From Candidatus Parcubacteria bacterium (GTDB taxonomy: Bacteria > Patescibacteriota > Patescibacteriia > CAIXNZ01), in NCBI GenBank assembly GCA_026395685.1, contig JAPLYG010000016.1, positions 65,035 to 129,034 on the forward strand: DNA of 64,000 nt, given 5' to 3'. Of this stretch, positions 1 through 64,000 are shown piece by piece. The notes under the pieces were generated by a model. It saw only the letters and a list, made by a program, of their open reading frames with translations, ran no database searches and was not told the DNA's origin. The position numbers were made by a program, and so were the translations under genes. Within the stretch, counting starts at the first letter, position 1. Each line of letters starts with the position of its first letter.

Positions 1-189
1 CAAATCGCCGATGTCTGCCTTTACAAACTTATAGTTAGGATTGTTTTCAATGTCTTTTAAATTATCCAGATTGCCGGCGTAAGTCAAAATATCCAAATTA
101 ACAATTTGGTCGTCTGGATAATTGGCCAGCCAATAGCGGATAAAATTGGAGCCGATGAATCCGGCGCCGCCAGTAATGAGTAATTTCAT
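1..189 (-). CDS. rfbB: dTDP-glucose 4,6-dehydratase, N-terminal portion (gene continues past window start)
   Basis: Reverse complement of 1-189 reads from ATG at 187-189 as MKLLITGGAGFIGSNFIRYWLANYPDDQIVNLDILTYAGNLDNLKDIENNPNYKFVKADIGDL. This is the Rossmann GxxGxxG N-terminus and conserved block of RmlB-type 4,6-dehydratases. It is absent from the ORF track because it is truncated by the window edge. Confidence 0.75.
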   Translation of the reverse strand, partial: MKLLITGGAGFIGSNFIRYWLANYPDDQIVNLDILTYAGNLDNLKDIENNPNYKFVKADIGDL

Positions 190-329
190 AGGTATAATAA
201 AACACTGATCAATTCTCACTGATTACACTGATTCAATCTGTGTTATCTGTGGAATAAATCTGTGGTTAAGTTATCAAATATATGTTAAAATATATATATA
301 CATTACCACTTAATTATTCAAAATTCAAT

Positions 330-806
330 ATGAAAGTTTCTGTTTTAAAAGGATTCAGTTTTGGCCTGACTTCTGGTGTGATTACCACCTTGGGCTTAAT
401 GGTCGGGCTTTATGCCACTACCCACTCCAAACTAGTCATGATTGGTGGGATTTTATCAATTGCTGTAGCCGACGCTTTTTCCGATGCTTTAGGCATGCAT
501 ATTTCCGTGGAATCAGAGAATAAACACAAGACTAAGTATGTCTGGATGGCGACCATCAGCACTTTTGCCGCTAAATTTGTTTTTGCCATATCATTTGTTT
601 TACCGATTATTTTATTCAGCGATTTTACGGCCATTATTATCGGCTGTATCTGGGGCATTCTAGTGCTAACGGCTTATTCTTTTTTTCTGGCTAAACAGGA
701 GAATGCCCAGCCTTACAAAATAATCGGCGAGCATGTGGGCATTGCCATTCTGGTCATTATTATCACTAATTTTGTGGGACAGTGGATTGAAAAAATATTT
801 AGATAA
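330..806 (+). CDS. VIT1/CCC1-family (DUF125-like) membrane protein, putative iron/manganese transporter
   Basis: ORF 282-806. A likely start is Met17 (MKVSVLKGFSFGLTSGVITTLGLMVGL...). It has multiple hydrophobic helices with the GLxxGxxTTLGLMxG and SIAxADAxSDALG blocks typical of the VIT family. Confidence 0.55.
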   Translation: MKVSVLKGFSFGLTSGVITTLGLMVGLYATTHSKLVMIGGILSIAVADAFSDALGMHISVESENKHKTKYVWMATISTFAAKFVFAISFVLPIILFSDFTAIIIGCIWGILVLTAYSFFLAKQENAQPYKIIGEHVGIAILVIIITNFVGQWIEKIFR

Positions 807-813
807 CTTTACA

Positions 814-912
814 AAAAACGCTCAGGCAGAAAAAATATTAATTTTGTAGAGACGCCCCCGCGCTGCGGGGCGTCTCTACAGGAGTTTATCCTATCTGCCT
901 GAGCGTTTTTTT
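814..912. terminator. Nested inverted-repeat (bidirectional) terminator between convergent genes
   Basis: The outer inverted repeat is aaaaaacgctcaggcaga (814-831) paired with tctgcctgagcgttttttt (894-912). The inner GC stem is gtagagacgcccc / ggggcgtctctac (846-879). A/T runs lie on both sides. Confidence 0.6.
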
Positions 913-1366
913 ATTTAATCAAACTTAAATCCTGATTAATCACAATGGGCTGCATACCTTTAATTTCTTCAAAATAGCTGACGCCTTCGGGAATTGGATT
1001 ATATAAATATATCGGCTTCTTCAACCAGTTCGCCAAAGCCATTTCCATCAACGTATTACCGCCGATATAATTGGCTATGTTGTTTTTTTCATAATTTAAA
1101 ACTAAAATCACATCAGCCTGATTTATCTTTTCATTATGCCACGAAATCGCCTGATTTTTACGTTCCCATACCCAGTCTAGGCTTTCACCCTTTTCCACCA
1201 TTTCCTTGCGAATACGATAATATTCTTCAACCGGAATCATTTCCCCATCTTTATTGGGAACCTCATGGGGCGGGGTTAAGACTTGATGCCCTAACGTTTC
1301 TAATTGTTTCTTAACCTCAACGATCTGAGGCCAGAACTTTATGGAGGCGCAAATAGTAATTGTCAT
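911..1366 (-). CDS. Nucleoside 2-deoxyribosyltransferase-like (Rossmann/flavodoxin-like) protein
   Basis: 151 aa. It has an N-terminal TICASIKFW block, then ADVILVLNY...GGNTLMEMALA, resembling the PF05014-like fold. Assigned by eye only. Its start overlaps the stop of the upstream gene (ATGA at 1363-1366). Confidence 0.4.
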   Translation of the reverse strand: MTITICASIKFWPQIVEVKKQLETLGHQVLTPPHEVPNKDGEMIPVEEYYRIRKEMVEKGESLDWVWERKNQAISWHNEKINQADVILVLNYEKNNIANYIGGNTLMEMALANWLKKPIYLYNPIPEGVSYFEEIKGMQPIVINQDLSLIK

Positions 1367-2268
1367 ATTATCTTTTTATTAGCTGCCGATTTACGATGAC
1401 TTAAAACAAAATCTAGATCTTTTTTATACTGTTTTCTTCTATCTGCTAATTCTTCATTATGCTGTTTTTTACGGATTGCCAAAACTTCTTTTGTGGAAAA
1501 AACTGGAGTATCATCATGTTCCACCAAAACTTCCAAAGCCCTATCCATTCCGTAATTCAATTTTTCACCCTGTGGAAAAGGCTTGGCATACTTAGTTAAA
1601 CAGGCTGTAATATATTTTTGTTCAATTACCCCTCTGAGCATAACTTTACCCTGCCTGGAACCTGCGATTTGCGAGACTAAGGAAGCTGGCAGATCTAAAA
1701 CAATAACCAAATTTCCGTATTTAGCTGCTTCATAAGGGTCAGTCGTAGCAGAAATAAAGGGCGAAAACGCGGAATGAGAACTGCCTCGGCTATGAAAAAA
1801 ATGCAATTGCTTGATTATTTCGCTTATTGGATTGCCTAAAATCACTCTCTCCTTAATTTTTTTTAAATCCTGATCAAGATACATTGTTTCCTCATATGGC
1901 AATAAAGGTCGAACCGCTTCTACGTATTTTAAAAAACTCTCATAAGATAAATTTATTGCCAAATTTGCCACAGTGCGCTTTAATTCATTAAATCTCTCCT
2001 GATCAAATTTATCACTTTTTGTTTTAATTTTACGCAAGGCGTATGGCAATTGTTCCAACATGCTTTCATCCGAATTAACCATTCCGCGGTAAACACGAAG
2101 CATTTTTTCCTTAACAGGCTGCTCCCTTTCGAGAACAATTACCTGCTGAAAGATATCATCATTTGCAGGATAATCTTTATGGCGAATATGCGCCTGCTTT
2201 AAAACGCGTTCAACAGCATTTGTAATGGCTGATCTTTCTAAATTTTTGCTCTCAAAATCATTAAACAT
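1363..2268 (-). CDS. Hypothetical protein (301 aa), translationally coupled to the downstream NDT-like gene
   Basis: Long ORF with no recognisable family. It contains RG...SxFSPFISATTD...E motifs (see findings). It sits in an operon with arfB and the NDT-like gene. Confidence 0.5.
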   Translation of the reverse strand: MFNDFESKNLERSAITNAVERVLKQAHIRHKDYPANDDIFQQVIVLEREQPVKEKMLRVYRGMVNSDESMLEQLPYALRKIKTKSDKFDQERFNELKRTVANLAINLSYESFLKYVEAVRPLLPYEETMYLDQDLKKIKERVILGNPISEIIKQLHFFHSRGSSHSAFSPFISATTDPYEAAKYGNLVIVLDLPASLVSQIAGSRQGKVMLRGVIEQKYITACLTKYAKPFPQGEKLNYGMDRALEVLVEHDDTPVFSTKEVLAIRKKQHNEELADRRKQYKKDLDFVLSHRKSAANKKII

Positions 2269-2273
2269 ATTTA

Positions 2274-2675
2274 TTAATACTCAAATTTAGATTTTCTTAA
2301 TTTCTTTATTTTAGAAACATGCTTTTTGGATTCCAGCCTTCTTTCCTTGGAACTCTTGGTAGGATTAGTTTTAAATCTAGCTTTGGCAGGAATTAAGGCC
2401 TCATTCACCAGCTGATTAAGCCTGGCAATAACAACTTCCTTATTTTGTGACTGAGCACGTTCGCTTTGCGACCAGAGAATAAGCTCACCCTTTTCAGTTA
2501 TTCTGCCGTGTAATTTGTGAAGAATTATATGTTTTTGTTCGGGACTTAAAACCTGTGAATTATAAACATCCCAGCGCAAAGTCGCTTTGGTTTCAACTTT
2601 ATTGACATTCTGTCCCCCTTTTCCCCCGCTTCGGGAAAAAGTAATTTCTAATTCTTTTTCCGGTATTTGAATCAT
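2274..2675 (-). CDS. arfB: Alternative ribosome-rescue factor ArfB (peptidyl-tRNA hydrolase, GGQ family)
   Basis: 133 aa. It has the GGQ motif (SGGKGGQNVNKVETK) and a basic C-terminal tail (SKERRLESKKHVSKIKKLRKSK), as in YaeJ/ArfB. Confidence 0.85.
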   Translation of the reverse strand: MIQIPEKELEITFSRSGGKGGQNVNKVETKATLRWDVYNSQVLSPEQKHIILHKLHGRITEKGELILWSQSERAQSQNKEVVIARLNQLVNEALIPAKARFKTNPTKSSKERRLESKKHVSKIKKLRKSKFEY

Positions 2676-2716
2676 AAATAAGATTTATATTGACTACACT
2701 TCTATTTAATTTTTTA

Positions 2717-3406
2717 TTATTCTGCCGAATCAATTAATTCCTGATAATTCAAGCTGGTATACGGCCAATTTTCCGGCAAGCCGTGTTTGAGGTGGTTATA
2801 CACCGTATAGTTATAACGATTTTCAAAATCTTTTTCAGATACCAGATGGTTTTCATGGAATCTGATAAAGTGGTCGAAAAATGATTTTTGCCAGCGGAAT
2901 TTTGGGTAGGGATTTGTCCCATTGTAAACTGTAACAAACCTAGCTCTTAATTCATTTATCCGTTTTAAAGGATATTCGCCTTCGTCGCCCATTCGTAGGC
3001 GACACAAGCTTGTGTCGCCTACGAATGGCACGCCTACTTGAGATGCGCTAAAACTTTTCGTTAAGTCGCCTACTAATGTAACGTCTGCGCTAGACGCGCC
3101 AAAACTTCCCGTAAAACCTGATGTAATATTTATATTCCTAGAAACATTACGCTTTAAAGATTTTAAGATTTGCGAAATATTAAAGATCTGCCCTGGCGCA
3201 ATTAATAAATTCACGTGATCGTATATAATTGAAAATCCATACAGCTTAAAAGCCTTTAACTTCTTGCAAATATTCAAATCCTCAATAAAGGAATCGCAAA
3301 AAATAGCCTCCTTAAAATACGGATAATTATTATGGGTCTTAATTACGATATAATAAACTGCACCGGGAAAATAAATTCTTTTAAACGAATTTTTATGCAA
3401 TAACAT
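2717..3406 (-). CDS. IS200/IS605-like (REP-associated tyrosine transposase-like) HuH protein with a degenerate HuH motif and an in-frame ~50-codon repeat insertion
   Basis: The N-terminus GAVYYIVIKTHNNYPYF...LYGFSIIYDHVNLLI and C-terminus YNYTVYNHLKHGL match the Y1 HuH transposase fold. The HuH motif reads H-V-N rather than H-u-H. The central segment (VSRNINITSGFTGSFGASSADVTLVGDL...) is encoded by palindromic repeat DNA at 2940-3130. Confidence 0.55.
   Translation of the reverse strand: MLLHKNSFKRIYFPGAVYYIVIKTHNNYPYFKEAIFCDSFIEDLNICKKLKAFKLYGFSIIYDHVNLLIAPGQIFNISQILKSLKRNVSRNINITSGFTGSFGASSADVTLVGDLTKSFSASQVGVPFVGDTSLCRLRMGDEGEYPLKRINELRARFVTVYNGTNPYPKFRWQKSFFDHFIRFHENHLVSEKDFENRYNYTVYNHLKHGLPENWPYTSLNYQELIDSAE
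2940..3130. repeat. Palindrome-rich insertion inside the RAYT-like gene
   Basis: There is a perfect 38-bp palindrome cattcgtaggcgacacaag|cttgtgtcgcctacgaatg at 2990-3027. Several gtaggcgac / gcgctagacgcgcc repeats follow. The reading frame is kept open. Confidence 0.6.
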
Positions 3407-3408
3407 TT

Positions 3409-3861
3409 TTAATCAATTTTAAAAGGCGAGGCCGGATCCTTTTCCCAGCGGATTTCATCAACTTCTTCAGTCTTGCCTTCTCCTTTATATAATTTATCCG
3501 GTAAATTAATGGAATAAGCAGACTCTTTTGAAATACACTTATAACCATGCACTACTCCCGGGGGGACCGAAACACCAACCGGGTTATTCTCCCCCACTTC
3601 AATTAATTCCTTTTGCCCAAAAGTCTCACTATCCTTACGATTGTCCCAAAGATACAAATTAAAACTTCCCGGCCCGACAAAAACGAAAAAATCACTTTGC
3701 GCCTTATGCTCATGAGGCCCGCGAATAATACCTGGATTGGTTACGGAAACATAGCCCATGGCCGGCTGATAATTAGCTTCGTCGCGACGGTAAATTTCCG
3801 ATAACCAGCCGCGCTCATCAGAAAACTTTTCCAATTTTTTTATAATTACTCCCTGCAGCAT
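3409..3861 (-). CDS. dTDP-4-dehydrorhamnose 3,5-epimerase-family cupin (RmlC-like)
   Basis: 150 aa. It carries the RmlC-like blocks DERGWLSE, RGPHEHK, DSETFGQK and PPGVVHGY. Confidence 0.6.
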   Translation of the reverse strand: MLQGVIIKKLEKFSDERGWLSEIYRRDEANYQPAMGYVSVTNPGIIRGPHEHKAQSDFFVFVGPGSFNLYLWDNRKDSETFGQKELIEVGENNPVGVSVPPGVVHGYKCISKESAYSINLPDKLYKGEGKTEEVDEIRWEKDPASPFKID

Positions 3862-4232
3862 AAAGATATTAAATAATAACTAATTATAGCGCTGGCGACT
3901 CCGACTAAAAGCGCCAGATAGCCGATTTGTCTGGTAAAATAAGTGCTGATTAATCCCAAAAGAATAGCACAGAAAATTATTGCGGAATAATCCAAAAAAT
4001 TTAAATTATTTTTTTCTCGAACTTTAGGCTGATATAAAAATACTGTTATTAAACCAAAAAGCAGAAGCAGCCCCAGCATTAAATCCAGGCTAACATAACT
4101 TAAGATTATCCGGGGTTTAATAGCTTCCGCGATGGTAAATACCAAAAACAAAGCAAACAAAGCCAAAAACAAATCTTTAGCGACAATACTAATTAAATCC
4201 CTTGTTTCCTGTTTAATATTGATTTTTAACAT
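3846..4232 (-). CDS. Small polytopic membrane protein, hypothetical
   Basis: 128 aa with 3-4 predicted hydrophobic helices. It overlaps its neighbours, consistent with an operon. Confidence 0.4.
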   Translation of the reverse strand: MLKINIKQETRDLISIVAKDLFLALFALFLVFTIAEAIKPRIILSYVSLDLMLGLLLLFGLITVFLYQPKVREKNNLNFLDYSAIIFCAILLGLISTYFTRQIGYLALLVGVASAIISYYLISLCCRE

Positions 4233-4800
4233 AGGTAAAATAATTCATTAAATTTTGCCAGATATTATCCTGCCAAATCGGCTTTCTTTCCAGCCGGACC
4301 TTGATTCCTAAAATTTCAATTCCCCCTTTTCCAATGTCATACTCAGGTACTGAAATCATAAACCTCAGCTTGCCATTATTAATATTTTTATCAGCCAAGT
4401 CATACTCTGCCATTCCAATTTTATAACTATTTGACGAATCTTTCAACTCATTTAGCGGTTTTAAATCCCAGCCATTTTTCAAATTCGGGCCAAGCAGGAT
4501 CTTATTGCCGTATTCATTTTTATATTTCATTTCAACTTTTATCCTAATAAAGTCCCTGGGCAAATACAAATCAAAATAAACCGGTTCAGCCTGCAGATAA
4601 TTTGTCTTAGCCATAACTATGCGATCCTGGGGTTTGAGCACGGAAAAATATGGCGTGAATTTCAGAAAATCAGTTTTTATTTCCCGATAACCCAGCCAGG
4701 CAAAATCCTGTAAAAATACAAACAATAATATAGCCGCAGTGCCGACTATGACGATAATACTTAAAATTTTACTGATTGTCATTCTCTTCATAATCGACAA
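4213..4800 (-). CDS. Membrane-anchored hypothetical protein
   Basis: 195 aa with an N-terminal TM helix (ILSIIVIVGTAAILLFVFL). No recognisable family. Confidence 0.4.
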   Translation of the reverse strand: MSIMKRMTISKILSIIVIVGTAAILLFVFLQDFAWLGYREIKTDFLKFTPYFSVLKPQDRIVMAKTNYLQAEPVYFDLYLPRDFIRIKVEMKYKNEYGNKILLGPNLKNGWDLKPLNELKDSSNSYKIGMAEYDLADKNINNGKLRFMISVPEYDIGKGGIEILGIKVRLERKPIWQDNIWQNLMNYFTYVKNQY

Positions 4801-6412
4801 ATTCTATTTTATACAGGCTTTCCTTGGCTGTTATTTCCTTTTTATCTCTTAACTCCAGGCCATACTGATTTAAAAGCAGATTAAATTTATTTAAAAAATC
4901 TTCGCCTTCATAAGAATAATAATAAAGGGGCACTTTGTTTTCAATAATATTAGCCCAGCGATCATAATCATCTTCTTGCCAGCGTCCAATCACTTTGCGT
5001 TCAGGAAAAAATACCTTATCACTGCGCTGGCTTATAATAATCGCCTGATCTTCAGTCAGCGCCAAGACCTTTTGCGAAATTGCCTGATAATCCTTCAAAT
5101 TCCCTGCAATTTTAATTAAATTATCTTCTCCGCTAAAGTATACGAGATTTAAGCTAAAGGCAAATAACGAGATGAAGACAAAAATCCCGGCTGCTATTTT
5201 TAATTTTTTACCGTCAAATAAACCAATCAGCCAGTAATAAAAGATTGCCGCAAACGGCAGGGCCAAAATATATATCGGCAAGAAATAACGCACGTACGAA
5301 ATGCCCAGATGATTCAGCTGCAGAGTCATAACATCTTCAAAAATCCAGCTGCCGTAATAAGCAAGCAAATAAATACTGACCAAGAAAAAAACCAAAAAAT
5401 ATACTGCCTGTTTTTGCGCCTGATATTTCTTAAAAAAAATCAAAATGCCTAAAAGCGCGCCCACAAAATATAAGGGGAAAAGCTGAAGTACATAAGTATT
5501 AAAATTCGCCAGGATCGCGCGCGGATGCAGGCCAAACGGTAAAATTAAAAATTTGGTCAGGTTGATGAATTCCGAGCTGGTTGCTTTAAATTCAGTGGGC
5601 AAAGCAGAGGCCAGAGTCGGACCATTTTGCAGGCGCAAATAACCGAATGACAGAAAATAGCCGTAAGTCTGCTGATTAAAATAAAAAATCGGCAAAAAAA
5701 CTAAAATACATATTGCGCAAAAAATCAGACCAAATTGCCACTTGATATTCTTGCGATAAACCAAAGCTAACAGCAATAAAATTCCCAGGATCCAGATGAA
5801 CTCATTTGTGCGGATGGCCAAAGCCAAGGCAATAAACAATAAACCAACGGCGATCCTCAAATAATTTATTTTAATGTTCTGGTTTAAACTCACAATTAAA
5901 TAAAAACCAACCAGTAAAAAAGCAATGAAGGCGGTATTGGGCAAAAATGAAAAATTGGCATAATACCACCAGCCTGGAAAAATAAACATTAAAAGTGCGC
6001 TGAAAAAAGCAATTTTCGGCTCAAAAATTTTCAGCAATAATTTATAGAAAAAGATAACGCCGATAACCGCCAATAACGAGGTAACAAATCCCACAAGTCC
6101 GATACCGATTATTTTCCCGATTAATCCATAAAGCAAAAGCATTCCCAGAAACGAGCCGGGCACCAGATTCCCCTGATAGACATTAAAGCTTCTGGGTTTA
6201 ATTATATTATCAACGTTTAAATTTATCGGCTCAGCAAAGCTAAAATTACTCTGGCTGACAAAATTCTTAATAAAAAAATAATTGGCAGTTTCATCCGGCC
6301 AGGTAAAATGGCTGCCTGGATTTGAGAAAATCAAAAACGAATAAACAAAAAAGAATACCACTGCTAAGGATGATAGAATCAAGATTGGTTTGGTTTTTAG
6401 GTTTAAGCTCAT
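4769..6412 (-). CDS. GT-C-fold polytopic membrane glycosyltransferase (ArnT/PMT-like), putative
   Basis: 547 aa with more than 10 TM helices. A W-P-D-E-T-A-N-Y acidic motif sits in the first extracytoplasmic loop, as in GT39/GT83 enzymes. Confidence 0.45.
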   Translation of the reverse strand: MSLNLKTKPILILSSLAVVFFFVYSFLIFSNPGSHFTWPDETANYFFIKNFVSQSNFSFAEPINLNVDNIIKPRSFNVYQGNLVPGSFLGMLLLYGLIGKIIGIGLVGFVTSLLAVIGVIFFYKLLLKIFEPKIAFFSALLMFIFPGWWYYANFSFLPNTAFIAFLLVGFYLIVSLNQNIKINYLRIAVGLLFIALALAIRTNEFIWILGILLLLALVYRKNIKWQFGLIFCAICILVFLPIFYFNQQTYGYFLSFGYLRLQNGPTLASALPTEFKATSSEFINLTKFLILPFGLHPRAILANFNTYVLQLFPLYFVGALLGILIFFKKYQAQKQAVYFLVFFLVSIYLLAYYGSWIFEDVMTLQLNHLGISYVRYFLPIYILALPFAAIFYYWLIGLFDGKKLKIAAGIFVFISLFAFSLNLVYFSGEDNLIKIAGNLKDYQAISQKVLALTEDQAIIISQRSDKVFFPERKVIGRWQEDDYDRWANIIENKVPLYYYSYEGEDFLNKFNLLLNQYGLELRDKKEITAKESLYKIEFVDYEENDNQ

Positions 6413-6460
6413 TGATTTGTTTTAATTAAGCTACTAATTTACTAATTGGATACTAATCTA

Positions 6461-6913
6461 CTAATTTAAGAATTTTCTAAACTTACTTAAATTTAATTCA
6501 GCTGATTTTGTTTCCATACCAGTGGATAAATTTACGACTCTTAAGTAATTAACACCTTTGGGCGTAAAATTTACCAAAATCGCCAGATCCTTTTTTGTTG
6601 CCTGCAAATAACCCTTTACCTGATCAAAATCAGCTTTAGCAAATCTTTTACCAACTTTCAACTCCAAGACAATTTTATCCTCAATTAAAAAATCCAAATA
6701 ATAGCGGCCTATCGCTTTACCCTTAAAAATTAATTTAAATGGCACCTGCTTCTGATATTTGATTCCCTGTAAATCAAGGCTGCGCTCAATCGCTTTTTGG
6801 TAGTATTTTTCCTGATACCCATAACCCAGCTCATTATAGACATTAAAAAGCACCCCAACCACCTTGTAGCTCAATTCCTTATGTAATAAATCATCCCTAT
6901 AATTCCCCGCCAT
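6461..6913 (-). CDS. GxxExxY-family protein (PD-(D/E)XK-like)
   Basis: 150 aa. The opening LLHKELSYKVVGVLFNVYNELGYGYQEKYYQKAIE shows the signature G-x-x-E-x-x-Y. Confidence 0.7.
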   Translation of the reverse strand: MAGNYRDDLLHKELSYKVVGVLFNVYNELGYGYQEKYYQKAIERSLDLQGIKYQKQVPFKLIFKGKAIGRYYLDFLIEDKIVLELKVGKRFAKADFDQVKGYLQATKKDLAILVNFTPKGVNYLRVVNLSTGMETKSAELNLSKFRKFLN

Positions 6914-6994
6914 AGTATTAGTAGATTAGATATAATTAGCTGATTAGTAACCCTATTACCTTTTATTTTAGCAAAAATATGATAAAATTAAAAC

Positions 6995-9124
6995 ATGTAT
7001 AAAATAATTTCTCTCATTACATGTAGTACGCTAATATTAGCCATTTTATTAAATTTAAACTGGCTCCACTCCTCTTATCTCGGGGTAATTTTAAGTTTAG
7101 CCTACCTGATAATCTTTGGCTATTTGCTGGGCAAACTGGTATTTCCTTCATTTGAAAAATCCTGGCAATGCCTCATGGGTACATTTTCCCTGATATGCAG
7201 CTATTCCCTCTTAGGCGCGTTTGTTTACTATTTTTACCGCCTGGACCAGCTTGTCGTCAGTATTCTTTTAACCGTAATTTCAGTAGTTATCTTATATCTA
7301 TATTTTCCCAAATTCCAAAATTTCAGATCTCAGCTCTCAGATCTCAGCTCTCAAATCAAAGCAACCTCATACAACTTCATAAAACCTAATATAACTTCAT
7401 ATAACATAGTTCTCACATTCACCTATTTACTCCTTTTCAGCGTCGCCACCGTCCTCTTATTCTCCTGCCAAACCACCGAGGCCATCAAATCCACCTGGCA
7501 AGTCATTCCCAAATCATTTTTCCTGATTTACTTTTTAGCATCCCTTAATTTATTATTACTTCTAATTAAATCTCAAGCAACCTCATACAACATAATACAA
7601 CATAATAAAACTTCATATAACTTGTTTCTAATCAGCCTACATTTCTTCCTCACAACTTCTGTCGCCCTAATCATCTACAAACTCGGCTACGGCTTTGACC
7701 CGTTCATCCACCAGGCCACGGAATCAGCAATTTTCAAGCAGGGATTTATTTTACCCAAGCCTTTATATTATTTGGGGCAATATTCCATAGTGATCATATT
7801 GTCTCATCTGTTTCAAATCTCAACCGACTGGATTGATAAACTTTTATTGCCGATTTTGCTGTCAGTCTTTTTACCATACACAATTTATACGAGTTTAACC
7901 AAAGCTTTTCACTGGGCGAAAAATCAGGCGCTGACTTTGTCCTTAATATTTTTAATCTTGCCTTTTGAACTTTTTATTGTAACTAACCCCCAAGCCCTGG
8001 CCAATTTGCTGGCAATTATAATTTTATTCCTGTCATTTTTGTATTTAAAAGACAAACAAATTCCTTTTTGGTTTTTAGTCTTTTTAACTTTAATAACTTT
8101 GGCAATTCATGCGCTGGCTGGCATCCCCATTTTGATCTATTTAATCCTAATCTACTTAACCAGCCACAACGGCAAAGCCAGCCGAGTAATTACCCCGATT
8201 TTTTCAATTGTCGCAGCCTGTATTTTACCAGTAGCTTTATATATAAATTCTTTAGTCTCAAGTTATAAAGTTCAATTCAACTGGCAATCATTTGATTTAA
8301 TAAGCTGTCCGACAATTTTTTCCAAACAATTTAATTACTTTTTAGATTTAGCTTATCTGTACAAAAATAGTATTCACTGGTTAATTTTAATTCTAGCCTT
8401 AATTACCTTTGTTATCCTGATTCGACGTAAAATTACTAGTTATTTCATTCCCAGTTTACTGACCTTTTTCATCCTGATTGCCAATGCCATTTTCCTGAAT
8501 TTCACCAACGTATCCATGATTATCAATTATGAACAAGGCGAATTTAGCGAGCGGGTATGGCAACTGGCGTTTTACTTTTTACTGCCCACTTGTTGTTATG
8601 GCATTTATCTAGTCTTAGAAAAAATTGAGCTCAAACCGTTTATCTATAAGTTTGCCTTTATTTCTGCTTTTAGCATAGCCATAACCGCTTCCCTTTACCT
8701 GAGCTACCCGCGCTTTGATGATTATGATAATTCCAAATTTATCAACGTATCAGCAGCTGACTTTGACGCTTTAAATTTTATTGAAAAAAACAGCGCTGGC
8801 AAGCCATACATTGTCATTACCAACCAATCTACTTCGGCGGCAGCTTTAAAAACCTTTGGCTTTACCCGCTACTACCATGGACACTATTTTTATCCGATTC
8901 CAACCGGAGGAGAATTATACAAATATTATGAAAGCATGATATATGAAAAAGCCAGCAAAGAGACTATGATTAAAGCCATGGATTTGGCTGATGTCGATAT
9001 TGCCTATTTTGTACTTCCCTTTTACTGGAGTCGCTTTGAAACCATCAGCAAACAAGCTGAAGCCTCAGCTGATGCAGTCTATAATTTGGGCAATAAGGTT
9101 ATGGTTTTCAAATATTACAAATAA
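6995..9124 (+). CDS. Large polytopic membrane protein (709 aa), possible glycan-polymerase/GT-C-like
   Basis: More than 12 hydrophobic helices plus a ~200-aa soluble C-terminal domain. There is an internal sequence duplication (QIKATSYNFIKPNITSYN and IKSQATSYNIIQHNKTSYN). Confidence 0.45.
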   Translation: MYKIISLITCSTLILAILLNLNWLHSSYLGVILSLAYLIIFGYLLGKLVFPSFEKSWQCLMGTFSLICSYSLLGAFVYYFYRLDQLVVSILLTVISVVILYLYFPKFQNFRSQLSDLSSQIKATSYNFIKPNITSYNIVLTFTYLLLFSVATVLLFSCQTTEAIKSTWQVIPKSFFLIYFLASLNLLLLLIKSQATSYNIIQHNKTSYNLFLISLHFFLTTSVALIIYKLGYGFDPFIHQATESAIFKQGFILPKPLYYLGQYSIVIILSHLFQISTDWIDKLLLPILLSVFLPYTIYTSLTKAFHWAKNQALTLSLIFLILPFELFIVTNPQALANLLAIIILFLSFLYLKDKQIPFWFLVFLTLITLAIHALAGIPILIYLILIYLTSHNGKASRVITPIFSIVAACILPVALYINSLVSSYKVQFNWQSFDLISCPTIFSKQFNYFLDLAYLYKNSIHWLILILALITFVILIRRKITSYFIPSLLTFFILIANAIFLNFTNVSMIINYEQGEFSERVWQLAFYFLLPTCCYGIYLVLEKIELKPFIYKFAFISAFSIAITASLYLSYPRFDDYDNSKFINVSAADFDALNFIEKNSAGKPYIVITNQSTSAAALKTFGFTRYYHGHYFYPIPTGGELYKYYESMIYEKASKETMIKAMDLADVDIAYFVLPFYWSRFETISKQAEASADAVYNLGNKVMVFKYYK

Positions 9125-9139
9125 ATTAATTCGCATAAA

Positions 9140-9172
9140 AATAAAACGGGTCACTCTTTAGTGCCCGTTTTT
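9140..9172. terminator. Intrinsic terminator between convergent genes
   Basis: Hairpin aaacgggtcactctttagtgcccgttttt followed by a T-run. Confidence 0.55.
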
Positions 9173-9184
9173 AATATTGTTTAT

Positions 9185-10570
9185 TTATCTTTTAACCCCG
9201 TTTTCCACCCAGACCGTATTGGAACAGCTGGAATTGCCGGTTAAATCCAGAGCGCAAACGCGATAGTATACATTGCCAGGACTGGTGATATTTACCTCTT
9301 TATCCAAATAATTTTCTACCCCCTTGGACTTAATGGCCAAATAACCGATACTGGGATATTTAGGCTCTGGTTCAGTAATTGATTTAATTAAACGATATTC
9401 CTTAAAATCAGCTTCGGTATTTGCGCTCCAAGTTAAATTTACGCCATAAACTGAAACTTCTCCAGAAAGTATTGGGCTGTTTGGCGGTGTAGAATCTTTT
9501 TCTTTTGTTTCAATGCTGACCACATTACCGCAAACAACTTTGTCAGAACTTTTGACTACGCAAATTCGATAATAATATAATTGCCCAAAATCCGTCTCCT
9601 GATCAATATAGCTTGCCAAGTCTTGGTTTGTTGAAGTTTTTATGGCCGCATCTTCCGGATACTTTAAGGCAATATTATTTTTGGAGCGCACTATTTTAAA
9701 AGACTTAAAATTATCTTTAGTATAAGCTGACCAAGTAAGTGAAATCCCGGCATCTTTTTGCTCAGCCTTGATCTGCAGAGTGTCAAAAACTTCTTCAAAA
9801 TCAGGTTCCAATTCCGGCAACTGGTCACTGACGCCTTTATCCTGATCAAAATTCCACTGGTACCAGCTTTCTTTGGTTAATAATTTTACGTCAAAATTTT
9901 CGATTTTTAACATATCTTTTTTGGCAGCCTGTAAATTAACAAGGCACTTTTCATTGAGATCCAGACGACTGGCAAGAACTATTTCATCCTGATTGAGAAT
10001 TTCCAGATTAACCTTATTCTCGAAAACAAAGACAGCCAAACTTTCCTGATCTTTATTGCTGATAACTTCAAATTTTGTTCCCAGCGCAGTAATTTTGGTG
10101 TTTAGAAAGTTTATCTGGTAATTTCCGTCCTTGGCTATATTATTATAGCTGCGGCCGCTTATCTGTTCAATAATTACTTGGCCTTCTGACAAACTCTTCA
10201 AAAAAATTTCAGAATTAGCTGCCAGACGTATTTTGGTATCATCTTCCAACTTTAAAACTGCCAGGCTATTTTCTCCGGTTTTAATTTTGTCGCCCTGATG
10301 CAGGATAGCCTGGTCAATCGCCTTCTCATATCCTTTTTCCCCGATATTAACCTGCACATCTTCTTGGATCAGGCTTATTTCCCCACCAATAATTTTTTCT
10401 GCCGCTAAGCTATTGGAATTTACCTCTTCGTTCGTCTTGGACCCGGACAAATCAATTTTAGAGAAATAATTAAAATAGAACCAATAGACCATCGCGCCCA
10501 AGGCCATAAAAACAAAGATAATAATCACCCATTTAAACGGGTTGCTTTTACGTTTGTAGTAATACATCAT
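9185..10570 (-). CDS. FecR-domain membrane protein with C-terminal Fn3-like repeats
   Basis: The ORF-track start at 10603 lies inside repeat element A1, so the start is more likely MMYYYKRK (about 10570). It has an N-terminal TM helix. A FecR-like block follows (ISLIQEDVQVNIGEKGY...HQGDKIKTGENSLAVLKLEDDTKIRLAANSEIFL). Two Fn3-like units are present (SLTWSAYTKDNFKSFKIVRS and NLTWSANTEADFKEYRLIKS). Confidence 0.5.
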   Translation of the reverse strand: MMYYYKRKSNPFKWVIIIFVFMALGAMVYWFYFNYFSKIDLSGSKTNEEVNSNSLAAEKIIGGEISLIQEDVQVNIGEKGYEKAIDQAILHQGDKIKTGENSLAVLKLEDDTKIRLAANSEIFLKSLSEGQVIIEQISGRSYNNIAKDGNYQINFLNTKITALGTKFEVISNKDQESLAVFVFENKVNLEILNQDEIVLASRLDLNEKCLVNLQAAKKDMLKIENFDVKLLTKESWYQWNFDQDKGVSDQLPELEPDFEEVFDTLQIKAEQKDAGISLTWSAYTKDNFKSFKIVRSKNNIALKYPEDAAIKTSTNQDLASYIDQETDFGQLYYYRICVVKSSDKVVCGNVVSIETKEKDSTPPNSPILSGEVSVYGVNLTWSANTEADFKEYRLIKSITEPEPKYPSIGYLAIKSKGVENYLDKEVNITSPGNVYYRVCALDLTGNSSCSNTVWVENGVKR

Positions 10571-10574
10571 ACCG

Positions 10575-10705
10575 GTAAATAACCAATCATCAATAATCAA
10601 CATCCAAACAAATCATAAATTCTAATTTTAAATATCAAAACAATTTAGAATTTAATTATTGTATATTAGTTATTGTTTGATGATTGCGTTATTGATTATT
10701 GGATA
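10575..10705. repeat. Family-A intergenic palindromic element (copy A1)
   Basis: Reads aaccaatcatcaataatcaacatccaaacaaatcataaattctaatttt ... caatttagaatttaatt ... attgtttgatgattgcgttattgattattgg. Its left arm would encode the first 11 codons of the track ORF 9185-10603. Confidence 0.65.
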
Positions 10706-11884
10706 TTATAACTGCAATAATTTATAAATATAGTTTTTAATATCCCATTCCTTTGCTCTCATTTTAGCATTTTCCGACATTTGTGTTAACTTGCTAATAT
10801 TTTGCAGGCTAAAATTAAGCTTATTCAAAAGTCCGATTTTACTGCCAGCCTCAAAAAGATAGCCATTTACACCTTCCTGCACCAGCTCCGATATGCCACC
10901 GATCGCTGAAGCAATGACCGGGGTGCTGAAATTAAAACTGTCATATATCACGCTGGGGGAATTTTCATAGCATAAAGACGGTACAATGGCATAATGTATT
11001 TTCTTAAAAACCTGCTGGCTGAGCAAATTGGCCGGAATATAGCCTAAAAACTCTACCCATTTTTTTCCTTGATATTCAGTATTTAACCTGTCAGCAAGCT
11101 TGCCATTACCCACCACATAGAGCTTTACCTCCTTATTATTTGCAAATTCCTGAAAAACATCCAACAGCAACAAAATGCCCTTATGCTCTTCCAATTGGCC
11201 CAAAAAAAGATAATTAACGGTCGAGTCAGCAATATTTTTTTTATAATTTTCATTTTCTAAGATAACAGGGTTTGGCAAAACAACTTTGCGTATTTTTTTA
11301 AAAAATCCAGCCTGATCATAAAAGTCGAGCAACCACCTTGAAGGTGAAATTATCACTGAAGCATTATTAAATAAGTATCTGGTAATAAGGGAGTATAAAT
11401 AGCAAGATAAAGGCTGCGTTTCCTGACCTTTGATTATTAAGCCGGAAGGATTTACCAATTGCACGTCATGCAAGGTATGAAAACATCTAGTTTTTGACTT
11501 CTTAATCGCCAGCAGAGTCAAATAGCCCAATCCTTTAAGATTATGGCTCAGGACTATATCTGGATTTTCCAGCTGTATGATTTTTTTAATCTGAAAATAT
11601 GAATGCAGATTAAAAGTGTCAATCAGATGCCAGATCAGACGCTTCCACCTTGGCTGGCTGCCAATATCGACAAAGGAAAAAATATTTTTCGGATAAAAAC
11701 GATAAATTTTTATATCATCCATTTCCGTTAAAAAAAACTTTGTTTTTTCCGGCTTGGCGGAAATAGTAATGACAAAAATATCATGGCCATCCTTTTTCAA
11801 TTCCTTGACCAGATTGGAAAAAACAACCTCAGCTCCCCCGCGGCGATAAGGTTTGTACAAACTGTTTATTAGGGCAATCTTCAT
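10706..11884 (-). CDS. Glycosyltransferase family 4
   Basis: The N-terminus is MKIALINSLYKPYRRGGAEVV. The C-terminus has an E-x7-E-like block (CYENSPSVIYDSFNFSTPVIASAIGGISELV). Confidence 0.8.
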   Translation of the reverse strand: MKIALINSLYKPYRRGGAEVVFSNLVKELKKDGHDIFVITISAKPEKTKFFLTEMDDIKIYRFYPKNIFSFVDIGSQPRWKRLIWHLIDTFNLHSYFQIKKIIQLENPDIVLSHNLKGLGYLTLLAIKKSKTRCFHTLHDVQLVNPSGLIIKGQETQPLSCYLYSLITRYLFNNASVIISPSRWLLDFYDQAGFFKKIRKVVLPNPVILENENYKKNIADSTVNYLFLGQLEEHKGILLLLDVFQEFANNKEVKLYVVGNGKLADRLNTEYQGKKWVEFLGYIPANLLSQQVFKKIHYAIVPSLCYENSPSVIYDSFNFSTPVIASAIGGISELVQEGVNGYLFEAGSKIGLLNKLNFSLQNISKLTQMSENAKMRAKEWDIKNYIYKLLQL

Positions 11885-13047
11885 AAATTTGGGGGGACTT
11901 TAACCAATTCTTCGTAAACTTTATTTAATTTATTAATCAAAACATCCTGGCTATACATTTTCTCGGCCCGTTCTTTGGCAGCCTGACCGAATTGAGACAA
12001 TAAGGCATCGTCCGTAAAAATTTTTCTGACTTTTATCACCAAGTCATGCTGGTCTAAAACTTCAAAAGTAAAGCCGCTGACTCTGTTTTCAAAAACACTG
12101 CGCACTCCAGGCAAATTAGCCGCCAGCACCGGCTTGGCACAAGCCATCGCTTCGATTAAAACAATGCCAAACGCTTCTGATTTATCAATTGACGGCAAAA
12201 TAATGGCATCTGCCAGATTATAAAAATTAACCAGCTCGCGGTCATGAGCAAAACCTGCAAATAAAATTTTATCGATCAAGCCCAAATCTAAAACATGCTT
12301 TTGATATTCATTTTTCAGATCACCTTCGCCGACAATAATAATTTTCAAATTATCCAGGCCGATTGCCTTATAAGAATCAATCAGGAAATGAATGCCTTTA
12401 AAATAATGGGCCTGGTCCAGCGCGCCGACAAAAAGCAGGACTTTCTCATTGGCTTTAATATCAAACTTTTTCATTAAAATTTGATCGTTTATCGCCGGTT
12501 TAAATATATTCAAATTCACGCTCGGTGGGATTTCAACAAATTTATCCGAACGCTGAATGATCAGCTCCTTGATATTGGAATTTTTGGCATAATCAAAGCT
12601 GGAAACAATCACCTTATCAGCGCTGGCAATTATCTTTGGCATAAAATGCTTGGTATGAAAAGAAAAAATACTTTTTTTCCAGCCGCTGCCGACCACATCC
12701 ATCTGATAATTTATGACTAATTTTAATTTCTTGCCTAAATATTTTTTTAACAGCCAGACAACCTCTGCCCCGCCAAAAAACGGATAATGGAGATTAACCA
12801 GATCAAAGTCTCTCAACTCCCAAAATAGCTGGGGCAAAAATCCGCTATTACCAAAGCTAAATAAAGGTTTGAGCCGCCTGACTTCAAATTCGGCAAATTT
12901 TACTTCATTATCCTTAGAATCAACTAATGGCGTGAAAACAGTGACCTGATGACCTAATTTTGACAAACCCAAAGCATAGTCATAAGCCACATTGCTGATG
13001 CCTCCTTTATATGGTTTAAACCTGCACACGACTTGAGCTATCTTCAT
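11881..13047 (-). CDS. Glycosyltransferase family 4
   Basis: The N-terminus is MKIAQVVCRFKPYKGGISNVAY. The C-terminus has SEAFGIVLIEAMACAKPVLAANLPGVRSVF. There is a 4-bp overlap with the upstream GT4. Confidence 0.8.
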   Translation of the reverse strand: MKIAQVVCRFKPYKGGISNVAYDYALGLSKLGHQVTVFTPLVDSKDNEVKFAEFEVRRLKPLFSFGNSGFLPQLFWELRDFDLVNLHYPFFGGAEVVWLLKKYLGKKLKLVINYQMDVVGSGWKKSIFSFHTKHFMPKIIASADKVIVSSFDYAKNSNIKELIIQRSDKFVEIPPSVNLNIFKPAINDQILMKKFDIKANEKVLLFVGALDQAHYFKGIHFLIDSYKAIGLDNLKIIIVGEGDLKNEYQKHVLDLGLIDKILFAGFAHDRELVNFYNLADAIILPSIDKSEAFGIVLIEAMACAKPVLAANLPGVRSVFENRVSGFTFEVLDQHDLVIKVRKIFTDDALLSQFGQAAKERAEKMYSQDVLINKLNKVYEELVKVPPNL

Positions 13048-13270
13048 AGGATACTAATTTACTAATAAGCTACTAATATACTAATTTTTTAAGTTATTCG
13101 TAGATTAGAAGCCAATTCGTAGCATTAGTAGTATTACCAAGTTATCAAATCTTTTATAATCTGCCAATAGGTTATGTTACTAATTTACTAATTAAGTAAT
13201 TTGAGTTCGGAAATTCGCAGATTAGTAGCCAATTCGTAGCATTAGTAGCCTTACCAAATTATCAAAAGCT
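13048..13270. repeat. Tandemly duplicated ~125-bp intergenic unit rich in TACTAAT heptamers
   Basis: Unit 1 is at 13048-13165 and unit 2 at 13175-13270, about 85% identical. Each has a tactaatttactaat block and a tcg(t/c)agattag(a/t)agccaattcgtagcattagtag block. Similar heptamer clusters occur at 6415-6460 and 6915-6955. Confidence 0.6.
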
Positions 13271-14297
13271 TAACTAAAAACCAGTATGCGTTAAATATAG
13301 GGTTAGCAAGATATTTTAAGATCCAATTATCAATTTCCTGATTTTCAATTTTTCCGGTAAATAACTCGACAAGTTCCCTATCCCTTCTTACCCTTATTAT
13401 TCTTTTTTCCCTTCTTTCCTTTCTAATTTTCCCCCAATTATCAATACTTAAAAACCAGGCGTATACTTTCAGTTTCTCTTGCCAAAAGCCAGATTTTAAT
13501 GAAAACAGGAATAAGCCAGCTTCCATGACAACTAAAGCCGGCAAAATCAAAAGCAAAGTCGCCAATTTATAATTTTCAAAAAGGCAGATGAAACGATTGC
13601 GCTCCATGAAATAATATTTTTTTATACTTTTGGAAAACTGATATTTATGATAAATAACTGCCACGGGTACCAGCAAAATGTCATAGCCTGCCATTCGCAG
13701 GCGCCAGCCCAGATCCAAATCCTCATGATACATAAAAAAGTCAGGATCGAATAATCCGACTTTCTCCAAAGTTGATTTACGATACAAGACTGCGGCGCCG
13801 CTGGCATAGGCTATTTTTCTGGGCTGTAAATTGTTATCAAACTGCTGATAGCCGCCGGCTGAAAATCCAAAGCCCAGATAATGGATAGCATTGCCCAGTG
13901 AATTAACCTTATCCTTTTCCGGATAGAGCATAAGCCTGGGCTGGACAGCGCCGATTTGATGATCAGCTTCAATAACAGCCAGCAATTTTTTTAAAAAATC
14001 AGGTTCACATATCGTATCCTGATTTAATAAAAAAAGATATTCAAAATTTTCAGACATTGCCTGTTTAATTCCGATATTATTACCTAGAGCAAAACCGGTA
14101 TTTTCCTGATTTTTAATAATGGCAATGTCAGGATAATTACTTTGCACAAAATTAAGAGAATCATCAGTTGAGGCATTATCCACAAAAAAAATCTTAAAAT
14201 TTTCCGGGGGATAATCCAGCTTCGCCAAACTAGCCAAACAATCAGGCAAATATACCAGGCCATTATAATTGACAATAATGATTGCGACCTTATTCAT
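13251..14297 (-). CDS. Glycosyltransferase family 2
   Basis: The opening VAIIIVNYNGLVYLPDCLASL...FFVDNASTDDS is the GT2 DxD-containing N-terminal domain. TM helices lie near the C-terminus. Confidence 0.8.
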   Translation of the reverse strand: MNKVAIIIVNYNGLVYLPDCLASLAKLDYPPENFKIFFVDNASTDDSLNFVQSNYPDIAIIKNQENTGFALGNNIGIKQAMSENFEYLFLLNQDTICEPDFLKKLLAVIEADHQIGAVQPRLMLYPEKDKVNSLGNAIHYLGFGFSAGGYQQFDNNLQPRKIAYASGAAVLYRKSTLEKVGLFDPDFFMYHEDLDLGWRLRMAGYDILLVPVAVIYHKYQFSKSIKKYYFMERNRFICLFENYKLATLLLILPALVVMEAGLFLFSLKSGFWQEKLKVYAWFLSIDNWGKIRKERREKRIIRVRRDRELVELFTGKIENQEIDNWILKYLANPIFNAYWFLVKLLIIW

Positions 14298-14345
14298 AGG
14301 CTAAGCTGAAAATCTCCCCCGTTTTTTGGGAGAGACTTTGAGTTA

Positions 14346-15371
14346 TTAATCTTGTATTGATTGAACATTATTCCAGTCGATCATCACACTGTGAGCTTTG
14401 CCATAAAGCACTGTTTCTTCCAGACCCTGCTCCAGAGTAACAATCGGAAACCACTGGAGTTTATCTTTTGCTAAACTAATATCCGGCATCCCCAAGCGTG
14501 ACATGAAAAGCAGTGGTTCGGCATATTGTATTTCCGATTTGGAATTGGTCATTTGAATAATCATCTTGGCAATATCCGAAATCTTATGCTGCTGAGGACT
14601 GCCGATATTAAGCGGACCAAATTCAGTAGAAGCCATCATTTTCAAAACCGCGTCAATCACATCTGAAATATAGCATAAAGTAGTGGTAAAATTTTGATCG
14701 CCGTAAATCATCAGGGGCTTATTATCCAAAGCAGATACAATAAAATCAGGAATCATGTGTCCGACAAAAAGAGGCATGCGCGGACCGTAAGAAGTAAAAA
14801 TTCTTAAAATCTTGCTATCAATATTAAAATACTGGCGATAAGTATAAACTAATGTTTCGGCAAAACGCTTACCCTCATCATAGCAGGCTCTGGGAGTTAA
14901 GGGTGAAGAAGGAAAAAACATATTTTCTTTCATGTCCGGAGTATCATTGACAGCTGAGCCGTAGACGACAGAAGAAGAAAAATGTAAAATTTTTGCCTTA
15001 TATTTGACGGCCAAATCAAGGGCGCGGATTACCCCGACAGAATTTGTCCAGGCGGTCAGAATCGTATTTTTGGTAAAATCTTTAGGATCGGTAGGACAAG
15101 CCAGATTGTAAATTTCCTGAATTCCTCTCACCCCGAGTTGGAACCTGTCTAAATCACTGAAATTTTCCAGGCTGACCAGATTATTCACATCTTCATTTAA
15201 GAAAATAAAATTTTCATTCTGCAAAAGATGCTCAATGTTTTCCCTGCGTCCGGAAATAAAATTATCAACACAGATAACATTGCTGTCTGCGACCAGCCGG
15301 TCGCAGAGATGAGAGCCCACAAATCCGGCTCCGCCCAAAACTAAAATATTTTTTTTATCTAAAACCCCCAT
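14346..15371 (-). CDS. NAD-dependent epimerase/dehydratase (UDP-glucuronate decarboxylase-like, SDR family)
   Basis: The opening ILVLGGAGFVGSHLCDRLVADSNVICVDNFISG is a Rossmann motif with a UXS-like N-terminus. The YxxxK region is present. Confidence 0.7.
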   Translation of the reverse strand: MGVLDKKNILVLGGAGFVGSHLCDRLVADSNVICVDNFISGRRENIEHLLQNENFIFLNEDVNNLVSLENFSDLDRFQLGVRGIQEIYNLACPTDPKDFTKNTILTAWTNSVGVIRALDLAVKYKAKILHFSSSVVYGSAVNDTPDMKENMFFPSSPLTPRACYDEGKRFAETLVYTYRQYFNIDSKILRIFTSYGPRMPLFVGHMIPDFIVSALDNKPLMIYGDQNFTTTLCYISDVIDAVLKMMASTEFGPLNIGSPQQHKISDIAKMIIQMTNSKSEIQYAEPLLFMSRLGMPDISLAKDKLQWFPIVTLEQGLEETVLYGKAHSVMIDWNNVQSIQD

Positions 15372-15487
15372 AAAAAAATTTTATTATTTAATTGAGCGTT
15401 ATACGCTCCTGTAATTATTTTAACAAATAATTATAAAAAAAGAAAGTACTTATTTTTTCGCTAACTTTAAAATAAAAACGCCAAAAA

Positions 15488-15874
15488 TTATACCCGAAAA
15501 GTCCAATATTTATTTGCCCCGAAATTCCAAAATAAACCGATAACTGTAGCTGCGGCTTTTACCCACAAATCAGGCCAGCCAAAATAGTTAACGCCGATGA
15601 ATATCAAACCATTATTCAGAATAAAATAAACCAAATTTACCAACGCAAACTTAAAATATTGAGTTTTTACCTGTTTATCATTATTTTTAAAAGTCCATTT
15701 CTTATTAAGAAAAAAACTAGCAGTCATGGCCAGAAAAACAGAAATCAAGTTGGCAAATAAATAGTATACGCCCAGCGCCCGGGTAAGAAAATAATAAACC
15801 ACAAAATCAAAAGCAGTATTGAATACTCCGACCAGACAAAATTTTAGAAACTGTTTAGCCATGATTTTTCGCAA
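15488..15874 (-). CDS. GtrA-family membrane protein
   Basis: 128 aa, 4 TM. Shows FLKFCLVGVFNTAFDFVVYYFLT and KKWTFKN, as in GtrA-like flippase components. Confidence 0.7.
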   Translation of the reverse strand: MRKIMAKQFLKFCLVGVFNTAFDFVVYYFLTRALGVYYLFANLISVFLAMTASFFLNKKWTFKNNDKQVKTQYFKFALVNLVYFILNNGLIFIGVNYFGWPDLWVKAAATVIGLFWNFGANKYWTFRV

Positions 15875-15879
15875 AAGGC

Positions 15880-17496
15880 TTATTTTAAAGACATTGTAGA
15901 TTCAATTGTCGGCGCGTTAAGCTGCTCGGCAAAAGGATCAAAATTATAAACGGTTTCTAAGGGCTCTCCGACGCTATAGCTGATAAAAAATGATTCCGAA
16001 ATATCATTTACCTGAGTTTGCCAATATGGACCGTAATACCTGGTTAAAAAGTTCACATCTTTGATCCAGCGCAGTTTTGCGCCAATGGCGACGACATAGA
16101 CGCGCGGATCTGACTGGATTTTCAGCAGGCTGCCGGGACGATAAGTAACGAGGCCGGCCAGGGGCAATGAAGCCAAAACACTATCATCAACTATTTTAAT
16201 GTCTTTAAAAGTGCCAAACCAGTTGACATAGACTTTTTCATCAGGGAAAACATAGCGTTTGCCGTTATCCGCCAGATAATAAACAGTCGAACTAGCTCCT
16301 TTTATTAATTGATTGCTGGCTGATAAACTCTTAATCACATTAAAAATTTTTAGCGGATCAATCATGCCTTTGCCGATTTTTCCTTTCATGGTTAAATTCT
16401 GGCTGTCGATATTCCTGGTATTTTTCAAAATAAAATCACGGATTTCAATATTGGTAAGTTCGGGATAAGTTGACTTGATCAGGGCAGCAATGCCGGAAAC
16501 AACCGGTGCAGCCAAAGAAGTGCCTGAATAATCTCCTCCATAAAACTCTGACAAGCCCGGAACGGCGGGATTAACTACCTGCAAACCATAAAAATTGGAT
16601 CCGGGCGCAACAATGTCCAGACAAGACGAACCGTAATTAGAATAATAAGCTAATTTATCATCTTCATCAGTTGCACCGACTCCAATTACCATATTGGCGC
16701 CTGTATTTCCATCGTAACAAACCGGATACCTTTTTTCCAGATCTAAATTTATAGGATAAGCAATTTGAACCACATCATGCTGCTTTTCTCTGATTTCCCA
16801 AATGAACTCCTCATTACCGGCGGAAGCAACGATAATCAGTCCGGCATTATAAGCGCGATTAATGGCATTGGCAAAATCACCATCATACGGGATACTGACA
16901 AAACTCATATTTAAAATATCGGCTTTTTTATCAATTGCGTAATTAATAGCCTCAACCACATCGGGAATCGTGCCAGTGCCATACTCGTCCAATACCCGCA
17001 AGGGCATGATTTTTGTACTTTGCCAGGCAATACCGGCAATACCAATAGTATTATTGCCAATTGCTGCGGCGACACCGGCAACCAGGGTGCCATGGTAAAT
17101 TGCCTCTTTTTCACAAGAATTAGTTTCCAGGCAATCCAGAGCATAATCAGGAGCCGGATTATTATCATCGGCAATAAAATCCCAGCCATTAATATCATCA
17201 ATGTAGCCGTTCTTATCATTATCAATGCCGTCACCATCGATTTCAGCCTGATTAACCCAGACATTATCATGTAAATCAGGATGGGAAATATCAATACCCG
17301 AATCAATTACCGCAATAATAGTGTTTTTATGCTTTAAATTCTGTACCCAGATATCCGGCATATTCAAACGGCTCAGATACCATTGCCTGTAATAAAAAGG
17401 GTCATTGGGAGTAAGGCCCTGGGCAAAACAAAAATTAGCCAAAATAAATTGGGCTACTAAAATGACCATAATTACTCGACTTAACCTCATAATCAA
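15880..17496 (-). CDS. Secreted subtilisin-like serine protease (S8) with Ca-binding Asp-rich repeats and a C-terminal unnamed ~110-aa domain
   Basis: Has a signal peptide. The catalytic triad contexts are VIDSGIDISHPDL (Asp), HGTLVAGVAAA (His) and GTSLAAPVVSGIAAL (Ser). A DGDGIDNDKNGYIDDINGWD repeat is present. The C-terminal domain is shared with two surface proteins (see findings). Confidence 0.85.
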   Translation of the reverse strand: MIMRLSRVIMVILVAQFILANFCFAQGLTPNDPFYYRQWYLSRLNMPDIWVQNLKHKNTIIAVIDSGIDISHPDLHDNVWVNQAEIDGDGIDNDKNGYIDDINGWDFIADDNNPAPDYALDCLETNSCEKEAIYHGTLVAGVAAAIGNNTIGIAGIAWQSTKIMPLRVLDEYGTGTIPDVVEAINYAIDKKADILNMSFVSIPYDGDFANAINRAYNAGLIIVASAGNEEFIWEIREKQHDVVQIAYPINLDLEKRYPVCYDGNTGANMVIGVGATDEDDKLAYYSNYGSSCLDIVAPGSNFYGLQVVNPAVPGLSEFYGGDYSGTSLAAPVVSGIAALIKSTYPELTNIEIRDFILKNTRNIDSQNLTMKGKIGKGMIDPLKIFNVIKSLSASNQLIKGASSTVYYLADNGKRYVFPDEKVYVNWFGTFKDIKIVDDSVLASLPLAGLVTYRPGSLLKIQSDPRVYVVAIGAKLRWIKDVNFLTRYYGPYWQTQVNDISESFFISYSVGEPLETVYNFDPFAEQLNAPTIESTMSLK

Positions 17497-18017
17497 TCCG
17501 CTAAAACATTAATTTTAAAAACCGAATGATCCCCTAACTCATAGTTTCGCCATGAACAATATCTAAAAAGAGAAATATCAGATACTAAACCATGACTAAT
17601 TGGGTTATCATGAATATATTTTAATTTTTCTTCAAATTTCTTATGGGAATAAATATTAAAATCGAAAAATCGATGTTTCCATAAAGCTCCGCTACGTTGC
17701 AAATATTTATTGATCTTTCTAGCAGTAACCCCTTTTATTTTTTTGCCTATATAAGAGATACCAAACTCGTTAAGCGAAGATTCCGGGGTATCACCGAATT
17801 TATTCGGTGATCCGTAGGCAAACACTTGACCAATTAATAAATGAACATGATCGGGTACGATAACGAATCCATAAATATCAAAACTTAATTCCGTTCTCAA
17901 TCTATCTAATTCCTCTAAAAATATATCACAGCACTTATCATCTTTAAAAAACGGCACGTTATTTGCAGTTTTAAAAGTGACAAAGTGTATATGACCGGGG
18001 TCATCAAACTTTTCCAT
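17493..18017 (-). CDS. REP-associated tyrosine transposase-like (IS200/IS605 TnpA-like HuH) protein carrying an in-frame REP hairpin insertion
   Basis: The HuH motif is VPDHVHLLI and the catalytic Tyr context is YIHDNPISHGLV. The segment AYGSPNKFGDTPESSLNEFGISY is encoded by a copy of the REP palindrome (ggtatcaccgaatttattcggtgatccg) at about 17775-17835. Confidence 0.7.
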   Translation of the reverse strand: MEKFDDPGHIHFVTFKTANNVPFFKDDKCCDIFLEELDRLRTELSFDIYGFVIVPDHVHLLIGQVFAYGSPNKFGDTPESSLNEFGISYIGKKIKGVTARKINKYLQRSGALWKHRFFDFNIYSHKKFEEKLKYIHDNPISHGLVSDISLFRYCSWRNYELGDHSVFKINVLAD

Positions 18018-18044
18018 TTAAAAATAACATTATTTTTCTCATAA

Positions 18045-18330
18045 GCCTCATCGGGTATCACCGAATTTATTCGGTGATCCGTGCTCGCCCATACAACCCC
18101 GAATGAATTCAGGGTTACCCTGCGGAAGTTGTTCCAATCAAACGCGCAGTCTCGGGGTATCACCGAATTTATTCGGTGATCAGTCCGCGCCCATACAACC
18201 CCGAATGAATTCGGGGTTACCCTGTACAAATTGTTCAGGCAGAACTTTCGGATTGGGGGTATCACCGAATTTATTCGGTGATACGTCCGCGCCCATACAA
18301 CCCCGAATGAATTCGGGGTTACCCCGTGAA
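18045..18330. repeat. REP/BIME-like array of three ~100-bp units of two alternating palindromes
   Basis: Each unit has ggtatcaccgaatttattcggtgat, then gcgcccatacaa, then ccccgaatgaattcggggttaccc. It lies immediately adjacent to the RAYT-like gene. ORFs 17915-18265(-) and 18103-18381(+) are artefacts of this array. Confidence 0.8.
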
Positions 18331-18358
18331 TCCGTACGTGTCCATATAACTAAACTTA

Positions 18359-19717
18359 CTAAAGTCCTTTATCAACATTAATCGACGTGGCTGCATTTTG
18401 TACTGTTATAGGCGAAAAGTCGCTGGTACTGCTAATAGGTAAGCCCACTGTATAATTCACGAAAAACGGATCAGGCACATCTTCCACCAGACTGCCCCAA
18501 TTTGCGCCATAAAGGGCCACTGCAATGGCTTCCGTGGTAACCCAGCGCAAAGTACCCTTTGGGCCGACAGCGTAAACCTTGGGGTCAGTAGTGATTTTGA
18601 CCAATTTAACTCCGGGCTTATAAGTAACATTCCCGCCAATAGTAATAGTACCCAAATCCAAATCTGCGATAGTTACTATATTCAAAAAGTCAGGATACCA
18701 GGTTTTATAAGTATTTAAATTCGGAAAAACATAACGCTTACCGTCATTGCCAAAATAATAAAGCGCCGCGCCAGATGCCTTAATCAAATCCCCTGCTTTA
18801 TAGGCATTTACCGGTGTTGTGGGCGGAACTACAGGAGGAACTGCGATAGCGACATTAACAGTAATTTCTTCGCTTTGGCCTGGGTTACTACCCTGGTCAG
18901 AAGAAGTAACTTTAATCTTATGCTCGCCAGTGGCAATATTTTGCCAGACATATTGCCAGGTATAAGTCGTGTCATCAAAAATTGAAATTACATTTTTCTG
19001 CCCGTCAATATAAATAAAACGGTCTTTAATAGAAGTAGCGCCCTGATCACGAATCATGCCTTTAATCACAAACGAGTCGCTCTCAATTGTCTGGCCAGCC
19101 TGTAAATTTGTAAAGTTTACTTTTGGTCCCAGACTATCAACCGTAGTCAGCCCCACTACCTGCACATTATCATTAACAATATTTGCATTAGTCGGGCCAT
19201 TATTGCCTGAATCCATAAAAATACCCATATCACCCAAATCAAAACTTCCATTAGCATTAGTATCAATTAGTTTGGGAATCTGCATTTGGACAGAGCCTGT
19301 TTTAGTTATATAGGAAGAAATTTCCGCACTGACAAAATATCTCTGGCTGTCAGCAATATTTTCGCTCAAATTATTCAGATACCAGTTTTGCAGAGTGCTA
19401 AAGTAAATTAAATTCCCAATTTTACGGTCAATGCCCATGCCCTGAAAACCGACAGGTCCGTCATCAGCCCACAATGTCAGGTAATCAAGCTGGTACGCGT
19501 CAGTTAAAGTTCCCAAATTCTGCAGGCTTAGAGCTTTTAAAGTATCAGGCCTGGCTGTAACCAAAGTAAAATCAAAAACCAGGTTATCAAATGTACCCCG
19601 AAAAAAAGTATCATAAGGAACTTCAGTCTTAACTATTGATTGCGTGTCAAAAGCCAGGCTAAAATTTACGCTAAATAATACGCCCAAAATCACCAGAAAA
19701 AAAGTAAATTTTTTCAT
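18359..19717 (-). CDS. Secreted surface protein with Ig-like central region and C-terminal unnamed ~110-aa domain
   Basis: The likely start is MKKFTFFLVILGVLFSVNFSLA, a signal peptide. The C-terminal ~120 aa (ASGAALYYFGNDGKRYVFPNLNTYKTWYPDF...TDPKVYAVGPKGTLRWV...) are homologous to the S8 protease C-terminus and to the N-terminus of the 1198-aa protein. Confidence 0.55.
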   Translation of the reverse strand: MKKFTFFLVILGVLFSVNFSLAFDTQSIVKTEVPYDTFFRGTFDNLVFDFTLVTARPDTLKALSLQNLGTLTDAYQLDYLTLWADDGPVGFQGMGIDRKIGNLIYFSTLQNWYLNNLSENIADSQRYFVSAEISSYITKTGSVQMQIPKLIDTNANGSFDLGDMGIFMDSGNNGPTNANIVNDNVQVVGLTTVDSLGPKVNFTNLQAGQTIESDSFVIKGMIRDQGATSIKDRFIYIDGQKNVISIFDDTTYTWQYVWQNIATGEHKIKVTSSDQGSNPGQSEEITVNVAIAVPPVVPPTTPVNAYKAGDLIKASGAALYYFGNDGKRYVFPNLNTYKTWYPDFLNIVTIADLDLGTITIGGNVTYKPGVKLVKITTDPKVYAVGPKGTLRWVTTEAIAVALYGANWGSLVEDVPDPFFVNYTVGLPISSTSDFSPITVQNAATSINVDKGL

Positions 19718-19904
19718 AAAAAACAAGGTTAATTGAATTAATATATCCTGTCTATATTTTACCAAAATTAACCTGTTTCAACAACTAATCCAAAACCTTT
19801 ATTCGGTCATTACCAACCCCGGGGGCTTGGGGGATGAGAACGAAGCTCTTTTGTTCGCTTCAAACTCACACGTCCACTACTTCGATTTATTCAAATTTTT
19901 CTGA

Positions 19905-19990
19905 TTAAATCGCTTTCCCTTCACCCGGGGTCTGGGGGCCGAACTAAGCGCCGTTATCAATGCTACGAACTTTCCATTTGCACTAGCGCA
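19905..19990 (+). ncRNA. Candidate structured small RNA / terminator-containing element (family C, copy 2; partial copy at 19797-19850)
   Basis: The stem ctgggggcc...ggcccccag encloses conserved gaactaagcg / tacgaac / cat.tgcactagcgcattga blocks, followed by a T-rich tract. A perfect AT-rich hairpin ggtacttttt-gctgtc-aaaaagtacc lies at 19995-20020. It is homologous to 30867-30990. Confidence 0.4.
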
Positions 19991-20199
19991 TTGAGGCCCC
20001 CAGCAGTTTTGGCGGTACTTTTTGCTGTCAAAAAGTACCAAATATTCAGGAGATACAATTATTTTGAATTATAAATATTTTTTGCTTTGCACAAATCAAT
20101 TTTACCATATAATTTATTGTTTGAAGTTATATTTTAAGTTGTATTATTAACAATTAAGTTTTTACTTCAAACTCACCTGGCTCATTACAGTGGCGTTTT

Positions 20200-20246
20200 T
20201 TCAAATAACACAAAACCTCCCCTCCCGCAAAAGCGGAAGAGGAGGC
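20200..20246 (-). terminator. Intrinsic terminator downstream of the 1198-aa gene
   Basis: On the minus strand: cctcctcttccgc-tttt-gcgggaggggagg, followed by ttttgtgttatttg. Confidence 0.6.
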
Positions 20247-20288
20247 TTGGACAGTTTTAAGCTGCTGACAAACTTTGAAGGAGTACTA

Positions 20289-23200
20289 TTATGGCTTGAT
20301 CAAAGCTCCACCATATTGAGTGCCTCGGAAGATAATTGTACCTCTTTGGTAATCAGCAGGTGTTTGTTCAATGACACGCCATTTGATATTTCCGTCAGCG
20401 CCATCAGATAATGACATTTGGACTGAATCACCAGCAGTTGTAAGATCAGCACCAGTAGCTAATGAAGTATCCATGTAAACATAAACTGTCTTGGATAGGC
20501 CTGCCGGAATATTATAACTTCCAGCAACAATGGAGCCGAAATCCAATACAACGTCATCAGTATTTGCTGCTAAAGTAGTATCGGTACCTAGAGTTATGCT
20601 TCCATCTTTAAATGTAACAAGTCCAGCAGCACCCGCACCAGCCATATCCAAATGAACGATTACGCAACCTTCATTAGCAACAGCGCAAGCGCCATTATTA
20701 TTACCCTTAGTGAATACCAAGTCATCATTAGCACCAGCAGTAATAGTAAAGCTGCCGATTAGAGTACTTGCACCTGGGACTAAGTTTCCAGAAGGAGTAG
20801 CTGAAGTAGCGACAACCGGGAAATTCTTATAAGTGTAAGCATTTTGGATAGAAGTATTGTTCAATTTGCTAATACCGGTTACGCCAGTATCAGTTAGACC
20901 AAGTAATTTCTTGTTTGAAGAAACACCCAAGACAATGAAATCATTAGTCATAATTTGTTCAGCTGCATTCCAGGTATCAGCAGTGATAAGACCTAATCTT
21001 ACAGCGGCATCATTAATAGCGCCGGCTGCATAAGAGTTAAGGTCAGCACTGATTGTCATTACAGCACTGCTATTGACCGGAACATACATATCCAATTGGC
21101 CGTCAAGAAAAGTTACTGAGCTGACAACGCCAGTTGTTGATATGTCGCCAAGCTTAGTTTCGGTAGTACCGCTGGCATTCTTATAAGAAACTTTAACCTT
21201 AGCGAGATTTATTTCATTAGCAGCTGTTTGTAGTTCGATCTTAGCGCCTTTTACTGTAAATGCTTCGTCAACAGCAGATACTTTGTATTTTGACAATACA
21301 ACATCGCTATTGCCTAAAGTTGCCAAGGAAGCTAATGGAGTGCCGCTATCAACAGCAACCACTACATTACCACTGGTCTTTATGGTCTGCATTACAGTAG
21401 GAGTTCCGGCTAGTCCGTCAAAGTTGAAATTAGTAGCTGACAAAGTAGTTAATAAACTGCCAGTGCTATTTTCAACTTCCAAATCTTCTGAAGGTTTGAT
21501 ACTAACAGCAGTATATTTAGGACCGACTATTGTATTACGATAAGCTAATCTGACTGTTAATTTCTTTTGAGCGCCTGCTGGAATAGCATAAGCTAAATTA
21601 GTGAAATCAGCTCTATAATATTCACCAACCTGCCAAACGCCATCGCCACCTCCAATTTCTATCAGAGTTAAATTGACAGGACCCTTAACTAAAGTAGAGC
21701 CATCATATAAACTAGCTGTTTCAACAAGCAATTTAGCATCTTCATTACCAGTATAAATAACACCAACTCCGCCGCCATCAGTGTCAAAATCAGCATTATC
21801 ATCACCATAAACTCTAGCCTGTAAGCGATTCAATTTTAAGGAATCAGCAATACCGGCAGAAAGGTTAATGCCTAATGCATCACCAGCTTGAGTGCCTCTG
21901 ACAAAAGCAGCTGAGGTTGGAATACCAGCCAAAGTAACTGTTAAGCCAGAAGTTGTAACTGTCTGACTAACACCAGCAACTGAAGATGGGACAATATTGG
22001 TATTTAAGACATATTCAGAAGAATCATTGTCATAAACAAAGCTTGCAGTGCTTAAATCAAAGGTAGCAGCAAGAACAGTGCTATTAGGGGTCAAAGAGTC
22101 AAAATCAGCCTTGATTGCTAAATGTCTGGTTGTGCCAGCAGTTAAATCATAGGTGTCAGATGACCTTAACCAGCAGCCTGCATTCAAGTGAGCAGCAGTT
22201 GTACAAGCCGTTGCACCGCCTTGAGTTGTCTTAAAGCCGCCTAAATCAGCAGCATAAATCAAAGTTGTACCGCTGTCCAAGTCAACTAATTTGACATTCT
22301 TAATGTATGTTTCCAAATCATCATTAGCAGCGCCGGTTGTCTGTACTTTAAGATCTGTCTTTCTGACTGTTGCATTTCTTTCAGAAGAAACATTTACTTT
22401 CAAGATAGCATTGCCGTTTGTGTTTGCTGAGAAAGTAGTAGCTGCCGGGCCTGCGTTTCCTAAAGTAATTTGACCGCCTTGCATAGTAACAGTCTGGTCA
22501 CCAGCTGCATCATATGAAGGGTCAATAATGATATTAGCACCAACGCCATATAGAGCATCCTGGATATTTAAATCAGTTCTTTGGTCAACATAGAATTGAA
22601 CAGTATCGTTGGTTCTGCCGCCTGTAATATCAGCAAAAACAGAGAAATTCTTAACCTGGCCTTTGGCAACTGTAAATGGAGCGCCCAAGACAAAAATTGC
22701 CTTATCGCTAGACATTGCAGCAACTGAAGCCAATTCATAAGAACCCTGCTTTAATTTCAAGTTGGCAATATTGGTGTTTGTCAATTTGCCGCCTTGTCTT
22801 AAAGTAATAGCATAAACAGTTGCATCATTAAGACCAGCGGTAATAGAGAATTTAGCTAATTCTGCACCAGCTGTTCCCAAAGTAACATTCCAGTTAGCTG
22901 AGGTACCTCTGATAGTAACATCAGAAGCTGCAGCATTACCAATAGTCATCAAATTGCCCATTACACCGGCAACAGCATTGCCGTTGATTGACTGAATAGA
23001 CAAAGCATTTTGATCGGTTGCTCTAGCAGCATTATCAGTGACATCAACTTTTGCAGTCAAAGTGACAGAGCCACTGATTGCTAAATTGATGTTGGTGAAA
23101 GTAACTGTATTGGTATCAGAAGAAATGCTTCTGCCAGATGTTAATCTGGTATTGCCATTGTATAGGTAAACAGAGACATAGTCGCTTGCGTTACCTAAAC

Positions 23201-23885
23201 CAGTTCTCTTTAAGATAACTTCATTTAAAGTTCCGCTACCAGAAAGAGTGAATTTCAAGACTGGAACGCCAGTAGCTTTTTGAGCCAAGGTTGCAGCTGC
23301 TGGATTATCAGATGCCAATGAAGCATTGAAAGCAGCCTGGTTGCCGCCGGATAAGCCTTTATCAACATTGATAGAGACAGCGGTAGAAGTAGCAGTTGCA
23401 GGTACAAAATCAGCACATGCATTGATCGGAGCGCCGATTGTGTAATTTACAAAAAATGCGTCTGAAATATCATCAACCTTTGTTCCCCAAGTTGCGCCAT
23501 ATAAGCATTCAGCAATGGCAGCTGTGGTTACCCACCTTAATGTGCCGTTAGCTGCAATAGCGTAGACTTTAGGATCAGTGGTAATTTTACCTAATTTTAC
23601 GCCCGGTCTCATGGTTACATTACCGCCAATTGGAATAGCAGCCAGTTCAGCGTCGGTAATTGTTTTAACAGTTGAAAAATCAGGATACCAGGTCTTGTAT
23701 GTTTTCTCATTTGGGAAAACATATCTTTTTCCGTCAGCTGCGTAGTAATAAACAGCAGCGCCGGAAGCCTTGATCAAGTCGCCAGAAGTAACTGCTGCTT
23801 GAGCGACTGGAACAAATGCTGCTAAGCCGACAGCCCAAAAAATTGTAAGGACTACGACACTAACAGTAAAAATCCTTTTAATCAT
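20289..23885 (-). CDS. Giant secreted surface protein (1198 aa): signal peptide, the unnamed ~110-aa domain, then long Thr/Ser/Gly/Asn-rich beta-rich repeat region
   Basis: The signal peptide is MIKRIFTVSVVVLTIFWAVGLAAFVPVAQA. Then comes ASGAAVYYYAADGKRYVFPNEKTYKTWYPDF...TDPKVYAIAANGTLRWV. The remainder is low-complexity and Ig/beta-sandwich-like. Confidence 0.6.
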   Translation of the reverse strand: MIKRIFTVSVVVLTIFWAVGLAAFVPVAQAAVTSGDLIKASGAAVYYYAADGKRYVFPNEKTYKTWYPDFSTVKTITDAELAAIPIGGNVTMRPGVKLGKITTDPKVYAIAANGTLRWVTTAAIAECLYGATWGTKVDDISDAFFVNYTIGAPINACADFVPATATSTAVSINVDKGLSGGNQAAFNASLASDNPAAATLAQKATGVPVLKFTLSGSGTLNEVILKRTGLGNASDYVSVYLYNGNTRLTSGRSISSDTNTVTFTNINLAISGSVTLTAKVDVTDNAARATDQNALSIQSINGNAVAGVMGNLMTIGNAAASDVTIRGTSANWNVTLGTAGAELAKFSITAGLNDATVYAITLRQGGKLTNTNIANLKLKQGSYELASVAAMSSDKAIFVLGAPFTVAKGQVKNFSVFADITGGRTNDTVQFYVDQRTDLNIQDALYGVGANIIIDPSYDAAGDQTVTMQGGQITLGNAGPAATTFSANTNGNAILKVNVSSERNATVRKTDLKVQTTGAANDDLETYIKNVKLVDLDSGTTLIYAADLGGFKTTQGGATACTTAAHLNAGCWLRSSDTYDLTAGTTRHLAIKADFDSLTPNSTVLAATFDLSTASFVYDNDSSEYVLNTNIVPSSVAGVSQTVTTSGLTVTLAGIPTSAAFVRGTQAGDALGINLSAGIADSLKLNRLQARVYGDDNADFDTDGGGVGVIYTGNEDAKLLVETASLYDGSTLVKGPVNLTLIEIGGGDGVWQVGEYYRADFTNLAYAIPAGAQKKLTVRLAYRNTIVGPKYTAVSIKPSEDLEVENSTGSLLTTLSATNFNFDGLAGTPTVMQTIKTSGNVVVAVDSGTPLASLATLGNSDVVLSKYKVSAVDEAFTVKGAKIELQTAANEINLAKVKVSYKNASGTTETKLGDISTTGVVSSVTFLDGQLDMYVPVNSSAVMTISADLNSYAAGAINDAAVRLGLITADTWNAAEQIMTNDFIVLGVSSNKKLLGLTDTGVTGISKLNNTSIQNAYTYKNFPVVATSATPSGNLVPGASTLIGSFTITAGANDDLVFTKGNNNGACAVANEGCVIVHLDMAGAGAAGLVTFKDGSITLGTDTTLAANTDDVVLDFGSIVAGSYNIPAGLSKTVYVYMDTSLATGADLTTAGDSVQMSLSDGADGNIKWRVIEQTPADYQRGTIIFRGTQYGGALIKP

Positions 23886-24372
23886 ATTAATTTTATCCTT
23901 TCTTAACTCCTGAACAAATTTACGGATAAGAATATAAATTTTACCAAGCCCGAAGGCTCGACGGGGAAAATCCCCTGCCCATAAACTTTCAAAAGCCGAC
24001 CGGATAAATCCGACGTCGACCTTTACTTTTGAATGTTTAGGAACTTATATCCTTATTTAACCCGCGAAATCCATTCAAGAGGGTTAGTTAGCTACCCGAA
24101 ACCCGGATTTAATATCCAGGAGGGTAATTCCTATATACCCCCAAGGCATTTAGGAATCTGCACCAAAGGTGCAAACCCTGACTTTTCACTAAACTTAGTC
24201 AAAAGGCAAGGCCTGAACCGCACAAATAAATTTTAAATATCAAATTTTAAATTTAAATTGTAGGTGGATTGTGTTTAATTTTAAATTTTTAATTTTAAAT
24301 TTTAATTTTTGGAGTTTGTATTTTAATTTACAATAAATCATTTTCCAATATTTAAAACTTATAATTTAAAAT

Positions 24373-24756
24373 TTATAATTTTTCAAGATTCTTTTTATTC
24401 TCAATGGTAATTACGATTTTTGAAAATATCAGGATCAATTCATGAATTTCCTGCATTAATGGCTTGCCTTCAGTCTCTAACCCAGAGTTTGCCATAATAA
24501 CCAATCTTAACCAATATTTCGTTTCTTTTGCTTCTTTTTTACAGATACAAATTTTATTTTTAAAATCTTTCTCAGAACTTGCGCCATTTGCTTCATGATA
24601 ATTCGCTCCCACTTGTTCCTGACCTTACTATTTGTCTAATTATGGGTAAATTTACAGCGGTTTTGGGAATTTTTTTAGCAAATTTTATAATATTTTCGGC
24701 AAATACAATTGTTCTTTCTTCCAAATCAAATTTAAATTCTTTTTCCGACATTTATA
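24373..24756 (-). pseudogene. Four-helix-bundle protein gene (23S rRNA IVS / Avd-like family) disrupted by a frameshift
   Basis: The upstream minus-strand reading frame runs MSEKEFKFDLEERTIVFAENIIKFAKKIPKTAVNLPIIRQIVRSGTSGSELS and stops at about 24601. The family continues in another frame as GANYHEANGASSEKDFKNKICICKKEAKETKYWLRLVIMANSGLETE (ORF 24373-24612). The two halves together match the E-G-x-G-R-x-S-x-K-E-F...E-x-x-Y-W-L pattern of IVS-family proteins. Confidence 0.5.
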
Positions 24757-24836
24757 ATTTAAAATTTATAATTTAAAATTTTCAACTCATTATATTTACT
24801 TGCTATTTGGGATTTGTCTTTTGGTACTTCAATCAA

Positions 24837-26168
24837 TTATTTCTTTTCGGGAACAGTATTTACATTTGCCGGTTCTGGAATAGTTGCAGGCGCAGGTGTT
24901 TCAGCCGCTTGTGGCTTTGGCGCTTCCAGATATTCTTTATTTGCCTCAATAACGTCTTCAGCTAATTCAATGATATCATTGGCATCTTTTAATTTGGAGT
25001 ATGACCATAAAACTTCTTTAGTTATCAAATAGCCCTTGGATTCAAGTAATAATTTCTGAGCATCTGCTAATTTCACCTTAATTTCAGCTGGTGATGGTAA
25101 AACCACTTCAGGCGCCTTTACTTCAATTGGCGTTACATCAGTAGGCGGATTTAAATTAATATTTTCGATAGTTTCAACTAATGCTTCAACAGGTGTTTCT
25201 GCTGGCTTAACTTCGGTTGTAGCAGCAGGGGTTTCAGTCCCTGTCTCAATCGCAGTTGCCGCAGCTGCAGCGGCTGCTTTTTCTGCTTCAGCCTTGGCTT
25301 TGGCTTCTTCCGCTGCCTTAGCTTTAGCCAAATCATCAGCTATTTTTTTATTGACAATAATCTTATCTAAATCTTCATTATCTCTTCCTAAGCGATAATT
25401 TAAATCAGCCATTTTCTTTTCCAGACTTTGAATCACGGTATCCAGGGTCACTTCCTTACTGCCTGCCTTATATTCATTAATAATCATATCCAAAGCTTTT
25501 TCTGCCATGGCCTTAGAGGAGGTAATCGCTTCAAGAGTAGCTTCGGTCTTTTTCAAATCAGGATTTTTATCTTTTTGTTGGGTTAAAATCTCAACATAAT
25601 TTTTAGTCTTTTCATCCACTAATTTGGCAACTTTGACAGCGACATTACTGTCTGTTTTTTCCAGTTTAGCCAGACTGGTTTTCATATTATTGATGCTTTC
25701 CTGAAATTTCTGCAAAGAAACCTGGACATTTTCCTTTTGCTTGTCATCATTGACCGGCTGATCAGTGATTTTCTGCAGTTCCTCAAGCCTGCGTTCAGCA
25801 AAGGCTATTTCTAAATTAGCCTTTTTTTCATCATTATTGGCCAGATTGATTTTCATTCTTTCAGAAGTGATTTTAATAGGATACAAAAAATCGCCGGGCA
25901 AACTATTTTTTGTTGCGCCGACGGTCATAACATAACTGCCTAAAACTATGCCAAAAACTAATATAAAACCAGCTACCGGCTTATATAAAGAAACTGTTAA
26001 TCGTTTAAAAAACAAGGAGGACCAATTGATTTTATTCTGAACAGTGTCACTGGTCTGCGCCTTGATTTGAGACAGCAAAATATCCCGATTGAGCTGTTTC
26101 CAGGCTGCATCAGGTTTAACTTCATTTTTCAGATTATTCAATTGTTTTAAGAAGTCACGCTTGCGCAT
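24837..26168 (-). CDS. Putative anti-sigma factor (single-TM, DUF5667-like periplasmic coiled-coil region; Ala/Glu/Lys/Pro-rich C-terminus)
   Basis: It lies immediately downstream of the ECF sigma gene and is co-oriented with it. It has a cytoplasmic N-terminus, one TM helix (LYKPVAGFILVFGIVLGSYVMTV) and then LANNDEKKANLEIAFAERRLEELQ repeats. Confidence 0.5.
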   Translation of the reverse strand: MRKRDFLKQLNNLKNEVKPDAAWKQLNRDILLSQIKAQTSDTVQNKINWSSLFFKRLTVSLYKPVAGFILVFGIVLGSYVMTVGATKNSLPGDFLYPIKITSERMKINLANNDEKKANLEIAFAERRLEELQKITDQPVNDDKQKENVQVSLQKFQESINNMKTSLAKLEKTDSNVAVKVAKLVDEKTKNYVEILTQQKDKNPDLKKTEATLEAITSSKAMAEKALDMIINEYKAGSKEVTLDTVIQSLEKKMADLNYRLGRDNEDLDKIIVNKKIADDLAKAKAAEEAKAKAEAEKAAAAAAATAIETGTETPAATTEVKPAETPVEALVETIENINLNPPTDVTPIEVKAPEVVLPSPAEIKVKLADAQKLLLESKGYLITKEVLWSYSKLKDANDIIELAEDVIEANKEYLEAPKPQAAETPAPATIPEPANVNTVPEKK

Positions 26169-26326
26169 GTATTTAATTGAGTTTAAAGTTGAAAGTCAAA
26201 AGTTATAAAGTTGGGAGTTGATTATATTTTGGAATATTTTAACCACAGATTAAATTCACAGATAGCACTGAATTTCGAATTCATCACTCATCTATATAAT
26301 CTGCATCTGCAAGAAAAAATCAGTGT

Positions 26327-26893
26327 TTATTTTTCGCCCATTAGCTCCCGCAAGGCATTTGTTGCCCGATAAAGAATGACTCTGACAGCTCCATTTTTCT
26401 TTTCCACTATCTCAGCGATCTCTCCAATTGATAATCCGTCAACATATCGTAAAATAATAATTTCCCGATAATCATCTTTTAAACCCTGGAGCTTATCCTG
26501 TATTTTTTCCAGCTGAATCTTACTATCAAGTTCATCCTGGCCTTGAGTAATCATTATATTATCAACCCGCAGATTTTCTCCCCCGCTGTCCAGAGCATCC
26601 AAAGAAACTCCTTTATGCGCTGCTTTACGATAATAATCAATTACCAAGTTACGGGCTACTTTATATAAGTAAGCATTTAGGTTGGAAATCTCTTTGCCGC
26701 TGATAATATATTCCCAGGTCTTCAAAAACACCTCCGAGGTTAAATCTTGGGCTTCTTCCTTACTATTTATCTTAAAAAAAACAAAGCGATAAATCTTATC
26801 CACATAGAGGTCGTAAATCTTACTGTAGGCCTCGGGATCTTTATTTCTCGCTTTAAATAGTAAATATTTTTCTGTAATTATATTAGCTGTCAT
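26327..26893 (-). CDS. RNA polymerase sigma-70 factor, ECF subfamily
   Basis: Region 2 reads EAQDLTSEVFLKTWEYI...YLYKVARNLVIDYYR. Region 4 has the HTH LSIGEIAEIVEKKNGAVRVILYRATNALRE. Confidence 0.85.
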   Translation of the reverse strand: MTANIITEKYLLFKARNKDPEAYSKIYDLYVDKIYRFVFFKINSKEEAQDLTSEVFLKTWEYIISGKEISNLNAYLYKVARNLVIDYYRKAAHKGVSLDALDSGGENLRVDNIMITQGQDELDSKIQLEKIQDKLQGLKDDYREIIILRYVDGLSIGEIAEIVEKKNGAVRVILYRATNALRELMGEK

Positions 26894-26895
26894 TT

Positions 26896-26928
26896 TATAA
26901 GACGTGTGAATTAAAAAAATGTTACAAC
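26896..26928 (-). promoter_or_regulatory. Candidate ECF-type autoregulatory promoter (AAC-N16-CGTCT) just upstream of the sigma gene
   Basis: Minus-strand sequence reads tgtaaca-tttttttaattcaca-cgtcttataaa-ATG. The GTAACA / CGTCT spacing is as in ECF sigma promoters. The -10 is only about 6 nt from the ATG, suggesting a leaderless transcript. Confidence 0.35.
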
Positions 26929-27214
26929 CATTATAACATCTTTTAACGTGTTTTTATTATAACATGGAAACAAATATTGTTCAATGGCTTTTACTCCTTG
27001 CCAATAGCCAAATTTTGGGACAAATTGTGCATATCCTGTAACCTTGCTTTATTGAGTAAAAACCCTAAAAATAAAGGATTATGTTCTAATAATAGACACC
27101 TGCTAAGAAATAAGCTTTTCCAGCAAATCCTAGCTTTTGCTGTAATATTTTGGAGATAACGAATACCTCTTGTCAACCTTATCACTTTCTTGCTATATTA
27201 CCATTGAACCTTAA

Positions 27215-27369
27215 TTTTGTCCACACTAATCTAGACAAAGTAAATAGGCTGAGGGTTAAGGTAATGATGCTGGTAAGTGAATTAGGCAAAGTGAATAGTA
27301 AAAATTACCAATTACCTAACCCTTACATTTACCAGCATCCTAACACTAACACCATTCACCAACTTATAT
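27215..27369. repeat. Family-B intergenic imperfect palindrome (copy B1)
   Basis: The left arm is gagggttaaggtaatgatgctggtaagtgaattaggcaaagtgaatag. The right arm is ccaattacctaacccttacatttaccagcatcctaacactaacaccattcacc. It abuts the ATG of the 27370 gene. Confidence 0.6.
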
Positions 27370-27663
27370 ATGCCTGATATCAATCAAATAAGAGTCTCAA
27401 TCTCAGAAGCTGCACGACTTTTTGGCGTAGATGCCAAAACAATCCGCCGGGCAATCAAGACCCAGGAGATCCGCTATGTGGTTGTGCGTGGCCGCTATAA
27501 GCTTAACTTTGAAAGCCTGATCAAGTGGTCACAGCGCAAAACAACCGTACGCAATAAAAGCAATAATCAGGGCATTGGCCAGTATGTTGGCCAGTGGAAG
27601 ATCAGTAATAAGCTTTACTCACCCAATCCGCCTAAGGATACTGAATTAGAAAATAAAAAATAA
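27370..27663 (+). CDS. Small helix-turn-helix DNA-binding protein (excisionase/MerR-like HTH_17-type)
   Basis: 97 aa. The opening VSISEAARLFGVDAKTIRRAIKTQEIRYVVVRGRYK is a classic Xis-like winged HTH. Confidence 0.5.
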   Translation: MPDINQIRVSISEAARLFGVDAKTIRRAIKTQEIRYVVVRGRYKLNFESLIKWSQRKTTVRNKSNNQGIGQYVGQWKISNKLYSPNPPKDTELENKK

Positions 27664-27800
27664 TTGAAATAAATAATCAATACTCAATCATCAAACAATA
27701 TCAAATATCTAATAACAAAATTCTAAACTTGTTTGGTAATTTGATATTATAGTTTAGTAATTGTTTGATTATCCCGAAGGGATCCCTTTGGGATTGATGA
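27664..27800. repeat. Family-A intergenic palindromic element (copy A2)
   Basis: The left part is aaataatcaatactcaatcatcaaacaatatcaaat...ctaaac, the centre is gtttagtaatt, and the right part is attgtttgattatc...gattgatgattgatgtttgatgatt. Confidence 0.6.
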
Positions 27801-27821
27801 TTGATGTTTGATGATTAAAAA

Positions 27822-27862
27822 ATAACAAAACCCCGCGTCCTTTCGGAACACGGGGTCTTGTT
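27822..27862. terminator. Intrinsic terminator between convergent genes
   Basis: Hairpin aaaaccccgcgtcctttcggaacacggggtcttgttttg. Confidence 0.5.
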
Positions 27863-27876
27863 TTGTATCTAATTAG

Positions 27877-29046
27877 TTATGCACTTTTAATTTCCATCTG
27901 GGTAACAGTTTTCTGATTCTTAGAGCTTAAAACTGAATTATAGGCATCAATTGTCTTTTTAACAATGTTCTCCCAATTATATTCAATTTCAGATCGATAC
28001 TGTAATTTTTCACCCATTTCCTGAACAACTTCAGGATGGTTCAATAAATACTGCAATTTCTGGCTTAAATCCGTAATGCTTTTACTGATAAAAGTTAAGC
28101 CGATTTCAGAAACCGCTTCCCTGTTAGGCGCGATATCACTGACTAATACTCCTTTGCCATAGCTCATTGCTTCCAATAAAGCGATTGATAAGCCTTCAGC
28201 TTCTGAAGGCTGCACAAATAAATAGGCATTAGAATATAATTCAGCTAAAGCTGTACCGGTTTGGTTGCCGGTAAAAATGATATTAGGATTGTCACCAGCC
28301 AAAGATTTCAAATACTGCACATAATCTTCAGTAAAATTGGCATCGCCAACAATTACTAATTTTTTGTCAGTATTTTTCAAGATGGAATAAGCTCTGATTA
28401 AATAATGCAAGCCTTTATGGCGAATCAGCCTGGAAACGGCCAAAATATAGTCATTACCGACTAATCCCCATTTAGCAGTGATTATTTGAGGTTTAATAGC
28501 AGCTGGTTGGTTTACACCATTAGGAATATAATCCAATTCGCCATTGAATTCCTGGCTATGAACCTGGGACTGATATTGAGAAACAGCAATGCACTTATCA
28601 GACCATTTAACAGAAATGTAAGCGCCTAAGCCTAAAAATTTTCTAGCCCAAACACCCCACTTTTTATGTTTCCTGTCGTCAGAGTGAAAAGTAGAAATGA
28701 CTTTGGCAGATCTTTTAAATAATTTAGGAATCCATAACAAACTGGAAGGTCCGATTGCATGATAATGAATAATATCAGCATCACGTCTTAAGACATCCAA
28801 GCTGGCTAACAAAGTATGAGAGATTGCATCCAAATGCTTAGTTTTAATGCTGGGCAAATGGATTAATTTTACGCCCTTATATTCAGTTAAACCTTTAGGA
28901 GTAAAATAATTTCTGCAATACACAAAAACTTCGTGACCTTCTTTCACTAATCTGGTAGCTAATTCCTCAACGTGGCGTTCAACGCCACCGGAAATAGCCG
29001 GTATTCCTTTTTGTCCGATAAAATAAATCTTCATATTTTTATACAA
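27877..29046 (-). CDS. Glycosyltransferase family 4
   Basis: Shows MKIYFIGQKGIPAISGGVERHVEELATRL and EAEGLSIALLEAMSYGKGVLVSDI. Confidence 0.8.
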   Translation of the reverse strand: MYKNMKIYFIGQKGIPAISGGVERHVEELATRLVKEGHEVFVYCRNYFTPKGLTEYKGVKLIHLPSIKTKHLDAISHTLLASLDVLRRDADIIHYHAIGPSSLLWIPKLFKRSAKVISTFHSDDRKHKKWGVWARKFLGLGAYISVKWSDKCIAVSQYQSQVHSQEFNGELDYIPNGVNQPAAIKPQIITAKWGLVGNDYILAVSRLIRHKGLHYLIRAYSILKNTDKKLVIVGDANFTEDYVQYLKSLAGDNPNIIFTGNQTGTALAELYSNAYLFVQPSEAEGLSIALLEAMSYGKGVLVSDIAPNREAVSEIGLTFISKSITDLSQKLQYLLNHPEVVQEMGEKLQYRSEIEYNWENIVKKTIDAYNSVLSSKNQKTVTQMEIKSA

Positions 29047-29289
29047 TATTAGATGAATTAATCCCCAAAGTACTAGGAAATTAAGACATTGGGGATTTAA
29101 TATTTAATATTGTATATTAGCATAAATTTGCTTCTTTGTCAACTATTTATTCTTAATTTAAGTAGCAAATGGCTAATTTTAGCCTTTTAAATCAATAAAT
29201 AAGGCAAAAATCACCTCTTGGGATTAATTACCTTACTATAATCTTTCTCCTATTGTCAAGTTTATTTTTTATTATATTTTGGGCTATAT

Positions 29290-29540
29290 AGGCGCGGACT
29301 AATCACCGAATGAATTCGGTAATACCCGAACAATCACCTGCGGGGTAACCCCGAATTTATTCGGGGTTGTATGGGCGCGGACTGATCACCGAATGAATTC
29401 GGTGATACCCGGAGACTGCGCGTTTGCATGGAACAACTTCCGTGGGGTAACCCCGAATTTATTCGGGGTTGTATGGGCAAGGACGAATCACCGAATGAAT
29501 TCGGTGATACCCCAAAAATTCCCGCGGGGTTACCCCGAAA
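29290..29540. repeat. Second REP/BIME-like array, about 2.5 units, in inverted orientation relative to 18045-18330
   Basis: Alternating (a/g)atcaccgaatgaattcggt(g/a)ata and ggggtaaccccgaatttattcggggttgtatgggcgcggac. It is the reverse complement of the unit architecture at 18045-18330. Confidence 0.8.
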
Positions 29541-29603
29541 AAAAGCGTTTTAATTGTTAATATTTTATTTTGAAAACATTTACAAATAGCGTATAATTAA
29601 ACC

Positions 29604-30755
29604 ATGAAAACTTTACAAAAAATCTGCCTGGCCATTGTAAAAATAAAAATTTCCATTTGCTGGCAAATTGGGTGTTTTTTTATTAAACCCAAGGCTGCTG
29701 ATTTACAAAAATTATCAGCTGACGGTCAGTTTAAAAATATTCTGGTTTGCGAATTGAATTTTATCGGCGATGCTTTATTGATCACCCCCTGCCTGCGGCA
29801 GATCAAACAAAATTATCCGCAAAGTAAAATTACTGTTCTAACCGGATTAAAAGCCAGCCAACAACTTTTAACCAATAATCCCAACATTGACCATCTGCTA
29901 ACAGCAAAAAATCATTGGCAGATTTTTATCTTCAGCCTTAAGAATAGAAACAAATTTGATATTTTGCTTGATTTTAGCGCCAACTTTTATAAGGCCTTTT
30001 TGCTTACTTTATCCAATATCCCCTATCGCATCGGAACCAAACCAAAACAAAAAATCCTCCTTAAAAATCGCGACGGCTTTGGCTGGCTTTATACCCATAC
30101 AAAAAACTTTAGCAGCCAGACACACATTGCTGATTATTTTCTAAGCTTGCTTGAATTTTTAGGCAACAATATTCTGGATAATCATCTGGAGATTTATCTG
30201 GATGATAAAGAAAAAAAAGACAGCTTTAAGCTGCTGACAAAATATAATCTAAACGAGAATCAGTTTTTAGTCTTGCATCCCGGGGTAAATGACCAGGGCA
30301 AAGCCTGGAATATTAAAGCCTGGCAGGAACTGGCGCAAAAATTAGTCAGCCAATATAAACTTGTGTTTACCGGCTCAACCGAAGACCAAGATTTGATTGC
30401 TGAAATTTGTCAAGATTTAAAACCCGGACAAGCTCTTAATCTGGCGGGAAAATTAGAAATCAGGCAAACAGCCACCCTGATTTTCCGAGCGCAGGCTTTT
30501 ATTGGCGTTGATACAGGGCCATTACATATTGCAGTCAGCTTTAATAAACCGATTGTTGCTATTTTTAATACCACTCACCCGCAAAACTATTTGCCCAGCC
30601 GCAATAATATTGAAATTCTGAATACCCCGGAAAAATGCAAACAGCATTTTACTTTAAATTACATCAAAACCAAAAGACAGTATAAACAAAATGAATGTTC
30701 TCAAATAATCAAGCCGCAGCAAGTACTTGAGGCTTTGGAAAAGCTGGAAAAATAA
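29604..30755 (+). CDS. Glycosyltransferase family 9 (heptosyltransferase-like)
   Basis: Shows ILVCELNFIGDALLITPCLRQIKQNYPQSKITVL and GVDTGPLHIAVSFNKPIVAIF, which are characteristic GT9 blocks. Confidence 0.75.
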   Translation: MKTLQKICLAIVKIKISICWQIGCFFIKPKAADLQKLSADGQFKNILVCELNFIGDALLITPCLRQIKQNYPQSKITVLTGLKASQQLLTNNPNIDHLLTAKNHWQIFIFSLKNRNKFDILLDFSANFYKAFLLTLSNIPYRIGTKPKQKILLKNRDGFGWLYTHTKNFSSQTHIADYFLSLLEFLGNNILDNHLEIYLDDKEKKDSFKLLTKYNLNENQFLVLHPGVNDQGKAWNIKAWQELAQKLVSQYKLVFTGSTEDQDLIAEICQDLKPGQALNLAGKLEIRQTATLIFRAQAFIGVDTGPLHIAVSFNKPIVAIFNTTHPQNYLPSRNNIEILNTPEKCKQHFTLNYIKTKRQYKQNECSQIIKPQQVLEALEKLEK

Positions 30756-30866
30756 ATGATCTCTTATAATAGGATACCTACGGCAAAATAGCTGGCGGTA
30801 TTTATGTTACAGGCTACGACCGCGATAGCGGTTAATTAAAACTAACGAACCTAAACGTTTTTATCC

Positions 30867-30965
30867 CTCCCTGGGGGCTTGGGGGTGCGAACTAAGCGTC
30901 AAGTTCAAAGTTACGAACAAACCATCTGCACTAGCGCATTGAGCACCCCCAAAACTTTTTTGATT
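30867..30965 (+). ncRNA. Candidate structured small RNA / terminator-containing element (family C, copy 3)
   Basis: The stem cttgggggtgc...gcacccccaa encloses gaactaagcg / tacgaac / catctgcactagcgcattga. It is followed by aaaactttttttg and the AT hairpin ttactttttt-agttat-aaaaaagtaa (30966-30992). The stem changes are compensatory relative to copy 2. Confidence 0.4.
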
Positions 30966-30989
30966 ACTTTTTTAGTTATAAAAAAGTAA

Positions 30990-31040
30990 GATGCCGACCT
31001 ACGTCGGCCGAAGCCGACTTCGGTCGGCGCAGGCCGGAGG
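30990..31040. terminator. Pair of GC-rich hairpins between convergent genes
   Basis: The hairpins are gccgacctacgtcggc and gccgacttcggtcggc. They are strikingly GC-rich against the AT-rich background. Confidence 0.4.
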
Positions 31041-31229
31041 CAGAATTTATTAGATTTTCGTCTAAAGCTACTTTTTTTTCCTAAACTTTTTTATATATTT
31101 AATGTATTATAACTTGCTGATCCACAAGCTTCATTCTAAACACACACGCCTGCTACGCAGGAGAATTTTCAAGTAAAAACAAAGGCAACACAATCTTGTG
31201 CCGCCTATATTGTTATTTCATGTATCTTT

Positions 31230-32450
31230 TTATTTAAGTAATTGTTTATATATTTTAATAATCTCAGCAAGATGCTTTTGCGGATCGCAGTTTGTTTCCA
31301 CCCAACGGCGGCAATTTTCGCCAATTACTTTAAGTTCAGCATCATTATTATAAAGACTTTTAATTTTATCGGCTAAATCATAATCATCCCCGGGAACAAA
31401 AACCAATCCGGTTTTATTGTCTTTAACCAGCTCGGGAATGCCTCCCAAATCAGAACCGATCACCGGCTTACCAAGAGCAAAAGCCTCTAATATCGCCAGC
31501 GGATTATTTTCATACCAAAGCGAAGGGGCAATTACAATTTTTGACTGGCTGATCAAATCCATTAATTCCTGCCCTGATTTATAACCAATCATTTTTATAT
31601 TTTCCAGATTATGGTCTTTAAGATACTGCCTAATTTCAGCCTCAATCGGCCCAGTGCCTATAATGGTCAATTTTATCTCCGGCAAGCTTTTACAGGCCTC
31701 TAAAAGCGTAAAAATGCCCTTTTCCGGGCTCAAACGCCCGATATAGCATATTCCCTCCCCCAATTTATTCTGGGGCTTAAATCGCGTCAAATCAAAGGAA
31801 TAATAAAGCTGCTTTATTTTTTGTTCTGGCAAATGCCAGTCTTTGATTTTTTGGGCTAAAAATTTGCTGGGAGCAATAAATATCTTGACCTGGTTATAAC
31901 TTTTTAAAATTATTTTGTGTCCGTACATTTCCAGCATTGCCAAAAAGCTTAAACTGCCTGAATTTTTTAAACACCTGTATTTCCAGCAATTATAATATTT
32001 ATGGACCTTGCATCGTTCACAAACTTCGCCCTGAGTAAAAAGCTGATAATTAGGACAAATCGCCTTATAATCATGCAGTGTCCAGACAACCGGAATTTTA
32101 TGCTTTTTTAAAACTCCTAAAATTGAGGGGGTGAGCTGAAAATTAAAATTATGCAGATGAGCAATGTCAGGCTTTTCTTCCCTGATTAATTTGCCCAGTT
32201 TCTTTTTGGCTTCACAAGAATAAAGCAAATGCAGAGCTTTTTTCAGATCCTTAAACCAGCCTTCGCGTTTATCAAAATTTATATTTTTTATAAAATACCG
32301 GCTGTATTTGGAATTCCTGTTTTTTTCATCCTGCATGGAAAATTCAATAACTTCATGTCCAGCTTTTTTCAATAACTCGGACAAGGCAAAAAAATAGGTT
32401 TCGCTTCCGCCCTTGGGATAAAAAAATTTATTAATCTGGAGAATCTTCAT
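31230..32450 (-). CDS. Glycosyltransferase family 4
   Basis: Shows MKILQINKFFYPKGGSETYFFALSELLKKAGHEV and YENNPLAILEAFALGKPVIGSDLGGIPELV. Confidence 0.8.
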   Translation of the reverse strand: MKILQINKFFYPKGGSETYFFALSELLKKAGHEVIEFSMQDEKNRNSKYSRYFIKNINFDKREGWFKDLKKALHLLYSCEAKKKLGKLIREEKPDIAHLHNFNFQLTPSILGVLKKHKIPVVWTLHDYKAICPNYQLFTQGEVCERCKVHKYYNCWKYRCLKNSGSLSFLAMLEMYGHKIILKSYNQVKIFIAPSKFLAQKIKDWHLPEQKIKQLYYSFDLTRFKPQNKLGEGICYIGRLSPEKGIFTLLEACKSLPEIKLTIIGTGPIEAEIRQYLKDHNLENIKMIGYKSGQELMDLISQSKIVIAPSLWYENNPLAILEAFALGKPVIGSDLGGIPELVKDNKTGLVFVPGDDYDLADKIKSLYNNDAELKVIGENCRRWVETNCDPQKHLAEIIKIYKQLLK

Positions 32451-32476
32451 ATTTAAAAATTCAAATTAACTTTAAA

Positions 32477-33226
32477 TTAATCTTTTGTGCCAATAGCAAA
32501 AATCATCTCATCCACTATTTTTGGCACTGGCGTAAAATTCACCCAAAAACGAAATTTCCAACAGGCATTAGATATTTTTTGCAGTAAAAAGCGCAGTATA
32601 CGAGAAAGAGTATTTAAAGGCATAGCAAACGGCTTAATTTCAACTTCACTAAAACCTGAGACCGTTAAAACTTGATTAAGGCTGAATTCTGTAAAACCGA
32701 CTTCATGGGTAAAATCAGAATAACGCATCCGCGCCCCGGTAATTGACGCCAAGTTATTGGTTTTAATAAGCAAACGGCCGCCCTTTTTTAAAGCCGCATA
32801 AATTATCTCCAAATCCGTAATTATTTCATTTTTAGGCAAATGCTCGATAACATCATTTAAAACAACTAAATCGTAGATATTATTTTTATTGCGTAAAAAT
32901 TCCGCCAAAGAACTGATTTCCTCCACTTTGTCAGTCACATTCTGTTTGCAAATATTTAGCATTTGCTCGCTGATATCAATTCCTAAAAAATTTTTATAGC
33001 CCTTTTCTTTAAGCCATGATAAAAACTGCCCCAGGCCGCAGCCAATATCTAAAATGGCGACTTTTTTATCTTCAGGCAAAAAATTTTTATAATTCCATTC
33101 ATAAGTTTGCGCCATATTCCGCAGATTAGCTTCAAAAGAGCCGAACTCTTTAACCGAGGTCATGCCGCTGGAATGAAATTGATTGAATATTTTTTCATTT
33201 TTATTAGCCATATATTTAAATAACAT
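32477..33226 (-). CDS. Class I SAM-dependent methyltransferase
   Basis: The SAM-binding motif I is VAILDIGCGLGQF. The acidic loop is LGIDISEQM. Confidence 0.75.
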   Translation of the reverse strand: MLFKYMANKNEKIFNQFHSSGMTSVKEFGSFEANLRNMAQTYEWNYKNFLPEDKKVAILDIGCGLGQFLSWLKEKGYKNFLGIDISEQMLNICKQNVTDKVEEISSLAEFLRNKNNIYDLVVLNDVIEHLPKNEIITDLEIIYAALKKGGRLLIKTNNLASITGARMRYSDFTHEVGFTEFSLNQVLTVSGFSEVEIKPFAMPLNTLSRILRFLLQKISNACWKFRFWVNFTPVPKIVDEMIFAIGTKD

Positions 33227-33234
33227 TTAGTAAA

Positions 33235-34599
33235 TTAGCTCAAATATCTGACTTTATATAATTTTAAAGTAGCCAAGGCCAAGCCAACCGGCAGCCAGGT
33301 TTTTACAATATAATAGCTGGTGCCGAATAATTGAAAAATAAAAACTCCGATAACAGCCAGAAAAAATCCCAAGATGACCCAGGAATATTCGGCCTTGGCA
33401 TTTTGCTGGTAAGCTTTATAAATAATATAAATAAAGTAAAAGATCAAAAAGCAAAAGCAGGCAGTGCCTACAAAACCAGTTTCTGCCAAATTTTTAAAAA
33501 TAAAACCGTGAGAATCCAAGGCTGAGCCGTATTCAATGATATACCATTTAACCTGGGACATTATTTGGGTAAAGATACCAACACCGCTGCCAAATAAAGG
33601 ATATTTTCTAAAGAGCATAAACGACACTTCAATCAGTTTTAAACGATTTAAAGTCGCGCTTTCCGTAATACCGGCCTGCGTTAATTTATACATTAAAAAT
33701 ATGGCCGGGATCAATACAATTGCTAAAAGATATAAAGCAGCCGGACTTAATATTTTCTTCATCTGCTGGCGATATTTGAGCCAGACCAAAATCGCCAGTT
33801 GCACACCCAATGCTATCCAACCGGAACGAGATAAAGTCAGTAAATTTATGCCTGCCATCAGTATTGCGCCGCTCAGATAAATATTTTTCCAAAATATATT
33901 TTTCTCCTGCCAGAATAAAATCAAAGCCATGGGAATCAGGAAAATAAACACTTCTGATAAAAGATTATGATTTTGCCCCAGAGGATAAACGCCTAAAATC
34001 GAAATCGGCAAAACGCGCCTGGCGCCGACTACGGGCGGGAAAAGAAGCGACCAGACACCGGTAAATGCCAGGGTGACCCCCAAAACAAATAAAATCTGCA
34101 AAACATTTTTCAGCTTTTTCAAAGTATCAACCAGATTAAAAGGCAAAACAACAAACATCAGATAGAAAAAAATTATCGGCCGCAATAAATATTTCAGACA
34201 AAAACTAAAATATTCATGTTCAACATTCAATAAAGACAAAAAGCAGGCAATCACATAAAGTGCCATAAAAAACAGACCCGGAAACATTTTCAGGGTGAGA
34301 GGCTCTCTTTTCTCCATAAATGACTGGCGAATCATCCAGGCGATAAAAAGCATTAAGGCAACAAGGTCAACATAGGGTACATTTAAATCACCATAGACAA
34401 ATTCTAAATAGGTAAAAGGAAACAATAAGGCAATCAGATAAATCCCGACCTGCGGGTAGCGTACCAATAAAGTAACCGCTAAGATAAGGGCGATAAAAAC
34501 CAAAATATAATATAAAGGCAAATCAGCCTGAGAAAACCCCATGCTAATAAATCCTGACAGCAACAATAAGCCAATTAGTATTTTTTTTATTCCAGACAT
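33235..34599 (-). CDS. O-antigen ligase/polymerase-like (Wzy_C family) polytopic membrane protein
   Basis: 454 aa with more than 10 TM helices. A large loop contains LTLSRSGWIALGVQLAIL, typical of O-antigen-ligase family proteins. Confidence 0.6.
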   Translation of the reverse strand: MSGIKKILIGLLLLSGFISMGFSQADLPLYYILVFIALILAVTLLVRYPQVGIYLIALLFPFTYLEFVYGDLNVPYVDLVALMLFIAWMIRQSFMEKREPLTLKMFPGLFFMALYVIACFLSLLNVEHEYFSFCLKYLLRPIIFFYLMFVVLPFNLVDTLKKLKNVLQILFVLGVTLAFTGVWSLLFPPVVGARRVLPISILGVYPLGQNHNLLSEVFIFLIPMALILFWQEKNIFWKNIYLSGAILMAGINLLTLSRSGWIALGVQLAILVWLKYRQQMKKILSPAALYLLAIVLIPAIFLMYKLTQAGITESATLNRLKLIEVSFMLFRKYPLFGSGVGIFTQIMSQVKWYIIEYGSALDSHGFIFKNLAETGFVGTACFCFLIFYFIYIIYKAYQQNAKAEYSWVILGFFLAVIGVFIFQLFGTSYYIVKTWLPVGLALATLKLYKVRYLS

Positions 34600-34601
34600 A
34601 A

Positions 34602-35582
34602 TTATAAGTTAACGCCAAAAATCTTAGCTTTAATAATCCAGCCAATGACCCGGGGCGCGTGTCTTTCCATTGCATAACGCGCCGTGCACATCATCCAGTT
34701 CTGATTTATTTTTTCCAAAGAAATCGCCTCTTGGGAGACTTTACTGTAATATAAGTCGCTAAAATTATTAAATTCTTTTAAATTACCCATAATATGGCCA
34801 GAAACATCAGCAGGATAGACATTGCCCAGCGGATCAATAAAAATATTATCCTGGCCCGAATAATTAGGCAGTAAACGCTTGCCCGTAGCTAAAAACTTGT
34901 ATAAAGCATAGGCAAAATAAGCACGCAGCCAGCGCTTTACATTCCAGGTGTTCAATTCTTCCTTAATCAGCAGGCCAAACTCCTGCCTGAATTCTTCCAG
35001 CTTAGTTATCTTATTGTCTGTGGTATTAAAATAATTTTCCGCATTATGTATGGCTGCCAAAGTAAATTCAGTGCCTAATTCTTGGGATAACTGATAAACC
35101 TTATATAACTGGTCAATATTATAATCCCCTGCCGTATAGGCTAAGCGGATATTTTTCACGCCCAAAGCTTTTAATTCTTTGATTGTTGCCAAGACTTTTT
35201 GAAAACCGCCCGGTATGCCGCGAATTTGGTCATGGATTTCGCCAATCCCGTCAACTGAAATACCAATGCCAATCTCCGGCTTAATTTTTAAAATCTCCTG
35301 CATTTTTGCCTTGATTAATTCTGTAGCAAAGCCATTACTGGAAATAACTATTCTGGCTTGCGGATTTTTGGCTACCAATAACTTAATCAGATCCACCAGA
35401 TCAGGCCGTAAAAACGGCTCGCCTCCGCTGATATTTATATCTTTAAAGCTAGCCGGTAATTTTTCATATTCTGACAATGCTAAAACAGGCAAAGGTTCAC
35501 TTTTCCAGATATTGCACATCCGACATTTGGAATTGCAATTGTATGTGACTGCGAGAACTAAATCTCGGGGTAATTTGGACAT
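34602..35582 (-). CDS. Radical SAM domain protein
   Basis: The CxxxCxxC cluster is CNSKCRMCNIW. A glycine-rich SAM motif (NISGGEPFL) follows. Confidence 0.8.
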   Translation of the reverse strand: MSKLPRDLVLAVTYNCNSKCRMCNIWKSEPLPVLALSEYEKLPASFKDINISGGEPFLRPDLVDLIKLLVAKNPQARIVISSNGFATELIKAKMQEILKIKPEIGIGISVDGIGEIHDQIRGIPGGFQKVLATIKELKALGVKNIRLAYTAGDYNIDQLYKVYQLSQELGTEFTLAAIHNAENYFNTTDNKITKLEEFRQEFGLLIKEELNTWNVKRWLRAYFAYALYKFLATGKRLLPNYSGQDNIFIDPLGNVYPADVSGHIMGNLKEFNNFSDLYYSKVSQEAISLEKINQNWMMCTARYAMERHAPRVIGWIIKAKIFGVNL

Positions 35583-35893
35583 AGTTTATTAGTCGTTCGT
35601 TATACAATTACGATAAATCGTTACGTTTTTCGTCCTACGATGGGCGTTACATTAAACGTTAAACGTCTGACGTAACGAACTTCGATGCCATTAAACGATT
35701 AAATTAATTATATCATATTTTCGCTAAATCTTCATTCAAAGATTCAATAGAAACAAATCATCCCGAACCTACAAGGTACGGGACGATATATTAATTGATG
35801 GCATAGTATTTAGGTAAAGAAATTAACGGATTCAAGTGCCAGTGCAATGTATTACTTTGCACTAGCTAGCATCCTAATCTTAACCCAGCCACT

Positions 35894-36679
35894 TTATTTC
35901 AAATGATCATGCATAGTTATAATTTTGGTGTTTTTTTGTTTGGCAGCATATTCAGCATCAAAACCAAAAGATTTGTCCTCAAGCAGGGTTGAATCCATAT
36001 TATTCCCCTGCTGGTCATTTTGAGTATATACTTTGTGAGGATGATAAGCTGTTTGCTGATATCTTTGCATTCTGCGGGAAGCGCGTAAAATCACATAATA
36101 ACTGCCGATTACCAAGCCGGCAATCAAAGCAACAATAAGATTTAAAGCAACATTGGGTCTGACCGGATATTTACTGATAAAAACATCATCAACTACTTTG
36201 ATTTCCACATCAGTACCGCCGCCATGATAATCTGAACCTTTATTAACCAAAACATAAGCAATCGTTTTAACTAATTGAGACGCGAGACCGCGATCAACAT
36301 CATAAACAGTAATTTCCAAAATACCTGATTCAGGGATAACATCAGCTTCTATATTTTTCTTCCAGGCCTTACGTCTTTCAGTTGGATCTGAAGGAAATTT
36401 AGAGGTAAGCTCGCTGTTTGTTTCCAAAACTTCATTATAAAAGACAGAAGTATAGATAATGCTTGCTAAATTCTTACCGATTCTTTCTGCTGATTTGGTG
36501 GCAGTATAAGCATCTAAATTTTGCTCCTGCTTTTGAATAATTAAAATTTTTGTAGAAGCAGAATACTGAAAAGGTGAAAATAAACTTACAACTAACGCAA
36601 TAACAATCGCCAAGCCAGTAAACAAAGCGATTAATTCCCAATTCTTGCTTAATATCTTAAAATATTGAACATTCTCCAT
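35894..36679 (-). CDS. Wzz/chain-length-determinant-like protein (two TM helices flanking a periplasmic domain)
   Basis: The N-terminus KNWELIALFTGLAIVIALVVSLFSPFQYSASTKILI resembles the Wzz N-terminal motif. A C-terminal TM (LIVALIAGLVIGSYYVIL) follows before an RRM-rich tail. Confidence 0.55.
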   Translation of the reverse strand: MENVQYFKILSKNWELIALFTGLAIVIALVVSLFSPFQYSASTKILIIQKQEQNLDAYTATKSAERIGKNLASIIYTSVFYNEVLETNSELTSKFPSDPTERRKAWKKNIEADVIPESGILEITVYDVDRGLASQLVKTIAYVLVNKGSDYHGGGTDVEIKVVDDVFISKYPVRPNVALNLIVALIAGLVIGSYYVILRASRRMQRYQQTAYHPHKVYTQNDQQGNNMDSTLLEDKSFGFDAEYAAKQKNTKIITMHDHLK

Positions 36680-36787
36680 ATAATTTGTTAGATAATAATA
36701 TTAATTGGATAATATCATAATATTGGAAGTTTGTCAAGGTTGTGTCCTAATTATACTTATCTTTTATTTCCAAATCATTGCTCTTTT

Positions 36788-36824
36788 TAACAAAAATAAA
36801 ATCCGCCCAAAGGAGGATTTTATT
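36788..36824 (-). terminator. Possible intrinsic terminator
   Basis: On the minus strand: aaaatcc-tcctttgggc-ggatttt followed by atttttgtt. Confidence 0.35.
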
Positions 36825-36838
36825 TAAAATTAGCAAAT

Positions 36839-37987
36839 TTATTTCAACTTGATATTTACTTCTTCCTCTTTATCCTCGCGCCAATATTTTATGCGTACCT
36901 CCTGCCCTGTCTTATAACTTAATAATAAATCATTTAAATCAATATTAGCATCCAAATTATTATTTTCCAGGCTTAAAATAATATCGCCCTTTACCACCTT
37001 ACCAGCCAAAGGGCTGTCCTCTTCCAGTGACCAGACATAAGCGCCCTTGGGAGAATTGGGATTAGCCAAAAATTCGCTGTTATAAGCCACTCTAAATAAA
37101 TTTATGTAATTTAGTCCCAGATACGGCCTATTTATCTTTTCTCCTTTTAATATCTGGCTCATAATCTGCATAAAATAATTAGCCGGTATTACCCGACTGC
37201 CTGATGAACCAAGCTGCTGATCCCAAAACCCGATAATAGATCCTTCCAAATTAAAGACCGGGCTGCCTGCCAAATTAACGGGTAATTGCTTATTTATCAA
37301 TACATATTTATTTATCTCTTCACTATTGATAATAAGAATATTTTTATCTGCAGTTGACCGGTATCCGCGATCAAGGATATTAGCCAAGTGGACTTGATTA
37401 TTAAAATTATCAATTACAAAGACCTGCTGTCCCGGCACAATATTTTGGGCGTCCGCCAGCTTCACGACCGGTAAATTCTGGGCATTTATTTTAATAAAAA
37501 CGCAATCCGTCGGCACATCTTTTACCAATTTTTCAATCTGATATACTTTATTATTATATAAAATTACCATATCCTCCTGAGCCCTGCTGGCGCTAGAAGT
37601 TGAGGTAATCAACCAACCATCGCTGGTCAGTACAAAAGCCTGACCCAACATATCATCAGCTAGAAAAACATTGTCTGTTATAGTTTTTCCCAATTTTTTA
37701 TTTTTAAACAAACTAAGGACTGTCGGCTGAATTTCACTTACCAGTTGCTTAAGCCTTAAATCCTGTTCCACAACTACCTTTTTGGGGTCATTAATAATCA
37801 ATTCCCTATCGCCCAAATCATTAGAGCCGCTAAAGTAAAAATCGCTGAAGATATCGAGTTTAGACAGGTATGCCCTGGTAAAAATTTCGCCAAAAATACC
37901 GGCGACAAAGCTTAATAAAATCAACAAACCCAACAAAAGCAGCTTATTTCTTAATAGTTTTGGCGCTGTAGATTGTTTTTGTTCCAT
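36839..37987 (-). CDS. Membrane-anchored trypsin-like protease / PDZ-domain protein (HtrA-like architecture, catalytic motifs degenerate)
   Basis: There is an N-terminal TM helix. A chymotrypsin-fold-like central region (LAGSPVFNLEGSIIG sits in place of GDSGGP). A C-terminal PDZ-like block reads KGAYVWSLEEDSPLAGKVVKGDIILSLENNNL. Confidence 0.4.
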   Translation of the reverse strand: MEQKQSTAPKLLRNKLLLLGLLILLSFVAGIFGEIFTRAYLSKLDIFSDFYFSGSNDLGDRELIINDPKKVVVEQDLRLKQLVSEIQPTVLSLFKNKKLGKTITDNVFLADDMLGQAFVLTSDGWLITSTSSASRAQEDMVILYNNKVYQIEKLVKDVPTDCVFIKINAQNLPVVKLADAQNIVPGQQVFVIDNFNNQVHLANILDRGYRSTADKNILIINSEEINKYVLINKQLPVNLAGSPVFNLEGSIIGFWDQQLGSSGSRVIPANYFMQIMSQILKGEKINRPYLGLNYINLFRVAYNSEFLANPNSPKGAYVWSLEEDSPLAGKVVKGDIILSLENNNLDANIDLNDLLLSYKTGQEVRIKYWREDKEEEVNIKLK

Positions 37988-37996
37988 ATAATTAGA

Positions 37997-38770
37997 TTAA
38001 ACCCAATGTGAAGTTAATAAAATAACGATTATTAATAAAATGCTTATTATTATATAGCGCAATAATATCTTTTTGTCCAGCCCCTGTACTATTTTTGCCC
38101 GAAGCGTGCCTAAGACAAAATAGTAAATTATCGTTAAGATCATCGCAGCGACATAAAAATTAATGGGCAGAAAAGAAATAGCCCAAAAAAATTCCATCAC
38201 CATAACCAAGATAACCAAAACATAAACCCAGCGGATCGGCTTATTTATTTTTAAAATCCAAAAAAGCTGAACGAGAATCAAAAAGGTAATAGCCAACAAA
38301 ATCAAAATCAATAACCATAAATAATAATTCAATAAACTGTTGATGGCATTCAAATCTAAAACTATTAAGAAAAAAATCATCAGATTATAAAAAGAAGCGG
38401 TATTTTCCAGCGAATTTACCTGGTAGCTGCTGCGATTATAATAAAATAAGAATAAATTCTCAAAATAAGCATAGGTTATAAGCGCAAATAAGACTGCAAC
38501 TAAATGGCGCAATATCCCGGGGCTCAAAATCAAAATAAAATTACAGACTGCCAAGTAAAGCAACAGCGGCAAAATTGCCAAGCCCCAAAAATTCTTTGTC
38601 CGTACTTTTTCTTTGATGATCACTTTCAAACTTATCAGCAAAACACAAAACAAGGCACCCAAAATACCGAAAACAAAGCGCGGATCGCGATAAAAATAAT
38701 TCAAAGACTCAAAAGCTAAAAAAGACAATATCGGAGTAGTAATAATAATTATTCTTCTAAAAAATATCAT
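37997..38770 (-). CDS. Polytopic membrane protein, hypothetical
   Basis: 257 aa with about 7 hydrophobic helices. Confidence 0.4.
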   Translation of the reverse strand: MIFFRRIIIITTPILSFLAFESLNYFYRDPRFVFGILGALFCVLLISLKVIIKEKVRTKNFWGLAILPLLLYLAVCNFILILSPGILRHLVAVLFALITYAYFENLFLFYYNRSSYQVNSLENTASFYNLMIFFLIVLDLNAINSLLNYYLWLLILILLAITFLILVQLFWILKINKPIRWVYVLVILVMVMEFFWAISFLPINFYVAAMILTIIYYFVLGTLRAKIVQGLDKKILLRYIIISILLIIVILLTSHWV

Positions 38771-39524
38771 TGAGGGTATTTATATTAAAAATTTTGATTT
38801 TTAAAGTAGCCTTTTTATCCGCTAAAACAAAGCCTTCGACCTGAAAAGCGCCTTGTGTGACTGCCAACGCTGAATTCAGGGAATTTGTCAGTACATTTTC
38901 CACTAAAATTGAACCGCAAAATTTTGGTAAAGAAAGATCTCCCAGTTTAAAGCTATCCACCTTTATGGCTAACTTATTTTGAATAATTTCCGGTATAAAA
39001 TTCAGAGTAAAAATCCAATTTTCAGGGTCATTGGCGACCAAAAATAATTGCATATAATCAGGCGAAACAGCGATTTGCCACGATTTAACCTTCGAATCGA
39101 CTACTTCATTGGACTTTTCCCAGGTATTTAATAAGGCAGTTAATTCCTGTTCGCTCAAATCCAGGCTAATCATAATATTTTCAGTGCTTTGCCTTTTAAG
39201 TGCTTCAGCCCTGGCCAATTGCGATATTCTATTGGCAAGTGCTTTTTCATCGAATGATATTTTGGCAACTTCATAAACCGGCTCAGGCTGGTGATAAAAA
39301 TAAGCGCTGAAAACCGGAATCTGAGCAACGCCGCTTTTAGCCGCCAAATATCCGGCTAAAACAGCCAGACTTAAAACAACCAGCAACAAACCGAACAAGC
39401 ATGTGCCGCAATTAACAAACTTTTTGCTTTGCTTTTTTTTCAGCTGTTTCTTTAAATGCTCAATCTCGCTCATCATTCCATCAAGCGCTTGCCCCTGATT
39501 ATTTTCATTTTCGATTCTGGTCAT
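38757..39524 (-). CDS. Membrane-anchored hypothetical protein
   Basis: 255 aa. An N-terminal coiled-coil is followed by a CGTC motif and a TM helix (LFGLLLVVLSLAVLAGYL). Confidence 0.4.
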   Translation of the reverse strand: MTRIENENNQGQALDGMMSEIEHLKKQLKKKQSKKFVNCGTCLFGLLLVVLSLAVLAGYLAAKSGVAQIPVFSAYFYHQPEPVYEVAKISFDEKALANRISQLARAEALKRQSTENIMISLDLSEQELTALLNTWEKSNEVVDSKVKSWQIAVSPDYMQLFLVANDPENWIFTLNFIPEIIQNKLAIKVDSFKLGDLSLPKFCGSILVENVLTNSLNSALAVTQGAFQVEGFVLADKKATLKIKIFNINTLNDIF

Positions 39525-39621
39525 ATTATTTGGGTGAATTTAACCACTGATTTATACTCGCAGATTACTCTGATATCGATTCGTGTTATCGGTGAACAAA
39601 AATCCGCGGTTTCGAATTCCT

Positions 39622-40674
39622 TTATTCAAGTTTTATTTCCCGAGAATGTTTCTGATCCAAAAAATCCTGAAAAAAAACGCTTACAGCAGTTGCCAACGGT
39701 ATCGCAATAATTACGCCGACGAATCCGCCTAAAGTAGCGCCGACTAAAAGCGAAACAATACTTAAGACAGGATTTAAGCCGACTGCCTTACGCATAATAT
39801 TCGGCACCAAAATATTATTTTCAAAAACCTGAATCACTATATAACAAATTAAAACTAACAGCGCCTGAAGCGGAGAATGCATTAAAGTAATAGATACGGC
39901 TATAAAGCCTGAAAAAGTTGGTCCTAAATAAGGGATGAATTCTAACAAGCCGGCAATAATCGCAAAAATTAAAGCATACTTAACTCCCAATACTAAAAGC
40001 ACCCCATAAACCAAAGTAAAAATACAAAAGCATAAAATTAACTGGCCGCGCAACCAAAGCCCCAGCTGCTTCTGGATGCGGTTAAACATTTGAAGCGCAT
40101 AAGGTAAATAATCAGGGGGCATAAGAGAATGCAGGATCTTTTTGACTGCGTTTTCCTCAACCAGCAAATAGAAAGTGATTACTAAAACTACAAATCCGGC
40201 AAGAATATCACTGAAAAAATCTCCGATTTTTTCCAGCAAGTCAACAGAGTTCAGCTGAAAACTTTGGCTGATTGATAATAAAGATGACTTAAAAGTGTCG
40301 GCCAGACCGTAATTATTCAAAATCCTGGCAAAATCAGACAAGCCTTCAATAGCCTTATTCCAATAATTGGGAAAATTTACCTGCAATTGAGCAGCCTGAT
40401 CAAAAATAGGCGGAGTCAACAAAATAATAATTAAAAGTAAAACCGCCAATAAAAAACAATAGACAATTAGCACTGCTAATAATTTCGGGACTTTTTTCCC
40501 TTTCAACCAATCAACCATTGGTTCTAAGATGGAAACTAAAATAAAAGCAAAAAACAAAATCACTATTACTCCCCTGATTAAATAAGCCAGGATAATCAAA
40601 GCGCATAGAAACAGGACTTTATATAATGTCTGAATAGAAATATCAATGCTGATTTTTTTGTTAATATTATCCAT
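39622..40674 (-). CDS. AI-2E family (PerM/UPF0118) transporter
   Basis: 350 aa, 8 TM. Shows LVSILEPMVDWLKGKKVPKLLAVLIVY, the typical AI-2E signature region. Confidence 0.7.
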   Translation of the reverse strand: MDNINKKISIDISIQTLYKVLFLCALIILAYLIRGVIVILFFAFILVSILEPMVDWLKGKKVPKLLAVLIVYCFLLAVLLLIIILLTPPIFDQAAQLQVNFPNYWNKAIEGLSDFARILNNYGLADTFKSSLLSISQSFQLNSVDLLEKIGDFFSDILAGFVVLVITFYLLVEENAVKKILHSLMPPDYLPYALQMFNRIQKQLGLWLRGQLILCFCIFTLVYGVLLVLGVKYALIFAIIAGLLEFIPYLGPTFSGFIAVSITLMHSPLQALLVLICYIVIQVFENNILVPNIMRKAVGLNPVLSIVSLLVGATLGGFVGVIIAIPLATAVSVFFQDFLDQKHSREIKLE

Positions 40675-40974
40675 AAATAAGGAAAACCGCCTTCATAAAT
40701 TAAAATAAATAAAAAGCGGTAACTGATAACAATTAAGATGTTTCATTGCTTATATTATATAAAATTAATGCCTTTTGGTCAATCAGCGTTTTAATCTTGA
40801 CAAAATAAGATAAAAGTGATAATTTATTATATTGAACCTTAAATTAATACCCACAGGGCCTCTAATTAAAAAAAATCTATTACCCCTTTCTTTCTTAATT
40901 TTTTAGGCTCTATGGGTATTAACTTGCGGTTGAATGAGGAAGGCAAGTTGCCTTCTTTCTTTATTTACTTTAAT

Positions 40975-41121
40975 TACAATGTTATTATTTAAGGTGTAAA
41001 GTGAATGGGTAAAGATGCTAGTAAGTGTTAAGTGCTTAGGTTATGTGTTTTTTAAGGACTTAACCCCAAACACCATTCACCTACCAGCCTCCTAACCTGA
41101 ACACTATTCACTATCTAATTT
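40975..41121. repeat. Family-B intergenic imperfect palindrome (copy B2)
   Basis: Reads gtgtaaagtgaatgggtaaagatgctagtaagtgttaagtgcttaggtt ... ccaaacaccattcacctaccagcctcctaacctgaacactattcac. It abuts the smpB start. Confidence 0.6.
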
Positions 41122-41580
41122 ATGCCCTCCCTAGCTATCAATAAAAAAGCCCGATTTGACTACGAAATACTGGAAACTCATGAAGCCGGTATTGTTTTGA
41201 GCGGACAAGAAGTCAAATCAGCTAAAGCCGGCCAAATAAGTTTAAACGGCGCTTATGTTGTAGTTGATAATAACCGCAATCTAAATTTACTGAATGCCTC
41301 TATAACGCCGTACAAAATGGCAGGCCCCTTGCCCAGCTATGATCCTGGCCGTACCCGCCGGCTGCTTTTGCACAAGAATGAAATCGATCATTTAGCAGGA
41401 AAAATCCAGCAGCAAGGGTTGACGCTGATACCCCTTTCATTGTATACTAAGCATAACAAAATTAAGGTTGAAATCGGACTTGGCCGGGGTAAAAAAAAGT
41501 ATGATAAGCGCGAAACGATCCGCAAAAGAGAAGATGACCGCCAAATCAGCCGTCTTTTGAAAATGAAAAATCACCAATAA
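41122..41580 (+). CDS. smpB: SsrA-binding protein SmpB
   Basis: Opens KKARFDYEILETHEAGIVLSGQEVKSAKAGQISLNGAYV and has the basic C-terminal tail typical of SmpB. Confidence 0.9.
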   Translation: MPSLAINKKARFDYEILETHEAGIVLSGQEVKSAKAGQISLNGAYVVVDNNRNLNLLNASITPYKMAGPLPSYDPGRTRRLLLHKNEIDHLAGKIQQQGLTLIPLSLYTKHNKIKVEIGLGRGKKKYDKRETIRKREDDRQISRLLKMKNHQ

Positions 41581-41700
41581 CACAATCATCAATCATCAAG
41601 CAAATTCTAAACCCAAATGACTAAATAACTAATTTGGTAATTAGAATTTCGGTAATTAAGTATTGTTTGGATATTGTTTATTGATTATTGGTTATTAAAC
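41581..41700. repeat. Family-A intergenic palindromic element (copy A3) between smpB and ssrA
   Basis: Reads cacaatcatcaatcatcaagcaaattctaaac ... tttggtaattag ... attgtttggatattgtttattgattattggttatta. Confidence 0.6.
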
Positions 41701-41703
41701 CAT

Positions 41704-42086
41704 GGGGATGATCGGACTCGATAGATCGATCTTTATCTAAGGCTGCAAGCCGAGCTGCTATCATGCTCGATAAACTGTTAGCCACTTTATAAGTGCAAAC
41801 AAATTTTTAAGCGGAGTTAAAGCAGCTTTTGCTTTTAACTTTGCTCCTGTTGCCGCTTAATCGCCGCAACCATCTGGACCTTTAACGCCTGATAAAAGGC
41901 TCCGGGTGTCAAAACATCAGGCTCGCCAAGTAAGGAGCGCCTTTGCCAGCTTGGCCAAAAAATTAAGGCATGATATAAGAATTTTGTCGGGATTAACATC
42001 TTATATTTAAATTTAACCCCGAACAAGCTTGTAGACGCCTGGCCGAAGACTTTCTAGACGCGGGTTCAATTCCCGCCATCTCCACA
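41704..42086 (+). ncRNA. ssrA: tmRNA (SsrA)
   Basis: The 5' end is ggggatgatcggactcgat. The 3' tRNA-like domain has gacgcgggttcaattcccgccatctcc plus a discriminator a; CCA is not encoded. The internal tag ORF ...GVKAAFAFNFAPVAA ends in gcc-gct-taa (AA-stop). It is adjacent to smpB. Confidence 0.8.
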
Positions 42087-42206
42087 TAAATTTTTACTTC
42101 GTAAAAATTTGGGTACTTAGTAGTTTGTACTTTGTATTTTGGGAAGAAGTAAAAATTTATCCTACACTACAAAATACACATACTCACACAAAAATAAAAA
42201 ATATGT

Positions 42207-42235
42207 TTGACTTCGAAAAATTAGATGTATATAAT
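42207..42235 (+). promoter_or_regulatory. Near-consensus sigma-70 promoter
   Basis: TTGACT at 42207-42212, a 17-nt spacer, then TATAAT at 42230-42235. It sits upstream of the short IVS-family ORF and of infC. Confidence 0.5.
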
Positions 42236-42252
42236 AAAGAGCTTCTATCAGT

Positions 42253-42468
42253 ATGGTAATAAATATTACTGAAGGTAGCGGAAAATTCTCTAAAGCTGAC
42301 AAACGAAATTTCTATACTATAGCTCGTGCTTCAACTTATGAATGTGTATCATTACTAGAAATTATTCTCGAAGAAGATCAAATCAGCCGCGAAGAGTATA
42401 ACGATTTTTATTCAAAATACGAAATTATTTCCAAAATGCTACTTGGCTTAATTAACAGCCAAAAATAA
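42253..42468 (+). CDS. Short four-helix-bundle protein (C-terminal half of the 23S rRNA IVS / Avd-like family)
   Basis: 71 aa. Shows INITEGSGKFSKADKRNFYTIARASTYECVSLLEII, matching the IVS-family core. An in-frame stop lies 6 codons upstream of the ATG, so the N-terminal half is absent. Confidence 0.5.
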   Translation: MVINITEGSGKFSKADKRNFYTIARASTYECVSLLEIILEEDQISREEYNDFYSKYEIISKMLLGLINSQK

Positions 42469-42491
42469 CTTTAATAATTAATTTTAAAACA

Positions 42492-43058
42492 TTGAAACGT
42501 ATCAAATTCGCCAGAAAACAATGGCAAAGACTGGCTCCGCCTCCGGAAATTTATCCGGTTAATGAAAAAATAAGATTCCCCCAACTAAGGGTTATTGATG
42601 AAAATAGCCAGATGTTAGGCGTTCTGCCAACGGTTGAAGCTCTGCAACTTGCCAAAGAACGTGAACTGGACCTGGTTGTTGTTTCTCCTAAAGCAGAGCC
42701 TCCAGTCGCAAAATTTATTAATTACAGTAGTTTCAAATACCAGAAAGAAAAAGAGGCTAGAAAACAAAAAGCACAGCAAAAAATCGGAGAAATGAAAGAA
42801 ATCCGCCTCTCGCCCAGAATTGGCAAGCATGATTTGGATATCCGGCTTAAGCAGGCTGAAAAATTTTTAAGACGCGGAGATAAAGTAACTGTTTCCATTT
42901 TCTTAAAAGGACGCGAAAAACAGCATGCTGACTTAGGACGGGAAATGCTGGAAACTTATATCAAGGAATTAAGCCAATTACTTGATATTAAGTTTGAACA
43001 GGAAATAAAACGAACCGGCGGCAGCTTTTCTGCCATTATTTTGGCAAATAAGCAATAA
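42492..43058 (+). CDS. infC: Translation initiation factor IF-3
   Basis: Shows LRVIDENSQMLGVLPTVEALQLAKERELDLVVVSPKAEPPVAKFINY and KEIRLSPRIGKHDLDIRLKQAEKFLRRGDKVTV. The track start at 42492 is TTG. The true start is probably a non-ATG codon (TTG or ATT/ATA near INEKIR), as is usual for infC. Confidence 0.8.
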   Translation: MKRIKFARKQWQRLAPPPEIYPVNEKIRFPQLRVIDENSQMLGVLPTVEALQLAKERELDLVVVSPKAEPPVAKFINYSSFKYQKEKEARKQKAQQKIGEMKEIRLSPRIGKHDLDIRLKQAEKFLRRGDKVTVSIFLKGREKQHADLGREMLETYIKELSQLLDIKFEQEIKRTGGSFSAIILANKQ

Positions 43059-43171
43059 CTCTTGACTTTTTATCAAGAAAAAGCTAAAATAACCTTAAAT
43101 TAGCTTGACGGCTAATTTTAAGTTTAAAAATTCTCATAATCTAACATTAAAAACCTAAAATCTATATCAAT

Positions 43172-43378
43172 ATGCCAAAAATGAAAACTCATCAATCCAT
43201 TGCCAAACGCTTTAAAATGACAAAAAAAGGCAAAATGTTAAAAAAGAAAGCAGGACAGAATCACTTCAACGCCCGCGAAAAAGGCAGTGTTACCAGGAAT
43301 AAAAGACGCATACAGAATACCAACGAAAGAATTGCCTCTCCCTTGAAGCATCTTATCCCCTATTCTACTAAATATTAA
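43172..43378 (+). CDS. rpmI: 50S ribosomal protein L35
   Basis: Opens MPKMKTHQSIAKRFKMTKKGKMLKKKAG. Confidence 0.9.
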   Translation: MPKMKTHQSIAKRFKMTKKGKMLKKKAGQNHFNAREKGSVTRNKRRIQNTNERIASPLKHLIPYSTKY

Positions 43379-43429
43379 TTTAAAGGCTTTAAAGACTTTT
43401 GACTTTAAACTTTATAACTAAACAAAGAT

Positions 43430-43774
43430 ATGTCCAGAGTAAAACGAGGCGTCATTCATTTAAAAAAAAGACGCACTATCAGAAAAGCAACTAAAGGCTA
43501 CATGTGGGGCCGTAAGAAGACCATCAGACTCGGCCATACTGCCATGCTCAAAGCCGGCAATTATGCCTTTGCTCACCGTCGCGATAAAAAAGGCGTTTTC
43601 CGCAAATTATGGAACACCAGAATCAATGCTGCGGTCAGAGAACAGGGTTTAAGCTATTCCAAATTCATTGATTTGCTCGCTAAGAAAAAAATTGAGCTTG
43701 ACCGCAAAGTCCTCGCAGACCTTGCCATGAATTACCCTCTAGTTTTTGCTAAAATCATTGAAGCAGTCAAATAA
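43430..43774 (+). CDS. rplT: 50S ribosomal protein L20
   Basis: Opens MSRVKRGVIHLKKRRTIRKATKGYMWGRKKTIR...AFAHRRDKK. Confidence 0.9.
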   Translation: MSRVKRGVIHLKKRRTIRKATKGYMWGRKKTIRLGHTAMLKAGNYAFAHRRDKKGVFRKLWNTRINAAVREQGLSYSKFIDLLAKKKIELDRKVLADLAMNYPLVFAKIIEAVK

Positions 43775-43779
43775 AAAAA

Positions 43780-43810
43780 ATTCTCCGTACCGCGGAGAAT
43801 TTTTTTTATT
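43780..43810 (+). terminator. Intrinsic terminator after rplT
   Basis: Hairpin attctccg-tac-cgcggagaat followed by a T9 run. Confidence 0.7.
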
Positions 43811-43814
43811 AGTG

Positions 43815-43935
43815 TTTTCGTGTGTAGGTTAAGATGCTGGAAAGTGCTAGGTGTAAAGGGAAAGTGTCAAAATGACACATCACCTTGACCTTAACACCTA
43901 CTAACATCCTTACCTATTCACTTTACCTTAACTAT
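43815..43935. repeat. Family-B intergenic imperfect palindrome (copy B3)
   Basis: Reads gtaggttaagatgctggaaagtgctaggtgtaaaggg ... ccttaacacctactaacatccttacctattcactttacc. Confidence 0.55.
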
Positions 43936-44583
43936 TTAATCAATCTTTATCAATTCAATACTATTAATAATAACGTCTTTTGTCGGATGGTCATTTTCAT
44001 TCACCTTAACTGCTTCAATCTTATCAACCACATCCATGCCCTCAACTACTGTGCCAAAATTCGTATGCTTGCCGTCCAGCCAGCTCGTGGCAGCCGCTGT
44101 AACGATAAAAAACTGAGAGCCATTGGAATCTGGACCGGAATTGGCCATGGCCAGGCTGCGACGAACTAATTTATAGCTATTGATTTCGTCTTTAAATTTA
44201 TAGCCCGGATCTCCTGTGCCGTCATTGCTCCAATCATCATCTTTACTATTGGGATCGCCACCCTGAATCATAAAATCAGGAATTACCCGATGGAACTTGG
44301 TATTATTATAGAATCCTTTTTTTGCCAAATTTAAAAAATTATTTACCGTTAAAGAAGCGTCTCCATTATAGAACTTAACTTTAATATCGCCAAAATTTGT
44401 TTTTAAAATTGCGCAGTTATACTGACTTAACAAATCTTCCAGACCCAATTCCTTATACGCCTGATTTAGTTCCTCCTGTTTTTTATCTGCCATATTATTG
44501 ACATTAGCCTTAAAATTTTGATTTTGGGCTTGGCAGCCGGCTATTAGAACAGCTACAATTAAAATTAAAAAAATTCTTTTCAT
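43936..44583 (-). CDS. ppiB: Peptidyl-prolyl cis-trans isomerase, cyclophilin type, lipoprotein
   Basis: The lipobox is LIAGCQA. Cyclophilin blocks are [33 protein letters not shown] and [19 protein letters not shown]. Confidence 0.85.
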
Positions 44584-44589
44584 ATATTT

Positions 44590-44713
44590 AAAAGTTGTTA
44601 GTATCTGGGTTAAGGTAAAGATGCTAGTAATTGCAAAGTATTAAGATCAAGTAAAAATACATTGCCCTAGCACCATCTACTTACCAGCTTCTCTACCCAA
44701 AGACTATTCACGA
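44590..44713. repeat. Family-B intergenic imperfect palindrome (copy B4)
   Basis: Reads gggttaaggtaaagatgctagtaattgcaaagt ... cctagcaccatctacttaccagcttctctacccaaagactattcac. Confidence 0.55.
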
Positions 44714-45727
44714 TTATTTTAGATCCTCCCCCTTTACAAACGTATCCAGCCATTCCTGGTTCACAACATTAACAGCATCCCAGCTCCAGCCTTTGGCTTT
44801 AAATATTGTTTCACTAGGAATGTATTGCTGAATTAATTCGTGCAAATAATAGACCCTCGGACTATTAGCCAACTTTACCAGTTTGGGATAGGTAAAAATT
44901 GCCCGAGCCGGCCCATCAGCATGTTTGGTGACAAAACTATAATCATGAATGGCGTTCATCAGCAAATCATAACCATAGCGATGATTAGGGCCATCTTTGG
45001 TATCGCCGGAATCATTAGTGATAAATTCCTTTGTCGCATCATCGTAGCCGATGATAACCAACATGTGATAAGATGTTCCTCTGGGCGCCGGCACAAAAGG
45101 GATATTCTTATTTTGCAAATCAAACCCATACACAGGCACGATTACCGGCCGGTTCTGCTGCAATTCTTTTTTTATCTGAGAAATTGTCGGCTTTTCAATA
45201 ATGGTCGCATTATAGATCGTGTTATCATTAATAAGCTTGGCTGTCCTGACAGCGTCAGAATTGGCATTGCCTCCCCATAATTTATTTTGCGCGTTAAATA
45301 ACTCAGTCATCATTTTTTCCGCTTCCAGGACAGAAACAGTGCTTCTGCCATAATAATATTTATCAACCATAGTTATACACGCCTCTTCGCAGGCGTTTTT
45401 CCACGGACCAGTCCAGGAATTATCAGGTGATTCATTAATATAAGGAACAGACAAAAGCACCTTGCTGACATTCACAACAGGAGTCACTACTGGCTGATTA
45501 ATATTTATCGGCTTATTTACATTAACATTCTGAGTTACCGCATTATTTACGGATTTTACTGTTGCCGCATTTGTTGAATTACCACTGGAATTAGCCTCCA
45601 AAGGCGCGTCGTCCAAAATTGCAGACAACAAAAAATAACCTCCCACCAAAACGACAAGCACAATTATAATAAATTTAAATATATTTTTCATATAATTAAT
45701 AATAACATAAAAAAATGAAAATGGCAA
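44714..45727 (-). CDS. Membrane-anchored protein with papain-like (C39-like) cysteine peptidase domain, putative
   Basis: There is an N-terminal TM helix. The Cys context is WKNACEEACITM. The His and Asp contexts are SYHMLVIIGYDD and NDSGD, reminiscent of C39_2 / BtrH-like domains. Confidence 0.4.
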   Translation of the reverse strand: MPFSFFYVIINYMKNIFKFIIIVLVVLVGGYFLLSAILDDAPLEANSSGNSTNAATVKSVNNAVTQNVNVNKPININQPVVTPVVNVSKVLLSVPYINESPDNSWTGPWKNACEEACITMVDKYYYGRSTVSVLEAEKMMTELFNAQNKLWGGNANSDAVRTAKLINDNTIYNATIIEKPTISQIKKELQQNRPVIVPVYGFDLQNKNIPFVPAPRGTSYHMLVIIGYDDATKEFITNDSGDTKDGPNHRYGYDLLMNAIHDYSFVTKHADGPARAIFTYPKLVKLANSPRVYYLHELIQQYIPSETIFKAKGWSWDAVNVVNQEWLDTFVKGEDLK

Positions 45728-45887
45728 TTCTAAAATCTATTGGTAAGTGACAAAAAGTGCTATGCCGAGTTTAAAATTGCCTTCTGTTTTTGTGCTGATT
45801 TATTAGATATTAGTTTTATTTTAATTATAAATACAAATCTTAATTCATTTTTTTTAATTGTAACGAGGGACTAATGCTGTCTCCAAA

Positions 45888-45921
45888 TACAAAAAGGCTC
45901 TGCCAAGCAGAGCCTTTTTCG
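45888..45921. terminator. Bidirectional intrinsic terminator downstream of the 1569-aa gene
   Basis: Reads aaaaa-ggctctgc-caag-cagagcc-tttttc. Confidence 0.6.
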
Positions 45922-45943
45922 CTTATCTTAAATTTTCAAACTT

Positions 45944-48900
45944 TTATTGAGCAAAGATGTACCCCCAAGCTCTGACAGTTGACCAGGCTAATGGGTTAAC
46001 TGGAGAATGTCCAAACATTTCACGGAATTTAAGAATACCTAATCTTTCTTTAACCAAATCACGGGCAAAACGGATACGATACATCATAGTATTCCAAGCC
46101 AGATCATCCTTGGCATCCTTGAAATTCGGAGCATGGCCAAACATGGTTTTGAAAGTCGCTAACACTCTGCCGACCTGAGCCTGTTCTTTGGCCAGATTCC
46201 TGTAAATCGGTTTGTGGCCGGTTGCCATAAGTTCAATATCAGACCAGACAACATCAGCGCGCACAACTGTTTCAAAATAATCCCTGATAATCGCCCTTCG
46301 TTCACCTGAGCCGAATTTAATCGTTGCTGTAGAATTACCGTAAACAATAAAATTCACAATGGCATCCAGTTGAGCTTCGGTTAAGGTTAAGCCAAATTCC
46401 TTGGCATCAGCCAGTACTAATATCCGGTATCTAGCTTCTTCAGACTGATTTTCAATTAAGCCATAAGTAGCCAATAGAGAAGTTAAATTTGAAGGATCAA
46501 TTATAGTTACTGCCGGAGTTTCAGTCACTACCGGCTCTTCAGTAACAACTGCAACATAATTAATCGTATCGGAAAGTGCAGCAGAGACAGATCCTGTGGA
46601 ATTTTTAAATTTGGCATAGACTGTCTTAGAACCATAATTATCACTTAAGGTCCATGTTTTGGAAGTGGCATAAGTTTCCCAAATACCTCCTGAAAAATCA
46701 GCGTTATTGGAAATTGCCATCTGAACTGCATTGGTAGCGGCTATAGCCAAACTGACAGATTGAGAACTTGTTTGTGTTGCTCCGCCGGCAATAACCAAAG
46801 AAGTTCCGACCGGTAAAGTAGCATCAACAGGAGGTGTGGTGTATCCTCCGCCTCCGCCTCCGCCACTTAACGTTGCTGTAGTAGTGAATGTAGCGCTTAG
46901 GGGAGCAGCCAGAGAATTACCAACTAAATCATCAGCAACAGTAACACTTATTGTATGGGTACTGTTATAAGCATAAGCAGTATGAGTAATTGTAGCAATT
47001 GTATCGGTCGGATCCCAAGATATTCCGGTAGAATTATCTAAGGTGTAAGCAAAAGTGCCGGTATTAACTGGCTCATCAAAAGTAATGACAACATTTGCTG
47101 ACAAAGCAACTCCGGTTGCGCCGTTTGCCGGGCTGAATAAAGCGGTCGGAGCAGTATTATCAGCTCCAAAATCACTGAATCCATCAGTGTCAAAAGTCAA
47201 ATGAGTACCATCCCAAGCATAATTATCCAAAATATGGGTGCCATCATTTATGCCATCACCAGAAGCAGTATTTGACACATAGCCACTTATATTTCCTAAA
47301 TTATCATAAACAACTAAACCTGGCTGGACTCCGCCCGGAACCATGATAGAGATTGATGCCGCGAAATCCAAATCAGCGAGCGCTGCGCTATTAATTCCGA
47401 CATTAGCCGTTCCAGAACCGTCGCTAGCATTGATTGTAATATTGTCTCCAAAATCTATCAAGGCAGTAATCGTCGCAGAATCGGTTAAATTAACATTATT
47501 AATGAAGGTAATGCTTGCCAAATCATTTACTCCGTCATTGGCATTGAAGGTTAAGCTTGGCACATCAGTAAAGTCAGTAATCAATGACCAATCCGTGGTA
47601 TTGCTGGGAGGATTTGCCAATAATGGATCCAAATCAACTGGATTAATGCCGAATACTGCGCCAAAAGAATCTGTGCTACCCGTGCTAAAAGCAACATTTC
47701 CTGATTCATCAACCAAATAAAGATTCATTGCATATCCGCCCGGTAATGTCGGGATACCGAAAGTTGCCACCGGAAGGATAAACTCATATTCATTAGCCCC
47801 TAAATCATTTGTAAAATTTATATAATCAGTACCTGGAACTCCGGTTTCAAAATCATTCGGTCCAACAACTGAACACAAATCAGTCCTGTCATCATTAGCC
47901 AAAGATTGAGTGCAAGCCTTAAGCGCAGAAAGAGGCTGATCAGAAGTTACGCTAAATCTAATGCTTTGGCCGGCATAGTAATACCAATTGTTAGTTACGC
48001 CAACTGGATTGCCTCCGGCTTGTAGCAAGGCCTTGATTTGAGTAATTGCAGGAGCCGTCGTATCAACTGTGACTGAAGATCCTAAAGTACCAGAGGCAAT
48101 AGAAGCGGGATTAAGTGCTGAATCAGTCATATCAATGGTGAAATCAGCCAATGCGGCATCAGTATCAGGAGGCGTGCCCGTAACTGGAGCACAAGCGGTC
48201 CAGATAAGATCCCCTGAAACTGCATCACAGCCTGTTCCATCATCAACCGCTCCAACAACTCCGGCAGCCGGATTGTTGAAATTCACTGTCTGACTCAACA
48301 ATGTTTCACTGGGCGTAAATTCAACTATGACTAGCTTCCCGACGCCAGCTAAGGTAGTATCAAAAGCATTGTCAGAATATACACTATCAAAAGTCAAAAT
48401 CGGCTCTACATTATCTACAGGCGCCGTATCTGTTGAAGTAATGGGACCGGTTGAATTAGGAACGAGAGCATTATCAGTTACAGTCACATCAAAGGTATTT
48501 GTACCCTCATCATCATCTGCTGCTACAAGTAAATCATATGTCCAAAGACCATCACTCGTCGTAACATCGCCATTAGTGCCGTCATCATACATTACTTGAG
48601 CTGGATTACCACCAAATGGGCTTAAATCTGCAATAACAGAAGCAATGTCTCCATTATAACCGGTTGGATTATCACCGGCGCTGGTATTATCCCAAGTAAA
48701 AAGAATATGATCGCCTAATCTGCAGACACCAGCTCCAGTGCAGGTTGATTCATCAGCCATCAAACTTCCGGCATTGACTGTCGGTGCTGTTGTATCTGCT
48801 GTATATCCTGTGAGCTGACCACCCGCACCATCAACTATGGCCGCCATGGGATTTCCAGCCACATCAGTAATGTTGGATAATGTTCCATCTGTAATTGTGA

Positions 48901-50653
48901 CAAAAGAATCAGCAAGCGAAGTATAAAGCCCACCATTAGCTTTTAAGGCATTTAAATCAGCGTCGGATAATGTAAAAACCAGTGTAGCTGGCCCTGTATA
49001 AGCAGCAGTTGAAGTTGCTAACGTTATTGAGGTACCTGCAGTCGCAGCATCCTGTAAAGTAAGCTGGGTTGCATCTACCACCTGCGTTGTATCCATGTTT
49101 TCAATAAATACTACGGTGAGTGTATGCACATTATCATTCATATCAATAACGGCGCTGATTGCCACCGGCGCCACATTATCAATATTGGCAAAATCGGGAA
49201 CAGTGGCTGTCGGAGCGCCTGATTGGGTATTGCCAGCATCGTCAGTTACTGTTTCATTGGCTGAAAAAGCTACATTATCATCATCGTCTGCAATAATTAA
49301 AACTGCACCCGGAGCTTGAGTAGCTGATAAGCCATAAGCTAACAAGTCCACTGTCCAGCTAGCTCCGTCTCCAATTGTTTCTGTACCTATCACATATGTA
49401 ATAGTATCGCCAATTGAAGCTATGCCATCACCACCCACATCAGTCAAGTTTATTGTGCCGGGAACTGTGACAATAGGTATTATATTATCCAATGAAATAG
49501 TTGTAGCATCAATAACATTAGTTGCTGTTGTAACCGCATTACCAGCATCATCAGTGTCTGTAACATTAAAAGCATAAGCTGCGTTATCAACCGCGCCAGG
49601 GGCAACTGTAACTGCCACAGTATTGGCTTGAGTTGCTGAAGCGCCTCCGCCCAAAGGACTTGCATCCCAGGTAATGACATCGGTATCCCCGACAGCACTT
49701 GTGGCATTAACATCGACCGCATCAGCTGCGACTATTCCGCCGTTTACTGCGGCTACACCGCCTACGCCATTATCGGTTGATATTGTTAAGCCTGATGTTG
49801 CCAAGATAGGCATTATATTATCCAATGAAATAGTTGTAGCATCAATAACATTAGTTGCTGTTGTAACCGCATTGCCTGCATTATCAGTGGCCGTAACATT
49901 AAAAGCATAAGCTGCGTTATCAACCGCGCCAGGGGCAACTGTAACTGCCACATTATTGGCTTGAGTTGCTGAAGCGCCACCGCCCAAAGGACTTGCATTC
50001 CAGGTAATGATATCTGTATCCCCTACGGTAACCGTAGCATTAACTTTTACCGCATCAGCTGCGACTATTCCGCCGTTTACTGCGGCTACGGCGGGAACGC
50101 CGTTATCGGTTGATATTGTTAAGCCTGATGTTGCCAAGATAGGAGCGATGGTATCTACAGCACTTGCCATTGAATTTGAATTTGCATTTGGACCTGGTAT
50201 ATCATCTGCATCAGCAGTAACCACATTAACCTGAGAAAGCGCGTTAGCCGCACCAACATCAATACCAGCACCACCAGCATTTGCAACTGGAAAATCAAGT
50301 CTCATTATGTCATGTAACCCTGCATTATCAGTAAGGCAAGACAAAGCAACGGCAGCACCGCCTCCATAGGCTGTTAAATTTGCGGTAGCAGTTGTTACCG
50401 CAGTACAACCGCCATCTGCATTGCTTACATCCAAGTCCACTCTGATCGTATCGCCAATATTAGTAATGCCGTTTACAGGAGAATCTGTTTGAAGAGTAAG
50501 CGTCACGCTAGTGATTGTAATACTTAAAGCTGCTGCTTCAACCTGTTCTTGCGGCAAATTCGTCCAAAAACCGACAGCTAAGCCCAGCATCATCAACCCC
50601 GCCACCGACAATGGCAGGATCCTGAATAATTGTTTTTTAACTTTTTGAGCCAT
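45944..50653 (-). CDS. Giant secreted surface protein (1569 aa) with Ig-like repeats including two near-identical ~110-aa tandem repeats, a Gly7 linker and a distinct C-terminal globular domain
   Basis: The signal/TM is LFRILPLSVAGLMMLGLAVGFW. Repeats ...ILATSGLTISTDNGV..AAVNGGIVAADAV.VNAT... occur twice. SGGGGGGGYTTPP lies near residue 1290. The C-terminal ~200 aa are non-repetitive. Confidence 0.6.
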   Translation of the reverse strand: MAQKVKKQLFRILPLSVAGLMMLGLAVGFWTNLPQEQVEAAALSITITSVTLTLQTDSPVNGITNIGDTIRVDLDVSNADGGCTAVTTATANLTAYGGGAAVALSCLTDNAGLHDIMRLDFPVANAGGAGIDVGAANALSQVNVVTADADDIPGPNANSNSMASAVDTIAPILATSGLTISTDNGVPAVAAVNGGIVAADAVKVNATVTVGDTDIITWNASPLGGGASATQANNVAVTVAPGAVDNAAYAFNVTATDNAGNAVTTATNVIDATTISLDNIMPILATSGLTISTDNGVGGVAAVNGGIVAADAVDVNATSAVGDTDVITWDASPLGGGASATQANTVAVTVAPGAVDNAAYAFNVTDTDDAGNAVTTATNVIDATTISLDNIIPIVTVPGTINLTDVGGDGIASIGDTITYVIGTETIGDGASWTVDLLAYGLSATQAPGAVLIIADDDDNVAFSANETVTDDAGNTQSGAPTATVPDFANIDNVAPVAISAVIDMNDNVHTLTVVFIENMDTTQVVDATQLTLQDAATAGTSITLATSTAAYTGPATLVFTLSDADLNALKANGGLYTSLADSFVTITDGTLSNITDVAGNPMAAIVDGAGGQLTGYTADTTAPTVNAGSLMADESTCTGAGVCRLGDHILFTWDNTSAGDNPTGYNGDIASVIADLSPFGGNPAQVMYDDGTNGDVTTSDGLWTYDLLVAADDDEGTNTFDVTVTDNALVPNSTGPITSTDTAPVDNVEPILTFDSVYSDNAFDTTLAGVGKLVIVEFTPSETLLSQTVNFNNPAAGVVGAVDDGTGCDAVSGDLIWTACAPVTGTPPDTDAALADFTIDMTDSALNPASIASGTLGSSVTVDTTAPAITQIKALLQAGGNPVGVTNNWYYYAGQSIRFSVTSDQPLSALKACTQSLANDDRTDLCSVVGPNDFETGVPGTDYINFTNDLGANEYEFILPVATFGIPTLPGGYAMNLYLVDESGNVAFSTGSTDSFGAVFGINPVDLDPLLANPPSNTTDWSLITDFTDVPSLTFNANDGVNDLASITFINNVNLTDSATITALIDFGDNITINASDGSGTANVGINSAALADLDFAASISIMVPGGVQPGLVVYDNLGNISGYVSNTASGDGINDGTHILDNYAWDGTHLTFDTDGFSDFGADNTAPTALFSPANGATGVALSANVVITFDEPVNTGTFAYTLDNSTGISWDPTDTIATITHTAYAYNSTHTISVTVADDLVGNSLAAPLSATFTTTATLSGGGGGGGYTTPPVDATLPVGTSLVIAGGATQTSSQSVSLAIAATNAVQMAISNNADFSGGIWETYATSKTWTLSDNYGSKTVYAKFKNSTGSVSAALSDTINYVAVVTEEPVVTETPAVTIIDPSNLTSLLATYGLIENQSEEARYRILVLADAKEFGLTLTEAQLDAIVNFIVYGNSTATIKFGSGERRAIIRDYFETVVRADVVWSDIELMATGHKPIYRNLAKEQAQVGRVLATFKTMFGHAPNFKDAKDDLAWNTMMYRIRFARDLVKERLGILKFREMFGHSPVNPLAWSTVRAWGYIFAQ
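49476..50142. repeat. Intragenic tandem duplication (2 x ~333 bp, about 95% identical; degenerate third unit follows)
   Basis: The unit ggcattatattatccaatgaaatagttgtagcatcaataacattagttgctgttgtaaccgcatt... starts at 49476 and again at 49809. Confidence 0.8.
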
Positions 50654-51009
50654 ACATTTGAATTTAAGGTCTAATTTTTAATTATTAGTTTTTAATTTTA
50701 TATTTAATATATTAATAATTGATAAGGAAATAAAAAAATAGTGCCAACCCAAAACACTATTTCCTAAATAAAACATAAAGGAATTTATTATAACTCCAAT
50801 TATTCTTTCTAAATCTCTCCATTTCGCAAAAATTTTAATTTCTTACTTCTATTATAGCACAAAAATAGTTTGTACGGTACTTTTTTCCACAAGCAGAAGT
50901 AGCCATAATTTTTCATCTCCCAGGGAATCTTTAGTAAATATTTCGATTGACCTAATCCAGCACATATGCTAAATTTTATTTAAACCAAAGAATATAGGGG
51001 GACTTAAAA

Positions 51010-51591
51010 ATGGTACAAATTCTTGGTCTGAGGCATGGGGAAAAAGACGGCGATAAACTCACCATTAGCGGTGAAAATCAGGTCCTGGCAGCTGGCCATC
51101 GTTTATTATCTCAGGGATTTTGTTTTGACCGGCTTATTCATTCCGGAGCCAACCGCACCAGGCGATCATTAGAAATTCTGATTACTGCCATGAAGATCTT
51201 TCATTTGCCTTTGGAAGAAAATGAAAATTTCAGTTATAACGTTGGCAAAAATTTTCATGCCAGCCGTGAAGAATTCGCAGCTGAAATGGAAAAAATCCAG
51301 CAAGCCGGCGGTACCTTGGATATAGCGCTTAGGCTGAGCAAATATGCTCAGGAAGTACGCAGATATATTTATGGGTCAATCATTGACCTGGGCCGGGAGA
51401 TGGAAAGTAAAAGCCAAAAAAGCGCTCTGGTCTTTTCCCACTCCCCGTTGATTGTGACTGCCGCTCCTGTTCCCGAAGAAACTCCCTATGGACTGTATGA
51501 ATGCGACGGAATTCTCTACACTTATGAGCGCGGTAAAATCAAAAAATCGGAAATCATCAGAGCGCCGATACGAGGTAAAACTCTCTGGTAA
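51010..51591 (+). CDS. Histidine phosphatase superfamily (phosphoglycerate-mutase-like) protein
   Basis: The N-terminal RHG motif is ILGLRHGEKDGD. A second His context is VFSHSPLIV. Confidence 0.55.
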   Translation: MVQILGLRHGEKDGDKLTISGENQVLAAGHRLLSQGFCFDRLIHSGANRTRRSLEILITAMKIFHLPLEENENFSYNVGKNFHASREEFAAEMEKIQQAGGTLDIALRLSKYAQEVRRYIYGSIIDLGREMESKSQKSALVFSHSPLIVTAAPVPEETPYGLYECDGILYTYERGKIKKSEIIRAPIRGKTLW

Positions 51592-51595
51592 ACCA

Positions 51596-51682
51596 CTCAA
51601 GGCCGCCCGCTTCTCGGGAGGCCTTTTTTATTTCTCAGGCAAAAACGCCCTCCGAAGCCTTTGCGAAGGAGGGGCGTTTTTG
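51596..51682 (+). terminator. Two consecutive intrinsic terminators
   Basis: First hairpin: ggccgcccgcttctcgggaggcc-tttttta. Second hairpin: acgccctccgaagcctttgcgaaggaggggcg-ttttt. Confidence 0.65.
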
Positions 51683-51795
51683 CCCAGGACTCCCCTTGCC
51701 AAGGTAATAAAATATTGCTATAATATTCTCACAAGGTCTAAAAACCTTATTTTTAATTTATAAATATTCCTAAGTTTTAACTTTTGAATTAATTT

Positions 51796-51870
51796 GGAGT
51801 GGTAGCTCAGTTTGGTTAGAGCGCCGCCCTGTCACGGCGGAGGTCGCGGGTTCGAGCCCCGTCCACTCCG
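51796..51870 (+). tRNA. tRNA-Asp (GTC)
   Basis: Cloverleaf as follows. Acceptor ggagtgg / ccactcc + g. D-arm gctc-agtttggtt-agagc. Anticodon arm ccgcc-ctGTCac-ggcgg. T-arm gcggg-ttcgagc-cccgt. CCA is not encoded. Confidence 0.9.
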
Positions 51871-52580
51871 AACCAGAAGCACGCAATATCATTTTATTGC
51901 GTGTTTTCGTTTACCCCGTACCGAGCTTCGCTCTGGTACGGGGTTTGGTGAGGCTTCGGTTCGGAGTAGGCCAGTGCCGAACGAACTAGGATATTAAATT
52001 TAAAAATAAACGCCACTCCGAACCAGAAGCACGCAATATCATTTTATTGCGTGTTTTCGTTTACCCCGTACCGAGCTTCGCTCTGGTACGGGGTTTGGTG
52101 AGGCTTCGGTTCGGAGTAGGCCAGTGCCGAACGAACATAGTGAGTTCTGGTTCTGGCCACTCCGTTATTCTTTATCTCTGAGCTCCCTGCTATAATATGT
52201 ATATAATAATTATTATTATAAAATTTATGTACTTTGTTTATTACTTACAAAGCAAAATAAGGCCAACCCAATTTTACGTTGGCTATACAACAAAGTTAGA
52301 TATAAGGATTAGCGACCATAATAAGGGTTTATCCGCTTCAACAAAACCTTATCGACCTTGGGACTTAATTTTTTACGAAGCATATAAAGATAAAAAAGAT
52401 GCCAAAAGGCGTGAAAAGTACTTAAAGACGACCAAAGGACGTAAAGGCTTAAAGTTAATGTTGAGATATTCAATTCCAAAGTAAACGCCAATCCGAACCA
52501 GAAGCACGCAATATCATTTTATTGCGTGTTTTCGTTTACCCCGTACCGAGCTTCGCTCTGGTACGGGGTTTGGCGAGGCT
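51863..52580. repeat. Three copies of a ~125-bp hairpin-rich repeat that begins with the tRNA-Asp 3' end (copies at 51863-51993, 52011-52140, 52488-52580)
   Basis: The unit is ccactccgaaccagaagcacgcaatatcattttattgcgtgttttcgtttaccccgtaccgagcttcgctctggtacggggtttggtgaggcttcggttcggagtaggccagtgccgaacgaac. Copy 1 overlaps the tRNA 3' acceptor strand. Copies 2 and 3 carry cgccac/atccgaacc. Confidence 0.8.
52227..52484 (+). CDS. GIY-YIG nuclease-family protein (YhbQ/UPF0213-like)
   Basis: Reads FYVGYTTKLDIRISDHNKGLSASTKPYRPWDLIFYEAYKDKKDAKRREKYLKTTKGRKGLK, matching the GIY-YIG core. The track start at 52197 is in an A/T run, so ATG 52227 is preferred. Confidence 0.65.
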   Translation: MYFVYYLQSKIRPTQFYVGYTTKLDIRISDHNKGLSASTKPYRPWDLIFYEAYKDKKDAKRREKYLKTTKGRKGLKLMLRYSIPK

Positions 52581-52717
52581 AATGTTGAAATATTCAATAA
52601 TAAAATAAGTCCACTCTGCTCCAACAAAAAGACAATCATTATCGGGTGTTTTCTTGTCTACAACAATTTAAAAAACCCCATTGATGTTATATCTCCGGGG
52701 TTGGTTGTGTCGGGGGA

Positions 52718-53023
52718 TTAGATCCCAAATCGGAGGTCTGAACCCATCTCCTCCAGCTCCTTATTTAAGCTGGGGATGTCGGTCTGCTTCCTCCATTTTT
52801 TCCAGTACGCTCGCTGCTCTTTTTCGGACATCATAAAGAAGTCTGATGGTTTGAGGCAGAAATTTTCTTCCCGCTCTTTGCGTTCCGCGGCTGCCGCTCG
52901 CCTCACATAGTGTTCGATCAACCGAAGCAAGGACACCACGCCCACTGCCTTTAAATAGACCTTTTGCTGGGCAAGTGTCATCTTACTGAACTCAAAAATT
53001 TTCAGAAACGATCCCTTCGCCAT
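52718..53023 (-). CDS. Hypothetical protein in GC-richer islet
   Basis: 101 aa, basic, coiled-coil-like. The local GC is visibly higher than the surrounding genome. Confidence 0.4.
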   Translation of the reverse strand: MAKGSFLKIFEFSKMTLAQQKVYLKAVGVVSLLRLIEHYVRRAAAAERKEREENFCLKPSDFFMMSEKEQRAYWKKWRKQTDIPSLNKELEEMGSDLRFGI

Positions 53024-53180
53024 GGTATCCTCCTTTTTGAAGTGAGAGTAATTACTTTAGTATAAATACTAAAGCAATATTACATTATAGAATAATTATT
53101 TAATTTTGTCAAGCCAATACCGGACTAACAAAAAAAGCCCACTGCGATGCAGGGGCTTGGAATCTCATTTTCTTTAAATC

Positions 53181-53441
53181 TTATTTTGTGATCACGAATT
53201 TTTCTCGGCTTTGGGGCCAATCCTCAATAAAGGCAAAGAATTCTGACAACCGCAGATTAAAGATCTGCGCAAAGACAATCAGCTCGCTGATCTGCTGGGG
53301 CGAACCATACAGCTCCAGCATATAGATATCGTGCTCAGTCTTCTTCAGCTTTTCTGCCAGTTCAGCCATTGACCAGTTCTGCTGTTTCCTGAGGAATTTG
53401 ATGACCTGACGGACTTTCTTATTGTATTCGCAGAGCTCCAT
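53181..53441 (-). CDS. XRE-family (Cro/C1-type) helix-turn-helix transcriptional regulator
   Basis: Shows QNWSMAELAEKLKKTEHDIYMLELYGSPQQISELIVFAQIFNLRLSEFF. It is GC-richer than the flanks. Confidence 0.55.
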   Translation of the reverse strand: MELCEYNKKVRQVIKFLRKQQNWSMAELAEKLKKTEHDIYMLELYGSPQQISELIVFAQIFNLRLSEFFAFIEDWPQSREKFVITK

Positions 53442-53555
53442 CGCTGTCTCCCTTCTTTCATTGAAACTTTGATACCAGCCTTTTAAATTATCACATTATG
53501 TTTAAAATGTCAATTGCCGCAAAAAGCACCCGATCTCTCAGGTGCCACCCTATTA

Positions 53556-53700
53556 ATCACCAAGCTTCAATAACCAATATTCAAACAAATTTTAAATTCT
53601 AATACCAAATTACTAAAAAAAATTAGGGTTTTGGAATTAGTTATTTATTATTGTTTGATGCTTGATTCTTGGTTATTGATTATTCATTCAGCATCTTAAT
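53556..53700. repeat. Family-A intergenic palindromic element (copy A4), right arm overlapping the last codons of pgi
   Basis: Reads caataaccaatattcaaacaaattttaaattctaataccaaattactaaaaaaaattagggttttggaattagttatttattattgtttgatgcttgattcttggttattgattatt. Confidence 0.6.
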
Positions 53701-54978
53701 CATCAGATTCTTGGAATCTTCCACCCCTGGCTGATTAAAAACATCAATGCCTAAAAGTTCTCCCAGATATACCGTGGCCAGTTCAAAAAACTGAAATAAC
53801 TGTCCCAAATAATATTCATTCATTTCCGGTAAAATCAAAGTCGCATTTGCCCGATGATTTTTCATTAAAGAATTAGCCACTGCCAGCTGTTCAATTTTTA
53901 AAAGCTGGTCAAAACTTTTTCCAGCCAGAAATTCCAAACCAAAATTCTTATATAACGGCAGTTTGAAATCAACTACCGGCTTTTCCGCGCGGATAAAAGT
54001 AAAAATCTTATCATTGGCGCCTTCATTATATAACTGCAGCTGAGAATGCTGATCCTTGGGTCCGGCTGAGGCAATAGGAGTAATACCAATGGAAACCAAC
54101 TTCCCTTTTAAATCATACTTTTTACCCAAACTCTCAGCCAAAAGCTGGCGATACCAGAAAGAAAACGAATTCAAAGCTTCCAAATAAGGCATTAAAACCG
54201 CAATATTTTGTTTTCTCTTTTTATAGCCTAAATAGTGCAGAGCAGCATAAATAAACGGTAAATTTTCCCGCCAATTATCATTCTTTGCCATTTTATCCAT
54301 TTCTCGCGCGCCACTTAATAACTTTTTAATATCTAAGCCAAGCCACGCTGCCGGCAATAAACCATTGACTGATAAGACTGAAAATCTACCGCCGCCGGGA
54401 TAATGAGCCAGCAAAGCATATCCTTCTTTTTTGCATATTTCCAACAGTTTCCCGCTTTTTTCATTAGTTGTGATTATAAAATGATCTTTATGTCTATTTA
54501 AACCAACTGCCTTTATGACCTTATCACGCAAATAAATAAAATTTGCCAGAGTTTCCAAGGTCTCCCCTGACTTTGAGACCACATAAAATAATGTTTTTTT
54601 AAGGGATATTTTTGCCAGTAGATTATTCAAAGAATTGGGATCAGTAGTATCTCCAATAAAAAATAAACGGTTATTGGGCATAACTAAGGCCCGGGCTAAA
54701 GCTTTGGCTCCCAAGTCTGAACCGCCGATACCGACTACTACCAAAGCATCGAATTTACCCTGCAGATTCTTCGCTATTTTTTCAATTATATCCGCACTAA
54801 TCAAATCATAGGGCAATTTTCTGAAACTAATTTCAGGTTCAGCTTCCTTCTTTGCCAACTTAGCATTAATCTTTTTCAAATTCTTGCCTAAAGCAACCAG
54901 TTCAGCCTGTTTAAATCCAAAACTAGCGACCTTAGCAGCGGACATGTTTGTGTAATTATATTTTATATTTTGTGACAT
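53680..54978 (-). CDS. pgi: Glucose-6-phosphate isomerase (bifunctional PGI/PMI-type short form)
   Basis: Shows VVGIGGSDLGAKALARAL, the SIS motif, and SKSGETLETL...NEKSGK. Confidence 0.8.
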   Translation of the reverse strand: MSQNIKYNYTNMSAAKVASFGFKQAELVALGKNLKKINAKLAKKEAEPEISFRKLPYDLISADIIEKIAKNLQGKFDALVVVGIGGSDLGAKALARALVMPNNRLFFIGDTTDPNSLNNLLAKISLKKTLFYVVSKSGETLETLANFIYLRDKVIKAVGLNRHKDHFIITTNEKSGKLLEICKKEGYALLAHYPGGGRFSVLSVNGLLPAAWLGLDIKKLLSGAREMDKMAKNDNWRENLPFIYAALHYLGYKKRKQNIAVLMPYLEALNSFSFWYRQLLAESLGKKYDLKGKLVSIGITPIASAGPKDQHSQLQLYNEGANDKIFTFIRAEKPVVDFKLPLYKNFGLEFLAGKSFDQLLKIEQLAVANSLMKNHRANATLILPEMNEYYLGQLFQFFELATVYLGELLGIDVFNQPGVEDSKNLMIKMLNE

Positions 54979-54984
54979 AGAAAT

Positions 54985-55150
54985 ATTAGTTAAAGGTGTT
55001 TAGGTTAGGAGGCTGGTAAATTATGGTGTATAGTGCTTAGGTTAAGAGACTGCTAAGTGCCTAGTGTTGAGATAAAGTGCTTTATCTTACCTTACCAAAC
55101 CACCCTTCACTTACAGCGCCTTTGCCCATTTACTATTCACTGCGTGACTA
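54985..55150. repeat. Family-B intergenic imperfect palindrome (copy B5) in divergent promoter region
   Basis: Reads ggtgtttaggttaggaggctggtaaattatggtgtatagtgcttaggttaagagactgctaagtg ... ccttaccaaaccacccttcacttacagcgcctttgcccatttactattcac. Confidence 0.55.
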
Positions 55151-55231
55151 AATTATACCATATTCCCCTTACCAATTAAACTCTGGTCAAAAAAATGTTA
55201 TAATAAGGACAGCAAAACTAACCTTAAAACT

Positions 55232-55957
55232 ATGAGAAATTTTATTATCTTTCTTCTCGTTTTCTTAGCGGCCTTCTTTTTAATGCTGTTTTTATTGCCT
55301 GATAAATTTTTTATTTTTATTGTAATTTATCTGGCTTTAATCATTTCTGCAATCTGCCTTTTATACTATCTGGGACTTGCGCGCGGCCTTTTCGTCCTGT
55401 TTGCCATTATTGCCCTGCCCTTTATAATTGAATACGCACTTTCATTTCTGCCCTATAGTTTTTTAAAAGGCAATGTTATTAATTATTTATCCTGGCAAAA
55501 AATAGATTTTGCCATCAACTTGAATAATCTGTTTGCCGGCTTCAATATCCCGACGATTTTTATCTGTTCCCTGATTTTCAGCCAAAAAATTGTAGTTTAC
55601 TCTTTTATTAAAAGCGGCCATAAATTGCTGCAAAATATTATTGCTTCCCTGCTTATCGCCTTCACTTTTTTATATATTGATCCGCAAAAAATCGAATACG
55701 CTTCTGCCCTCAAATGGCTGATTATTGCCCTTATTGCCAATTACCTGATTCTCAAACTGATTAAATTTAAAACCGGCACTCCTGAAATATACAAAGAAAT
55801 GCCGATTATTATTTATCTTATTATTTATTTATCCAATTATACCATTACCAACAATTACTATTATCTGATTTTTACCGGCCTGCTGCTGATCTATTATTTA
55901 ATAACTCTCTGGAATGAACACAAAATAAAAATGGCTAACCAGTCTTTTTCTGCTTAA
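55232..55957 (+). CDS. Polytopic membrane protein, hypothetical
   Basis: 241 aa with about 7 hydrophobic helices. Its 3' end overlaps convergently with lgt. Confidence 0.4.
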   Translation: MRNFIIFLLVFLAAFFLMLFLLPDKFFIFIVIYLALIISAICLLYYLGLARGLFVLFAIIALPFIIEYALSFLPYSFLKGNVINYLSWQKIDFAINLNNLFAGFNIPTIFICSLIFSQKIVVYSFIKSGHKLLQNIIASLLIAFTFLYIDPQKIEYASALKWLIIALIANYLILKLIKFKTGTPEIYKEMPIIIYLIIYLSNYTITNNYYYLIFTGLLLIYYLITLWNEHKIKMANQSFSA

Positions 55958-56783
55958 TTTTTATTTTAAAATATTGGATTAATTTATAGCCGAAAATTAT
56001 TAAACAGGCAATAATTATCATCCCACTCATAATCTGCGCCCAGCGAATACCCAGAACATACGGGCTGTAATCTGTGCGTAAAAATTCAGTCATAAACCGG
56101 CCAACCGAATAAAGGAAAAAATAAGCTAAGGTGATATTGCCCAAGCCCTGAACTTTTTCAGGGTTTTTGTATTTTTTCAGGCGTAAAATGTGCCAGCAGA
56201 ATAAGCTGATAAAAATTCCCAGATTATACAGACTTTCATATATAAATGTGGGGTGAAAATAAGCAGCTGTGATATAATTAGCCGGCCGAAATTCCGGCTG
56301 AATCGGGATTCCCCACGGTAAATTTGTGGGCAGGCCAAACAGTTCCTGATTAAAATAGTTGCCCCAGCGGCCAATTGCCATAGCTAAAGCCAAACTGACA
56401 ACCACTAAATCCAAAAGCAGCCAAAAAGATATTTTGTGCCGTTTCCCATAAATTATTAATACTATGATTCCGGCAATCATCGCGCCATGGATGGCCAATC
56501 CCCCTTCCCAAATTTTAAAAATATCCCACAAATTTTGAGAATAGTTTTGCCAGGCGTAAATGACATAATATAAACGATCGCCAATCAAGCCGAAAACAAT
56601 CACATAAAAAGCCAGGTTATAGATATCGTCTTTTTTTAGTCCGTATCTTTTAGCTAAGTAATACAAAGTTAAAAATCCCAGCAAAGCGCCGAGTGCGATT
56701 AACAAGCCATACCAGTGGATTTCCAAAAAACTAAACTTAAATAAAGTCGATTGAGGATTGAAGGTGTGCAAGAAATTAAGCAT
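55935..56783 (-). CDS. lgt: Prolipoprotein diacylglyceryl transferase
   Basis: Shows HWYGLLIALGALLGF, GLIGDRLYYVIY, GGLAIHGAMIAG and the signature GRWGNYFNQELFG. Confidence 0.9.
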   Translation of the reverse strand: MLNFLHTFNPQSTLFKFSFLEIHWYGLLIALGALLGFLTLYYLAKRYGLKKDDIYNLAFYVIVFGLIGDRLYYVIYAWQNYSQNLWDIFKIWEGGLAIHGAMIAGIIVLIIYGKRHKISFWLLLDLVVVSLALAMAIGRWGNYFNQELFGLPTNLPWGIPIQPEFRPANYITAAYFHPTFIYESLYNLGIFISLFCWHILRLKKYKNPEKVQGLGNITLAYFFLYSVGRFMTEFLRTDYSPYVLGIRWAQIMSGMIIIACLIIFGYKLIQYFKIKIKQKKTG

Positions 56784-56839
56784 AAATATTGATTATTAAA
56801 ATGTAAGAACTTCAATTTAAATTATACGCGATTTTTTTA

Positions 56840-56874
56840 GTAAAAAAAAGAGAGGACCCATAAAGAGTCCCTCA
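56840..56874 (-). terminator. Intrinsic terminator downstream of the 73-aa gene
   Basis: On the minus strand: gagggactctttatgggtcctctc followed by T8. Confidence 0.55.
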
Positions 56875-56915
56875 GTTAGGTGGGCAAAGCACGATGGCTA
56901 TAGCCCAAAGTTTGT

Positions 56916-57137
56916 TTAATTGTCGCTTTTACGCGCATGTCTGAAGCTGTTGATACCCGACAGTGTCATCAGGCTCAGGCTGAGCCAGAAGGCCCATTTG
57001 GGCAAAATTGTCGGGATCATAGCATCCACGGACGGCGGAACCATCTGGTTAACCGCCAGAAACGCGCAGATGGCTGCGAAAATGAAAGTAATACCACCCC
57101 ACAGATCACCCTTTTCAGCATGAGATAAATTCTGCAT
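56916..57137 (-). CDS. Small two-TM membrane protein, hypothetical (GC-richer segment)
   Basis: 73 aa with two hydrophobic helices. It is flanked by a terminator. Confidence 0.35.
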   Translation of the reverse strand: MQNLSHAEKGDLWGGITFIFAAICAFLAVNQMVPPSVDAMIPTILPKWAFWLSLSLMTLSGINSFRHARKSDN

Positions 57138-57307
57138 CAGCTTTCCCCCTTTTGAGCGTGGTTAAATGCGAAACTCTTTTCCAGCCTAATGACATTATAG
57201 CATATCTAAACGAAAAAGTCAAGAGATTTATCGGCTAATTTTAGCCCCGAGAAAGTATTTTTACAATATAAAAAGGGACGAGAATCGCCCCTAAAATATT
57301 CAAGATA

Positions 57308-57553
57308 TCACTGTACGATGATCACGGGATACTTGATGAAACAAATGATGGCTGAACCATCGTGAGGATCTGCCAGACAATGCACTAGGATCTGTTTTTT
57401 ACAGTTGGGGCAATCAAGCAGCCCTTCAGGGGTTTCACTGATCGGCGTGTTTATCTTGATTTCCGCCAAAACTTTTTCCTGGCAATGCGGGCATTGTTTT
57501 GAGACATAGGTATGAACGATTGCTCCAGAACCTTTGACGCCTTCCTTTGCCAT
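57308..57553 (-). CDS. Zinc-ribbon protein (CxxC...CxxC), hypothetical
   Basis: The likely start is MAKEGVKGSG (ATG about 57553). It has CPHCQ and CPNCKK 24 residues apart. The longer track ORF would overlap the ppsA terminator hairpins. Confidence 0.4.
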   Translation of the reverse strand: MAKEGVKGSGAIVHTYVSKQCPHCQEKVLAEIKINTPISETPEGLLDCPNCKKQILVHCLADPHDGSAIICFIKYPVIIVQ

Positions 57554-57589
57554 TTTTCCTCCTTCTCTTAAGGACCCTAAGACTTTCTC

Positions 57590-57655
57590 GCAAAAACGGA
57601 AAACCGCCTTGCTTCGGCCTGCCTGCCGTAGCTTCAGCGAAGGCAGGACTTCTAA
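57590..57655 (-). terminator. GC-rich hairpins plus T-run downstream of ppsA
   Basis: On the minus strand: cctgccttcgctgaagctacggcagg, then caggccgaagcaaggcgg, followed by ttttccgttttt. Confidence 0.5.
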
Positions 57656-57660
57656 GATTA

Positions 57661-60024
57661 TCACCTCTTCCGATTTAAGTCAATGGTAGTCTTTATAACC
57701 GTATCGGGATTTAATGACAGGCTATCAATCCCCTCGTCTCTTAAGAATTTAGCATATTCAGGAAAATCGCTGGGCGCCTGTCCGCAAATGCCGATTTTTA
57801 TTTTCTTTTGTTTGGCTATTTTAATTGCCTGCTTAAGCAAAAGTTTCACAGCCTCATTGCGTTCATCAGCAATTTGAGAAATTAATTCTGAGTCGCGGTC
57901 CAAACCTAAAGTCAGCTGGGTCAAATCATTTGACCCGATTGAAAAACCGTCAAAAATATCAGCAAATTTATCAGCTAGAATAACATTGCTGGGAATTTCT
58001 ACCATGACATAGACTTCCAGGCCGTTTTTACCCTGAGTCAATCCGTTTTGCCTTAAAATTTTAATTACCTTTTTACCCTCATCAATCGTGCGGCAAAACG
58101 GGATCATAACCTTAACATTGGTTAAGCCCATTTCATCCCTGACTTTTTTAATGGCTTTACATTCCAAATCAAAAGCCGGCTTAAATTTAGGATCATAATA
58201 GCGTGAAGCCCCGCGCCAGCCAATCATGGGATTGGCTTCTTTGGGTTCATATAATTCTCCGCCAATAAGATTGGCATATTCATTGGTTTTAAAATCTGAA
58301 AAACGCACAATCACATCTTTGGGATAAAAAGCAGCCGCAATCTGAGCAATGCCATAAGCTAATTGGTCGACATAAAATTGCGTTTTATTTTGATACGCCG
58401 AAGTTAATTCCTCAATTTCACTTTTTAAATTCGTCGATAATCCGTGATAATTCGTAAGCGCTAGCGGATGAATTTTAATATATGAAGTAATAATAAATTC
58501 CAAACGGGCCAGGCCAACTCCGCTATTTGGCAAAAAAGAATATTTAAATCCCTGAGTCGGATCACCCAAGTTCATCATTATATTAACTTTTGGCTTTCTA
58601 ATTTTTTTCAAATTGGTTGTCTTGACCTTAAAAGGCAATGTTCCCTGATAAACCTTGCCAATTTCGCCTTCAGCGCAGCTGACTGTCACCGGCTGTCCGT
58701 CTTTCAATATTTTCCTGGCATTTTTTGTACCTACAATCGCCGGTACGCCCAATTCGCGGGAAACAATGGCTGCATGGCAGGTGCGACCGCCGGAATCCGT
58801 TATAATAGCAGCGGCTTTTTTCATGACCGGCTCCCAATCGGGATCTGTCATTTCTGTAACCAAAACTTCTCCGGGCTGAAACTGATTTAATTCCTTAACA
58901 TGTTTTATTACCCGCACTTTACCGCTTGCTATTTTCTGTCCGATACTTTCGCCGGTAATCAAAATTTTACTTTTTTGACTTAATAAAAATTGTTCTAAAA
59001 TATTGGGATTAACGCCGAATTTAACTGTTTCCGGCCGAGCCTGAACAATATATAATTTCTTTTCCCTGCCGTCTTTAGCCCATTCAATATCCATGGGGCG
59101 TTTATAATATTTTTCAATCAGCAATGCCCATTTGGCTAATTGTAAAATTTCCTTATCAGACAAAGAAAACTGCTTGCGCTCTTTCCTGGAAACCAAAATA
59201 TTTTTAGTCGAAATTGCTAAATTTTGAGTGTAAATTAATTTTTGTTTTTTGGTGCCTAATTCCTTTTTAATAATTGCCATCTTTGGCTTATAGACAAAAA
59301 ATTCATCGGGAGTTACCCGCCCTTTTACCACATTTTCTCCCAAGCCATAAGCTGAATTAATTATTACTAAATCCTTAAAACCGGATTCAGTATCAATAGT
59401 AAATATTACCCCGGCTGTTGCCAAATCAGACCTTATCATTTTCTGAATGCCGACTGAAAGATAGACTTTGTCATGCCTGAACTTCTGATCAATACGGTAT
59501 GAAATTGCCCGGTCAGTATAAAGGGAAGCAAAACATTTTCTAACGGCCAAAAGTAATTCTTTAGAACCTCTAATATTCAGATAAGACTCCTGCTGGCCGG
59601 CAAACGATGCTGTAGGCAGATCCTCAGCCGTGGCAGATGAACGCACAGCCACGTCAACATTAACTGCGCGATATTGCTTAGATAAATTCTGGTAATCTTT
59701 AATAATCTGAGTTTCCAAATCAGCGGGGAATTTACCGCGTAAAACCATTTGCCTGATTTTTTGTCCGGCTATTTCCAGCTCCTTGCCCTTATTTTTGCCC
59801 AATTTTTGCAGAATTTTATTTATTTCTCTGCGTAAATTATTGTACTCTAAAAAGTACTTGAAAGCTTCAGCAGTAGTACAGAATCCGTCAGGAATAATAA
59901 TGCCTTTAGGTTTTAATTTCCTCAGCATTTCGCCCAAAGAGGCATTTTTTCCGCCGACTTTGCCGACGTCCTTAATTGTGACTTGGGAAAATTTTAAAAT
60001 GTAATTTTTCATAATTTTATTCAT
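57661..60024 (-). CDS. ppsA: Phosphoenolpyruvate synthase (pyruvate, water dikinase)
   Basis: The N-terminal ATP-grasp begins VGGKNASLGEM. The phospho-His motif is GGRTCHAAIVSRELGVPAIVG. A C-terminal PEP-utilising TIM-barrel domain is present. The track start at 60033 is a TTG inside repeat element A5, so the first ATG (60024) is preferred. Confidence 0.9.
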   Translation of the reverse strand: MNKIMKNYILKFSQVTIKDVGKVGGKNASLGEMLRKLKPKGIIIPDGFCTTAEAFKYFLEYNNLRREINKILQKLGKNKGKELEIAGQKIRQMVLRGKFPADLETQIIKDYQNLSKQYRAVNVDVAVRSSATAEDLPTASFAGQQESYLNIRGSKELLLAVRKCFASLYTDRAISYRIDQKFRHDKVYLSVGIQKMIRSDLATAGVIFTIDTESGFKDLVIINSAYGLGENVVKGRVTPDEFFVYKPKMAIIKKELGTKKQKLIYTQNLAISTKNILVSRKERKQFSLSDKEILQLAKWALLIEKYYKRPMDIEWAKDGREKKLYIVQARPETVKFGVNPNILEQFLLSQKSKILITGESIGQKIASGKVRVIKHVKELNQFQPGEVLVTEMTDPDWEPVMKKAAAIITDSGGRTCHAAIVSRELGVPAIVGTKNARKILKDGQPVTVSCAEGEIGKVYQGTLPFKVKTTNLKKIRKPKVNIMMNLGDPTQGFKYSFLPNSGVGLARLEFIITSYIKIHPLALTNYHGLSTNLKSEIEELTSAYQNKTQFYVDQLAYGIAQIAAAFYPKDVIVRFSDFKTNEYANLIGGELYEPKEANPMIGWRGASRYYDPKFKPAFDLECKAIKKVRDEMGLTNVKVMIPFCRTIDEGKKVIKILRQNGLTQGKNGLEVYVMVEIPSNVILADKFADIFDGFSIGSNDLTQLTLGLDRDSELISQIADERNEAVKLLLKQAIKIAKQKKIKIGICGQAPSDFPEYAKFLRDEGIDSLSLNPDTVIKTTIDLNRKR

Positions 60025-60155
60025 AATAATCAAACATCAATAATCAATATACAAACAAACACTAAATTATAATTGCCAAATAACTAAACAGATTTAAAAT
60101 TATACATTTAGTTATTAGATATTGTTTGATTATTGGTGATTATTTAATACAAGAA
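60025..60155. repeat. Family-A intergenic palindromic element (copy A5)
   Basis: Reads aataatcaaacatcaataatcaatatacaaacaaacactaaattataa ... tttagttattag ... atattgtttgattattggtgattatt. Confidence 0.65.
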
Positions 60156-63100
60156 TTAAAAGCTAGCCACGATTGTAATAATAACCGTCTGGCTATAACT
60201 TCCCGGCAATGTCGCTCCGCTGATCGAAGCGCTATGGCATAATGTAATCGAATCGTCTCCTGTTCCAAAGGCTATGGCAAAGGACTTGTCTGTTGTAGCC
60301 AGCGCCGTAGCATTGGATTCCGTAATTCCCTGATTATTTAATTGAGTGCAAGATAAGCCATTATTTATTTTAACAATATCAACGCTATCGCTCTCACTGG
60401 TAGAAAGACCATACTCTTCATAATTTGCAGTCACATACCCGTCACTGACATTTGTAAAATTATTACTGCCGTAACTAAAATTGCCAATTGTCCGGATATA
60501 GGCGACATATCCATTAGAAGCATTGGTGCTGATATCAATATCATAACTGCAAGTGCTAATTTCCGAAGCAATGAAATTGCCAAACTCGCAATAACTCTTC
60601 GACAATGAAATTGTCATTTCTGGTTCAATGGAAACATCAATATTCATCTCCAAGATTTCAGCTCCCAGCACATTTAATTTTCCGACTAACTGATATCCAA
60701 CATTTCCAAGCGTATCCGCACCCTTAACGCATAAATAATCAGTATACGTAGTGCTAATAGTAAAGTCAGTACTATTGGTAAATGAATTGCCGTAAGTATC
60801 AGAGCCATTACAGGTGCTGTCGGCGCTAAAGCCGTATTGCACTGAAGAAGCATTTAAATTCGCATCCGCTGCCGTAACATTAATGGTATCTGTGGCCACC
60901 GGACCGGCCTCTGTCCCCTCATTAACAACAAAAGTAGGCACCAGATTATCAACTTCAAAATTTGCTGAAGACTGGGGAGTGCCGTCATCAGTAAAATCAT
61001 TAGGCGTTACCCTGACCTTGATATCACTTTGATCTCCGGTTAAAGTGCCGTTACCGTTAGAAGCTGATTTGGTATCCCAGACTATAGTTAAAGTGACACT
61101 GGCAAAATCATCAGTATCAATGCCGTTTACTGTACCCACCTGATAAGTCTGAACGTCATCTAAATCAATTGCCCCATTATTTGGCGCGGCTGAAACTAAA
61201 TCAGGATCGTACCAATTTGTACCGCCGTCATCGGAATATTCAACTTTTAACTTTGTTTCAGAAGAATCTCCGTCAGCAATCGTAGTCTGAAAACTTATAT
61301 AACCTGAAGCGTCTGCATATTGGCTGATAGTTCCCGGCGTAGTCGCTGTCGGCTCTGTATTACCTAGTTCACCTAATTGAAAATCACTAAAGCTGGTTAA
61401 ACCTGTTGTCTGGGTGCTGGTAGATGTTTTTGTTCCAACCGTAGGGTATGACCAGGCAGAGCCTGACCATTTTCCCACTAACAAATTTGAAGTATTTGTC
61501 CCGCCGTCCAAATCACCTGGATTAATAAAATTAAATATTGCGCTGTAATTATTGAAAACAATTCCCGAATTGGTGGCTGTCCAGTATCTGTTTACACTTT
61601 TACTGGGATTTAAATTAGCGCTAGAAATATTGGGATGGTCGCCTGCTGTTGTTGATATGGTCAGATCACCGGGGGTTGTAATAGAGCCAAAGGCAATATC
61701 AGCCGGCGTATAATTTGATGAATCACCGATTTCAAAGGTTTTACTGAGAGCGCCTCCGCTAAAATATTTCTTTAAATTGCCGATAATATAACCGGAATTG
61801 CGGGAAACACTCCCTGTTACATTAATATAAAGGCTATTTGATCCTGTTACGATATTGCCGGAAGTAAGAGTTAAAACCAAAGCAACTGTGGCATCGCCGC
61901 CTAGCGTAGCAGAACCGCTTGCCTGATTAATTGTCAAATTCCTATAATAAATCCCTCTGATTGTCTGAGATGAGCCGTTATAAATCACGGTATTACCGGG
62001 ATTAGTAGCAGTAAAATTCGCAATATCGCAAGTACCGCCAATATATATTTTTGTATTAATATTCTGGTTAAATGTACCGGTTCCGCTTAAAGAATGAGTA
62101 ACAATCAAATTAGTACTGCCATTCTGTACAGTTACTCCGTTAACAACCATATCATAGATTGTAACATTGCCGCTAATAACGGGGGCATTGGCATCAAAAG
62201 TGATTGTCCCGGTGCCTAATGAAAGGGTGCCGTTATTAGTTAAATTACCTTGGAAGGTAATATTGGAATTATCAGGATTAGTAAAGCTGCTGTTGGTGAC
62301 ACTGCCCCTGTATATTTTTACGCCAGTGCCTGAATTTATCATGGTACCACTGCCTGTAAGAGTGCCTGTGACATCAAAAGTATAATTTGAGCCTATAGAC
62401 AATGAACAGCCTGTCCCTAAAAGTAAAGCGCCGCCTACTGTCAGATTAGCGCCTGTAATACCCGTGGCGCTATTCCAAAGGGTAAGATTATTATCAATCG
62501 TTGTTACATCAGTTAAAGTCTTTAAGCCGGTTTGATATAATTCCAAATTATAATATTCAACGGCTTTAACGGTTTGAGCTGAACCACCATATCTCACATA
62601 ATTGCCGCTTGCTGTTGCTGTCAGAGTAGTAATAGTGGAGGTGCCGGTAATGGTTAATCTGGCATTAGTGCCCTGGGTCACTCCGCCTGTCCCGTCTAAA
62701 GCAGTACTGACAGTTAAGGCCGAGGTGCAATTATTAGTTAGAGTAACGCCGTTAACCGTAAGTTTAGCAATAGTTTGGGCAGAGTCACAGTTGAAAATAG
62801 GACTATTGGCGTCAAATGTCATGATACCGCTTCCGACATCCAGCACGCCATTTGCTGTAAGATCATTCTTAAATGTAATATTGGAATTATTTGCATTTCT
62901 AAAAGCGCCGGTGTTATTTATAGTGACATCACCATAATATGTTTTAACGGCAGTGCCTGAATTTGCCAAGGTGCCGGTGACTGTAGTATTGCCGGTAACA
63001 GCTAAAGTATAATTGCTACCGGTAGTGAATGTAGAGAAGGAACCGACTGTAAAATCTCCGCCGATGGTCATATTGGCTGCTGTAGTCGCAGTTAATACTG

Positions 63101-63953
63101 CTGTGCCGGAAGTGGTAAGGTTGCCGTTGATTGTCGTTACTCCGGTTAAAGTTTTGACGCCGCTGGTGCTTAAAGATAAATTGGCATAAGTAACCGGCTT
63201 TACTGTCTGCGCTGTGCCGTTGTAATTGACTGTATTGCCGGCATTGCTGGAAGCATCTAACCCTGTGATGGTTAAATTTGCTGCCGTGGCTCCAATATTT
63301 AAAGTAGCGCTAGCGCCATTGGTCAAAGTACTGGACCCGGCTAATTTCGTGCTTACAGTCAAAATGCCGTTATTTGTGACTGTATTATTAACTGTTAAAA
63401 ATGGTATTGCTCCGGTGCCGGAAATAGTAGTGCTGGCTCCGGTCATGGTAATGCTTACTGTTGTGCTGGCTATACTGGTACTGTTGGCAATTAAACTGCC
63501 TGAAGTAGTTATAATGGCTGCGGCTGATCCGGTTATATTGCCCCCGCTATTTACAGCTACTCCGCCGGAACCGACTGTCAAAGTATAGGTAGTTGCGCCA
63601 AAAGCCAAAGTGCCGGTAATACTTAAACTCTGAGCAACTGCACCGCTTGATAAATCCATAGTAACTATCGCTCCGGTGGCAATCGTCACATCATCACTGG
63701 CTGTCGGCACATTGCCACAGCTCCAGGTGCCTGGAGTATTCCAATTACCGCTACTCGCGGCATTACAGCCAGCTGCTTTTACCTTATGAAAACCTAAAAA
63801 GTAAATGACAAAAATACTCACCGCTAATAAAAACACGGAAAGCACTATTTTTTTTGCTCCCAAGCCCCCTGAAACTCGTTTTTTTACTTTAATGGGCTCT
63901 TTTTTCTTCAATTTTGTTTTCTTAGAATTAGCCACATTTATTAAAATAATCAA
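60156..63953 (-). CDS. Giant surface protein (1265 aa) with N-terminal TM anchor and Thr/Gly/Asn/Ser-rich beta-helix-like repeats
   Basis: The N-terminal basic stretch and TM are KKIVLSVFLLAVSIFVIYFLGF. Long imperfect repeats of the form G-x-T-x-T/N follow, then a Cys-containing C-terminal region. Confidence 0.6.
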   Translation of the reverse strand: MIILINVANSKKTKLKKKEPIKVKKRVSGGLGAKKIVLSVFLLAVSIFVIYFLGFHKVKAAGCNAASSGNWNTPGTWSCGNVPTASDDVTIATGAIVTMDLSSGAVAQSLSITGTLAFGATTYTLTVGSGGVAVNSGGNITGSAAAIITTSGSLIANSTSIASTTVSITMTGASTTISGTGAIPFLTVNNTVTNNGILTVSTKLAGSSTLTNGASATLNIGATAANLTITGLDASSNAGNTVNYNGTAQTVKPVTYANLSLSTSGVKTLTGVTTINGNLTTSGTAVLTATTAANMTIGGDFTVGSFSTFTTGSNYTLAVTGNTTVTGTLANSGTAVKTYYGDVTINNTGAFRNANNSNITFKNDLTANGVLDVGSGIMTFDANSPIFNCDSAQTIAKLTVNGVTLTNNCTSALTVSTALDGTGGVTQGTNARLTITGTSTITTLTATASGNYVRYGGSAQTVKAVEYYNLELYQTGLKTLTDVTTIDNNLTLWNSATGITGANLTVGGALLLGTGCSLSIGSNYTFDVTGTLTGSGTMINSGTGVKIYRGSVTNSSFTNPDNSNITFQGNLTNNGTLSLGTGTITFDANAPVISGNVTIYDMVVNGVTVQNGSTNLIVTHSLSGTGTFNQNINTKIYIGGTCDIANFTATNPGNTVIYNGSSQTIRGIYYRNLTINQASGSATLGGDATVALVLTLTSGNIVTGSNSLYINVTGSVSRNSGYIIGNLKKYFSGGALSKTFEIGDSSNYTPADIAFGSITTPGDLTISTTAGDHPNISSANLNPSKSVNRYWTATNSGIVFNNYSAIFNFINPGDLDGGTNTSNLLVGKWSGSAWSYPTVGTKTSTSTQTTGLTSFSDFQLGELGNTEPTATTPGTISQYADASGYISFQTTIADGDSSETKLKVEYSDDGGTNWYDPDLVSAAPNNGAIDLDDVQTYQVGTVNGIDTDDFASVTLTIVWDTKSASNGNGTLTGDQSDIKVRVTPNDFTDDGTPQSSANFEVDNLVPTFVVNEGTEAGPVATDTINVTAADANLNASSVQYGFSADSTCNGSDTYGNSFTNSTDFTISTTYTDYLCVKGADTLGNVGYQLVGKLNVLGAEILEMNIDVSIEPEMTISLSKSYCEFGNFIASEISTCSYDIDISTNASNGYVAYIRTIGNFSYGSNNFTNVSDGYVTANYEEYGLSTSESDSVDIVKINNGLSCTQLNNQGITESNATALATTDKSFAIAFGTGDDSITLCHSASISGATLPGSYSQTVIITIVASF

Positions 63954-64000
63954 ACCTCAATAATCAATCAACAAACAAATACTAAATTCTAACCTTCAAA
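63954..64000. repeat. Family-A element (copy A6, truncated by window end)
   Basis: Reads aataatcaaacctcaataatcaatcaacaaacaaatactaaattctaa, the same left arm as A1-A5. It abuts the start codon of the giant gene. Confidence 0.55.

Follow-up and report, generated by a model that had tools for sequence, protein, structure and literature searches.

Two sites in the window, a 64,000-nt stretch of Candidatus Parcubacteria bacterium (GCA_026395685.1, contig JAPLYG010000016.1, positions 65,035–129,034, forward strand), most likely carry members of a new family of genes for small non-coding RNAs. With modest confidence, the element they share is the conserved core of a free-standing structured RNA gene family specific to a group of Patescibacteria, which are very small and uncultured. 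It is ~115 nt long. A clamp helix of 9–10 bp, in which five pairs covary, encloses a 54-nt interior where ~30 bases are invariant; next come a U-tract and an A/U-rich hairpin (H3) of 11 bp, four of which covary.

The original prediction described a local feature of two and a half copies, which might simply be a duplicated terminator fragment. Both descriptions give way to a discrete family across Parcubacteria-group genomes in which the ~30 invariant bases are unpaired. The family numbers 48 distinct copies from 47 loci, found in MAGs of the Parcubacteria group (under the labels Parcubacteria, Uhrbacteria, and Falkowbacteria) and in lake or groundwater metagenomes, with ~2–5 copies per 60–450 kb. 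The search patterns partly imposed the 5′ and 3′ invariant blocks, and the covariance model search found no copies that lack them. Across 318 kb of related DNA the model recovered the known copies alone and no diverged ones. The element has no match in Rfam 15 at the gathering threshold or at E ≤ 10.

Copies in the window

Two full copies were predicted, and both are found on the plus strand, as are all features given below, with cores at 19927–20039 (copy 1) and 30873–30989 (copy 2). They are 73% identical across 86 nt, share the 17-mer TGCACTAGCGCATTGAG (2 exact occurrences versus 0.12 expected by chance), and contain the previously noted conserved blocks GAACTAAGCG and TACGAAC at equal spacing. 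They represent two subtypes, A (copy 1) and B (copy 2), both of which also occur in MAG JAPLYF01.

The clamp domain of copy 1 (19927–20003; covariance model match 19906–20055, 157.1 bits) starts with G-run 1 (19927–19930), and its clamp arms CTGGGGGCC (19932–19940) and GGCCCCCAG (19995–20003) are 100% complementary. The same domain holds the invariant block GAACTAAGCGC (19941–19951), TCAA (19957–19960), TACGAAC (19964–19970), and TGCACTAGCGCATTGAG (19979–19995). The tail (20004–20039) comprises the U-tract (20007–20010) and H3 (20014–20039), with 100% complementary arms GGTACTTTTTG (20014–20024) and CAAAAAGTACC (20029–20039). Ending copy 1 at 20020, as was done before, splits this hairpin; the true end is 20039. 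Upstream, an AT-rich box and a pyrimidine-rich leader (19880–19926) align with the conserved box TTTAATTTTATYGC...GCACC of other copies and form a putative promoter region, in which TGATTAAAT (19902–19910) resembles a −10 box. Downstream, type-A conservation extends ~170 nt further, to a classical plus-strand terminator. In the window this extension includes the conserved box 3′ of type-A copies (20086–20113, consensus AATCGCTCTTTACnTATCAATTCCCAC), which here shows the sigma-70-like promoter pattern TTTGCA-16-TATAAT, and an imperfect hairpin followed by TTTTTT (20174–20201). According to the alignment across genomes, the hairpin is the counterpart of the GC-rich plus-strand terminator that closes the type-A unit elsewhere; a strict terminator scan does not call it.

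Copy 2 has the same arrangement. Its clamp domain (30873–30952; covariance model match 30852–31006, 127.5 bits) contains G-run 1 (30873–30877), 100% complementary arms TTGGGGGTGC (30879–30888) and GCACCCCCAA (30943–30952), and the blocks GAACTAAGCGT (30889–30899), TACGAAC (30912–30918), and TGCACTAGCGCATTGAG (30927–30943). Its tail (30953–30989) contains the U-tract (30956–30961) and H3 (30964–30989), with arms TTACTTTTTTA (30964–30974) and TAAAAAAGTAA (30979–30989), again 100% complementary. The core is preceded by an AT-rich box and the C-rich leader TTTTTATCCCTCCCT (30840–30872) and, at 30786–30835, by a hairpin module with consensus ACCGCAGGCAAAATAGCCAGCGGTATTTATCTTGCGGGCTACGCCCGC, which precedes ~14 copies and is degenerate in the window. 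Two GC hairpins, GCCGACCTACGTCGGC and GCCGACTTCGGTCGGC (30993–31028), lie 3′ of type-B copies here and at locus L005, which is 80% identical to 30783–31040.

As for the partial copy proposed next to copy 1, a 5′ fragment of a type-B-like copy stands at ~19780–19850, but the likeness beyond 19850 is not significant (95 of 500 shuffles). The fragment carries an upstream box and CCCCGGGGGCTTGGGGG, followed by the degenerate version GAGAACGAAGC of the first block, and resembles the copy-2-type upstream box, both G-runs, and first block. Its local alignment to 30840–30900 scores 61, versus 23 ± 4.4 in dinucleotide shuffles (0/500); the covariance model does not detect it.

Covariation and the pseudoknot

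The compensatory changes claimed from the window copies persist on 39 distinct sequences, where 97.6% of cells are paired and both partners have changed in 11 pairs. The score for covariation reaches 0.243, compared with 0.074 in shuffles (0/500), and falls to 0.01–0.05 when partners are slid by 1–3 columns. Selection on structure, as originally argued, is thus upheld by the covariation of both the clamp and the terminal hairpin in 39 distinct copies from several genomes.

A further interaction emerges: the H3 loop covaries with the 3–4 nt that directly follow the clamp. They are complementary to it in all 39 complete tails (permutation 0/2000), in the classes CAG/CUG, CAA/UUG, AAC/GUU, GAC/GUC, and AAA/UUU; in the ortholog pairs L013/L034 and L035/L002 the sole differences at these positions are a compensatory G>A plus C>U. 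In the window, CAG (20004–20006) would pair with loop CTG (20025–20027) in copy 1 and AAC (30953–30955) with loop GTT (30975–30977) in copy 2. This covariation indicates that both parts reside on one molecule, as an H-type pseudoknot predicted from the alignment. It is therefore unlikely that the RNA ends at the T-run behind the clamp, as first proposed, since the 3–4 nt before that run pair with the AT-hairpin loop.

H-type pseudoknots in which a U-rich strand lies in the groove of an A-U helix are known from telomerase RNA and from the SAM-II and preQ1-II riboswitches. The element follows the same strand order (5′ strand of stem 1, U-run, 5′ strand of stem 2 ending in a U-run, 3′ strand of stem 1, A-run, 3′ strand of stem 2), and its U-run length tracks that of the A-run: for U-tract 1 and the H3 U:A tract, 24 copies have lengths of 5/5/5 and 10 have 6/6/6. 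However, the third loop of the element would be only 0–2 nt unless the top of H3 opens, and it has no sequence or covariance model similarity to these RNAs. Small GC palindrome insertions are confined to helix arms, linkers, or loops, and never hit the interior.

Repeat, strand, and terminator alternatives

The main rival, which we regard as unlikely although less so than the others, is a repetitive intergenic element that relocates by recombination or a mobilising function and is co-transcribed with its neighbours. It might influence mRNA stability or termination in cis, or be merely selfish, its stems being kept because the fold serves spread or RNase processing. ERIC, BOX, and Correia-type repeats are ~100–150 nt long, intergenic, present in either orientation, and conserved across species; their presence varies at orthologous loci, and secondary insertions occur at fixed internal sites, as known for ERIC. 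The element shares all these traits. Copies occupy three different positions in the syntenic region of the window, L022, and L014, their presence differs between syntenic regions, and the whole unit is inverted within the same intergenic region between L002 and L035. Copies usually adjoin the 3′ end of a gene and never lie between divergent genes (0/34 loci), and a truncated copy stands directly 5′ of copy 1. These differences in presence and position, the truncated tandem copy, and the total avoidance of divergent intergenic regions fit a repeat as well as a gene. The same genomes also hold several other intergenic repeat families, some common to different MAGs.

Unlike these repeats, however, the element is not palindromic overall and has a low copy number, and a simple hairpin repeat needs neither ~30 invariant unpaired bases nor a pseudoknot. 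Copies are 73% identical within a genome versus 88–92% between genomes; since paralogs diverge more than orthologs, there was no recent burst, and copies inside one genome appear from their sequences to be old paralogs. In addition, terminal inverted repeats, target duplications, and a recurring transposase-like neighbour were not seen.

If the element is indeed an RNA gene, its strand has to be considered. A non-coding RNA from the plus strand, as first suggested, remains the best reading, but base pairing alone leaves the strand undecided. U-tracts lie on the plus strand, the candidate inner helices contain plus-strand U-G pairs in 10 and 4 cells, and Uhrbacteria copies show the order terminator, AT box, element; from such features we infer plus-strand transcription and the RNA ends. 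A simple promoter scan finds nothing upstream of either window copy, and the promoter is not pinned down because −10-like hexamers sit at three different offsets upstream of copies. It is doubtful that the functional RNA is instead the reverse transcript, with the order hairpin, A-rich linker in its minor groove, pseudoknot, and clamp with interior GCUAG:UUAGU pairing. The reverse strand is nearly as stable, with a consensus folding energy of −33.7 kcal/mol versus −35.6 kcal/mol for the plus strand, and has an additional interior helix of 8 pairs with G-U pairs and a sterically more ordinary pseudoknot, with predicted loops of 1 and 7 nt; read on this strand, the box 3′ of type A is TTGAnn-16-TATTnA in several copies. 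However, the extra helix carries no evidence because it never varies, the box is poorly conserved and missing from type B, and no U-tract follows the helices on this strand. Moreover, such an RNA would enter the upstream gene antisense in Uhrbacteria without a terminator, while the strong GC terminators ~170 nt downstream in type A are plus-strand-specific.

An elaborate terminator or insulator module for the flanking genes is less probable still. Here the clamp and U-tract would stop the plus strand, and the AT hairpin would provide a second or bidirectional stop. As in Rho-independent terminators, a U-tract comes after a G+C-rich helix, directly so in type B, where the clamp extension GUUU:AAAC precedes U5–6; 19 of 34 loci have a co-directional upstream gene, 10 are convergent, and copy 2 lies 112 nt past a GT9 gene. 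The "loop", however, is 54 nt with invariant bases needless for termination, H3 is A/U-rich and has no U-tract after it, and the intrinsic terminator originally suggested is not borne out, as scans with the canonical definition call neither stem. At 15 of 34 loci both flanking genes run antisense to the element, which therefore has nothing to terminate there; many copies already have a separate classical terminator upstream, and there are few copies per genome.

A single-stranded DNA structure for a recombinase or HUH-type enzyme (like attC, an IS200/IS605 end, or a single-strand origin) is very improbable. The stems covary, ssDNA tolerates G-T pairs, position and orientation differ between genomes, and the interior TAGCGC is similar to the CS-6 motif of ssoA origins. 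Nevertheless, no gene for a recombinase, transposase, or Rep protein recurs beside the copies, viral contigs contain no matches, cleavage-site-like flanks and target duplications were not seen, and a conserved interior with a variable stem is the reverse of the attC pattern.

Finally, a small protein, either a leaderless plus-strand ORF (MGSGGRTKRRYQ...AVFVVLFAVKKYQ, ~45 aa, type I toxin-like) or a minus-strand Cys-rich peptide, is effectively refuted: 29 of 37 copies leave the plus-strand frame open and ~11 have an ATG 7–8 nt past a TATTAT-like box, the leaderless layout that window genes appear to use, but column-wise resampling predicts openness equally well (0.82 versus 0.78 observed), entropy per codon position (0.40/0.42/0.49) reveals no third-position excess, most copies lack the ATG, an in-frame TAA interrupts the frame in the well-conserved Uhrbacteria lineage, insert lengths are not divisible by three, and the minus-strand frame has variable stops and no conserved start. 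ORFs crossing the element on either strand behave like chance ORFs. Selection on the nucleotides themselves is supported by the interior blocks, which do not vary even at positions that would be synonymous, and by the comparison of the window with L014, where the element shows 88% identity and the flanking genes 75–77%.

Related RNAs and a possible role

Among the nearest parallels are orphan structured ncRNA motifs identified through comparative genomics, such as the 224 candidates reported by Weinberg et al. (2017, PMC5737381). Like them, the element is intergenic and defined by helices that covary and surround conserved loop nucleotides. Neither shows a consistent gene association, and no conserved neighbour gene is found beside the copies, which makes a trans-acting small RNA the default reading. 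Unlike those motifs, the element is absent from Rfam 15, limited to a few Parcubacteria-group lineages, and represented by several paralogs in each genome.

Y RNAs and YrlA (Chen et al. 2014, PMC4201824) are also similar in length (80–130 nt), in 5′ and 3′ ends that pair into a long stem enclosing a large internal loop, in having several paralogs, and in a U-tract after the stem; the UNCRAAC stretch of the element is superficially T-loop-like. In contrast, the element matches no Rfam model, D/T-arm helices are unsupported, and its copies are scattered, whereas in bacteria the Y RNA is located no more than 4 kb from rsr. No TROVE/Ro60 gene was found among 18 window proteins, direct neighbours included.

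As an sRNA gene, the element would be transcribed on the plus strand from its own AT-rich upstream box, with the clamp and pseudoknot serving as a scaffold and a module that forms or protects the 3′ end. The invariant interior would be the working surface for a conserved partner, most likely a protein because all paralogs present this surface in identical form. The multiple copies in each genome would then be old paralogs of subtypes A and B, which may ride on relocatable promoter-RNA-terminator units.

Copies of the element in the window and beyond

As predicted, the window contains two full copies of the family-C element on the + strand, with cores at 19927-20039 (copy 1, subtype A) and 30873-30989 (copy 2, subtype B), and every arm in them is perfectly complementary to its partner. 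The clamp helix of copy 1 is formed by CTGGGGGCC (19932-19940) and GGCCCCCAG (19995-20003), and its terminal hairpin H3 by 20014-20024 and 20029-20039; the corresponding arms of copy 2 are TTGGGGGTGC (30879-30888) and GCACCCCCAA (30943-30952) for the clamp, and 30964-30974 and 30979-30989 for H3. Each clamp encloses 54 nt, with the shared blocks GAACTAAGCG, TACGAAC, and TGCACTAGCGCATTGAG identically spaced. Over 86 nt the two copies have 73% identity, and they share a 17-mer that occurs twice in the window vs 0.12 expected occurrences. As for the partial copy proposed at 19797-19850, a significant copy-2-type 5′ fragment does lie at ~19780-19850 (score 61 vs 23 ± 4.4 for shuffled sequence), and similarity past position 19850 is not significant.

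Two exact-pattern scans were performed, covering one genome per species and metagenomes, respectively. The former yields 11 loci, 10 of which belong to MAGs labelled Parcubacteria, Uhrbacteria, or Falkowbacteria. The remaining locus (L001, CAYNWH010000002.1), which holds the most divergent copy, comes from a MAG labelled Gammaproteobacteria (label as given) and may reflect mis-binning or horizontal transfer; all other genome matches are from the Parcubacteria group. The metagenome scan adds 36 loci, and together with the window there are 48 distinct copies with one common architecture. Copy number reaches 2 per 64 kb in the window and 5 in one 413-kb contig. In an Uhrbacteria MAG the element is located at four contig ends, which means that two identical copies broke the assembly.

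A covariance model trained on 35 copies assigns 157 and 127 bits to the two window copies and reports no others in the window. Over 318 kb of fetched loci it recovers only copies that carry the search pattern and no diverged ones. Since neither these 318 kb nor the window contain copies lacking the pattern, the family is sharply bounded, and the invariance of its blocks is more than an artefact of the search pattern. The further copies, for which the original prediction had proposed such a scan, come from the exact-pattern scans. The proposed Rfam search, in turn, returned no family matching the element: at the gathering threshold Rfam 15 reports only tmRNA and tRNA in the window and the 11 loci, and at E ≤ 10 both element regions have scattered matches of 12-18 bits with no consistent overlap. 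Viral contigs contain no matches to the element, so a phage association was rejected, and literature searches found no description of it.

Fold, covariation, and pseudoknot

RNAalifold and an explicit count of pairs were used to assess structure support. Of the 9 clamp pairs, 5 have double-sided changes (e.g., G-C/U-A/C-G and, at the adjoining position, C-G/G-C), and H3 has 11 pairs, including 4 with double-sided changes. Overall, 97.6% of cells are paired, and double changes are present in 11 pairs. The covariation score equals 0.243 vs 0.074 after shuffling (0/500), and slid-partner controls give 0.01-0.05. The compensatory substitutions initially noticed in the window are hence borne out by the expanded alignment, which establishes both the fold and the nucleotide-level constraint. 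With compensatory change above the shuffle and slide controls, the aligned sequences qualify as a conserved structured RNA.

A pseudoknot is a new finding of this analysis. Across all 39 complete tails, the H3 loop is complementary to the 3-4 nt that separate the clamp from the U-tract, and the pairings fall into 5 classes (CAG/CUG, CAA/UUG, AAC/GUU, GAC/GUC, and AAA/UUU); the loop permutation control gives 0/2000. The same columns are singled out by mutual information, and in two ortholog pairs (loci L013/L034 and L035/L002) the sole difference is a compensatory G>A plus C>U change. Covariation-backed pairing of a hairpin loop with nucleotides outside the hairpin is characteristic of an H-type pseudoknot, which is the fold supported here for the tail. 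The length of the first U-tract also equals that of the U:A tract of H3 in both subtypes (5/5/5 in 24 copies and 6/6/6 in 10), and the four 5/6/6 cases have a flipped closing pair. This coupling is consistent with a U-rich strand that follows the A-U helix, as in pseudoknots of the telomerase or SAM-II type, with putative U.A-U base triples joining the loop strand to the helix; the likeness of the tail to triplex pseudoknots is in strand order only.

Within the interior, GCGY:GCGC and UCAA:UUGA are possible helices, which cross each other and show one-sided variation only, via U-G or G-U. Small GC palindromes are inserted in the copies at loci L022, L023, L027, and L028, with up to three inside a single copy (L022). 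Insertions are limited to the 5′ arm of the clamp, the H3 loop, and the linker that follows the U-tract, and never fall in the interior. GC-rich perfect palindromes of 20-31 nt (CCCGAAGGGATCCCTTTGGG, CCTGCCTGCCGGCAGGCAGG, and alike) are inserted within other repeats as well, including window positions 27774-27793.

Flanking sequences, relocation, and other repeats of the window

Most copies have a conserved AT-rich box upstream (TTTAATTTTATYGC...GCACC, or a C-rich leader in type B), and a two-hairpin module lies ahead of ~14 copies. The upstream box includes −10-like hexamers, the offset of which is not unique: TANNNT hexamers form three weak peaks 8-9, 15-16, and 30 nt before the first G-run, so a single fixed −10 position was rejected. 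Because an SD-like sequence is found at only 3 of the 34 window gene starts, an anti-Shine-Dalgarno seed in the C-rich leader was discarded and such a role is unlikely; complementary targets of the invariant block are also absent from the window. At many of the 34 starts, a box resembling TATAAT or TAAAAT precedes the ATG by 6-8 nt (e.g., gcgTATAATtaaaccATG at 29604, as well as starts at 33235-34599 and 6995), which suggests that window mRNAs would be mostly leaderless.

On the 3′ side, type-A copies have a conserved box, which in the window reads TTTGCA-16-TATAAT (20086-20113, + strand), and a + strand GC-rich terminator ~170 nt from H3, the window counterpart of which (~20174-20201, + strand) is imperfect. 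Short GC hairpins come after copies of type B, copy 2 among them. The − strand has a strong terminator hairpin of 16 pairs (20213-20248, AAGCCTCCTCTTCCGC...GCGGGAGGGGAGGTTT with a T-rich tail), which closes a 1198-aa gene and lies just past the copy-1 type-A unit.

No neighbour gene family recurs: singletons make up 83 of the 134 flanking ORFs, and those that cluster do so because their loci are orthologous. For the 34 loci having both neighbours within 600 nt, the orientations are (−,−) in 15 cases, (+,−) in 10, (+,+) in 9, and divergent in 0. A riboswitch or cis-regulatory leader was rejected, since 25 of these 34 loci have their downstream gene on the opposite strand, and the neighbouring genes form no consistent class.

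Copy 1 is 90-92% identical to copies from other genomes (L004, L034, L042, L019, and L009), and copy 2 is 88-90% identical to those at L026, L014, and L006. Both subtypes are present together in the window and in the Lac Pavin sediment MAG JAPLYF01. This co-occurrence, along with the lower identity within the window (73%) than between genomes (88-92%), indicates old paralogs and no recent burst. Between the window and L014 the element is 88% identical, and the syntenic coding DNA 75-77%. Comparison of orthologous regions indicates that the whole unit relocates between genomes. Loci L002 and L035 have common flanking genes at 80-87% identity and the unit in opposite orientations, and in the region syntenic to window positions 27395-32436 the element is placed differently in the window, L022, and L014. 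At the element site of L022 the window carries an unrelated AT-rich palindromic repeat.

According to a repeat search, a family of AT-rich internally palindromic repeats (~125 nt) occupies 10578-10707, 27650-27830, 41569-41696, 53555-53664, 60024-60144, and 63945-63992. One of its copies is directly upstream of the tmRNA gene (41704-42087; 131.6 bits with the Rfam tmRNA model, tag peptide AATIWTFNA predicted by ARAGORN), and copies with 73-77% identity are found in Uhrbacteria MAG loci L008, L016, and L017. Tandem arrays with a 102-nt period, composed of the two hairpins GGGTATCACCGAATTTATTCGGTGATCC and AACCCCGAATGAATTCGGGGTT, are located at 18052-18338 and 29259-29512 in mutually opposite orientation. 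A tandem duplication of ~300 nt (49473-50105, 91% identical, 333-nt spacing) lies within a 1569-aa gene, the product of which has a bacterial Ig-like Big_5 domain. Finally, a 124-nt repeat at 51863-51986 starts inside the 3′ end of tRNA-Asp (51795-51871) and recurs twice downstream (52013-52136 and 52488-52611, with 100% and 78% identity); it possibly records an integration event at the tRNA.

Possible roles of the element

The best-supported reading is a free-standing family of structured small-RNA genes, to which we lean somewhat. For such a family we infer transcription, RNA ends, strand, and a partner. Since all paralogs share the same interior, that interior would more likely provide a putative binding surface for a single conserved partner than act as guides or seeds. 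The element is filed here as a structured non-coding RNA absent from Rfam 15. More speculatively, and with considerable doubt, the 30-nt invariant interior and the U/A-tract pseudoknot may represent a novel class of functional RNA in candidate-phyla bacteria (an RNP scaffold, a ribozyme, or a ligand-binding/aptamer fold) carried on a relocatable promoter-RNA-terminator cassette, with several paralogs in streamlined genomes. Rfam models at E ≤ 10 match no known class of self-cleaving ribozymes.

Among known RNAs, Y RNAs come closest in overall architecture: they too pair their 5′ end with their 3′ end to close off a large loop, carry a U-tract, and occur as several paralogs. Bacterial Y RNAs are encoded within ~4 kb of a Ro60 (TROVE) gene (PMC4201824). 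Y RNA and YrlA models do not match the element regions at E ≤ 10, and neither the flanking proteins nor 14 other window proteins contain a TROVE domain; Y RNA identity was rejected on both grounds. Short-motif likenesses noted by eye (5S rRNA, K-turn, UAA/GAN motif, T-box, pistol ribozyme, and H/ACA RNA) are leads that no model match or fit to a motif definition supports.

The main rival, which we consider rather unlikely, is a cis-acting intergenic repeat of the ERIC/BOX type. That reading accounts for the element being mobile and avoiding divergent promoters, and the element resembles such repeats in having both orientations and presence or absence that varies at orthologous sites. Repeats of this type, however, would be imperfect palindromes over their whole length, in tens to hundreds of copies, whereas the element has a non-palindromic interior and few copies; the low copy number, old paralogs, invariant interior, and pseudoknot are left unexplained. 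A MITE was rejected as well, because the units are not flanked by terminal inverted repeats and the L002/L035 and window/L022 boundaries, judged by eye, have no target-site duplication.

An RNA from the reverse strand is improbable. Pairing alone does not decide the strand, with fold energies of −33.7 (reverse) vs −35.6 kcal/mol (+), and the reverse strand offers an invariant interior helix using G-U pairs. In favor of the + strand are the U-tracts after the clamp, one-sided U-G changes, strand-specific terminators that close the type-A unit and invert with it, and the order of upstream-gene terminator, AT box, and element in Uhrbacteria. Thus, provided that the element is an RNA, its transcription from the + strand is quite likely.

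A terminator module, also named in the original prediction, is still less probable: a rho-independent terminator would be a G+C-rich hairpin with a short loop and, within 0-2 nt of it, a U-tract; 54 nt lie inside the clamp, and at neither element did the scans detect a terminator on the + strand. A ssDNA recombination site is very improbable. As for a small protein, it is scarcely credible, since the element shows no selected open frame with a conserved start and third-position excess. The − strand Cys-rich ORF (KNCWGPQCASANG) was rejected as having no conserved start, variable stops, and frame shifts in the 6/6/6 variants. The + strand leaderless frame, open in 29 of 37 copies vs 0.82 predicted by column-wise resampling, was rejected because this openness equals the null expectation and codon-position entropy is flat (0.40/0.42/0.49); in addition, only ~11 copies have the ATG, an in-frame TAA occurs in the conserved Uhrbacteria lineage, and the lengths of the inserts are not divisible by three.

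Patescibacteria are bacteria with small genomes that account for much of bacterial diversity, and their regulatory and structural RNAs are almost uncharted. The family described here has several copies per genome, is better conserved than neighbouring protein genes, and has a well-supported pseudoknotted fold, and it therefore offers a concrete, testable entry to the RNAs of this group. The covariance model and alignment can be used for a Patescibacteria census, for a search for co-occurring proteins, and for the design of probing, pull-down, and cleavage experiments. If the element is a repeat rather than a gene, the family documents how intergenic modules move in these genomes.

Follow-up and report, generated by a model that had tools for sequence, protein, structure and literature searches.

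What are the recurrent imperfect palindromes of about 130 bp that lie between genes in this Candidatus Parcubacteria bacterium: signals that serve the genes they adjoin, or dispersed repeats that fill the spacers between them? An earlier note on this DNA had called them family B and described five copies in the window, by which we mean the whole stretch of 64,000 nt that was analyzed. We built a covariance model, R1, from these five copies (c1 to c5). All five are present, with ends that differ by ~10-25 bp from those first described, and the gene contexts assigned to them (the HTH_17 gene, smpB, ppiB, pgi, and one site between the convergent ends of rplT and ppiB) agree with Pfam. These copies and a sixth, degenerate one are as follows.

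27240-27369: c1 (R1 108 bits), in the spacer of a divergent gene pair, an ECF-type sigma gene (26327-26893, minus strand) and the HTH_17 gene (27370-27663, plus strand; both by Pfam).
40985-41121: c2 (131 bits), between the terminator of a leader/sRNA (40936-40958) and the smpB ATG (41122).
43805-43938: c3 (110 bits), between ppiB, whose stop codon is at 43936-43938, and the bidirectional terminator (43770-43810) that follows rplT.
44594-44721: c4 (108 bits), filling all 130 bp that separate a Peptidase_C39-like gene (stop at 44714) from ppiB (start at 44583), both on the minus strand.
55017-55150: c5 (107.7 bits), with an extra partial arm at 54995-55022 that reads AATTTACCAGCCTCCTAAC on the minus strand, in the spacer from which pgi (start 54978, minus strand) and ORF 55232 (plus strand) diverge.
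35791-35909: sixth copy, degenerate (29.6 bits, E 3.6e-4), in the spacer that separates a Wzz-like gene ending at 35894 from a radical-SAM gene beginning at 35582, adjoining an element of 'acgtt' words at 35620-35699.

In the 64-kb window, all copies of family B, including the degenerate one, are intergenic, and the element is non-coding, contains no ORF and measures ~125-135 bp. Upstream of smpB there is also a conserved leader/sRNA, ending at the terminator 40936-40958, that is unannotated.

A repeat search independently put the same five together as family D11. The 20-mer GGTAAAGATGCTGGTAAGTG matches all five copies with three mismatches or fewer, four of them in the purine-rich arm and one in the opposite arm, where 100 shuffles gave an expectation of 0; its complementary word CACTTACCAGCATCCTAAC has 6 matches vs 0.03 expected, and the word ACTATTCAC has 4 vs 0.39. 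Pairwise local alignments of the five copies score 26-76, as compared with a mean of 16.8 and a 99th percentile of 24 for other intergenic 130-mers in the window, and a mean of 18.1 and a 99th percentile of 27 for arm-wise shuffled copies. Therefore, the test by which the earlier note proposed to refute the family, alignments no better than controls, fails to do so. R1 E-values in the window are 1e-22 or lower for c1 to c5. Family B is also distinct from family A, as had been claimed, with different words and an opposite arm polarity (the C/A-rich arm comes first in family A).

The imperfect inverted repeats had been thought to predict long bulged hairpins, and folding of each copy gave just that, with every one of c1 to c5 predicted to form a single long bulged hairpin in which the arms pair only with each other and the central stem has 14-15 consecutive pairs. 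These folds are better than those of arm-wise shuffles that keep the segregation of G and C (z -2.1 to -5.8). By strand, the fold z is -3.8 (plus) and -5.0 (minus) for c1, -1.6 and -4.4 for c2, and -1.6 and -3.6 for c4, while c3 gives -4.2 and -4.9; c5 is the weakest hairpin of the five (+0.6 and -1.5), and the degenerate sixth copy reaches -2.8 on the minus strand. The 5' arm is 4% C and 40% G, and the 3' arm is 6% G and 33% C. Thus, the opposition of two arms stands, and 'G-rich/C-free vs C-rich/G-free' describes their composition better than purine-rich and pyrimidine-rich. The 'strand asymmetry' attributed to the element is not supported as stated: either strand of a palindrome shows this arm property alike, so that it is symmetric. 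The sole real difference between the strands is that the RNA folds better on the minus strand via G·U pairs (29 G·U vs 12 A·C). We rejected this excess as a sign of an RNA: the keto fraction is 0.511 in the elements vs 0.510 in other intergenic DNA, so the folding edge of the minus strand equals the background intergenic skew and therefore needs no functional explanation. Significant covariation was absent as well, with a score of 0.179 vs 0.163 in shuffles and 122 of 500 shuffles as high, in an alignment of which 85.5% of cells were paired.

Copies also exist outside the window. R1 detects two that were not used in building it, L066/L106 (100.3 bits) and L035/L109 (98.3 bits), with E-values of ~1e-20; they come from two other metagenomic organisms, at loci that differ from those of the window and share no other homology with it. 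The window copy nearest to them is c2, with blastn identities of 81% (L035) and 79.5% (L066). At one of these two sites, upstream of ackA, a third relative, whose AckA is 88% identical, has a diverged copy (L107, 28.9 bits). At least three related organisms share the family, which belongs to a Parcubacteria lineage close to Candidatus Buchananbacteria. In the metagenome scan, only 2 of 73 matches were genuine by the covariance model. Among GTDB genomes, which apparently do not include the source species, GGTWAWGATGCTRGWAAKTG gave 24 single matches, about the number estimated by hand for chance, none accompanied by a second match and all but two in unrelated taxa; at the three that we read, which included both Saccharibacteria loci, the surroundings held no element-like sequence. 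Two patterns run against viral contigs found nothing genuine.

We compared the spacers that hold B with the same spacers in relatives. At the c3 site, between rplT and ppiB, L025, L026 and L103 have the terminator only. The c4 site upstream of ppiB is a mere 17 bp in L103, holds an unrelated 'cgataac' hairpin in L026 and is composite in L025, and the spacer upstream of smpB has no hairpin in L103. All three 'cgataac' copies in L026 occupy spacers that B occupies, GCA_026395755.1 carries the 'acgtt' family at the smpB-upstream and ackA-upstream sites, and in the window itself the spacer 35583-35893 holds an 'acgtt' element and the degenerate B together. Filled and empty orthologous sites are therefore both seen (c3 and c4 empty in L103, c3 also in L025 and L026), the empty ones coming only from fairly distant relatives (77-81% SmpB identity), among which loss is not separable from gain.

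With regard to genes and signals, the tie to start codons suggested by four of the first five copies is not specific. The end of the element (..CTATTCAC) lies 10-12 nt ahead of the ATG in two copies (c1 and c2), whereas in c4 it is 2 nt away from a stop codon; c3 is placed after a stop codon; and the copy at L109 has an intrinsic terminator on one side and a TTGACA promoter on the other, so that no obvious transcript includes it. A promoter scan predicts a sigma-70-like promoter at 27170-27199 (plus strand), and because c1 is downstream of it, c1 is probably within the 5' UTR of the HTH gene. Consensus scans gave no convincing promoter within the element. The long stem makes no terminator site in our scan, whose only matches inside elements are two loop-tip sites on the minus strand of c3 (stems 43889-43866 and 43878-43864); the stems are AT-rich without a T-run, and a role as intrinsic terminator was rejected since no U-tract follows them. 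Searches with Rfam 15, at gathering thresholds over the whole window and by E-value over 40675-45000 (c2 to c4), returned only tmRNA, tRNA and noise.

The copies derive from a palindromic master sequence, and family B is, on balance, probably a new dispersed palindromic repeat that fills permissive spacers, a CPR counterpart of ERIC, Correia, REPIN and MITE-type elements. Presence and absence at orthologous spacers count for this explanation, as does the piling up of several unrelated elements in spacers (35583-35893, the extra arm of c5, L025). So do the heterogeneous sites (beside starts, beside stops, in a terminator/promoter gap) and the lack of a covariation signal of selection for RNA pairing. 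What counts against it is that neither sharp termini nor a target duplication could be made out and that no cognate transposase was found in the 64-kb window: no consistent direct repeat was seen in the AT-rich flanks of seven copies, nor on comparing the filled L109 with L111, whose site holds other sequence. Copies would have spread by insertion or recombination into spacers that tolerate them, after stop codons and terminators and before start codons and promoters, and different hairpin families would accumulate in those same spacers in different genomes. Where a copy falls inside a transcript, it would form a bulged hairpin of ~50 bp without a U-tract, and any effect on the mRNA, as an exonuclease barrier or as a double-stranded substrate of RNase III, would likely be incidental or secondarily co-opted. 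The element does not appear to be a dedicated signal with a regulatory task of its own.

Several known repeat classes resemble B in part. The ERIC/IRU sequences of enterobacteria are reportedly imperfect palindromes of ~127 bp. They share with B the size class, the single long imperfect palindrome, a strictly intergenic position that is often in transcripts beside coding ends, moderate divergence of copies, variable presence at orthologous sites, and the lack of a defined transposase or target duplication. B differs from them in its phylum, in its G/C-segregated arms and in sequence, c2 having no blastn match in 5,426 E. coli genomes. Correia elements (CREE/NEMIS) of Neisseria are 100-155-bp inverted repeats near gene starts, with 26-bp terminal repeats, a TA target duplication and an IHF site, and they are transcribed as hairpins that RNase III can cut. 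B is an inverted-repeat element of similar kind, likewise found near gene starts, but inspection of its copies found no 26-bp terminal repeats, TA duplication or IHF site. Like generic MITEs, B is small, non-coding and dispersed, with 5-6 copies in 64 kb and others elsewhere, filled and empty orthologous sites, and an inverted repeat that takes up the whole element; unlike with them, no consistent target-site duplication was seen, and the 64-kb window yielded no parent insertion sequence whose ends match. In REPINs, which measure ~90-110 bp, a doublet forms a hairpin; the ends are conserved, and the spacer varies yet still pairs (PMC3337134). The hairpin doublet, conserved core, variable pairing spacer and lineage-specific families of REPINs and REP-BIMEs recur in B (PMC3116915, PMC3337134), which as a whole is predicted, by the fold z-scores above, to form a hairpin in single-stranded nucleic acid. 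At ~130 bp, B is longer, and neither of its arms, which have 4% C and 6% G, is a short palindrome in itself.

Of the alternatives, the one that survives best is that B is a selected cis-acting RNA hairpin, a kind of operon punctuation whose sequence turns over in concert within each genome, and which might guard the upstream message from 3' exonucleases, guard the downstream one from 5' decay, or be cut by RNase III to uncouple cistrons. We consider this unlikely. In c4, L106 and L107 the element is indeed the whole spacer of two co-directional genes, with neither promoter nor terminator, but the copy at L109 is placed in a terminator/promoter gap and L103 is without any hairpin at three such spacers. 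All copies fold better on the strand that carries most genes, although that preference is no more than the background skew, and the better-folding strand of c1 and c2 is antisense to the adjacent gene. The predicted central stem should suffice for RNase III, and pairing persists in most copies even in the less conserved inner part, whereas covariation is not significant and c5 is barely stable.

Related genomes carry other long hairpins in these spacers, which speaks for such punctuation; against the reading of B as a mere spacer filler, these unrelated hairpins may just as well mean that such positions call for a hairpin. Long hairpins would then be wanted, and not just tolerated, at particular gene boundaries (upstream of smpB, ppiB and ackA, and between the Wzz-like and radical-SAM genes), Buchananbacteria-like Parcubacteria would retain 'punctuation' hairpins whose arms are G-only and C-only, the family that fills the position (B, 'cgataac', 'acgtt' or the L101 type) would be swapped per genome, and the swap would come about by concerted evolution or by a hairpin-targeting single-strand transposition related to RAYT. 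Taken jointly, these proposals seem to us decidedly doubtful.

The window contains a true REP-RAYT system at 17493-18338. Its RAYT gene (17493-18017; NF047646.1, 92.3 bits vs a cut-off of 80) is flanked by a family of GC-stem palindromes, D2/D5/D6 (18051-18338), and interrupted by one unit of it (17784-17815).

That B is a REPIN-like population, moved as single-stranded hairpins by this genome's Y1 (RAYT/IS200-type) transposase, has only a slim chance of being right. A bona fide RAYT is encoded alongside B, B is more conserved in its core (0.88) than in its inner part (0.71), which parallels the conserved ends and variable spacer of REPINs (PMC3337134), and the families are genome-specific, as REPIN-RAYT pairs are. 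However, the palindromes that flank and interrupt the RAYT (17784-18338) are not B, no B copy lies near it, and we therefore rejected a tie between B and this RAYT. It is the only transposase in a Pfam scan of all 51 window ORFs, and a second RAYT is not visible in the 64-kb window. Moreover, arms free of C or of G cannot be short palindromes like REPs, and the orientation of copies is ambiguous by sequence: c2 aligns better to c3 and c5 when flipped, so that a common orientation of all copies was dropped as unreliable, and only c2, L066 and L035 are clearly co-oriented.

It is highly improbable that B is a site at the DNA level, either arrays of GGTAA/TTACC and GTGAAT/ATTCAC to which a nucleoid protein or a regulator binds, or a cruciform serving to insulate divergent promoters. 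Short recurring words do make up the arms, three copies are within divergent promoter regions, and the neighbors of c1 encode an ECF sigma factor and an HTH protein; against this, the number and spacing of the words differ between copies, copies also occur in operon spacers and between convergent gene ends, the same sites in relatives hold unrelated words, and no protein is assignable as binder. Finally, chance likeness of low-complexity AT-rich intergenic DNA, to which the pairwise identity of just 52-65% within the window and the 2 of 10 pairs that score near the 99th percentile of controls might be ascribed, is practically out of the question, being already refuted by the shuffles (0 of 100 match the 20-mer), the R1 E-values in the window and elsewhere, the alignment controls and a blastn E-value of 7e-24 to another metagenome.

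We thus return to family B as a probable dispersed palindromic repeat of the ERIC/REPIN/MITE kind. The literature that we searched holds no account of such repeat families in CPR/Patescibacteria, and their presence means that reduced genomes of ~1 Mb still carry several hairpin-repeat families and at least one REP-RAYT system. The model R1 allows copies to be annotated, which guards against taking them for regulatory RNAs or for genes of small RNAs, and the copies are possible strain markers in metagenomic population studies. If the sharing of spacers reflects function or targeting and not permissiveness, it would bear on operon punctuation in organisms that are poor in regulators, and if hairpins are truly wanted at these gene boundaries, this would be a new mode of repeat-host co-evolution in ultra-small genomes.

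The five family B copies described in the earlier note were all read in the sequence, and a repeat search grouped them independently (its family D11). With a sixth, degenerate copy, the family B hairpin repeats of the window are as follows:

27240-27369, copy c1, beside the HTH_17 gene
40985-41121, copy c2, beside smpB
43805-43938, copy c3, between the ends of rplT and ppiB
44594-44721, copy c4, upstream of ppiB
55017-55150, copy c5, between pgi and ORF 55232
35791-35909, degenerate copy (29.6 bits, E 3.6e-4 with R1)

The core 20-mer GGTAAAGATGCTGGTAAGTG, allowing up to 3 mismatches, is found on the + strand of four copies and in the opposite arm of c4, with 0 matches in 100 shuffles, and its complement-type word has 6 matches versus 0.03 expected. 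Local alignment scores between pairs of the five copies are 26–76, while the 99th percentile is 24 for 84 other intergenic 130-mers of the window and 27 for within-arm shuffled copies. R1, a covariance model trained on the five copies, recovers them at 108–131 bits. The earlier note had staked the family on there being further copies and on alignments better than controls, and both were found.

Each of the five copies is predicted to fold as one long bulged hairpin. The best-conserved part is a ~19-bp core per arm, GGTWAGGAnGCTGGTARGTG / CACTTACCAGCATCTTTACC (majority-base frequency 0.88), with ends of the GTGAATAG / CTATTCAC type outside it (0.78) and an inner region of ~50 nt that is more variable (0.71) yet mostly paired. 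G makes up 40% of the 5′ arm and C 4%, and the 3′ arm has 33% C and 6% G; because of this segregation G is on the 5′ arm in all G-C pairs, and the palindromic structure makes this so on either strand. Arm-wise shuffles preserving the segregation fold less well than the whole elements do (z −2.1 to −5.8 for the elements), so composition does not explain the hairpin. Neither the copies inspected nor the terminator scans show a T-run after the stems, and Rfam scans gave no match to family B.

The arm arrangement is mirrored in family A, the window's other hairpin family, where a C/A-rich arm precedes a G/T-rich arm. Family A hairpins often occupy entire spacers, and the copy in the smpB-tmRNA spacer looks orthologous because it is present in both the window and L026, the smpB locus of a relative:

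Window 10577-10705, 27664-27820, 41581-41703, 53554-53679, 60024-60155 and 63944-63999, family A
L026:10449-10576 and 7738-7826, family A

The − strand RNA folds better in 5/5 window copies (z −5.0, −4.4, −4.9, −3.6 and −1.5 for c1–c5, against −3.8, −1.6, −4.2, −1.6 and +0.6 on the + strand), and the modelled strand has 29 G·U pairs versus 12 A·C juxtapositions. Copies outside the window likewise fold better on the strand of their own genes. We rejected this preference as evidence for an RNA because the − strand keto (G+T) fraction and GC skew of the elements (0.511 and +0.079) equal those of the window's other intergenic DNA (0.510 and +0.069). Strand-biased mutation of the ordinary kind is sufficient to give the folding preference. 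The window has a low GC content (35–45%) and a GC skew below 0 across its entire + strand, and 41/51 ORFs are on the − strand. Covariation among 7 copies was not significant (score 0.179 vs 0.163 in shuffles, with 122/500 shuffles as high), with paired cells at 85.5% in that alignment. We conclude that the pairing is an inheritance from a palindromic ancestor and is not demonstrably kept up. A single shared orientation was also rejected, as c2 fits c3 and c5 better when flipped; co-orientation is clear only for c2 and the two metagenomic copies L066 and L035.

These two came from a metagenome scan in which 2 of 73 matches are real by R1. The L066 copy (also L106; ENA ERZ27247916; 100.3 bits) has its start within the final codons of a metallo-beta-lactamase-fold gene and reaches to within a few nt of the ackA ATG, and the L035 copy (also L109; 98.3 bits) is flanked on one side by the purL intrinsic terminator and on the other by purM's TTGACA promoter and Shine-Dalgarno leader. 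Each is ~80% identical to c2 and has no other likeness to the window. At the same ackA-upstream site, L107 (AckA 88% identity) has a diverged copy (28.9 bits, hairpin z −3.0). A scan of GTDB genomes gave 24 single matches, about the chance number as estimated by hand, almost all in unrelated taxa and none with a second match; element-like surroundings were absent at the 3/3 that were read. Family B was not found in scans of viral contigs or E. coli genomes.

Syntenic loci were retrieved via SmpB, AckA and PurM homologues. The window's SmpB matches a protein from a 'Candidatus Parcubacteria bacterium' MAG at 100% identity, and the next SmpB relatives, at 77–85% identity, include Candidatus Buchananbacteria, which places the source among CPR/Patescibacteria.

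Contents of the corresponding spacers in relatives
rplT-ppiB convergent spacer (c3 in the window): L025, L026 and L103, terminator only
ppiB-upstream spacer (c4): L103, 17 bp; L026, unrelated 'cgataac'-word hairpin (z −4.4 / −5.3); L025, other repeats, composite
smpB-upstream spacer (c2): L101 (85% SmpB), different G-arm/C-arm hairpin (z −5.2 / −7.0); L025, short B-like remnant; L105, 'acgtt'-word element; L026, 'cgataac'; L103, without hairpin
ackA-upstream spacer: L106 and L107, family B; L108 (same genome as L105), 'acgtt'
purL-purM spacer: L109, family B; L111, AT-rich 'taaaat' filler

The empty sites in relatives mean that family B elements are dispensable. Even so, the hairpin families drawn to a given spacer differ between genomes: all 3 'cgataac' copies of the 20-kb L026 locus are in spacers whose window counterparts carry B, a 3/3 overlap with a chance of ~0.03–0.05 (by hand, with 4 B-occupied among ~9–10 spacers of at least 60 bp in the shared block), and in some spacers (35583-35893) the remains of two families lie side by side. 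The 'acgtt/cgtaac' and 'cgataac/cgaaaat' hairpins are further genome-specific families built from short words, and they occupy spacers that are taken by B in the window or in L106:

Window 35620-35699
L105:2038-2139, 9909-9974
L108:181-248, 2275-2359, 8822-8878
L026:3744-3864, 9878-9981, 13909-14024

The region upstream of smpB also has a TTGACA promoter followed by a structured element, either a leader or a small RNA, that is conserved:

Window 40826-40972 (+)
L101:2102-2250, L025:9743-9890, L026:9697-9849, L103:9721-9877 and L105:9741-9892

Its stem of 26 pairs, 3 of them with compensatory changes, encloses a loop of 34 nt, AAAAAAATCTATTACCCCTTTCTTTCTTAATTTT, which is invariant in six genomes save for a single L105 position. 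Next comes a terminator; its 3′ half (CCTTCTTTCTTT) carries the loop motif again, which suggests alternative pairing with GGAAGG. Rfam scans gave no match to the leader.

Other repeats and small genes of the window are these:

51863-52611, GIY-YIG gene (95 aa, 52197-52484) bracketed by a 124-bp repeat in three copies (51863-51986, which begins within the 3′ end of tRNA-Asp, 52013-52136 and 52488-52611); in relatives a GIY-YIG gene is instead in the tmRNA-infC spacer
42088-42491, tmRNA-infC spacer, with another hairpin (G/T arm then C/A arm, ~42110-42190) and, by eye, an apparent frameshifted small ORF
6427-6913, PD-(D/E)XK / GxxExxY-family gene (6461-6913, TIGR04256) adjoining 'TACTAAT'-word repeats (D7), which recur at 13039-13106
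184-273, intergenic 99-bp stretch with 76% identity to L101:816-913 at non-syntenic positions, another shared repeat family

Family B is most simply explained as a dispersed palindromic repeat, of ERIC/REPIN/MITE type, that would spread into, and persist in, the small number of permissive spacers that a compact genome offers. That it fills whole spacers accounts for its location beside start codons. The distance to the following ATG is 10–12 nt for c1 and c2 and ~6–20 nt for c4, c5 and L066, but the element end that is next to the ATG in c1 and c2 adjoins a stop codon in c4. Alternatively, selection may favour a hairpin at these boundaries while each lineage replaces the sequence that forms it; the sharing of spacers by unrelated families lends this some plausibility, but L103's empty sites, the absence of covariation and the L109 copy lying between terminator and promoter weaken it. 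For the dispersed repeat, a firm call as a mobile element would need a target duplication (no consistent direct repeat was seen beside the copies inspected), a cognate transposase (none among the window ORFs) and a recent insertion polymorphism.

A scan of all ORFs found only one transposase-like gene in the window, a REP-associated tyrosine transposase (RAYT):

17493-18017 (−), RAYT, 174 aa (NCBIfam NF047646.1, 92.3 bits, cut-off 80; Pfam Y1_Tnp also matches)
17784-17815, GC-stem palindrome in frame within the RAYT coding sequence
18051-18338, three 102-bp tandem units preceding RAYT, each with two such palindromes, GGTATCACCGAATTTATTCGGTGATCC and AACCCCGAATGAATTCGGGGTT
29259-29512, second, inverted cluster of the same palindrome family

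Together these make up a canonical REP/BIME-RAYT system, here in a Parcubacteria genome, in an arrangement described previously (PMC3337134, PMC5581495). Family B resembles a REPIN in forming a hairpin doublet, but its arms are not palindromes themselves and the RAYT-linked REP family is another family, so we do not file it as a REPIN. An 86-bp GC-rich repeat (73% identity) is found at 19916-20001 and 30864-30949, each in a long spacer near a REP cluster; with its pattern TCCCT..GGGGGC..CTAAGCG..GCACTAGCGCATTGAG..CCCC, it is a candidate that could be a structured RNA.

Inside a transcript, family B would form a bulged duplex of ~50 bp. This would apply to c4 and the copies of L106 and L107, which are between co-directional genes, to c1, which is downstream of a predicted promoter, and to c2, which is downstream of the leader terminator. 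In REP, ERIC and Correia elements, stems of this kind can hold up exonucleases or serve as RNase III substrates; by analogy, either effect at family B stems would likely be a side effect and is not a demonstrated function. Genome-wide follow-up is worthwhile for two points, the segregation of G and C between the arms and the occupation of the same spacers by unrelated families; family B itself is real, and it is a new family of an already known repeat type.

Follow-up and report, generated by a model that had tools for sequence, protein, structure and literature searches.

A candidate selfish GIY-YIG nuclease cassette, arrayed at the 3' end of a Parcubacteria tRNA-Asp gene and found behind other tRNAs across the CPR

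GIY-YIG proteins of the UPF0213/YhbQ type abound, and no function has been established for them; CPR genomes, although tiny, keep several copies. Holliday junctions, flaps and stem-loops are substrates of the nucleases Slx1 and HIGLE. IS200/IS605 elements have hairpin ends on one strand and insert directly 3' of a short specific sequence, with a related sequence at their other end. SegB, a GIY-YIG nuclease of phage T4, is about 220 aa long and includes a DNA-binding part. Its recognition target in DNA is a tRNA T-psi-C motif, and it promotes the transmission of its own gene along with that of nearby tRNA genes (PMC2330249). In CPR bacteria, rRNA genes carry insertions that are not group I or group II introns and that code for GIY-YIG proteins (PMC11270868).

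Here we describe a locus in a 64,000-nucleotide stretch of Candidatus Parcubacteria DNA (the window), where positions 51863-52618, judged from sequence, probably form an array in which a selfish nuclease cassette directed at tRNA ends stands three times in tandem (probability roughly 0.55). Like segB, its nuclease gene is a free-standing GIY-YIG gene among tRNA genes, but the protein is a bare 85-aa catalytic domain from another branch with a weak I-TevI match, a palindromic doublet abuts the tRNA end, and the host is cellular (CPR) rather than a phage. Free-standing homing endonuclease genes show a similar presence/absence polymorphism, here at a tRNA-Ser(GCT)/tRNA-Ser(TGA) spacer, whereas the window protein has no separate DNA-binding module for a long recognition site. 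Its best sequence and fold matches are Slx1, At-HIGLE and UPF0213 (YhbQ-like) proteins (1zg2, 1ywl, 7wme, 6seh, 7cq3), with which it shares catalytic residues; the substrates of Slx1 and HIGLE fit a GIY-YIG gene that always lies beside cruciform-capable palindromes. Unlike Slx1 systems, however, it has no Slx4-like partner and no RING/PHD domain. As in REP/BIME (REPIN) repeats with their RAYT genes, imperfect palindromes with oriented bulges form inverted doublets by a small-nuclease gene and are homogenised per genome, but the enzyme is GIY-YIG rather than an HUH/Y1 transposase, and the repeats are confined to the 5' side of the nuclease gene at tRNA ends instead of being dispersed in hundreds. 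Integrase islands and MITEs at tRNA 3' ends likewise leave a restored gene, a displaced direct copy of its end and inverted terminal sequences, whereas the cassettes come with no integrase or DDE transposase, have far smaller units and vary in their duplication length from 5 to 21 nt across loci. IS200/IS605 elements differ in using a Y1 HUH transposase, and the cassette has its two hairpins on a single side of the ORF. The rRNA-gene insertions resemble the cassette in their CPR hosts, protein superfamily and structured-RNA gene sites, but they lie inside rRNA genes, and neither tRNA linkage nor a palindromic doublet is described there (PMC11270868).

The array follows a tRNA-Asp gene whose acceptor stem is GGAGTGG/CCACTCC with discriminator G and whose CCA is not encoded. 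Its features, in window coordinates and with the two palindromes named P1 and P2, are as follows.

51696..51724, + strand: promoter-like site of the tRNA-Asp gene (TTGCCA, 17-nt spacer, TATAAT, with TG; 11/12 positions match)
51796..51870, + strand: tRNA-Asp(GTC) (Rfam RF00005, 69 bits)
51863..51986, + strand: repeat copy 1, read as proximal cassette E3, internally deleted (sequence alignment and fold)
51865-51880, + strand: E3 P1 5' arm
51880-51903, + strand: E3 hairpin 1, followed by a T-run
51914-51943, + strand: E3 hairpin 2
51953-51967, + strand: E3 P1 3' arm
51969-51986, + strand: E3 P2, 5' arm only
51990..52012, + strand: remnant of a GIY-YIG ORF 3' end (GATATTAAATTTAAAAATAAACG; 19/23 positions match the intact ORF end)
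52013..52164, + strand: leader of cassette E2, read as intact (homologous P1-P2 units in about 35 loci)
52013-20 and 52157-64, + strand: E2 tRNA-end copies CCACTCCG
52015-30 and 52103-17, + strand: E2 P1 5' and 3' arms, the loop holding hairpins 1 and 2
52119-52158, + strand: E2 P2, complete hairpin
52188..52196, + strand: extended -10 promoter-like motif TGCTATAAT, 31 nt ahead of the ATG
52227..52484, + strand: GIY-YIG nuclease gene, 85 aa, UPF0213/Slx1-like branch (PF01541)
52488..52580, + strand: repeat copy 3, read as distal cassette E1, internally deleted, ending within the P1 3' arm
52580..52618, + strand: second GIY-YIG 3'-end remnant with a tRNA-end copy, the distal edge of the array

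A first-pass annotation of the window had described a unit of ~125 bp in three copies, the first starting within the 3' strand of the tRNA-Asp acceptor and the other two carrying duplicated tRNA ends, all of which holds. The unit measures 124 nt: 51863-51986, which begins before the tRNA ends at 51870, and 52013-52136 are direct repeats with 124/124 identity, and the third copy (52488-52580) is 98.9% identical across 89 nt and divergent beyond. Unit core motifs were found at the three array sites only in the 64 kb, with a chance expectation of 0. The last 8 bases of the tRNA-Asp, CCACTCCG, have exactly three matches in the window (51863, 52013 and 52157); together with one-mismatch copies at 52488 (CCAATCCG) and 52611 (CCACTCTG) these give five direct copies (0-1 mismatch), and two more are inverted (51962-69 and 52112-19). 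Distal cassette E1 reads, in order, tRNA-end copy CCAATCCG (52488-95), P1 5' arm, hairpin 1 and hairpin 2.

The repeat unit folds into a closing stem with two hairpins (dG -62.5 kcal/mol, z -6.8), or, with P2 included, into a structure of -80.9 kcal/mol (z -8.7). Inverted ends noted earlier as MITE-like (GAACCAGAA ... TTCTGGTTC, then CCACTCCG) were recovered, the second being the 3' arm of the second hairpin, P2. They bound a P1-P2 block that sits between two copies of CCACTCCG; the GIY-YIG ORF lies outside these palindromes, an arrangement that counts against a selfish cassette. Around E2 P2, GGAGT(A)GG...CCACTCC reproduces the tRNA-Asp acceptor stem. The proposal that hairpin 1 and its T-run serve as the tRNA terminator gains from comparison, as the position matches terminator-like hairpins of homologous cassettes (loci L008, L009 and L027). 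A promoter homologous to that of the window tRNA-Asp lies upstream of the tRNA-Asp of L009, and the motif TG(C/A)TATAATAT ahead of the nuclease gene is conserved in the window, L001, L008, L009 and L031.

The nuclease 3' end had been reported to recur after copy 3, and it does so at 52580-52608 (83% identity to the intact ORF end, stop codon kept), followed by CCACTCTG at 52611-18. A further remnant at 51990-52012, ahead of copy 2, also 83% identical, had been missed. The real module is not the ~125-bp unit first taken for it; it consists of the P1 palindrome with inserts, the P2 palindrome, a promoter, the GIY-YIG ORF and a tRNA-end copy. The perfect identity of copies 1 and 2 over 124 nt, on a contig from a metagenome-assembled genome, could also reflect a local tandem duplication of the tRNA terminator region or an assembly artefact, with no mobile-element biology behind it. 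We consider this very unlikely, since a recent duplication would copy its flanks equally, whereas the ORF remnants are only 83% identical beside units that are 100% and 98.9% identical; moreover, comparable arrays occur in independent MAGs and the element is conserved far beyond the source genome.

The selfish-cassette reading would resolve the array into one intact cassette (E2) and two (E3 and E1) that have lost most of the nuclease gene. Its first part would be the palindromic doublet, in which the outer stem of P1 pairs with the last nucleotides of the tRNA and P2 is closed by a tRNA-end copy. In the sub-lineage of the window, the second part would be a terminator-like hairpin serving the tRNA in the P1 loop together with the cassette's own extended -10 promoter. 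A stand-alone 85-aa GIY-YIG nuclease of the Slx1/HIGLE/UPF0213 branch and a further tRNA 3'-end copy just past its stop codon would make up the third and fourth parts.

A GIY-YIG gene had been called between copies 2 and 3, and the ORF at 52227-52484 matches PF01541 with 60.2 bits (cut-off 22.6, E 2.5e-16), as well as the PDB UPF0213 proteins 1zg2 and 1ywl by sequence. Across 43 sequences the catalytic residues Y5, G19, R27, H31 and E63 never vary, and conservation of Y17 and N32 is at least 90%. An AlphaFold model (pLDDT 95.6) gave 1zg2 (UPF0213 BH0048), 7wme (HIGLE), and 6seh and 7cq3 (Slx1) as top Foldseek matches, each with probability 1.00, while I-TevI and UvrC matched weakly (probability <0.2). 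In its predicted structure the protein is therefore like the structure-specific nucleases of the Slx1/HIGLE/UPF0213 group, a far better fit than I-TevI. The catalytic domain takes up the entire 85 aa, and the want of an obvious DNA-recognition module weighs against the selfish-cassette reading. An exact-sequence look-up found no record of the protein, and the searchable literature yielded no link of UPF0213 to tRNA ends or palindromic repeats.

Downstream of the array lies a second group of genes, which the first-pass annotation had taken for a GC-richer islet.

52718..53023, - strand: orf101, an ORFan (GC3 0.63), part of the foreign islet and not of the GIY cassette
53084-53112, - strand: 12/12 consensus promoter
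53138-53153, - strand: terminator-like hairpin
53181..53441, - strand: XRE-like HTH protein, 86 aa (GC3 0.62; matches below the Pfam cut-off)

The islet is foreign by GC3 (0.627 for orf101 and 0.621 for the HTH ORF, against 0.374 +/- 0.042 in 41 other ORFs; z about 6), whereas its plain GC is less distinctive, with 46-52 kb also at 0.42-0.46. A toxin/antitoxin pairing of the HTH gene with orf101, raised at first, is unsupported, as orf101 has neither family nor homologue: it had no match in Pfam, NCBIfam, PHROGs or PADLOC, and no homologue among 1.84 billion representative proteins by word-indexed search and full HMMER. The terminator-like hairpin and the 12/12 promoter separate the two genes, and no att-like repeat was found at the right edge of the islet.

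Such an islet next to five direct tRNA 3'-end copies would fit repeated integration and excision by an integrase element at the tRNA-Asp end, with the repeats as att sites and the GIY-YIG gene and islet as cargo, and so would the variable gene content between matching flanks in L009. An integrase had already been noted as absent, and none was found within about 8 kb (ORFs from 43.9 to 60 kb); the neighbours of the array are histidine phosphatase, PGI, Lgt, PPDK and cyclophilin. Tyrosine and serine recombinases were likewise missing from the genes listed for the inspected tRNA-linked homologous loci, and no DDE, HUH or serine transposase is present. The repeat units are spaced 150-475 nt, and the palindrome and GIY architecture recurs as one unit behind many tRNAs. 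Because the order tRNA-palindrome-GIY-YIG is found in dozens of CPR genomes and behind ten tRNA species, it argues for one cassette rather than cargo between att sites. With no recombinase and units of 0.15-0.5 kb, the remnant of a classic integrase-type element first suggested for this region is extremely unlikely, although the islet could have arrived by an unrelated integration.

By sequence comparison, the cassette appears widespread in CPR/Patescibacteria, co-oriented with the tRNA and starting exactly after the discriminator base. A co-oriented tRNA ends 44-400 nt upstream in 31 of 77 homologous CPR GIY-YIG loci (1.5 expected, P~2e-32), and all 13 of the closest homologues are tRNA-linked. 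Of the tRNAs within 450 nt upstream of GIY-YIG ORFs, 38 share the strand of the ORF and 2 do not. The linked tRNAs belong to ten species (Asp, Ser, Arg, Trp, Met, Leu, Ala, Lys, Gln and Glu), and in L022 and L023 the tRNA-Asp contains an intron. P1 begins at offset 0 after the discriminator, with its stem running through that base, in 24/38 GIY-linked tRNAs compared with 5/51 others at the same loci; the five exceptions comprise three ORF-less modules or MITE-like palindromes, one case before the second GIY cassette of L021 and one A-run artefact. In the GIY tree, tRNA identities are intermixed inside one tRNA-linked clade. The Asp cluster consists of tree sisters behind one tRNA and a Met-Met-Asp context is recurrent, which fits long vertical inheritance as well as homing and so counts against the selfish-cassette reading. 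We found no description of tRNA-linked GIY-YIG cassettes in the literature, and in Rfam 15 only tRNA/tmRNA reached gathering scores, with nothing credible to E 10 over 51700-52700. Paired palindromes with a GIY-YIG gene at tRNA 3' ends are thus undescribed in the papers and RNA family libraries found.

Several loci bear on mobility. The tRNA-Ser(GCT)/tRNA-Ser(TGA) spacer, in the syntenic context TraG-ComF-tRNA-Ser-tRNA-Ser-RecG, holds the cassette in L002-L007 and L033 but not in L092-L094. Tandem arrays occur elsewhere (L028, L048, L041, L083, L075, L014 and L025), and in L095 two tRNA-Ser ends carry palindromes that lack an ORF, with CTCCG duplications. Copies of tRNA 3' parts (11-21 nt) are found downstream of the ORF in L018, L040, L047 and L075; most short-form cassettes have no tRNA-end copy of at least 8 nt past the ORF, so a right-hand boundary or target duplication is not general, a point against the selfish-cassette reading. 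Sister clades with the same protein have 18-24-nt inverted repeats around the ORF, plus 4-6-nt direct repeats, at host start codons. Inverted repeats were found within 70 nt either side of 0/30 tRNA-linked ORFs, so the transposon-like picture of the sister clade is not simply transferable to the tRNA-linked cassettes. At the window locus itself, the first-pass view of the tRNA-Asp 3' end as a variable insertion site is supported. A relative, L009, shares the histidine phosphatase and PGI flanks, between which its gene content differs and the tRNA-GIY block is inverted. In this poorly sampled lineage no allele of the window locus free of the cassette was found, which counts against the selfish-cassette reading; a metagenome scan with the upstream histidine phosphatase returned three relatives only, on short contigs, none reaching a tRNA, and yielded neither a filled nor an empty allele.

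The palindromes show signs of constraint. Pairing reaches 97% over P1, P2 and the mimic stem, and 16 pairs have changed on both sides, a result matched by 0/500 shuffles. Between the tRNA tail and the P1 extension, 99.5% of cells are paired, with covariation that follows tRNA identity, and the P1 stem pairs, again with covariation, with the discriminator and CCA-position bases. Among sub-family members, the non-coding b-c-d block is 73-83% identical, compared with 44-59% at ORF third positions. The two cassettes of L021 (tRNA-Met and tRNA-Asp) have leaders that differ at 4/67 positions, which track the discriminator base, and ORFs that are 67% identical. Within one genome all four arms carry one variant (GAAGTAGAAC versus GAACCAGAAC), and P2 corresponds essentially to the P1 module in inverted form. 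This relation explains the alternative a:d and b:c pairing, and a riboswitch-like alternative fold is unnecessary. A long acceptor mimic around P2 that tracks the tRNA was also rejected as a general feature: in most short forms the discriminator alone is tRNA-derived, the CC(A/C) after it belonging to the start of P1 and occupying the CCA position, and the 8-nt acceptor copy is confined to the window/L009 lineage. A pattern like hairpin 2 (CCCCGTAC...GGGG) recurs across loci in L017 only, with looser relatives seen by eye in L018, L028 and L031. The palindrome copies are not dispersed, occupying one locus in the 64 kb, an observation that speaks against a selfish cassette.

Some of these features raise an RNA-level explanation, in which a vertically inherited GIY-YIG gene sits in the tRNA 3' trailer, P1-P2 is a structured leader and the triplication arose by local slippage. 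P1 would give the mRNA released by RNase Z/RNase P processing a fully paired 5' end, and the acceptor-like stem around P2 with N-CC(A/C) would be a second processing signal yielding a nearly leaderless mRNA. The tRNA and ORF are co-oriented throughout, the leaders are too short for a promoter in L033 (44 nt) and in L015, L018 and L021 (69-76 nt), and the ATG follows P2 by 4-8 nt with no Shine-Dalgarno in L018, L021, L022 and L024. The covariation with discriminator and CCA-position bases also fits. G.U pairs outnumber A.C mismatches on the sense strand by 37 to 13 and that strand folds slightly better (p = 0.003), which suggests that part of the P1-P2 constraint may act on RNA. As the full account, however, it is unlikely. 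In the window-type sub-family, which has a terminator-like hairpin in the P1 loop and its own ORF promoter, the P1 3' arm and P2 are nevertheless conserved; one variant in all four arms and a P2 that is an inverted P1 are needless for a simple RNA leader; and filled and empty sites, decayed copies, tandem arrays and the inverted-repeat sister clade indicate mobility. It is compatible with the selfish-cassette reading as an added layer.

Under the selfish-cassette reading, the nuclease would be structure-specific and would cut branched or hairpin DNA at the junction of tRNA end and palindrome, or at a tRNA end that lacks a cassette. A cassette-bearing copy would then serve as the repair template, and through short tRNA-end homology at both cassette ends the cassette would be copied in and the tRNA end duplicated (8 nt in the window, 5-21 nt elsewhere). 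Repeated insertion at one tRNA end, or unequal recombination between tRNA-end repeats, would build tandem arrays in which surplus nuclease genes decay, and gene conversion from arm to arm and copy to copy would hold the palindromes identical. Insertion at the exact gene boundary would leave the tRNA intact, and the ORF of short forms would ride on the tRNA transcript.

A wider generalisation is possible but doubtful: mini GIY-YIG nucleases of the Slx1-like kind, together with the bulged palindromes cognate to them, might form an unrecognised class of prokaryotic mobile elements that insert at exact gene boundaries with short target duplications, one clade after the tRNA discriminator and another at T|ATG start codons, where inverted repeats of ~20 nt surround the ORF. 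The host gene would stay functional and the nuclease would act on hairpin or cruciform DNA as a substitute for a transposase; the rRNA-gene insertions may be related.

The locus ties the UPF0213 family to a precise address, the tRNA 3' end (or the start codon in the sister clade), and to a palindromic partner, DNA or RNA, that is conserved. Address and partner jointly suggest a testable role for the family as a selfish, structure-specific nuclease cassette. Such a role would explain why 'hypothetical nuclease' genes recur beside tRNAs in CPR bins and why small tandem repeats at tRNA genes interrupt assemblies, and would account for part of the unusual insertion load in CPR stable-RNA genes. 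If true, it would provide a very small enzyme with a defined structured substrate and, if the nuclease mobilises the cassette by cutting hairpins or cruciforms, a mobility mechanism absent from known IS families.

In the window, repeat finding revealed a single family of 124 nt, arrayed from the 3' end of the tRNA-Asp gene past a GIY-YIG ORF; the locus holds the following features.

51696-51724, promoter-like site of tRNA-Asp (TTGCCA, 17 nt, TATAAT)
51796-51870, + strand, tRNA-Asp(GTC), called by ARAGORN and Rfam
51863-51986 and 52013-52136, repeat copies 1 and 2, mutually identical
52119-52158, P2, the second hairpin in copy 2, closed by GGAGU(A)GG...CCACUCC
52227-52484, GIY-YIG domain ORF, 85 aa
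52488-52611, repeat copy 3, 98.9% match across its first 89 nt, divergent beyond
52718-53023, - strand, orf101, an ORFan, GC3 0.63
53084-53112, - strand, sigma-70 consensus promoter of orf101, perfect (12/12)

Across the 64 kb, two core motifs of the unit (20-34 nt) are confined to the three copy sites, against a chance expectation of 0. The 8-mer CCACTCCG, which comprises the end of the acceptor 3' strand and the discriminator base of tRNA-Asp, matches exactly at three window positions, each within the array (51863, 52013 and 52157), with one-mismatch copies at 52488 and 52611 and inverted copies at 51962 and 52112. The site at 51863 bears out the first-pass annotation, which had copy 1 beginning within the acceptor strand. 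Two palindromes, P1 (arms a and b) and P2 (arms c and d), separate the tRNA from the ORF. P1 of the window unit has a long closing stem, ACUCCGAACC-A-GAAGC / GCUUC-GGUUCGGAGU, of which six nucleotides come from the tRNA itself, and its loop holds two hairpins, the first followed by UUUUCGUUU and the second formed by CCCCGUACCGAGC/GCUCUGGUACGGGG. The closing stem of P2 replicates the tRNA-Asp acceptor stem. The unit folds at -62.5 kcal/mol (z -6.8) and the unit plus P2 at -80.9 (z -8.7), and DNA folds likewise.

The last 23-29 nt of the ORF are repeated at 83% identity at 51990-52012, before copy 2, and at 52580-52608, past copy 3, where the first-pass annotation had placed such a repeat. Because a tRNA-end copy follows each occurrence of the ORF 3' end, the repeating module is P1 with inserts, P2, promoter, ORF and tRNA-end copy, present once intact (E2) and twice internally deleted (E3 adjoining the tRNA, E1 distal). 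A single recent duplication does not fit this array, as the ORF remnants match the intact gene at 83% and the palindromic units beside them are 100% and 98.9% identical; the contrast fits older cassettes that decayed separately while their palindromes were homogenised. Relatives of hairpin 2 (CCCCGTACCGAGC-TTC-GCTCTGGTACGGGG; window 51914-51943, 52064-52093 and 52539-52568) stand 3' of the GIY-YIG ORF in some of the homologous or syntenic loci from other genomes (L001-L095), namely L017 (3272-3301), L018 (+20 to +57 past the stop codon, with a 13-nt tRNA-Asp end copy next), L028 and L031 (3' of the stop codon). Hairpin 2 looks like a further P2-type module, able to occupy either side of the ORF.

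The GIY-YIG protein is 100% identical to one from a Candidatus Parcubacteria MAG, and its homologues are almost exclusively from CPR/Patescibacteria. We took 80 homologous loci from species-representative genomes and called tRNAs with ARAGORN; selection by ORF presence means that ORF-less modules are under-sampled. Among the 77 loci with enough upstream sequence, 31 have a same-strand tRNA ending 44-400 nt 5' of the ORF, including all 13 of the closest homologues, against 1.5 expected from tRNA density elsewhere in the same loci (P ~2e-32). Within 450 nt upstream, 38 tRNAs are on the same strand versus 2 on the opposite strand. The linked tRNAs are Asp (commonest), Ser (three anticodons), Arg, Trp, Met, Leu, Ala, Lys, Gln and Glu; the search for the unit beside other tRNAs, as proposed at first pass, thus found the palindrome-GIY architecture behind many tRNA species. 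A neighbour-joining tree of the proteins places all tRNA-linked genes in a single clade with tRNA identities mixed (sister pairs Asp-Arg, Asp-Ser, Trp-Ser and Met-Asp). Two loci escaped ARAGORN owing to an intron in their tRNA-Asp (L022:2752-2928 and L023:2570-2880). There the anticodon loop is split by about 100 nt (L022) or 245 nt (L023) containing AGATATAGTCC, reminiscent of a group I intron core, and just 5' of the split gene is an ORF bearing a LAGLIDADG-like motif (GYFDGDG), with the GIY cassette just 3', so that three kinds of selfish element meet at one tRNA gene.

All tRNA-linked loci share the P1-P2 architecture between tRNA and ORF. P1 follows directly on the discriminator (consensus CC(C/A)NGAACC-A-GAAC, loop, GTTC-GGTTCNGG(G/T)); then come one or two bases, P2 with an extra T in its 3' arm (GTTC-T-GGTTC), and once more N-CC(C/A). 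From 14 short leaders we built a covariance model, which matches directly 5' of the ORF in about 35 loci, as well as an ORF-less copy behind another tRNA (L053) and, weakly, L013. The double palindrome is conserved and covarying, and it incorporates the last tRNA bases: pairing in the 14-sequence alignment reaches 97%, and 16 pairs have changed on both sides, a level that 0 of 500 shuffles attained; pairing of the P1 extension with the tRNA tail holds in 99.5% of cells, and the two covary. P1 lies at offset 0 from the discriminator, pairing through that base, in 24 of 38 GIY-linked tRNAs versus 5 of 51 others in the same loci (discriminator positions are inferred to ±1 nt), which rules out the hairpin as a general tRNA trailer. 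The five exceptions comprise three ORF-less modules or other palindromic inserts, a tRNA ahead of L021's second GIY cassette and an A-run artefact. Exact post-discriminator placement and co-orientation with the tRNA are observed features of the cassettes.

Arm a (GAACCAGAAC) perfectly complements arm d (GTTCTGGTTC), and the bulged base is absent from arms b and c. Since the a:d/b:c pairing is satisfied at 89.5% and the covariance model also fits the minus strand, P2 is an inverted copy of the P1 module, similar as an inverted doublet to REPIN/BIME elements. Members of the window-type sub-family share 73-83% identity across the non-coding b-c-d block versus 44-59% at ORF third positions. In L021, with tandem cassettes behind tRNA-Met and tRNA-Asp, the ORFs are 67% identical and the leaders differ at 4 of 67 positions, all four tracking the discriminator (A or G) and the base complementary to it. 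Judged from these alignments, leader constraint acts on sequence as well as pairing. Elsewhere, at least six hairpins of the CCCTGTAGTAGAAGC...GCTTCACTACAGGG type are arrayed directly 5' of the ORF (L061:2760-2990), with additional ORF-less ones in L055, L059 and L044.

The window, L001, L008, L009 and L031 have in common a terminator-like hairpin in the P1 loop, a P2 loop insert and a conserved TG(C/A)TATAATAT motif ~30 nt 5' of the ATG, and their similarity ends at the ORF stop codon. L009 is 85% identical to the window in the GIY-YIG protein, 56% in the flanking histidine phosphatase and 78% over the available part of PGI. Its tRNA-GIY block is inverted relative to the shared flanks and the other intervening genes differ, so the interval is variable in both genomes. 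In L009, 13 nt of the tRNA-Asp 5' end (GGAGCGGTAGCTC) are also duplicated (2668-2760). The duplicate lies ~78 nt 5' of the true gene, measured start to start, with roughly 65 nt between the copies, and is followed by a hairpin (CCCGCCTTCGCTAAAGCTATGGCGGGC); the arrangement suggests that a small insertion entered the gene in its 5' part and restored it.

Syntenic sites occur both filled and empty. Anchoring on the ComF gene adjoining the L003 cassette retrieved four syntenic loci (L092-L095) with the order TraG, a 214-aa gene, ComF, tRNA-Ser(TGA), tRNA-Ser(GCT), a ~170-aa gene, tRNA-Arg and RecG. L002-L007 and L033 have the GIY cassette at the tRNA-Ser site; the two tRNA-Ser genes of L093 and L094 have an AT-rich spacer of 83 nt between them, free of P1-P2 and of any ORF, and in L092 the spacer holds an unrelated hairpin. 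Arm a is therefore part of the insert and not of the tRNA trailer. L095 (3330-3680, read on the - strand) has an ORF-less ~100-nt AT-rich palindrome beginning at the end of each tRNA-Ser (CCCGATAAAAGT...ACTTTTATCGGG and CCAGATGCAAGT...ACTTGCATCTGG), each followed by a direct copy of CTCCG; they belong to a second MITE-like family, an unrelated one that exploits the same point of insertion. No cassette-free allele of the window's own tRNA-Asp locus was found among the loci retrieved. Tandem P1-P2 arrays like that of the window, with its decayed copies, occur in L028 (five units), L048, L041, L083, L075, L014 and L025, longer tRNA 3' copies (11-21 nt) past the ORF in L018, L040, L047 and L075, and copies of 15-19 nt between tRNA and P1 in L017 and L031.

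A sister clade, 50-60% identical to the GIY-YIG protein, has no tRNA near (main list L034, L042, L049, L051, L052, L056, L059, L063, L064, L068, L069, L071, L073, L074, L076, L081, L084, L087 and L088, with the ORF at ~3001-3240 in most; also L026, L029, L036, L046, L062 and L086). Its ORF lies between 18-24-nt inverted repeats (CCCCGTAGTAGAATTTCCAA...TTGGAAATTTCACTACGGGG), and the insert sits at a host start codon. The direct repeat accompanying it measures 4-6 nt and reads TATG in no fewer than 10 distinct host genes and ATGGA(T) in others; in L073 it is TAA. A mini-ORF begins at the upstream ATG and ends beside the GIY ATG, and the arms are homologous to the tRNA-linked P1 arms, including the bulged A by GAA/TTC. 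An inverted repeat scoring at least 12 was found in 20 of 48 non-tRNA loci versus 0 of 30 tRNA-linked loci. By these sequence features, the sister clade looks like a transposon.

Downstream of the array, GC3 is 0.63 in orf101 and 0.62 in the HTH ORF versus 0.374 ± 0.042 in other ORFs, marking both as foreign and the islet as compositionally distinct, as first reported. The HTH protein matches XRE-type models, all below curated cut-offs. The suggested toxin-antitoxin pairing gained no evidence: a terminator-like hairpin and the 12/12 promoter lie between the genes, and orf101 has no homologues among 1.84 billion representative proteins. Nothing was seen tying the islet genes to the GIY cassette, and domain annotation of neighbouring ORFs agreed that no recombinase lies near islet or array. 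Between the islet and the PGI stop codon, the AT-rich spacer contains a 21-nt inverted repeat (53567-53587/53659-53679) whose arms are 86% complementary and separated by 71 nt; it could be a terminator or the islet edge. The window also holds a tmRNA (41704-42087; tag peptide AATIWTFNA) and, just 5' of the locus, a 1569-aa repeat-rich, Ala/Thr/Asp-rich putative surface protein of higher GC (45944-50653; 0.44).

The catalytic residues of the nuclease are invariant across 43 homologues, and the nearest solved structures by sequence are the UPF0213 proteins BH0048 and EF2693. The AlphaFold model (pLDDT 95.6) predicts an Slx1-like fold, matching BH0048, the At-HIGLE catalytic domain and several Slx1 structures at probability 1.00, with I-TevI and UvrC poor. 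Being structure-specific nucleases, Slx1 and HIGLE attack Holliday junctions, flaps and stem-loops, which makes the P1-P2 palindromes, always adjoining and cruciform-capable, a natural candidate substrate here.

The nuclease would cut structured DNA, either at the junction of tRNA end and palindrome or at a free tRNA end. A cassette-bearing template would then serve for repair, via short tRNA-end homology at both cassette ends, which would install the cassette and duplicate the tRNA end. Arrays may be built by repeated events or unequal recombination, and gene conversion would keep the arms matching each other and the tRNA, itself subject to selection. Duplications of variable length (5-21 nt) fit repair or homology better than a fixed-stagger transposase. 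An additional RNA layer is likely, because short-form leaders have no space for a promoter, their ATG sometimes lies 4-8 nt past P2 without a Shine-Dalgarno sequence, and G.U pairs exceed A.C mismatches on the sense strand (37 versus 13); the trailer mRNA, once released, would then begin with a fully paired 5' end supplied by P1.

The repeat unit has no Rfam match, and full-text literature searches found no published description of tRNA-linked GIY-YIG cassettes; closest to them are T4 SegB (PMC2330249) and non-intron insertions in CPR rRNA genes that encode GIY-YIG proteins (PMC11270868). We file the cassette as a selfish free-standing nuclease cassette of predicted activity, an undescribed form of a known type. 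There is a substantial chance that the tRNA-linked cassettes and the start-codon clade together constitute a new element class.
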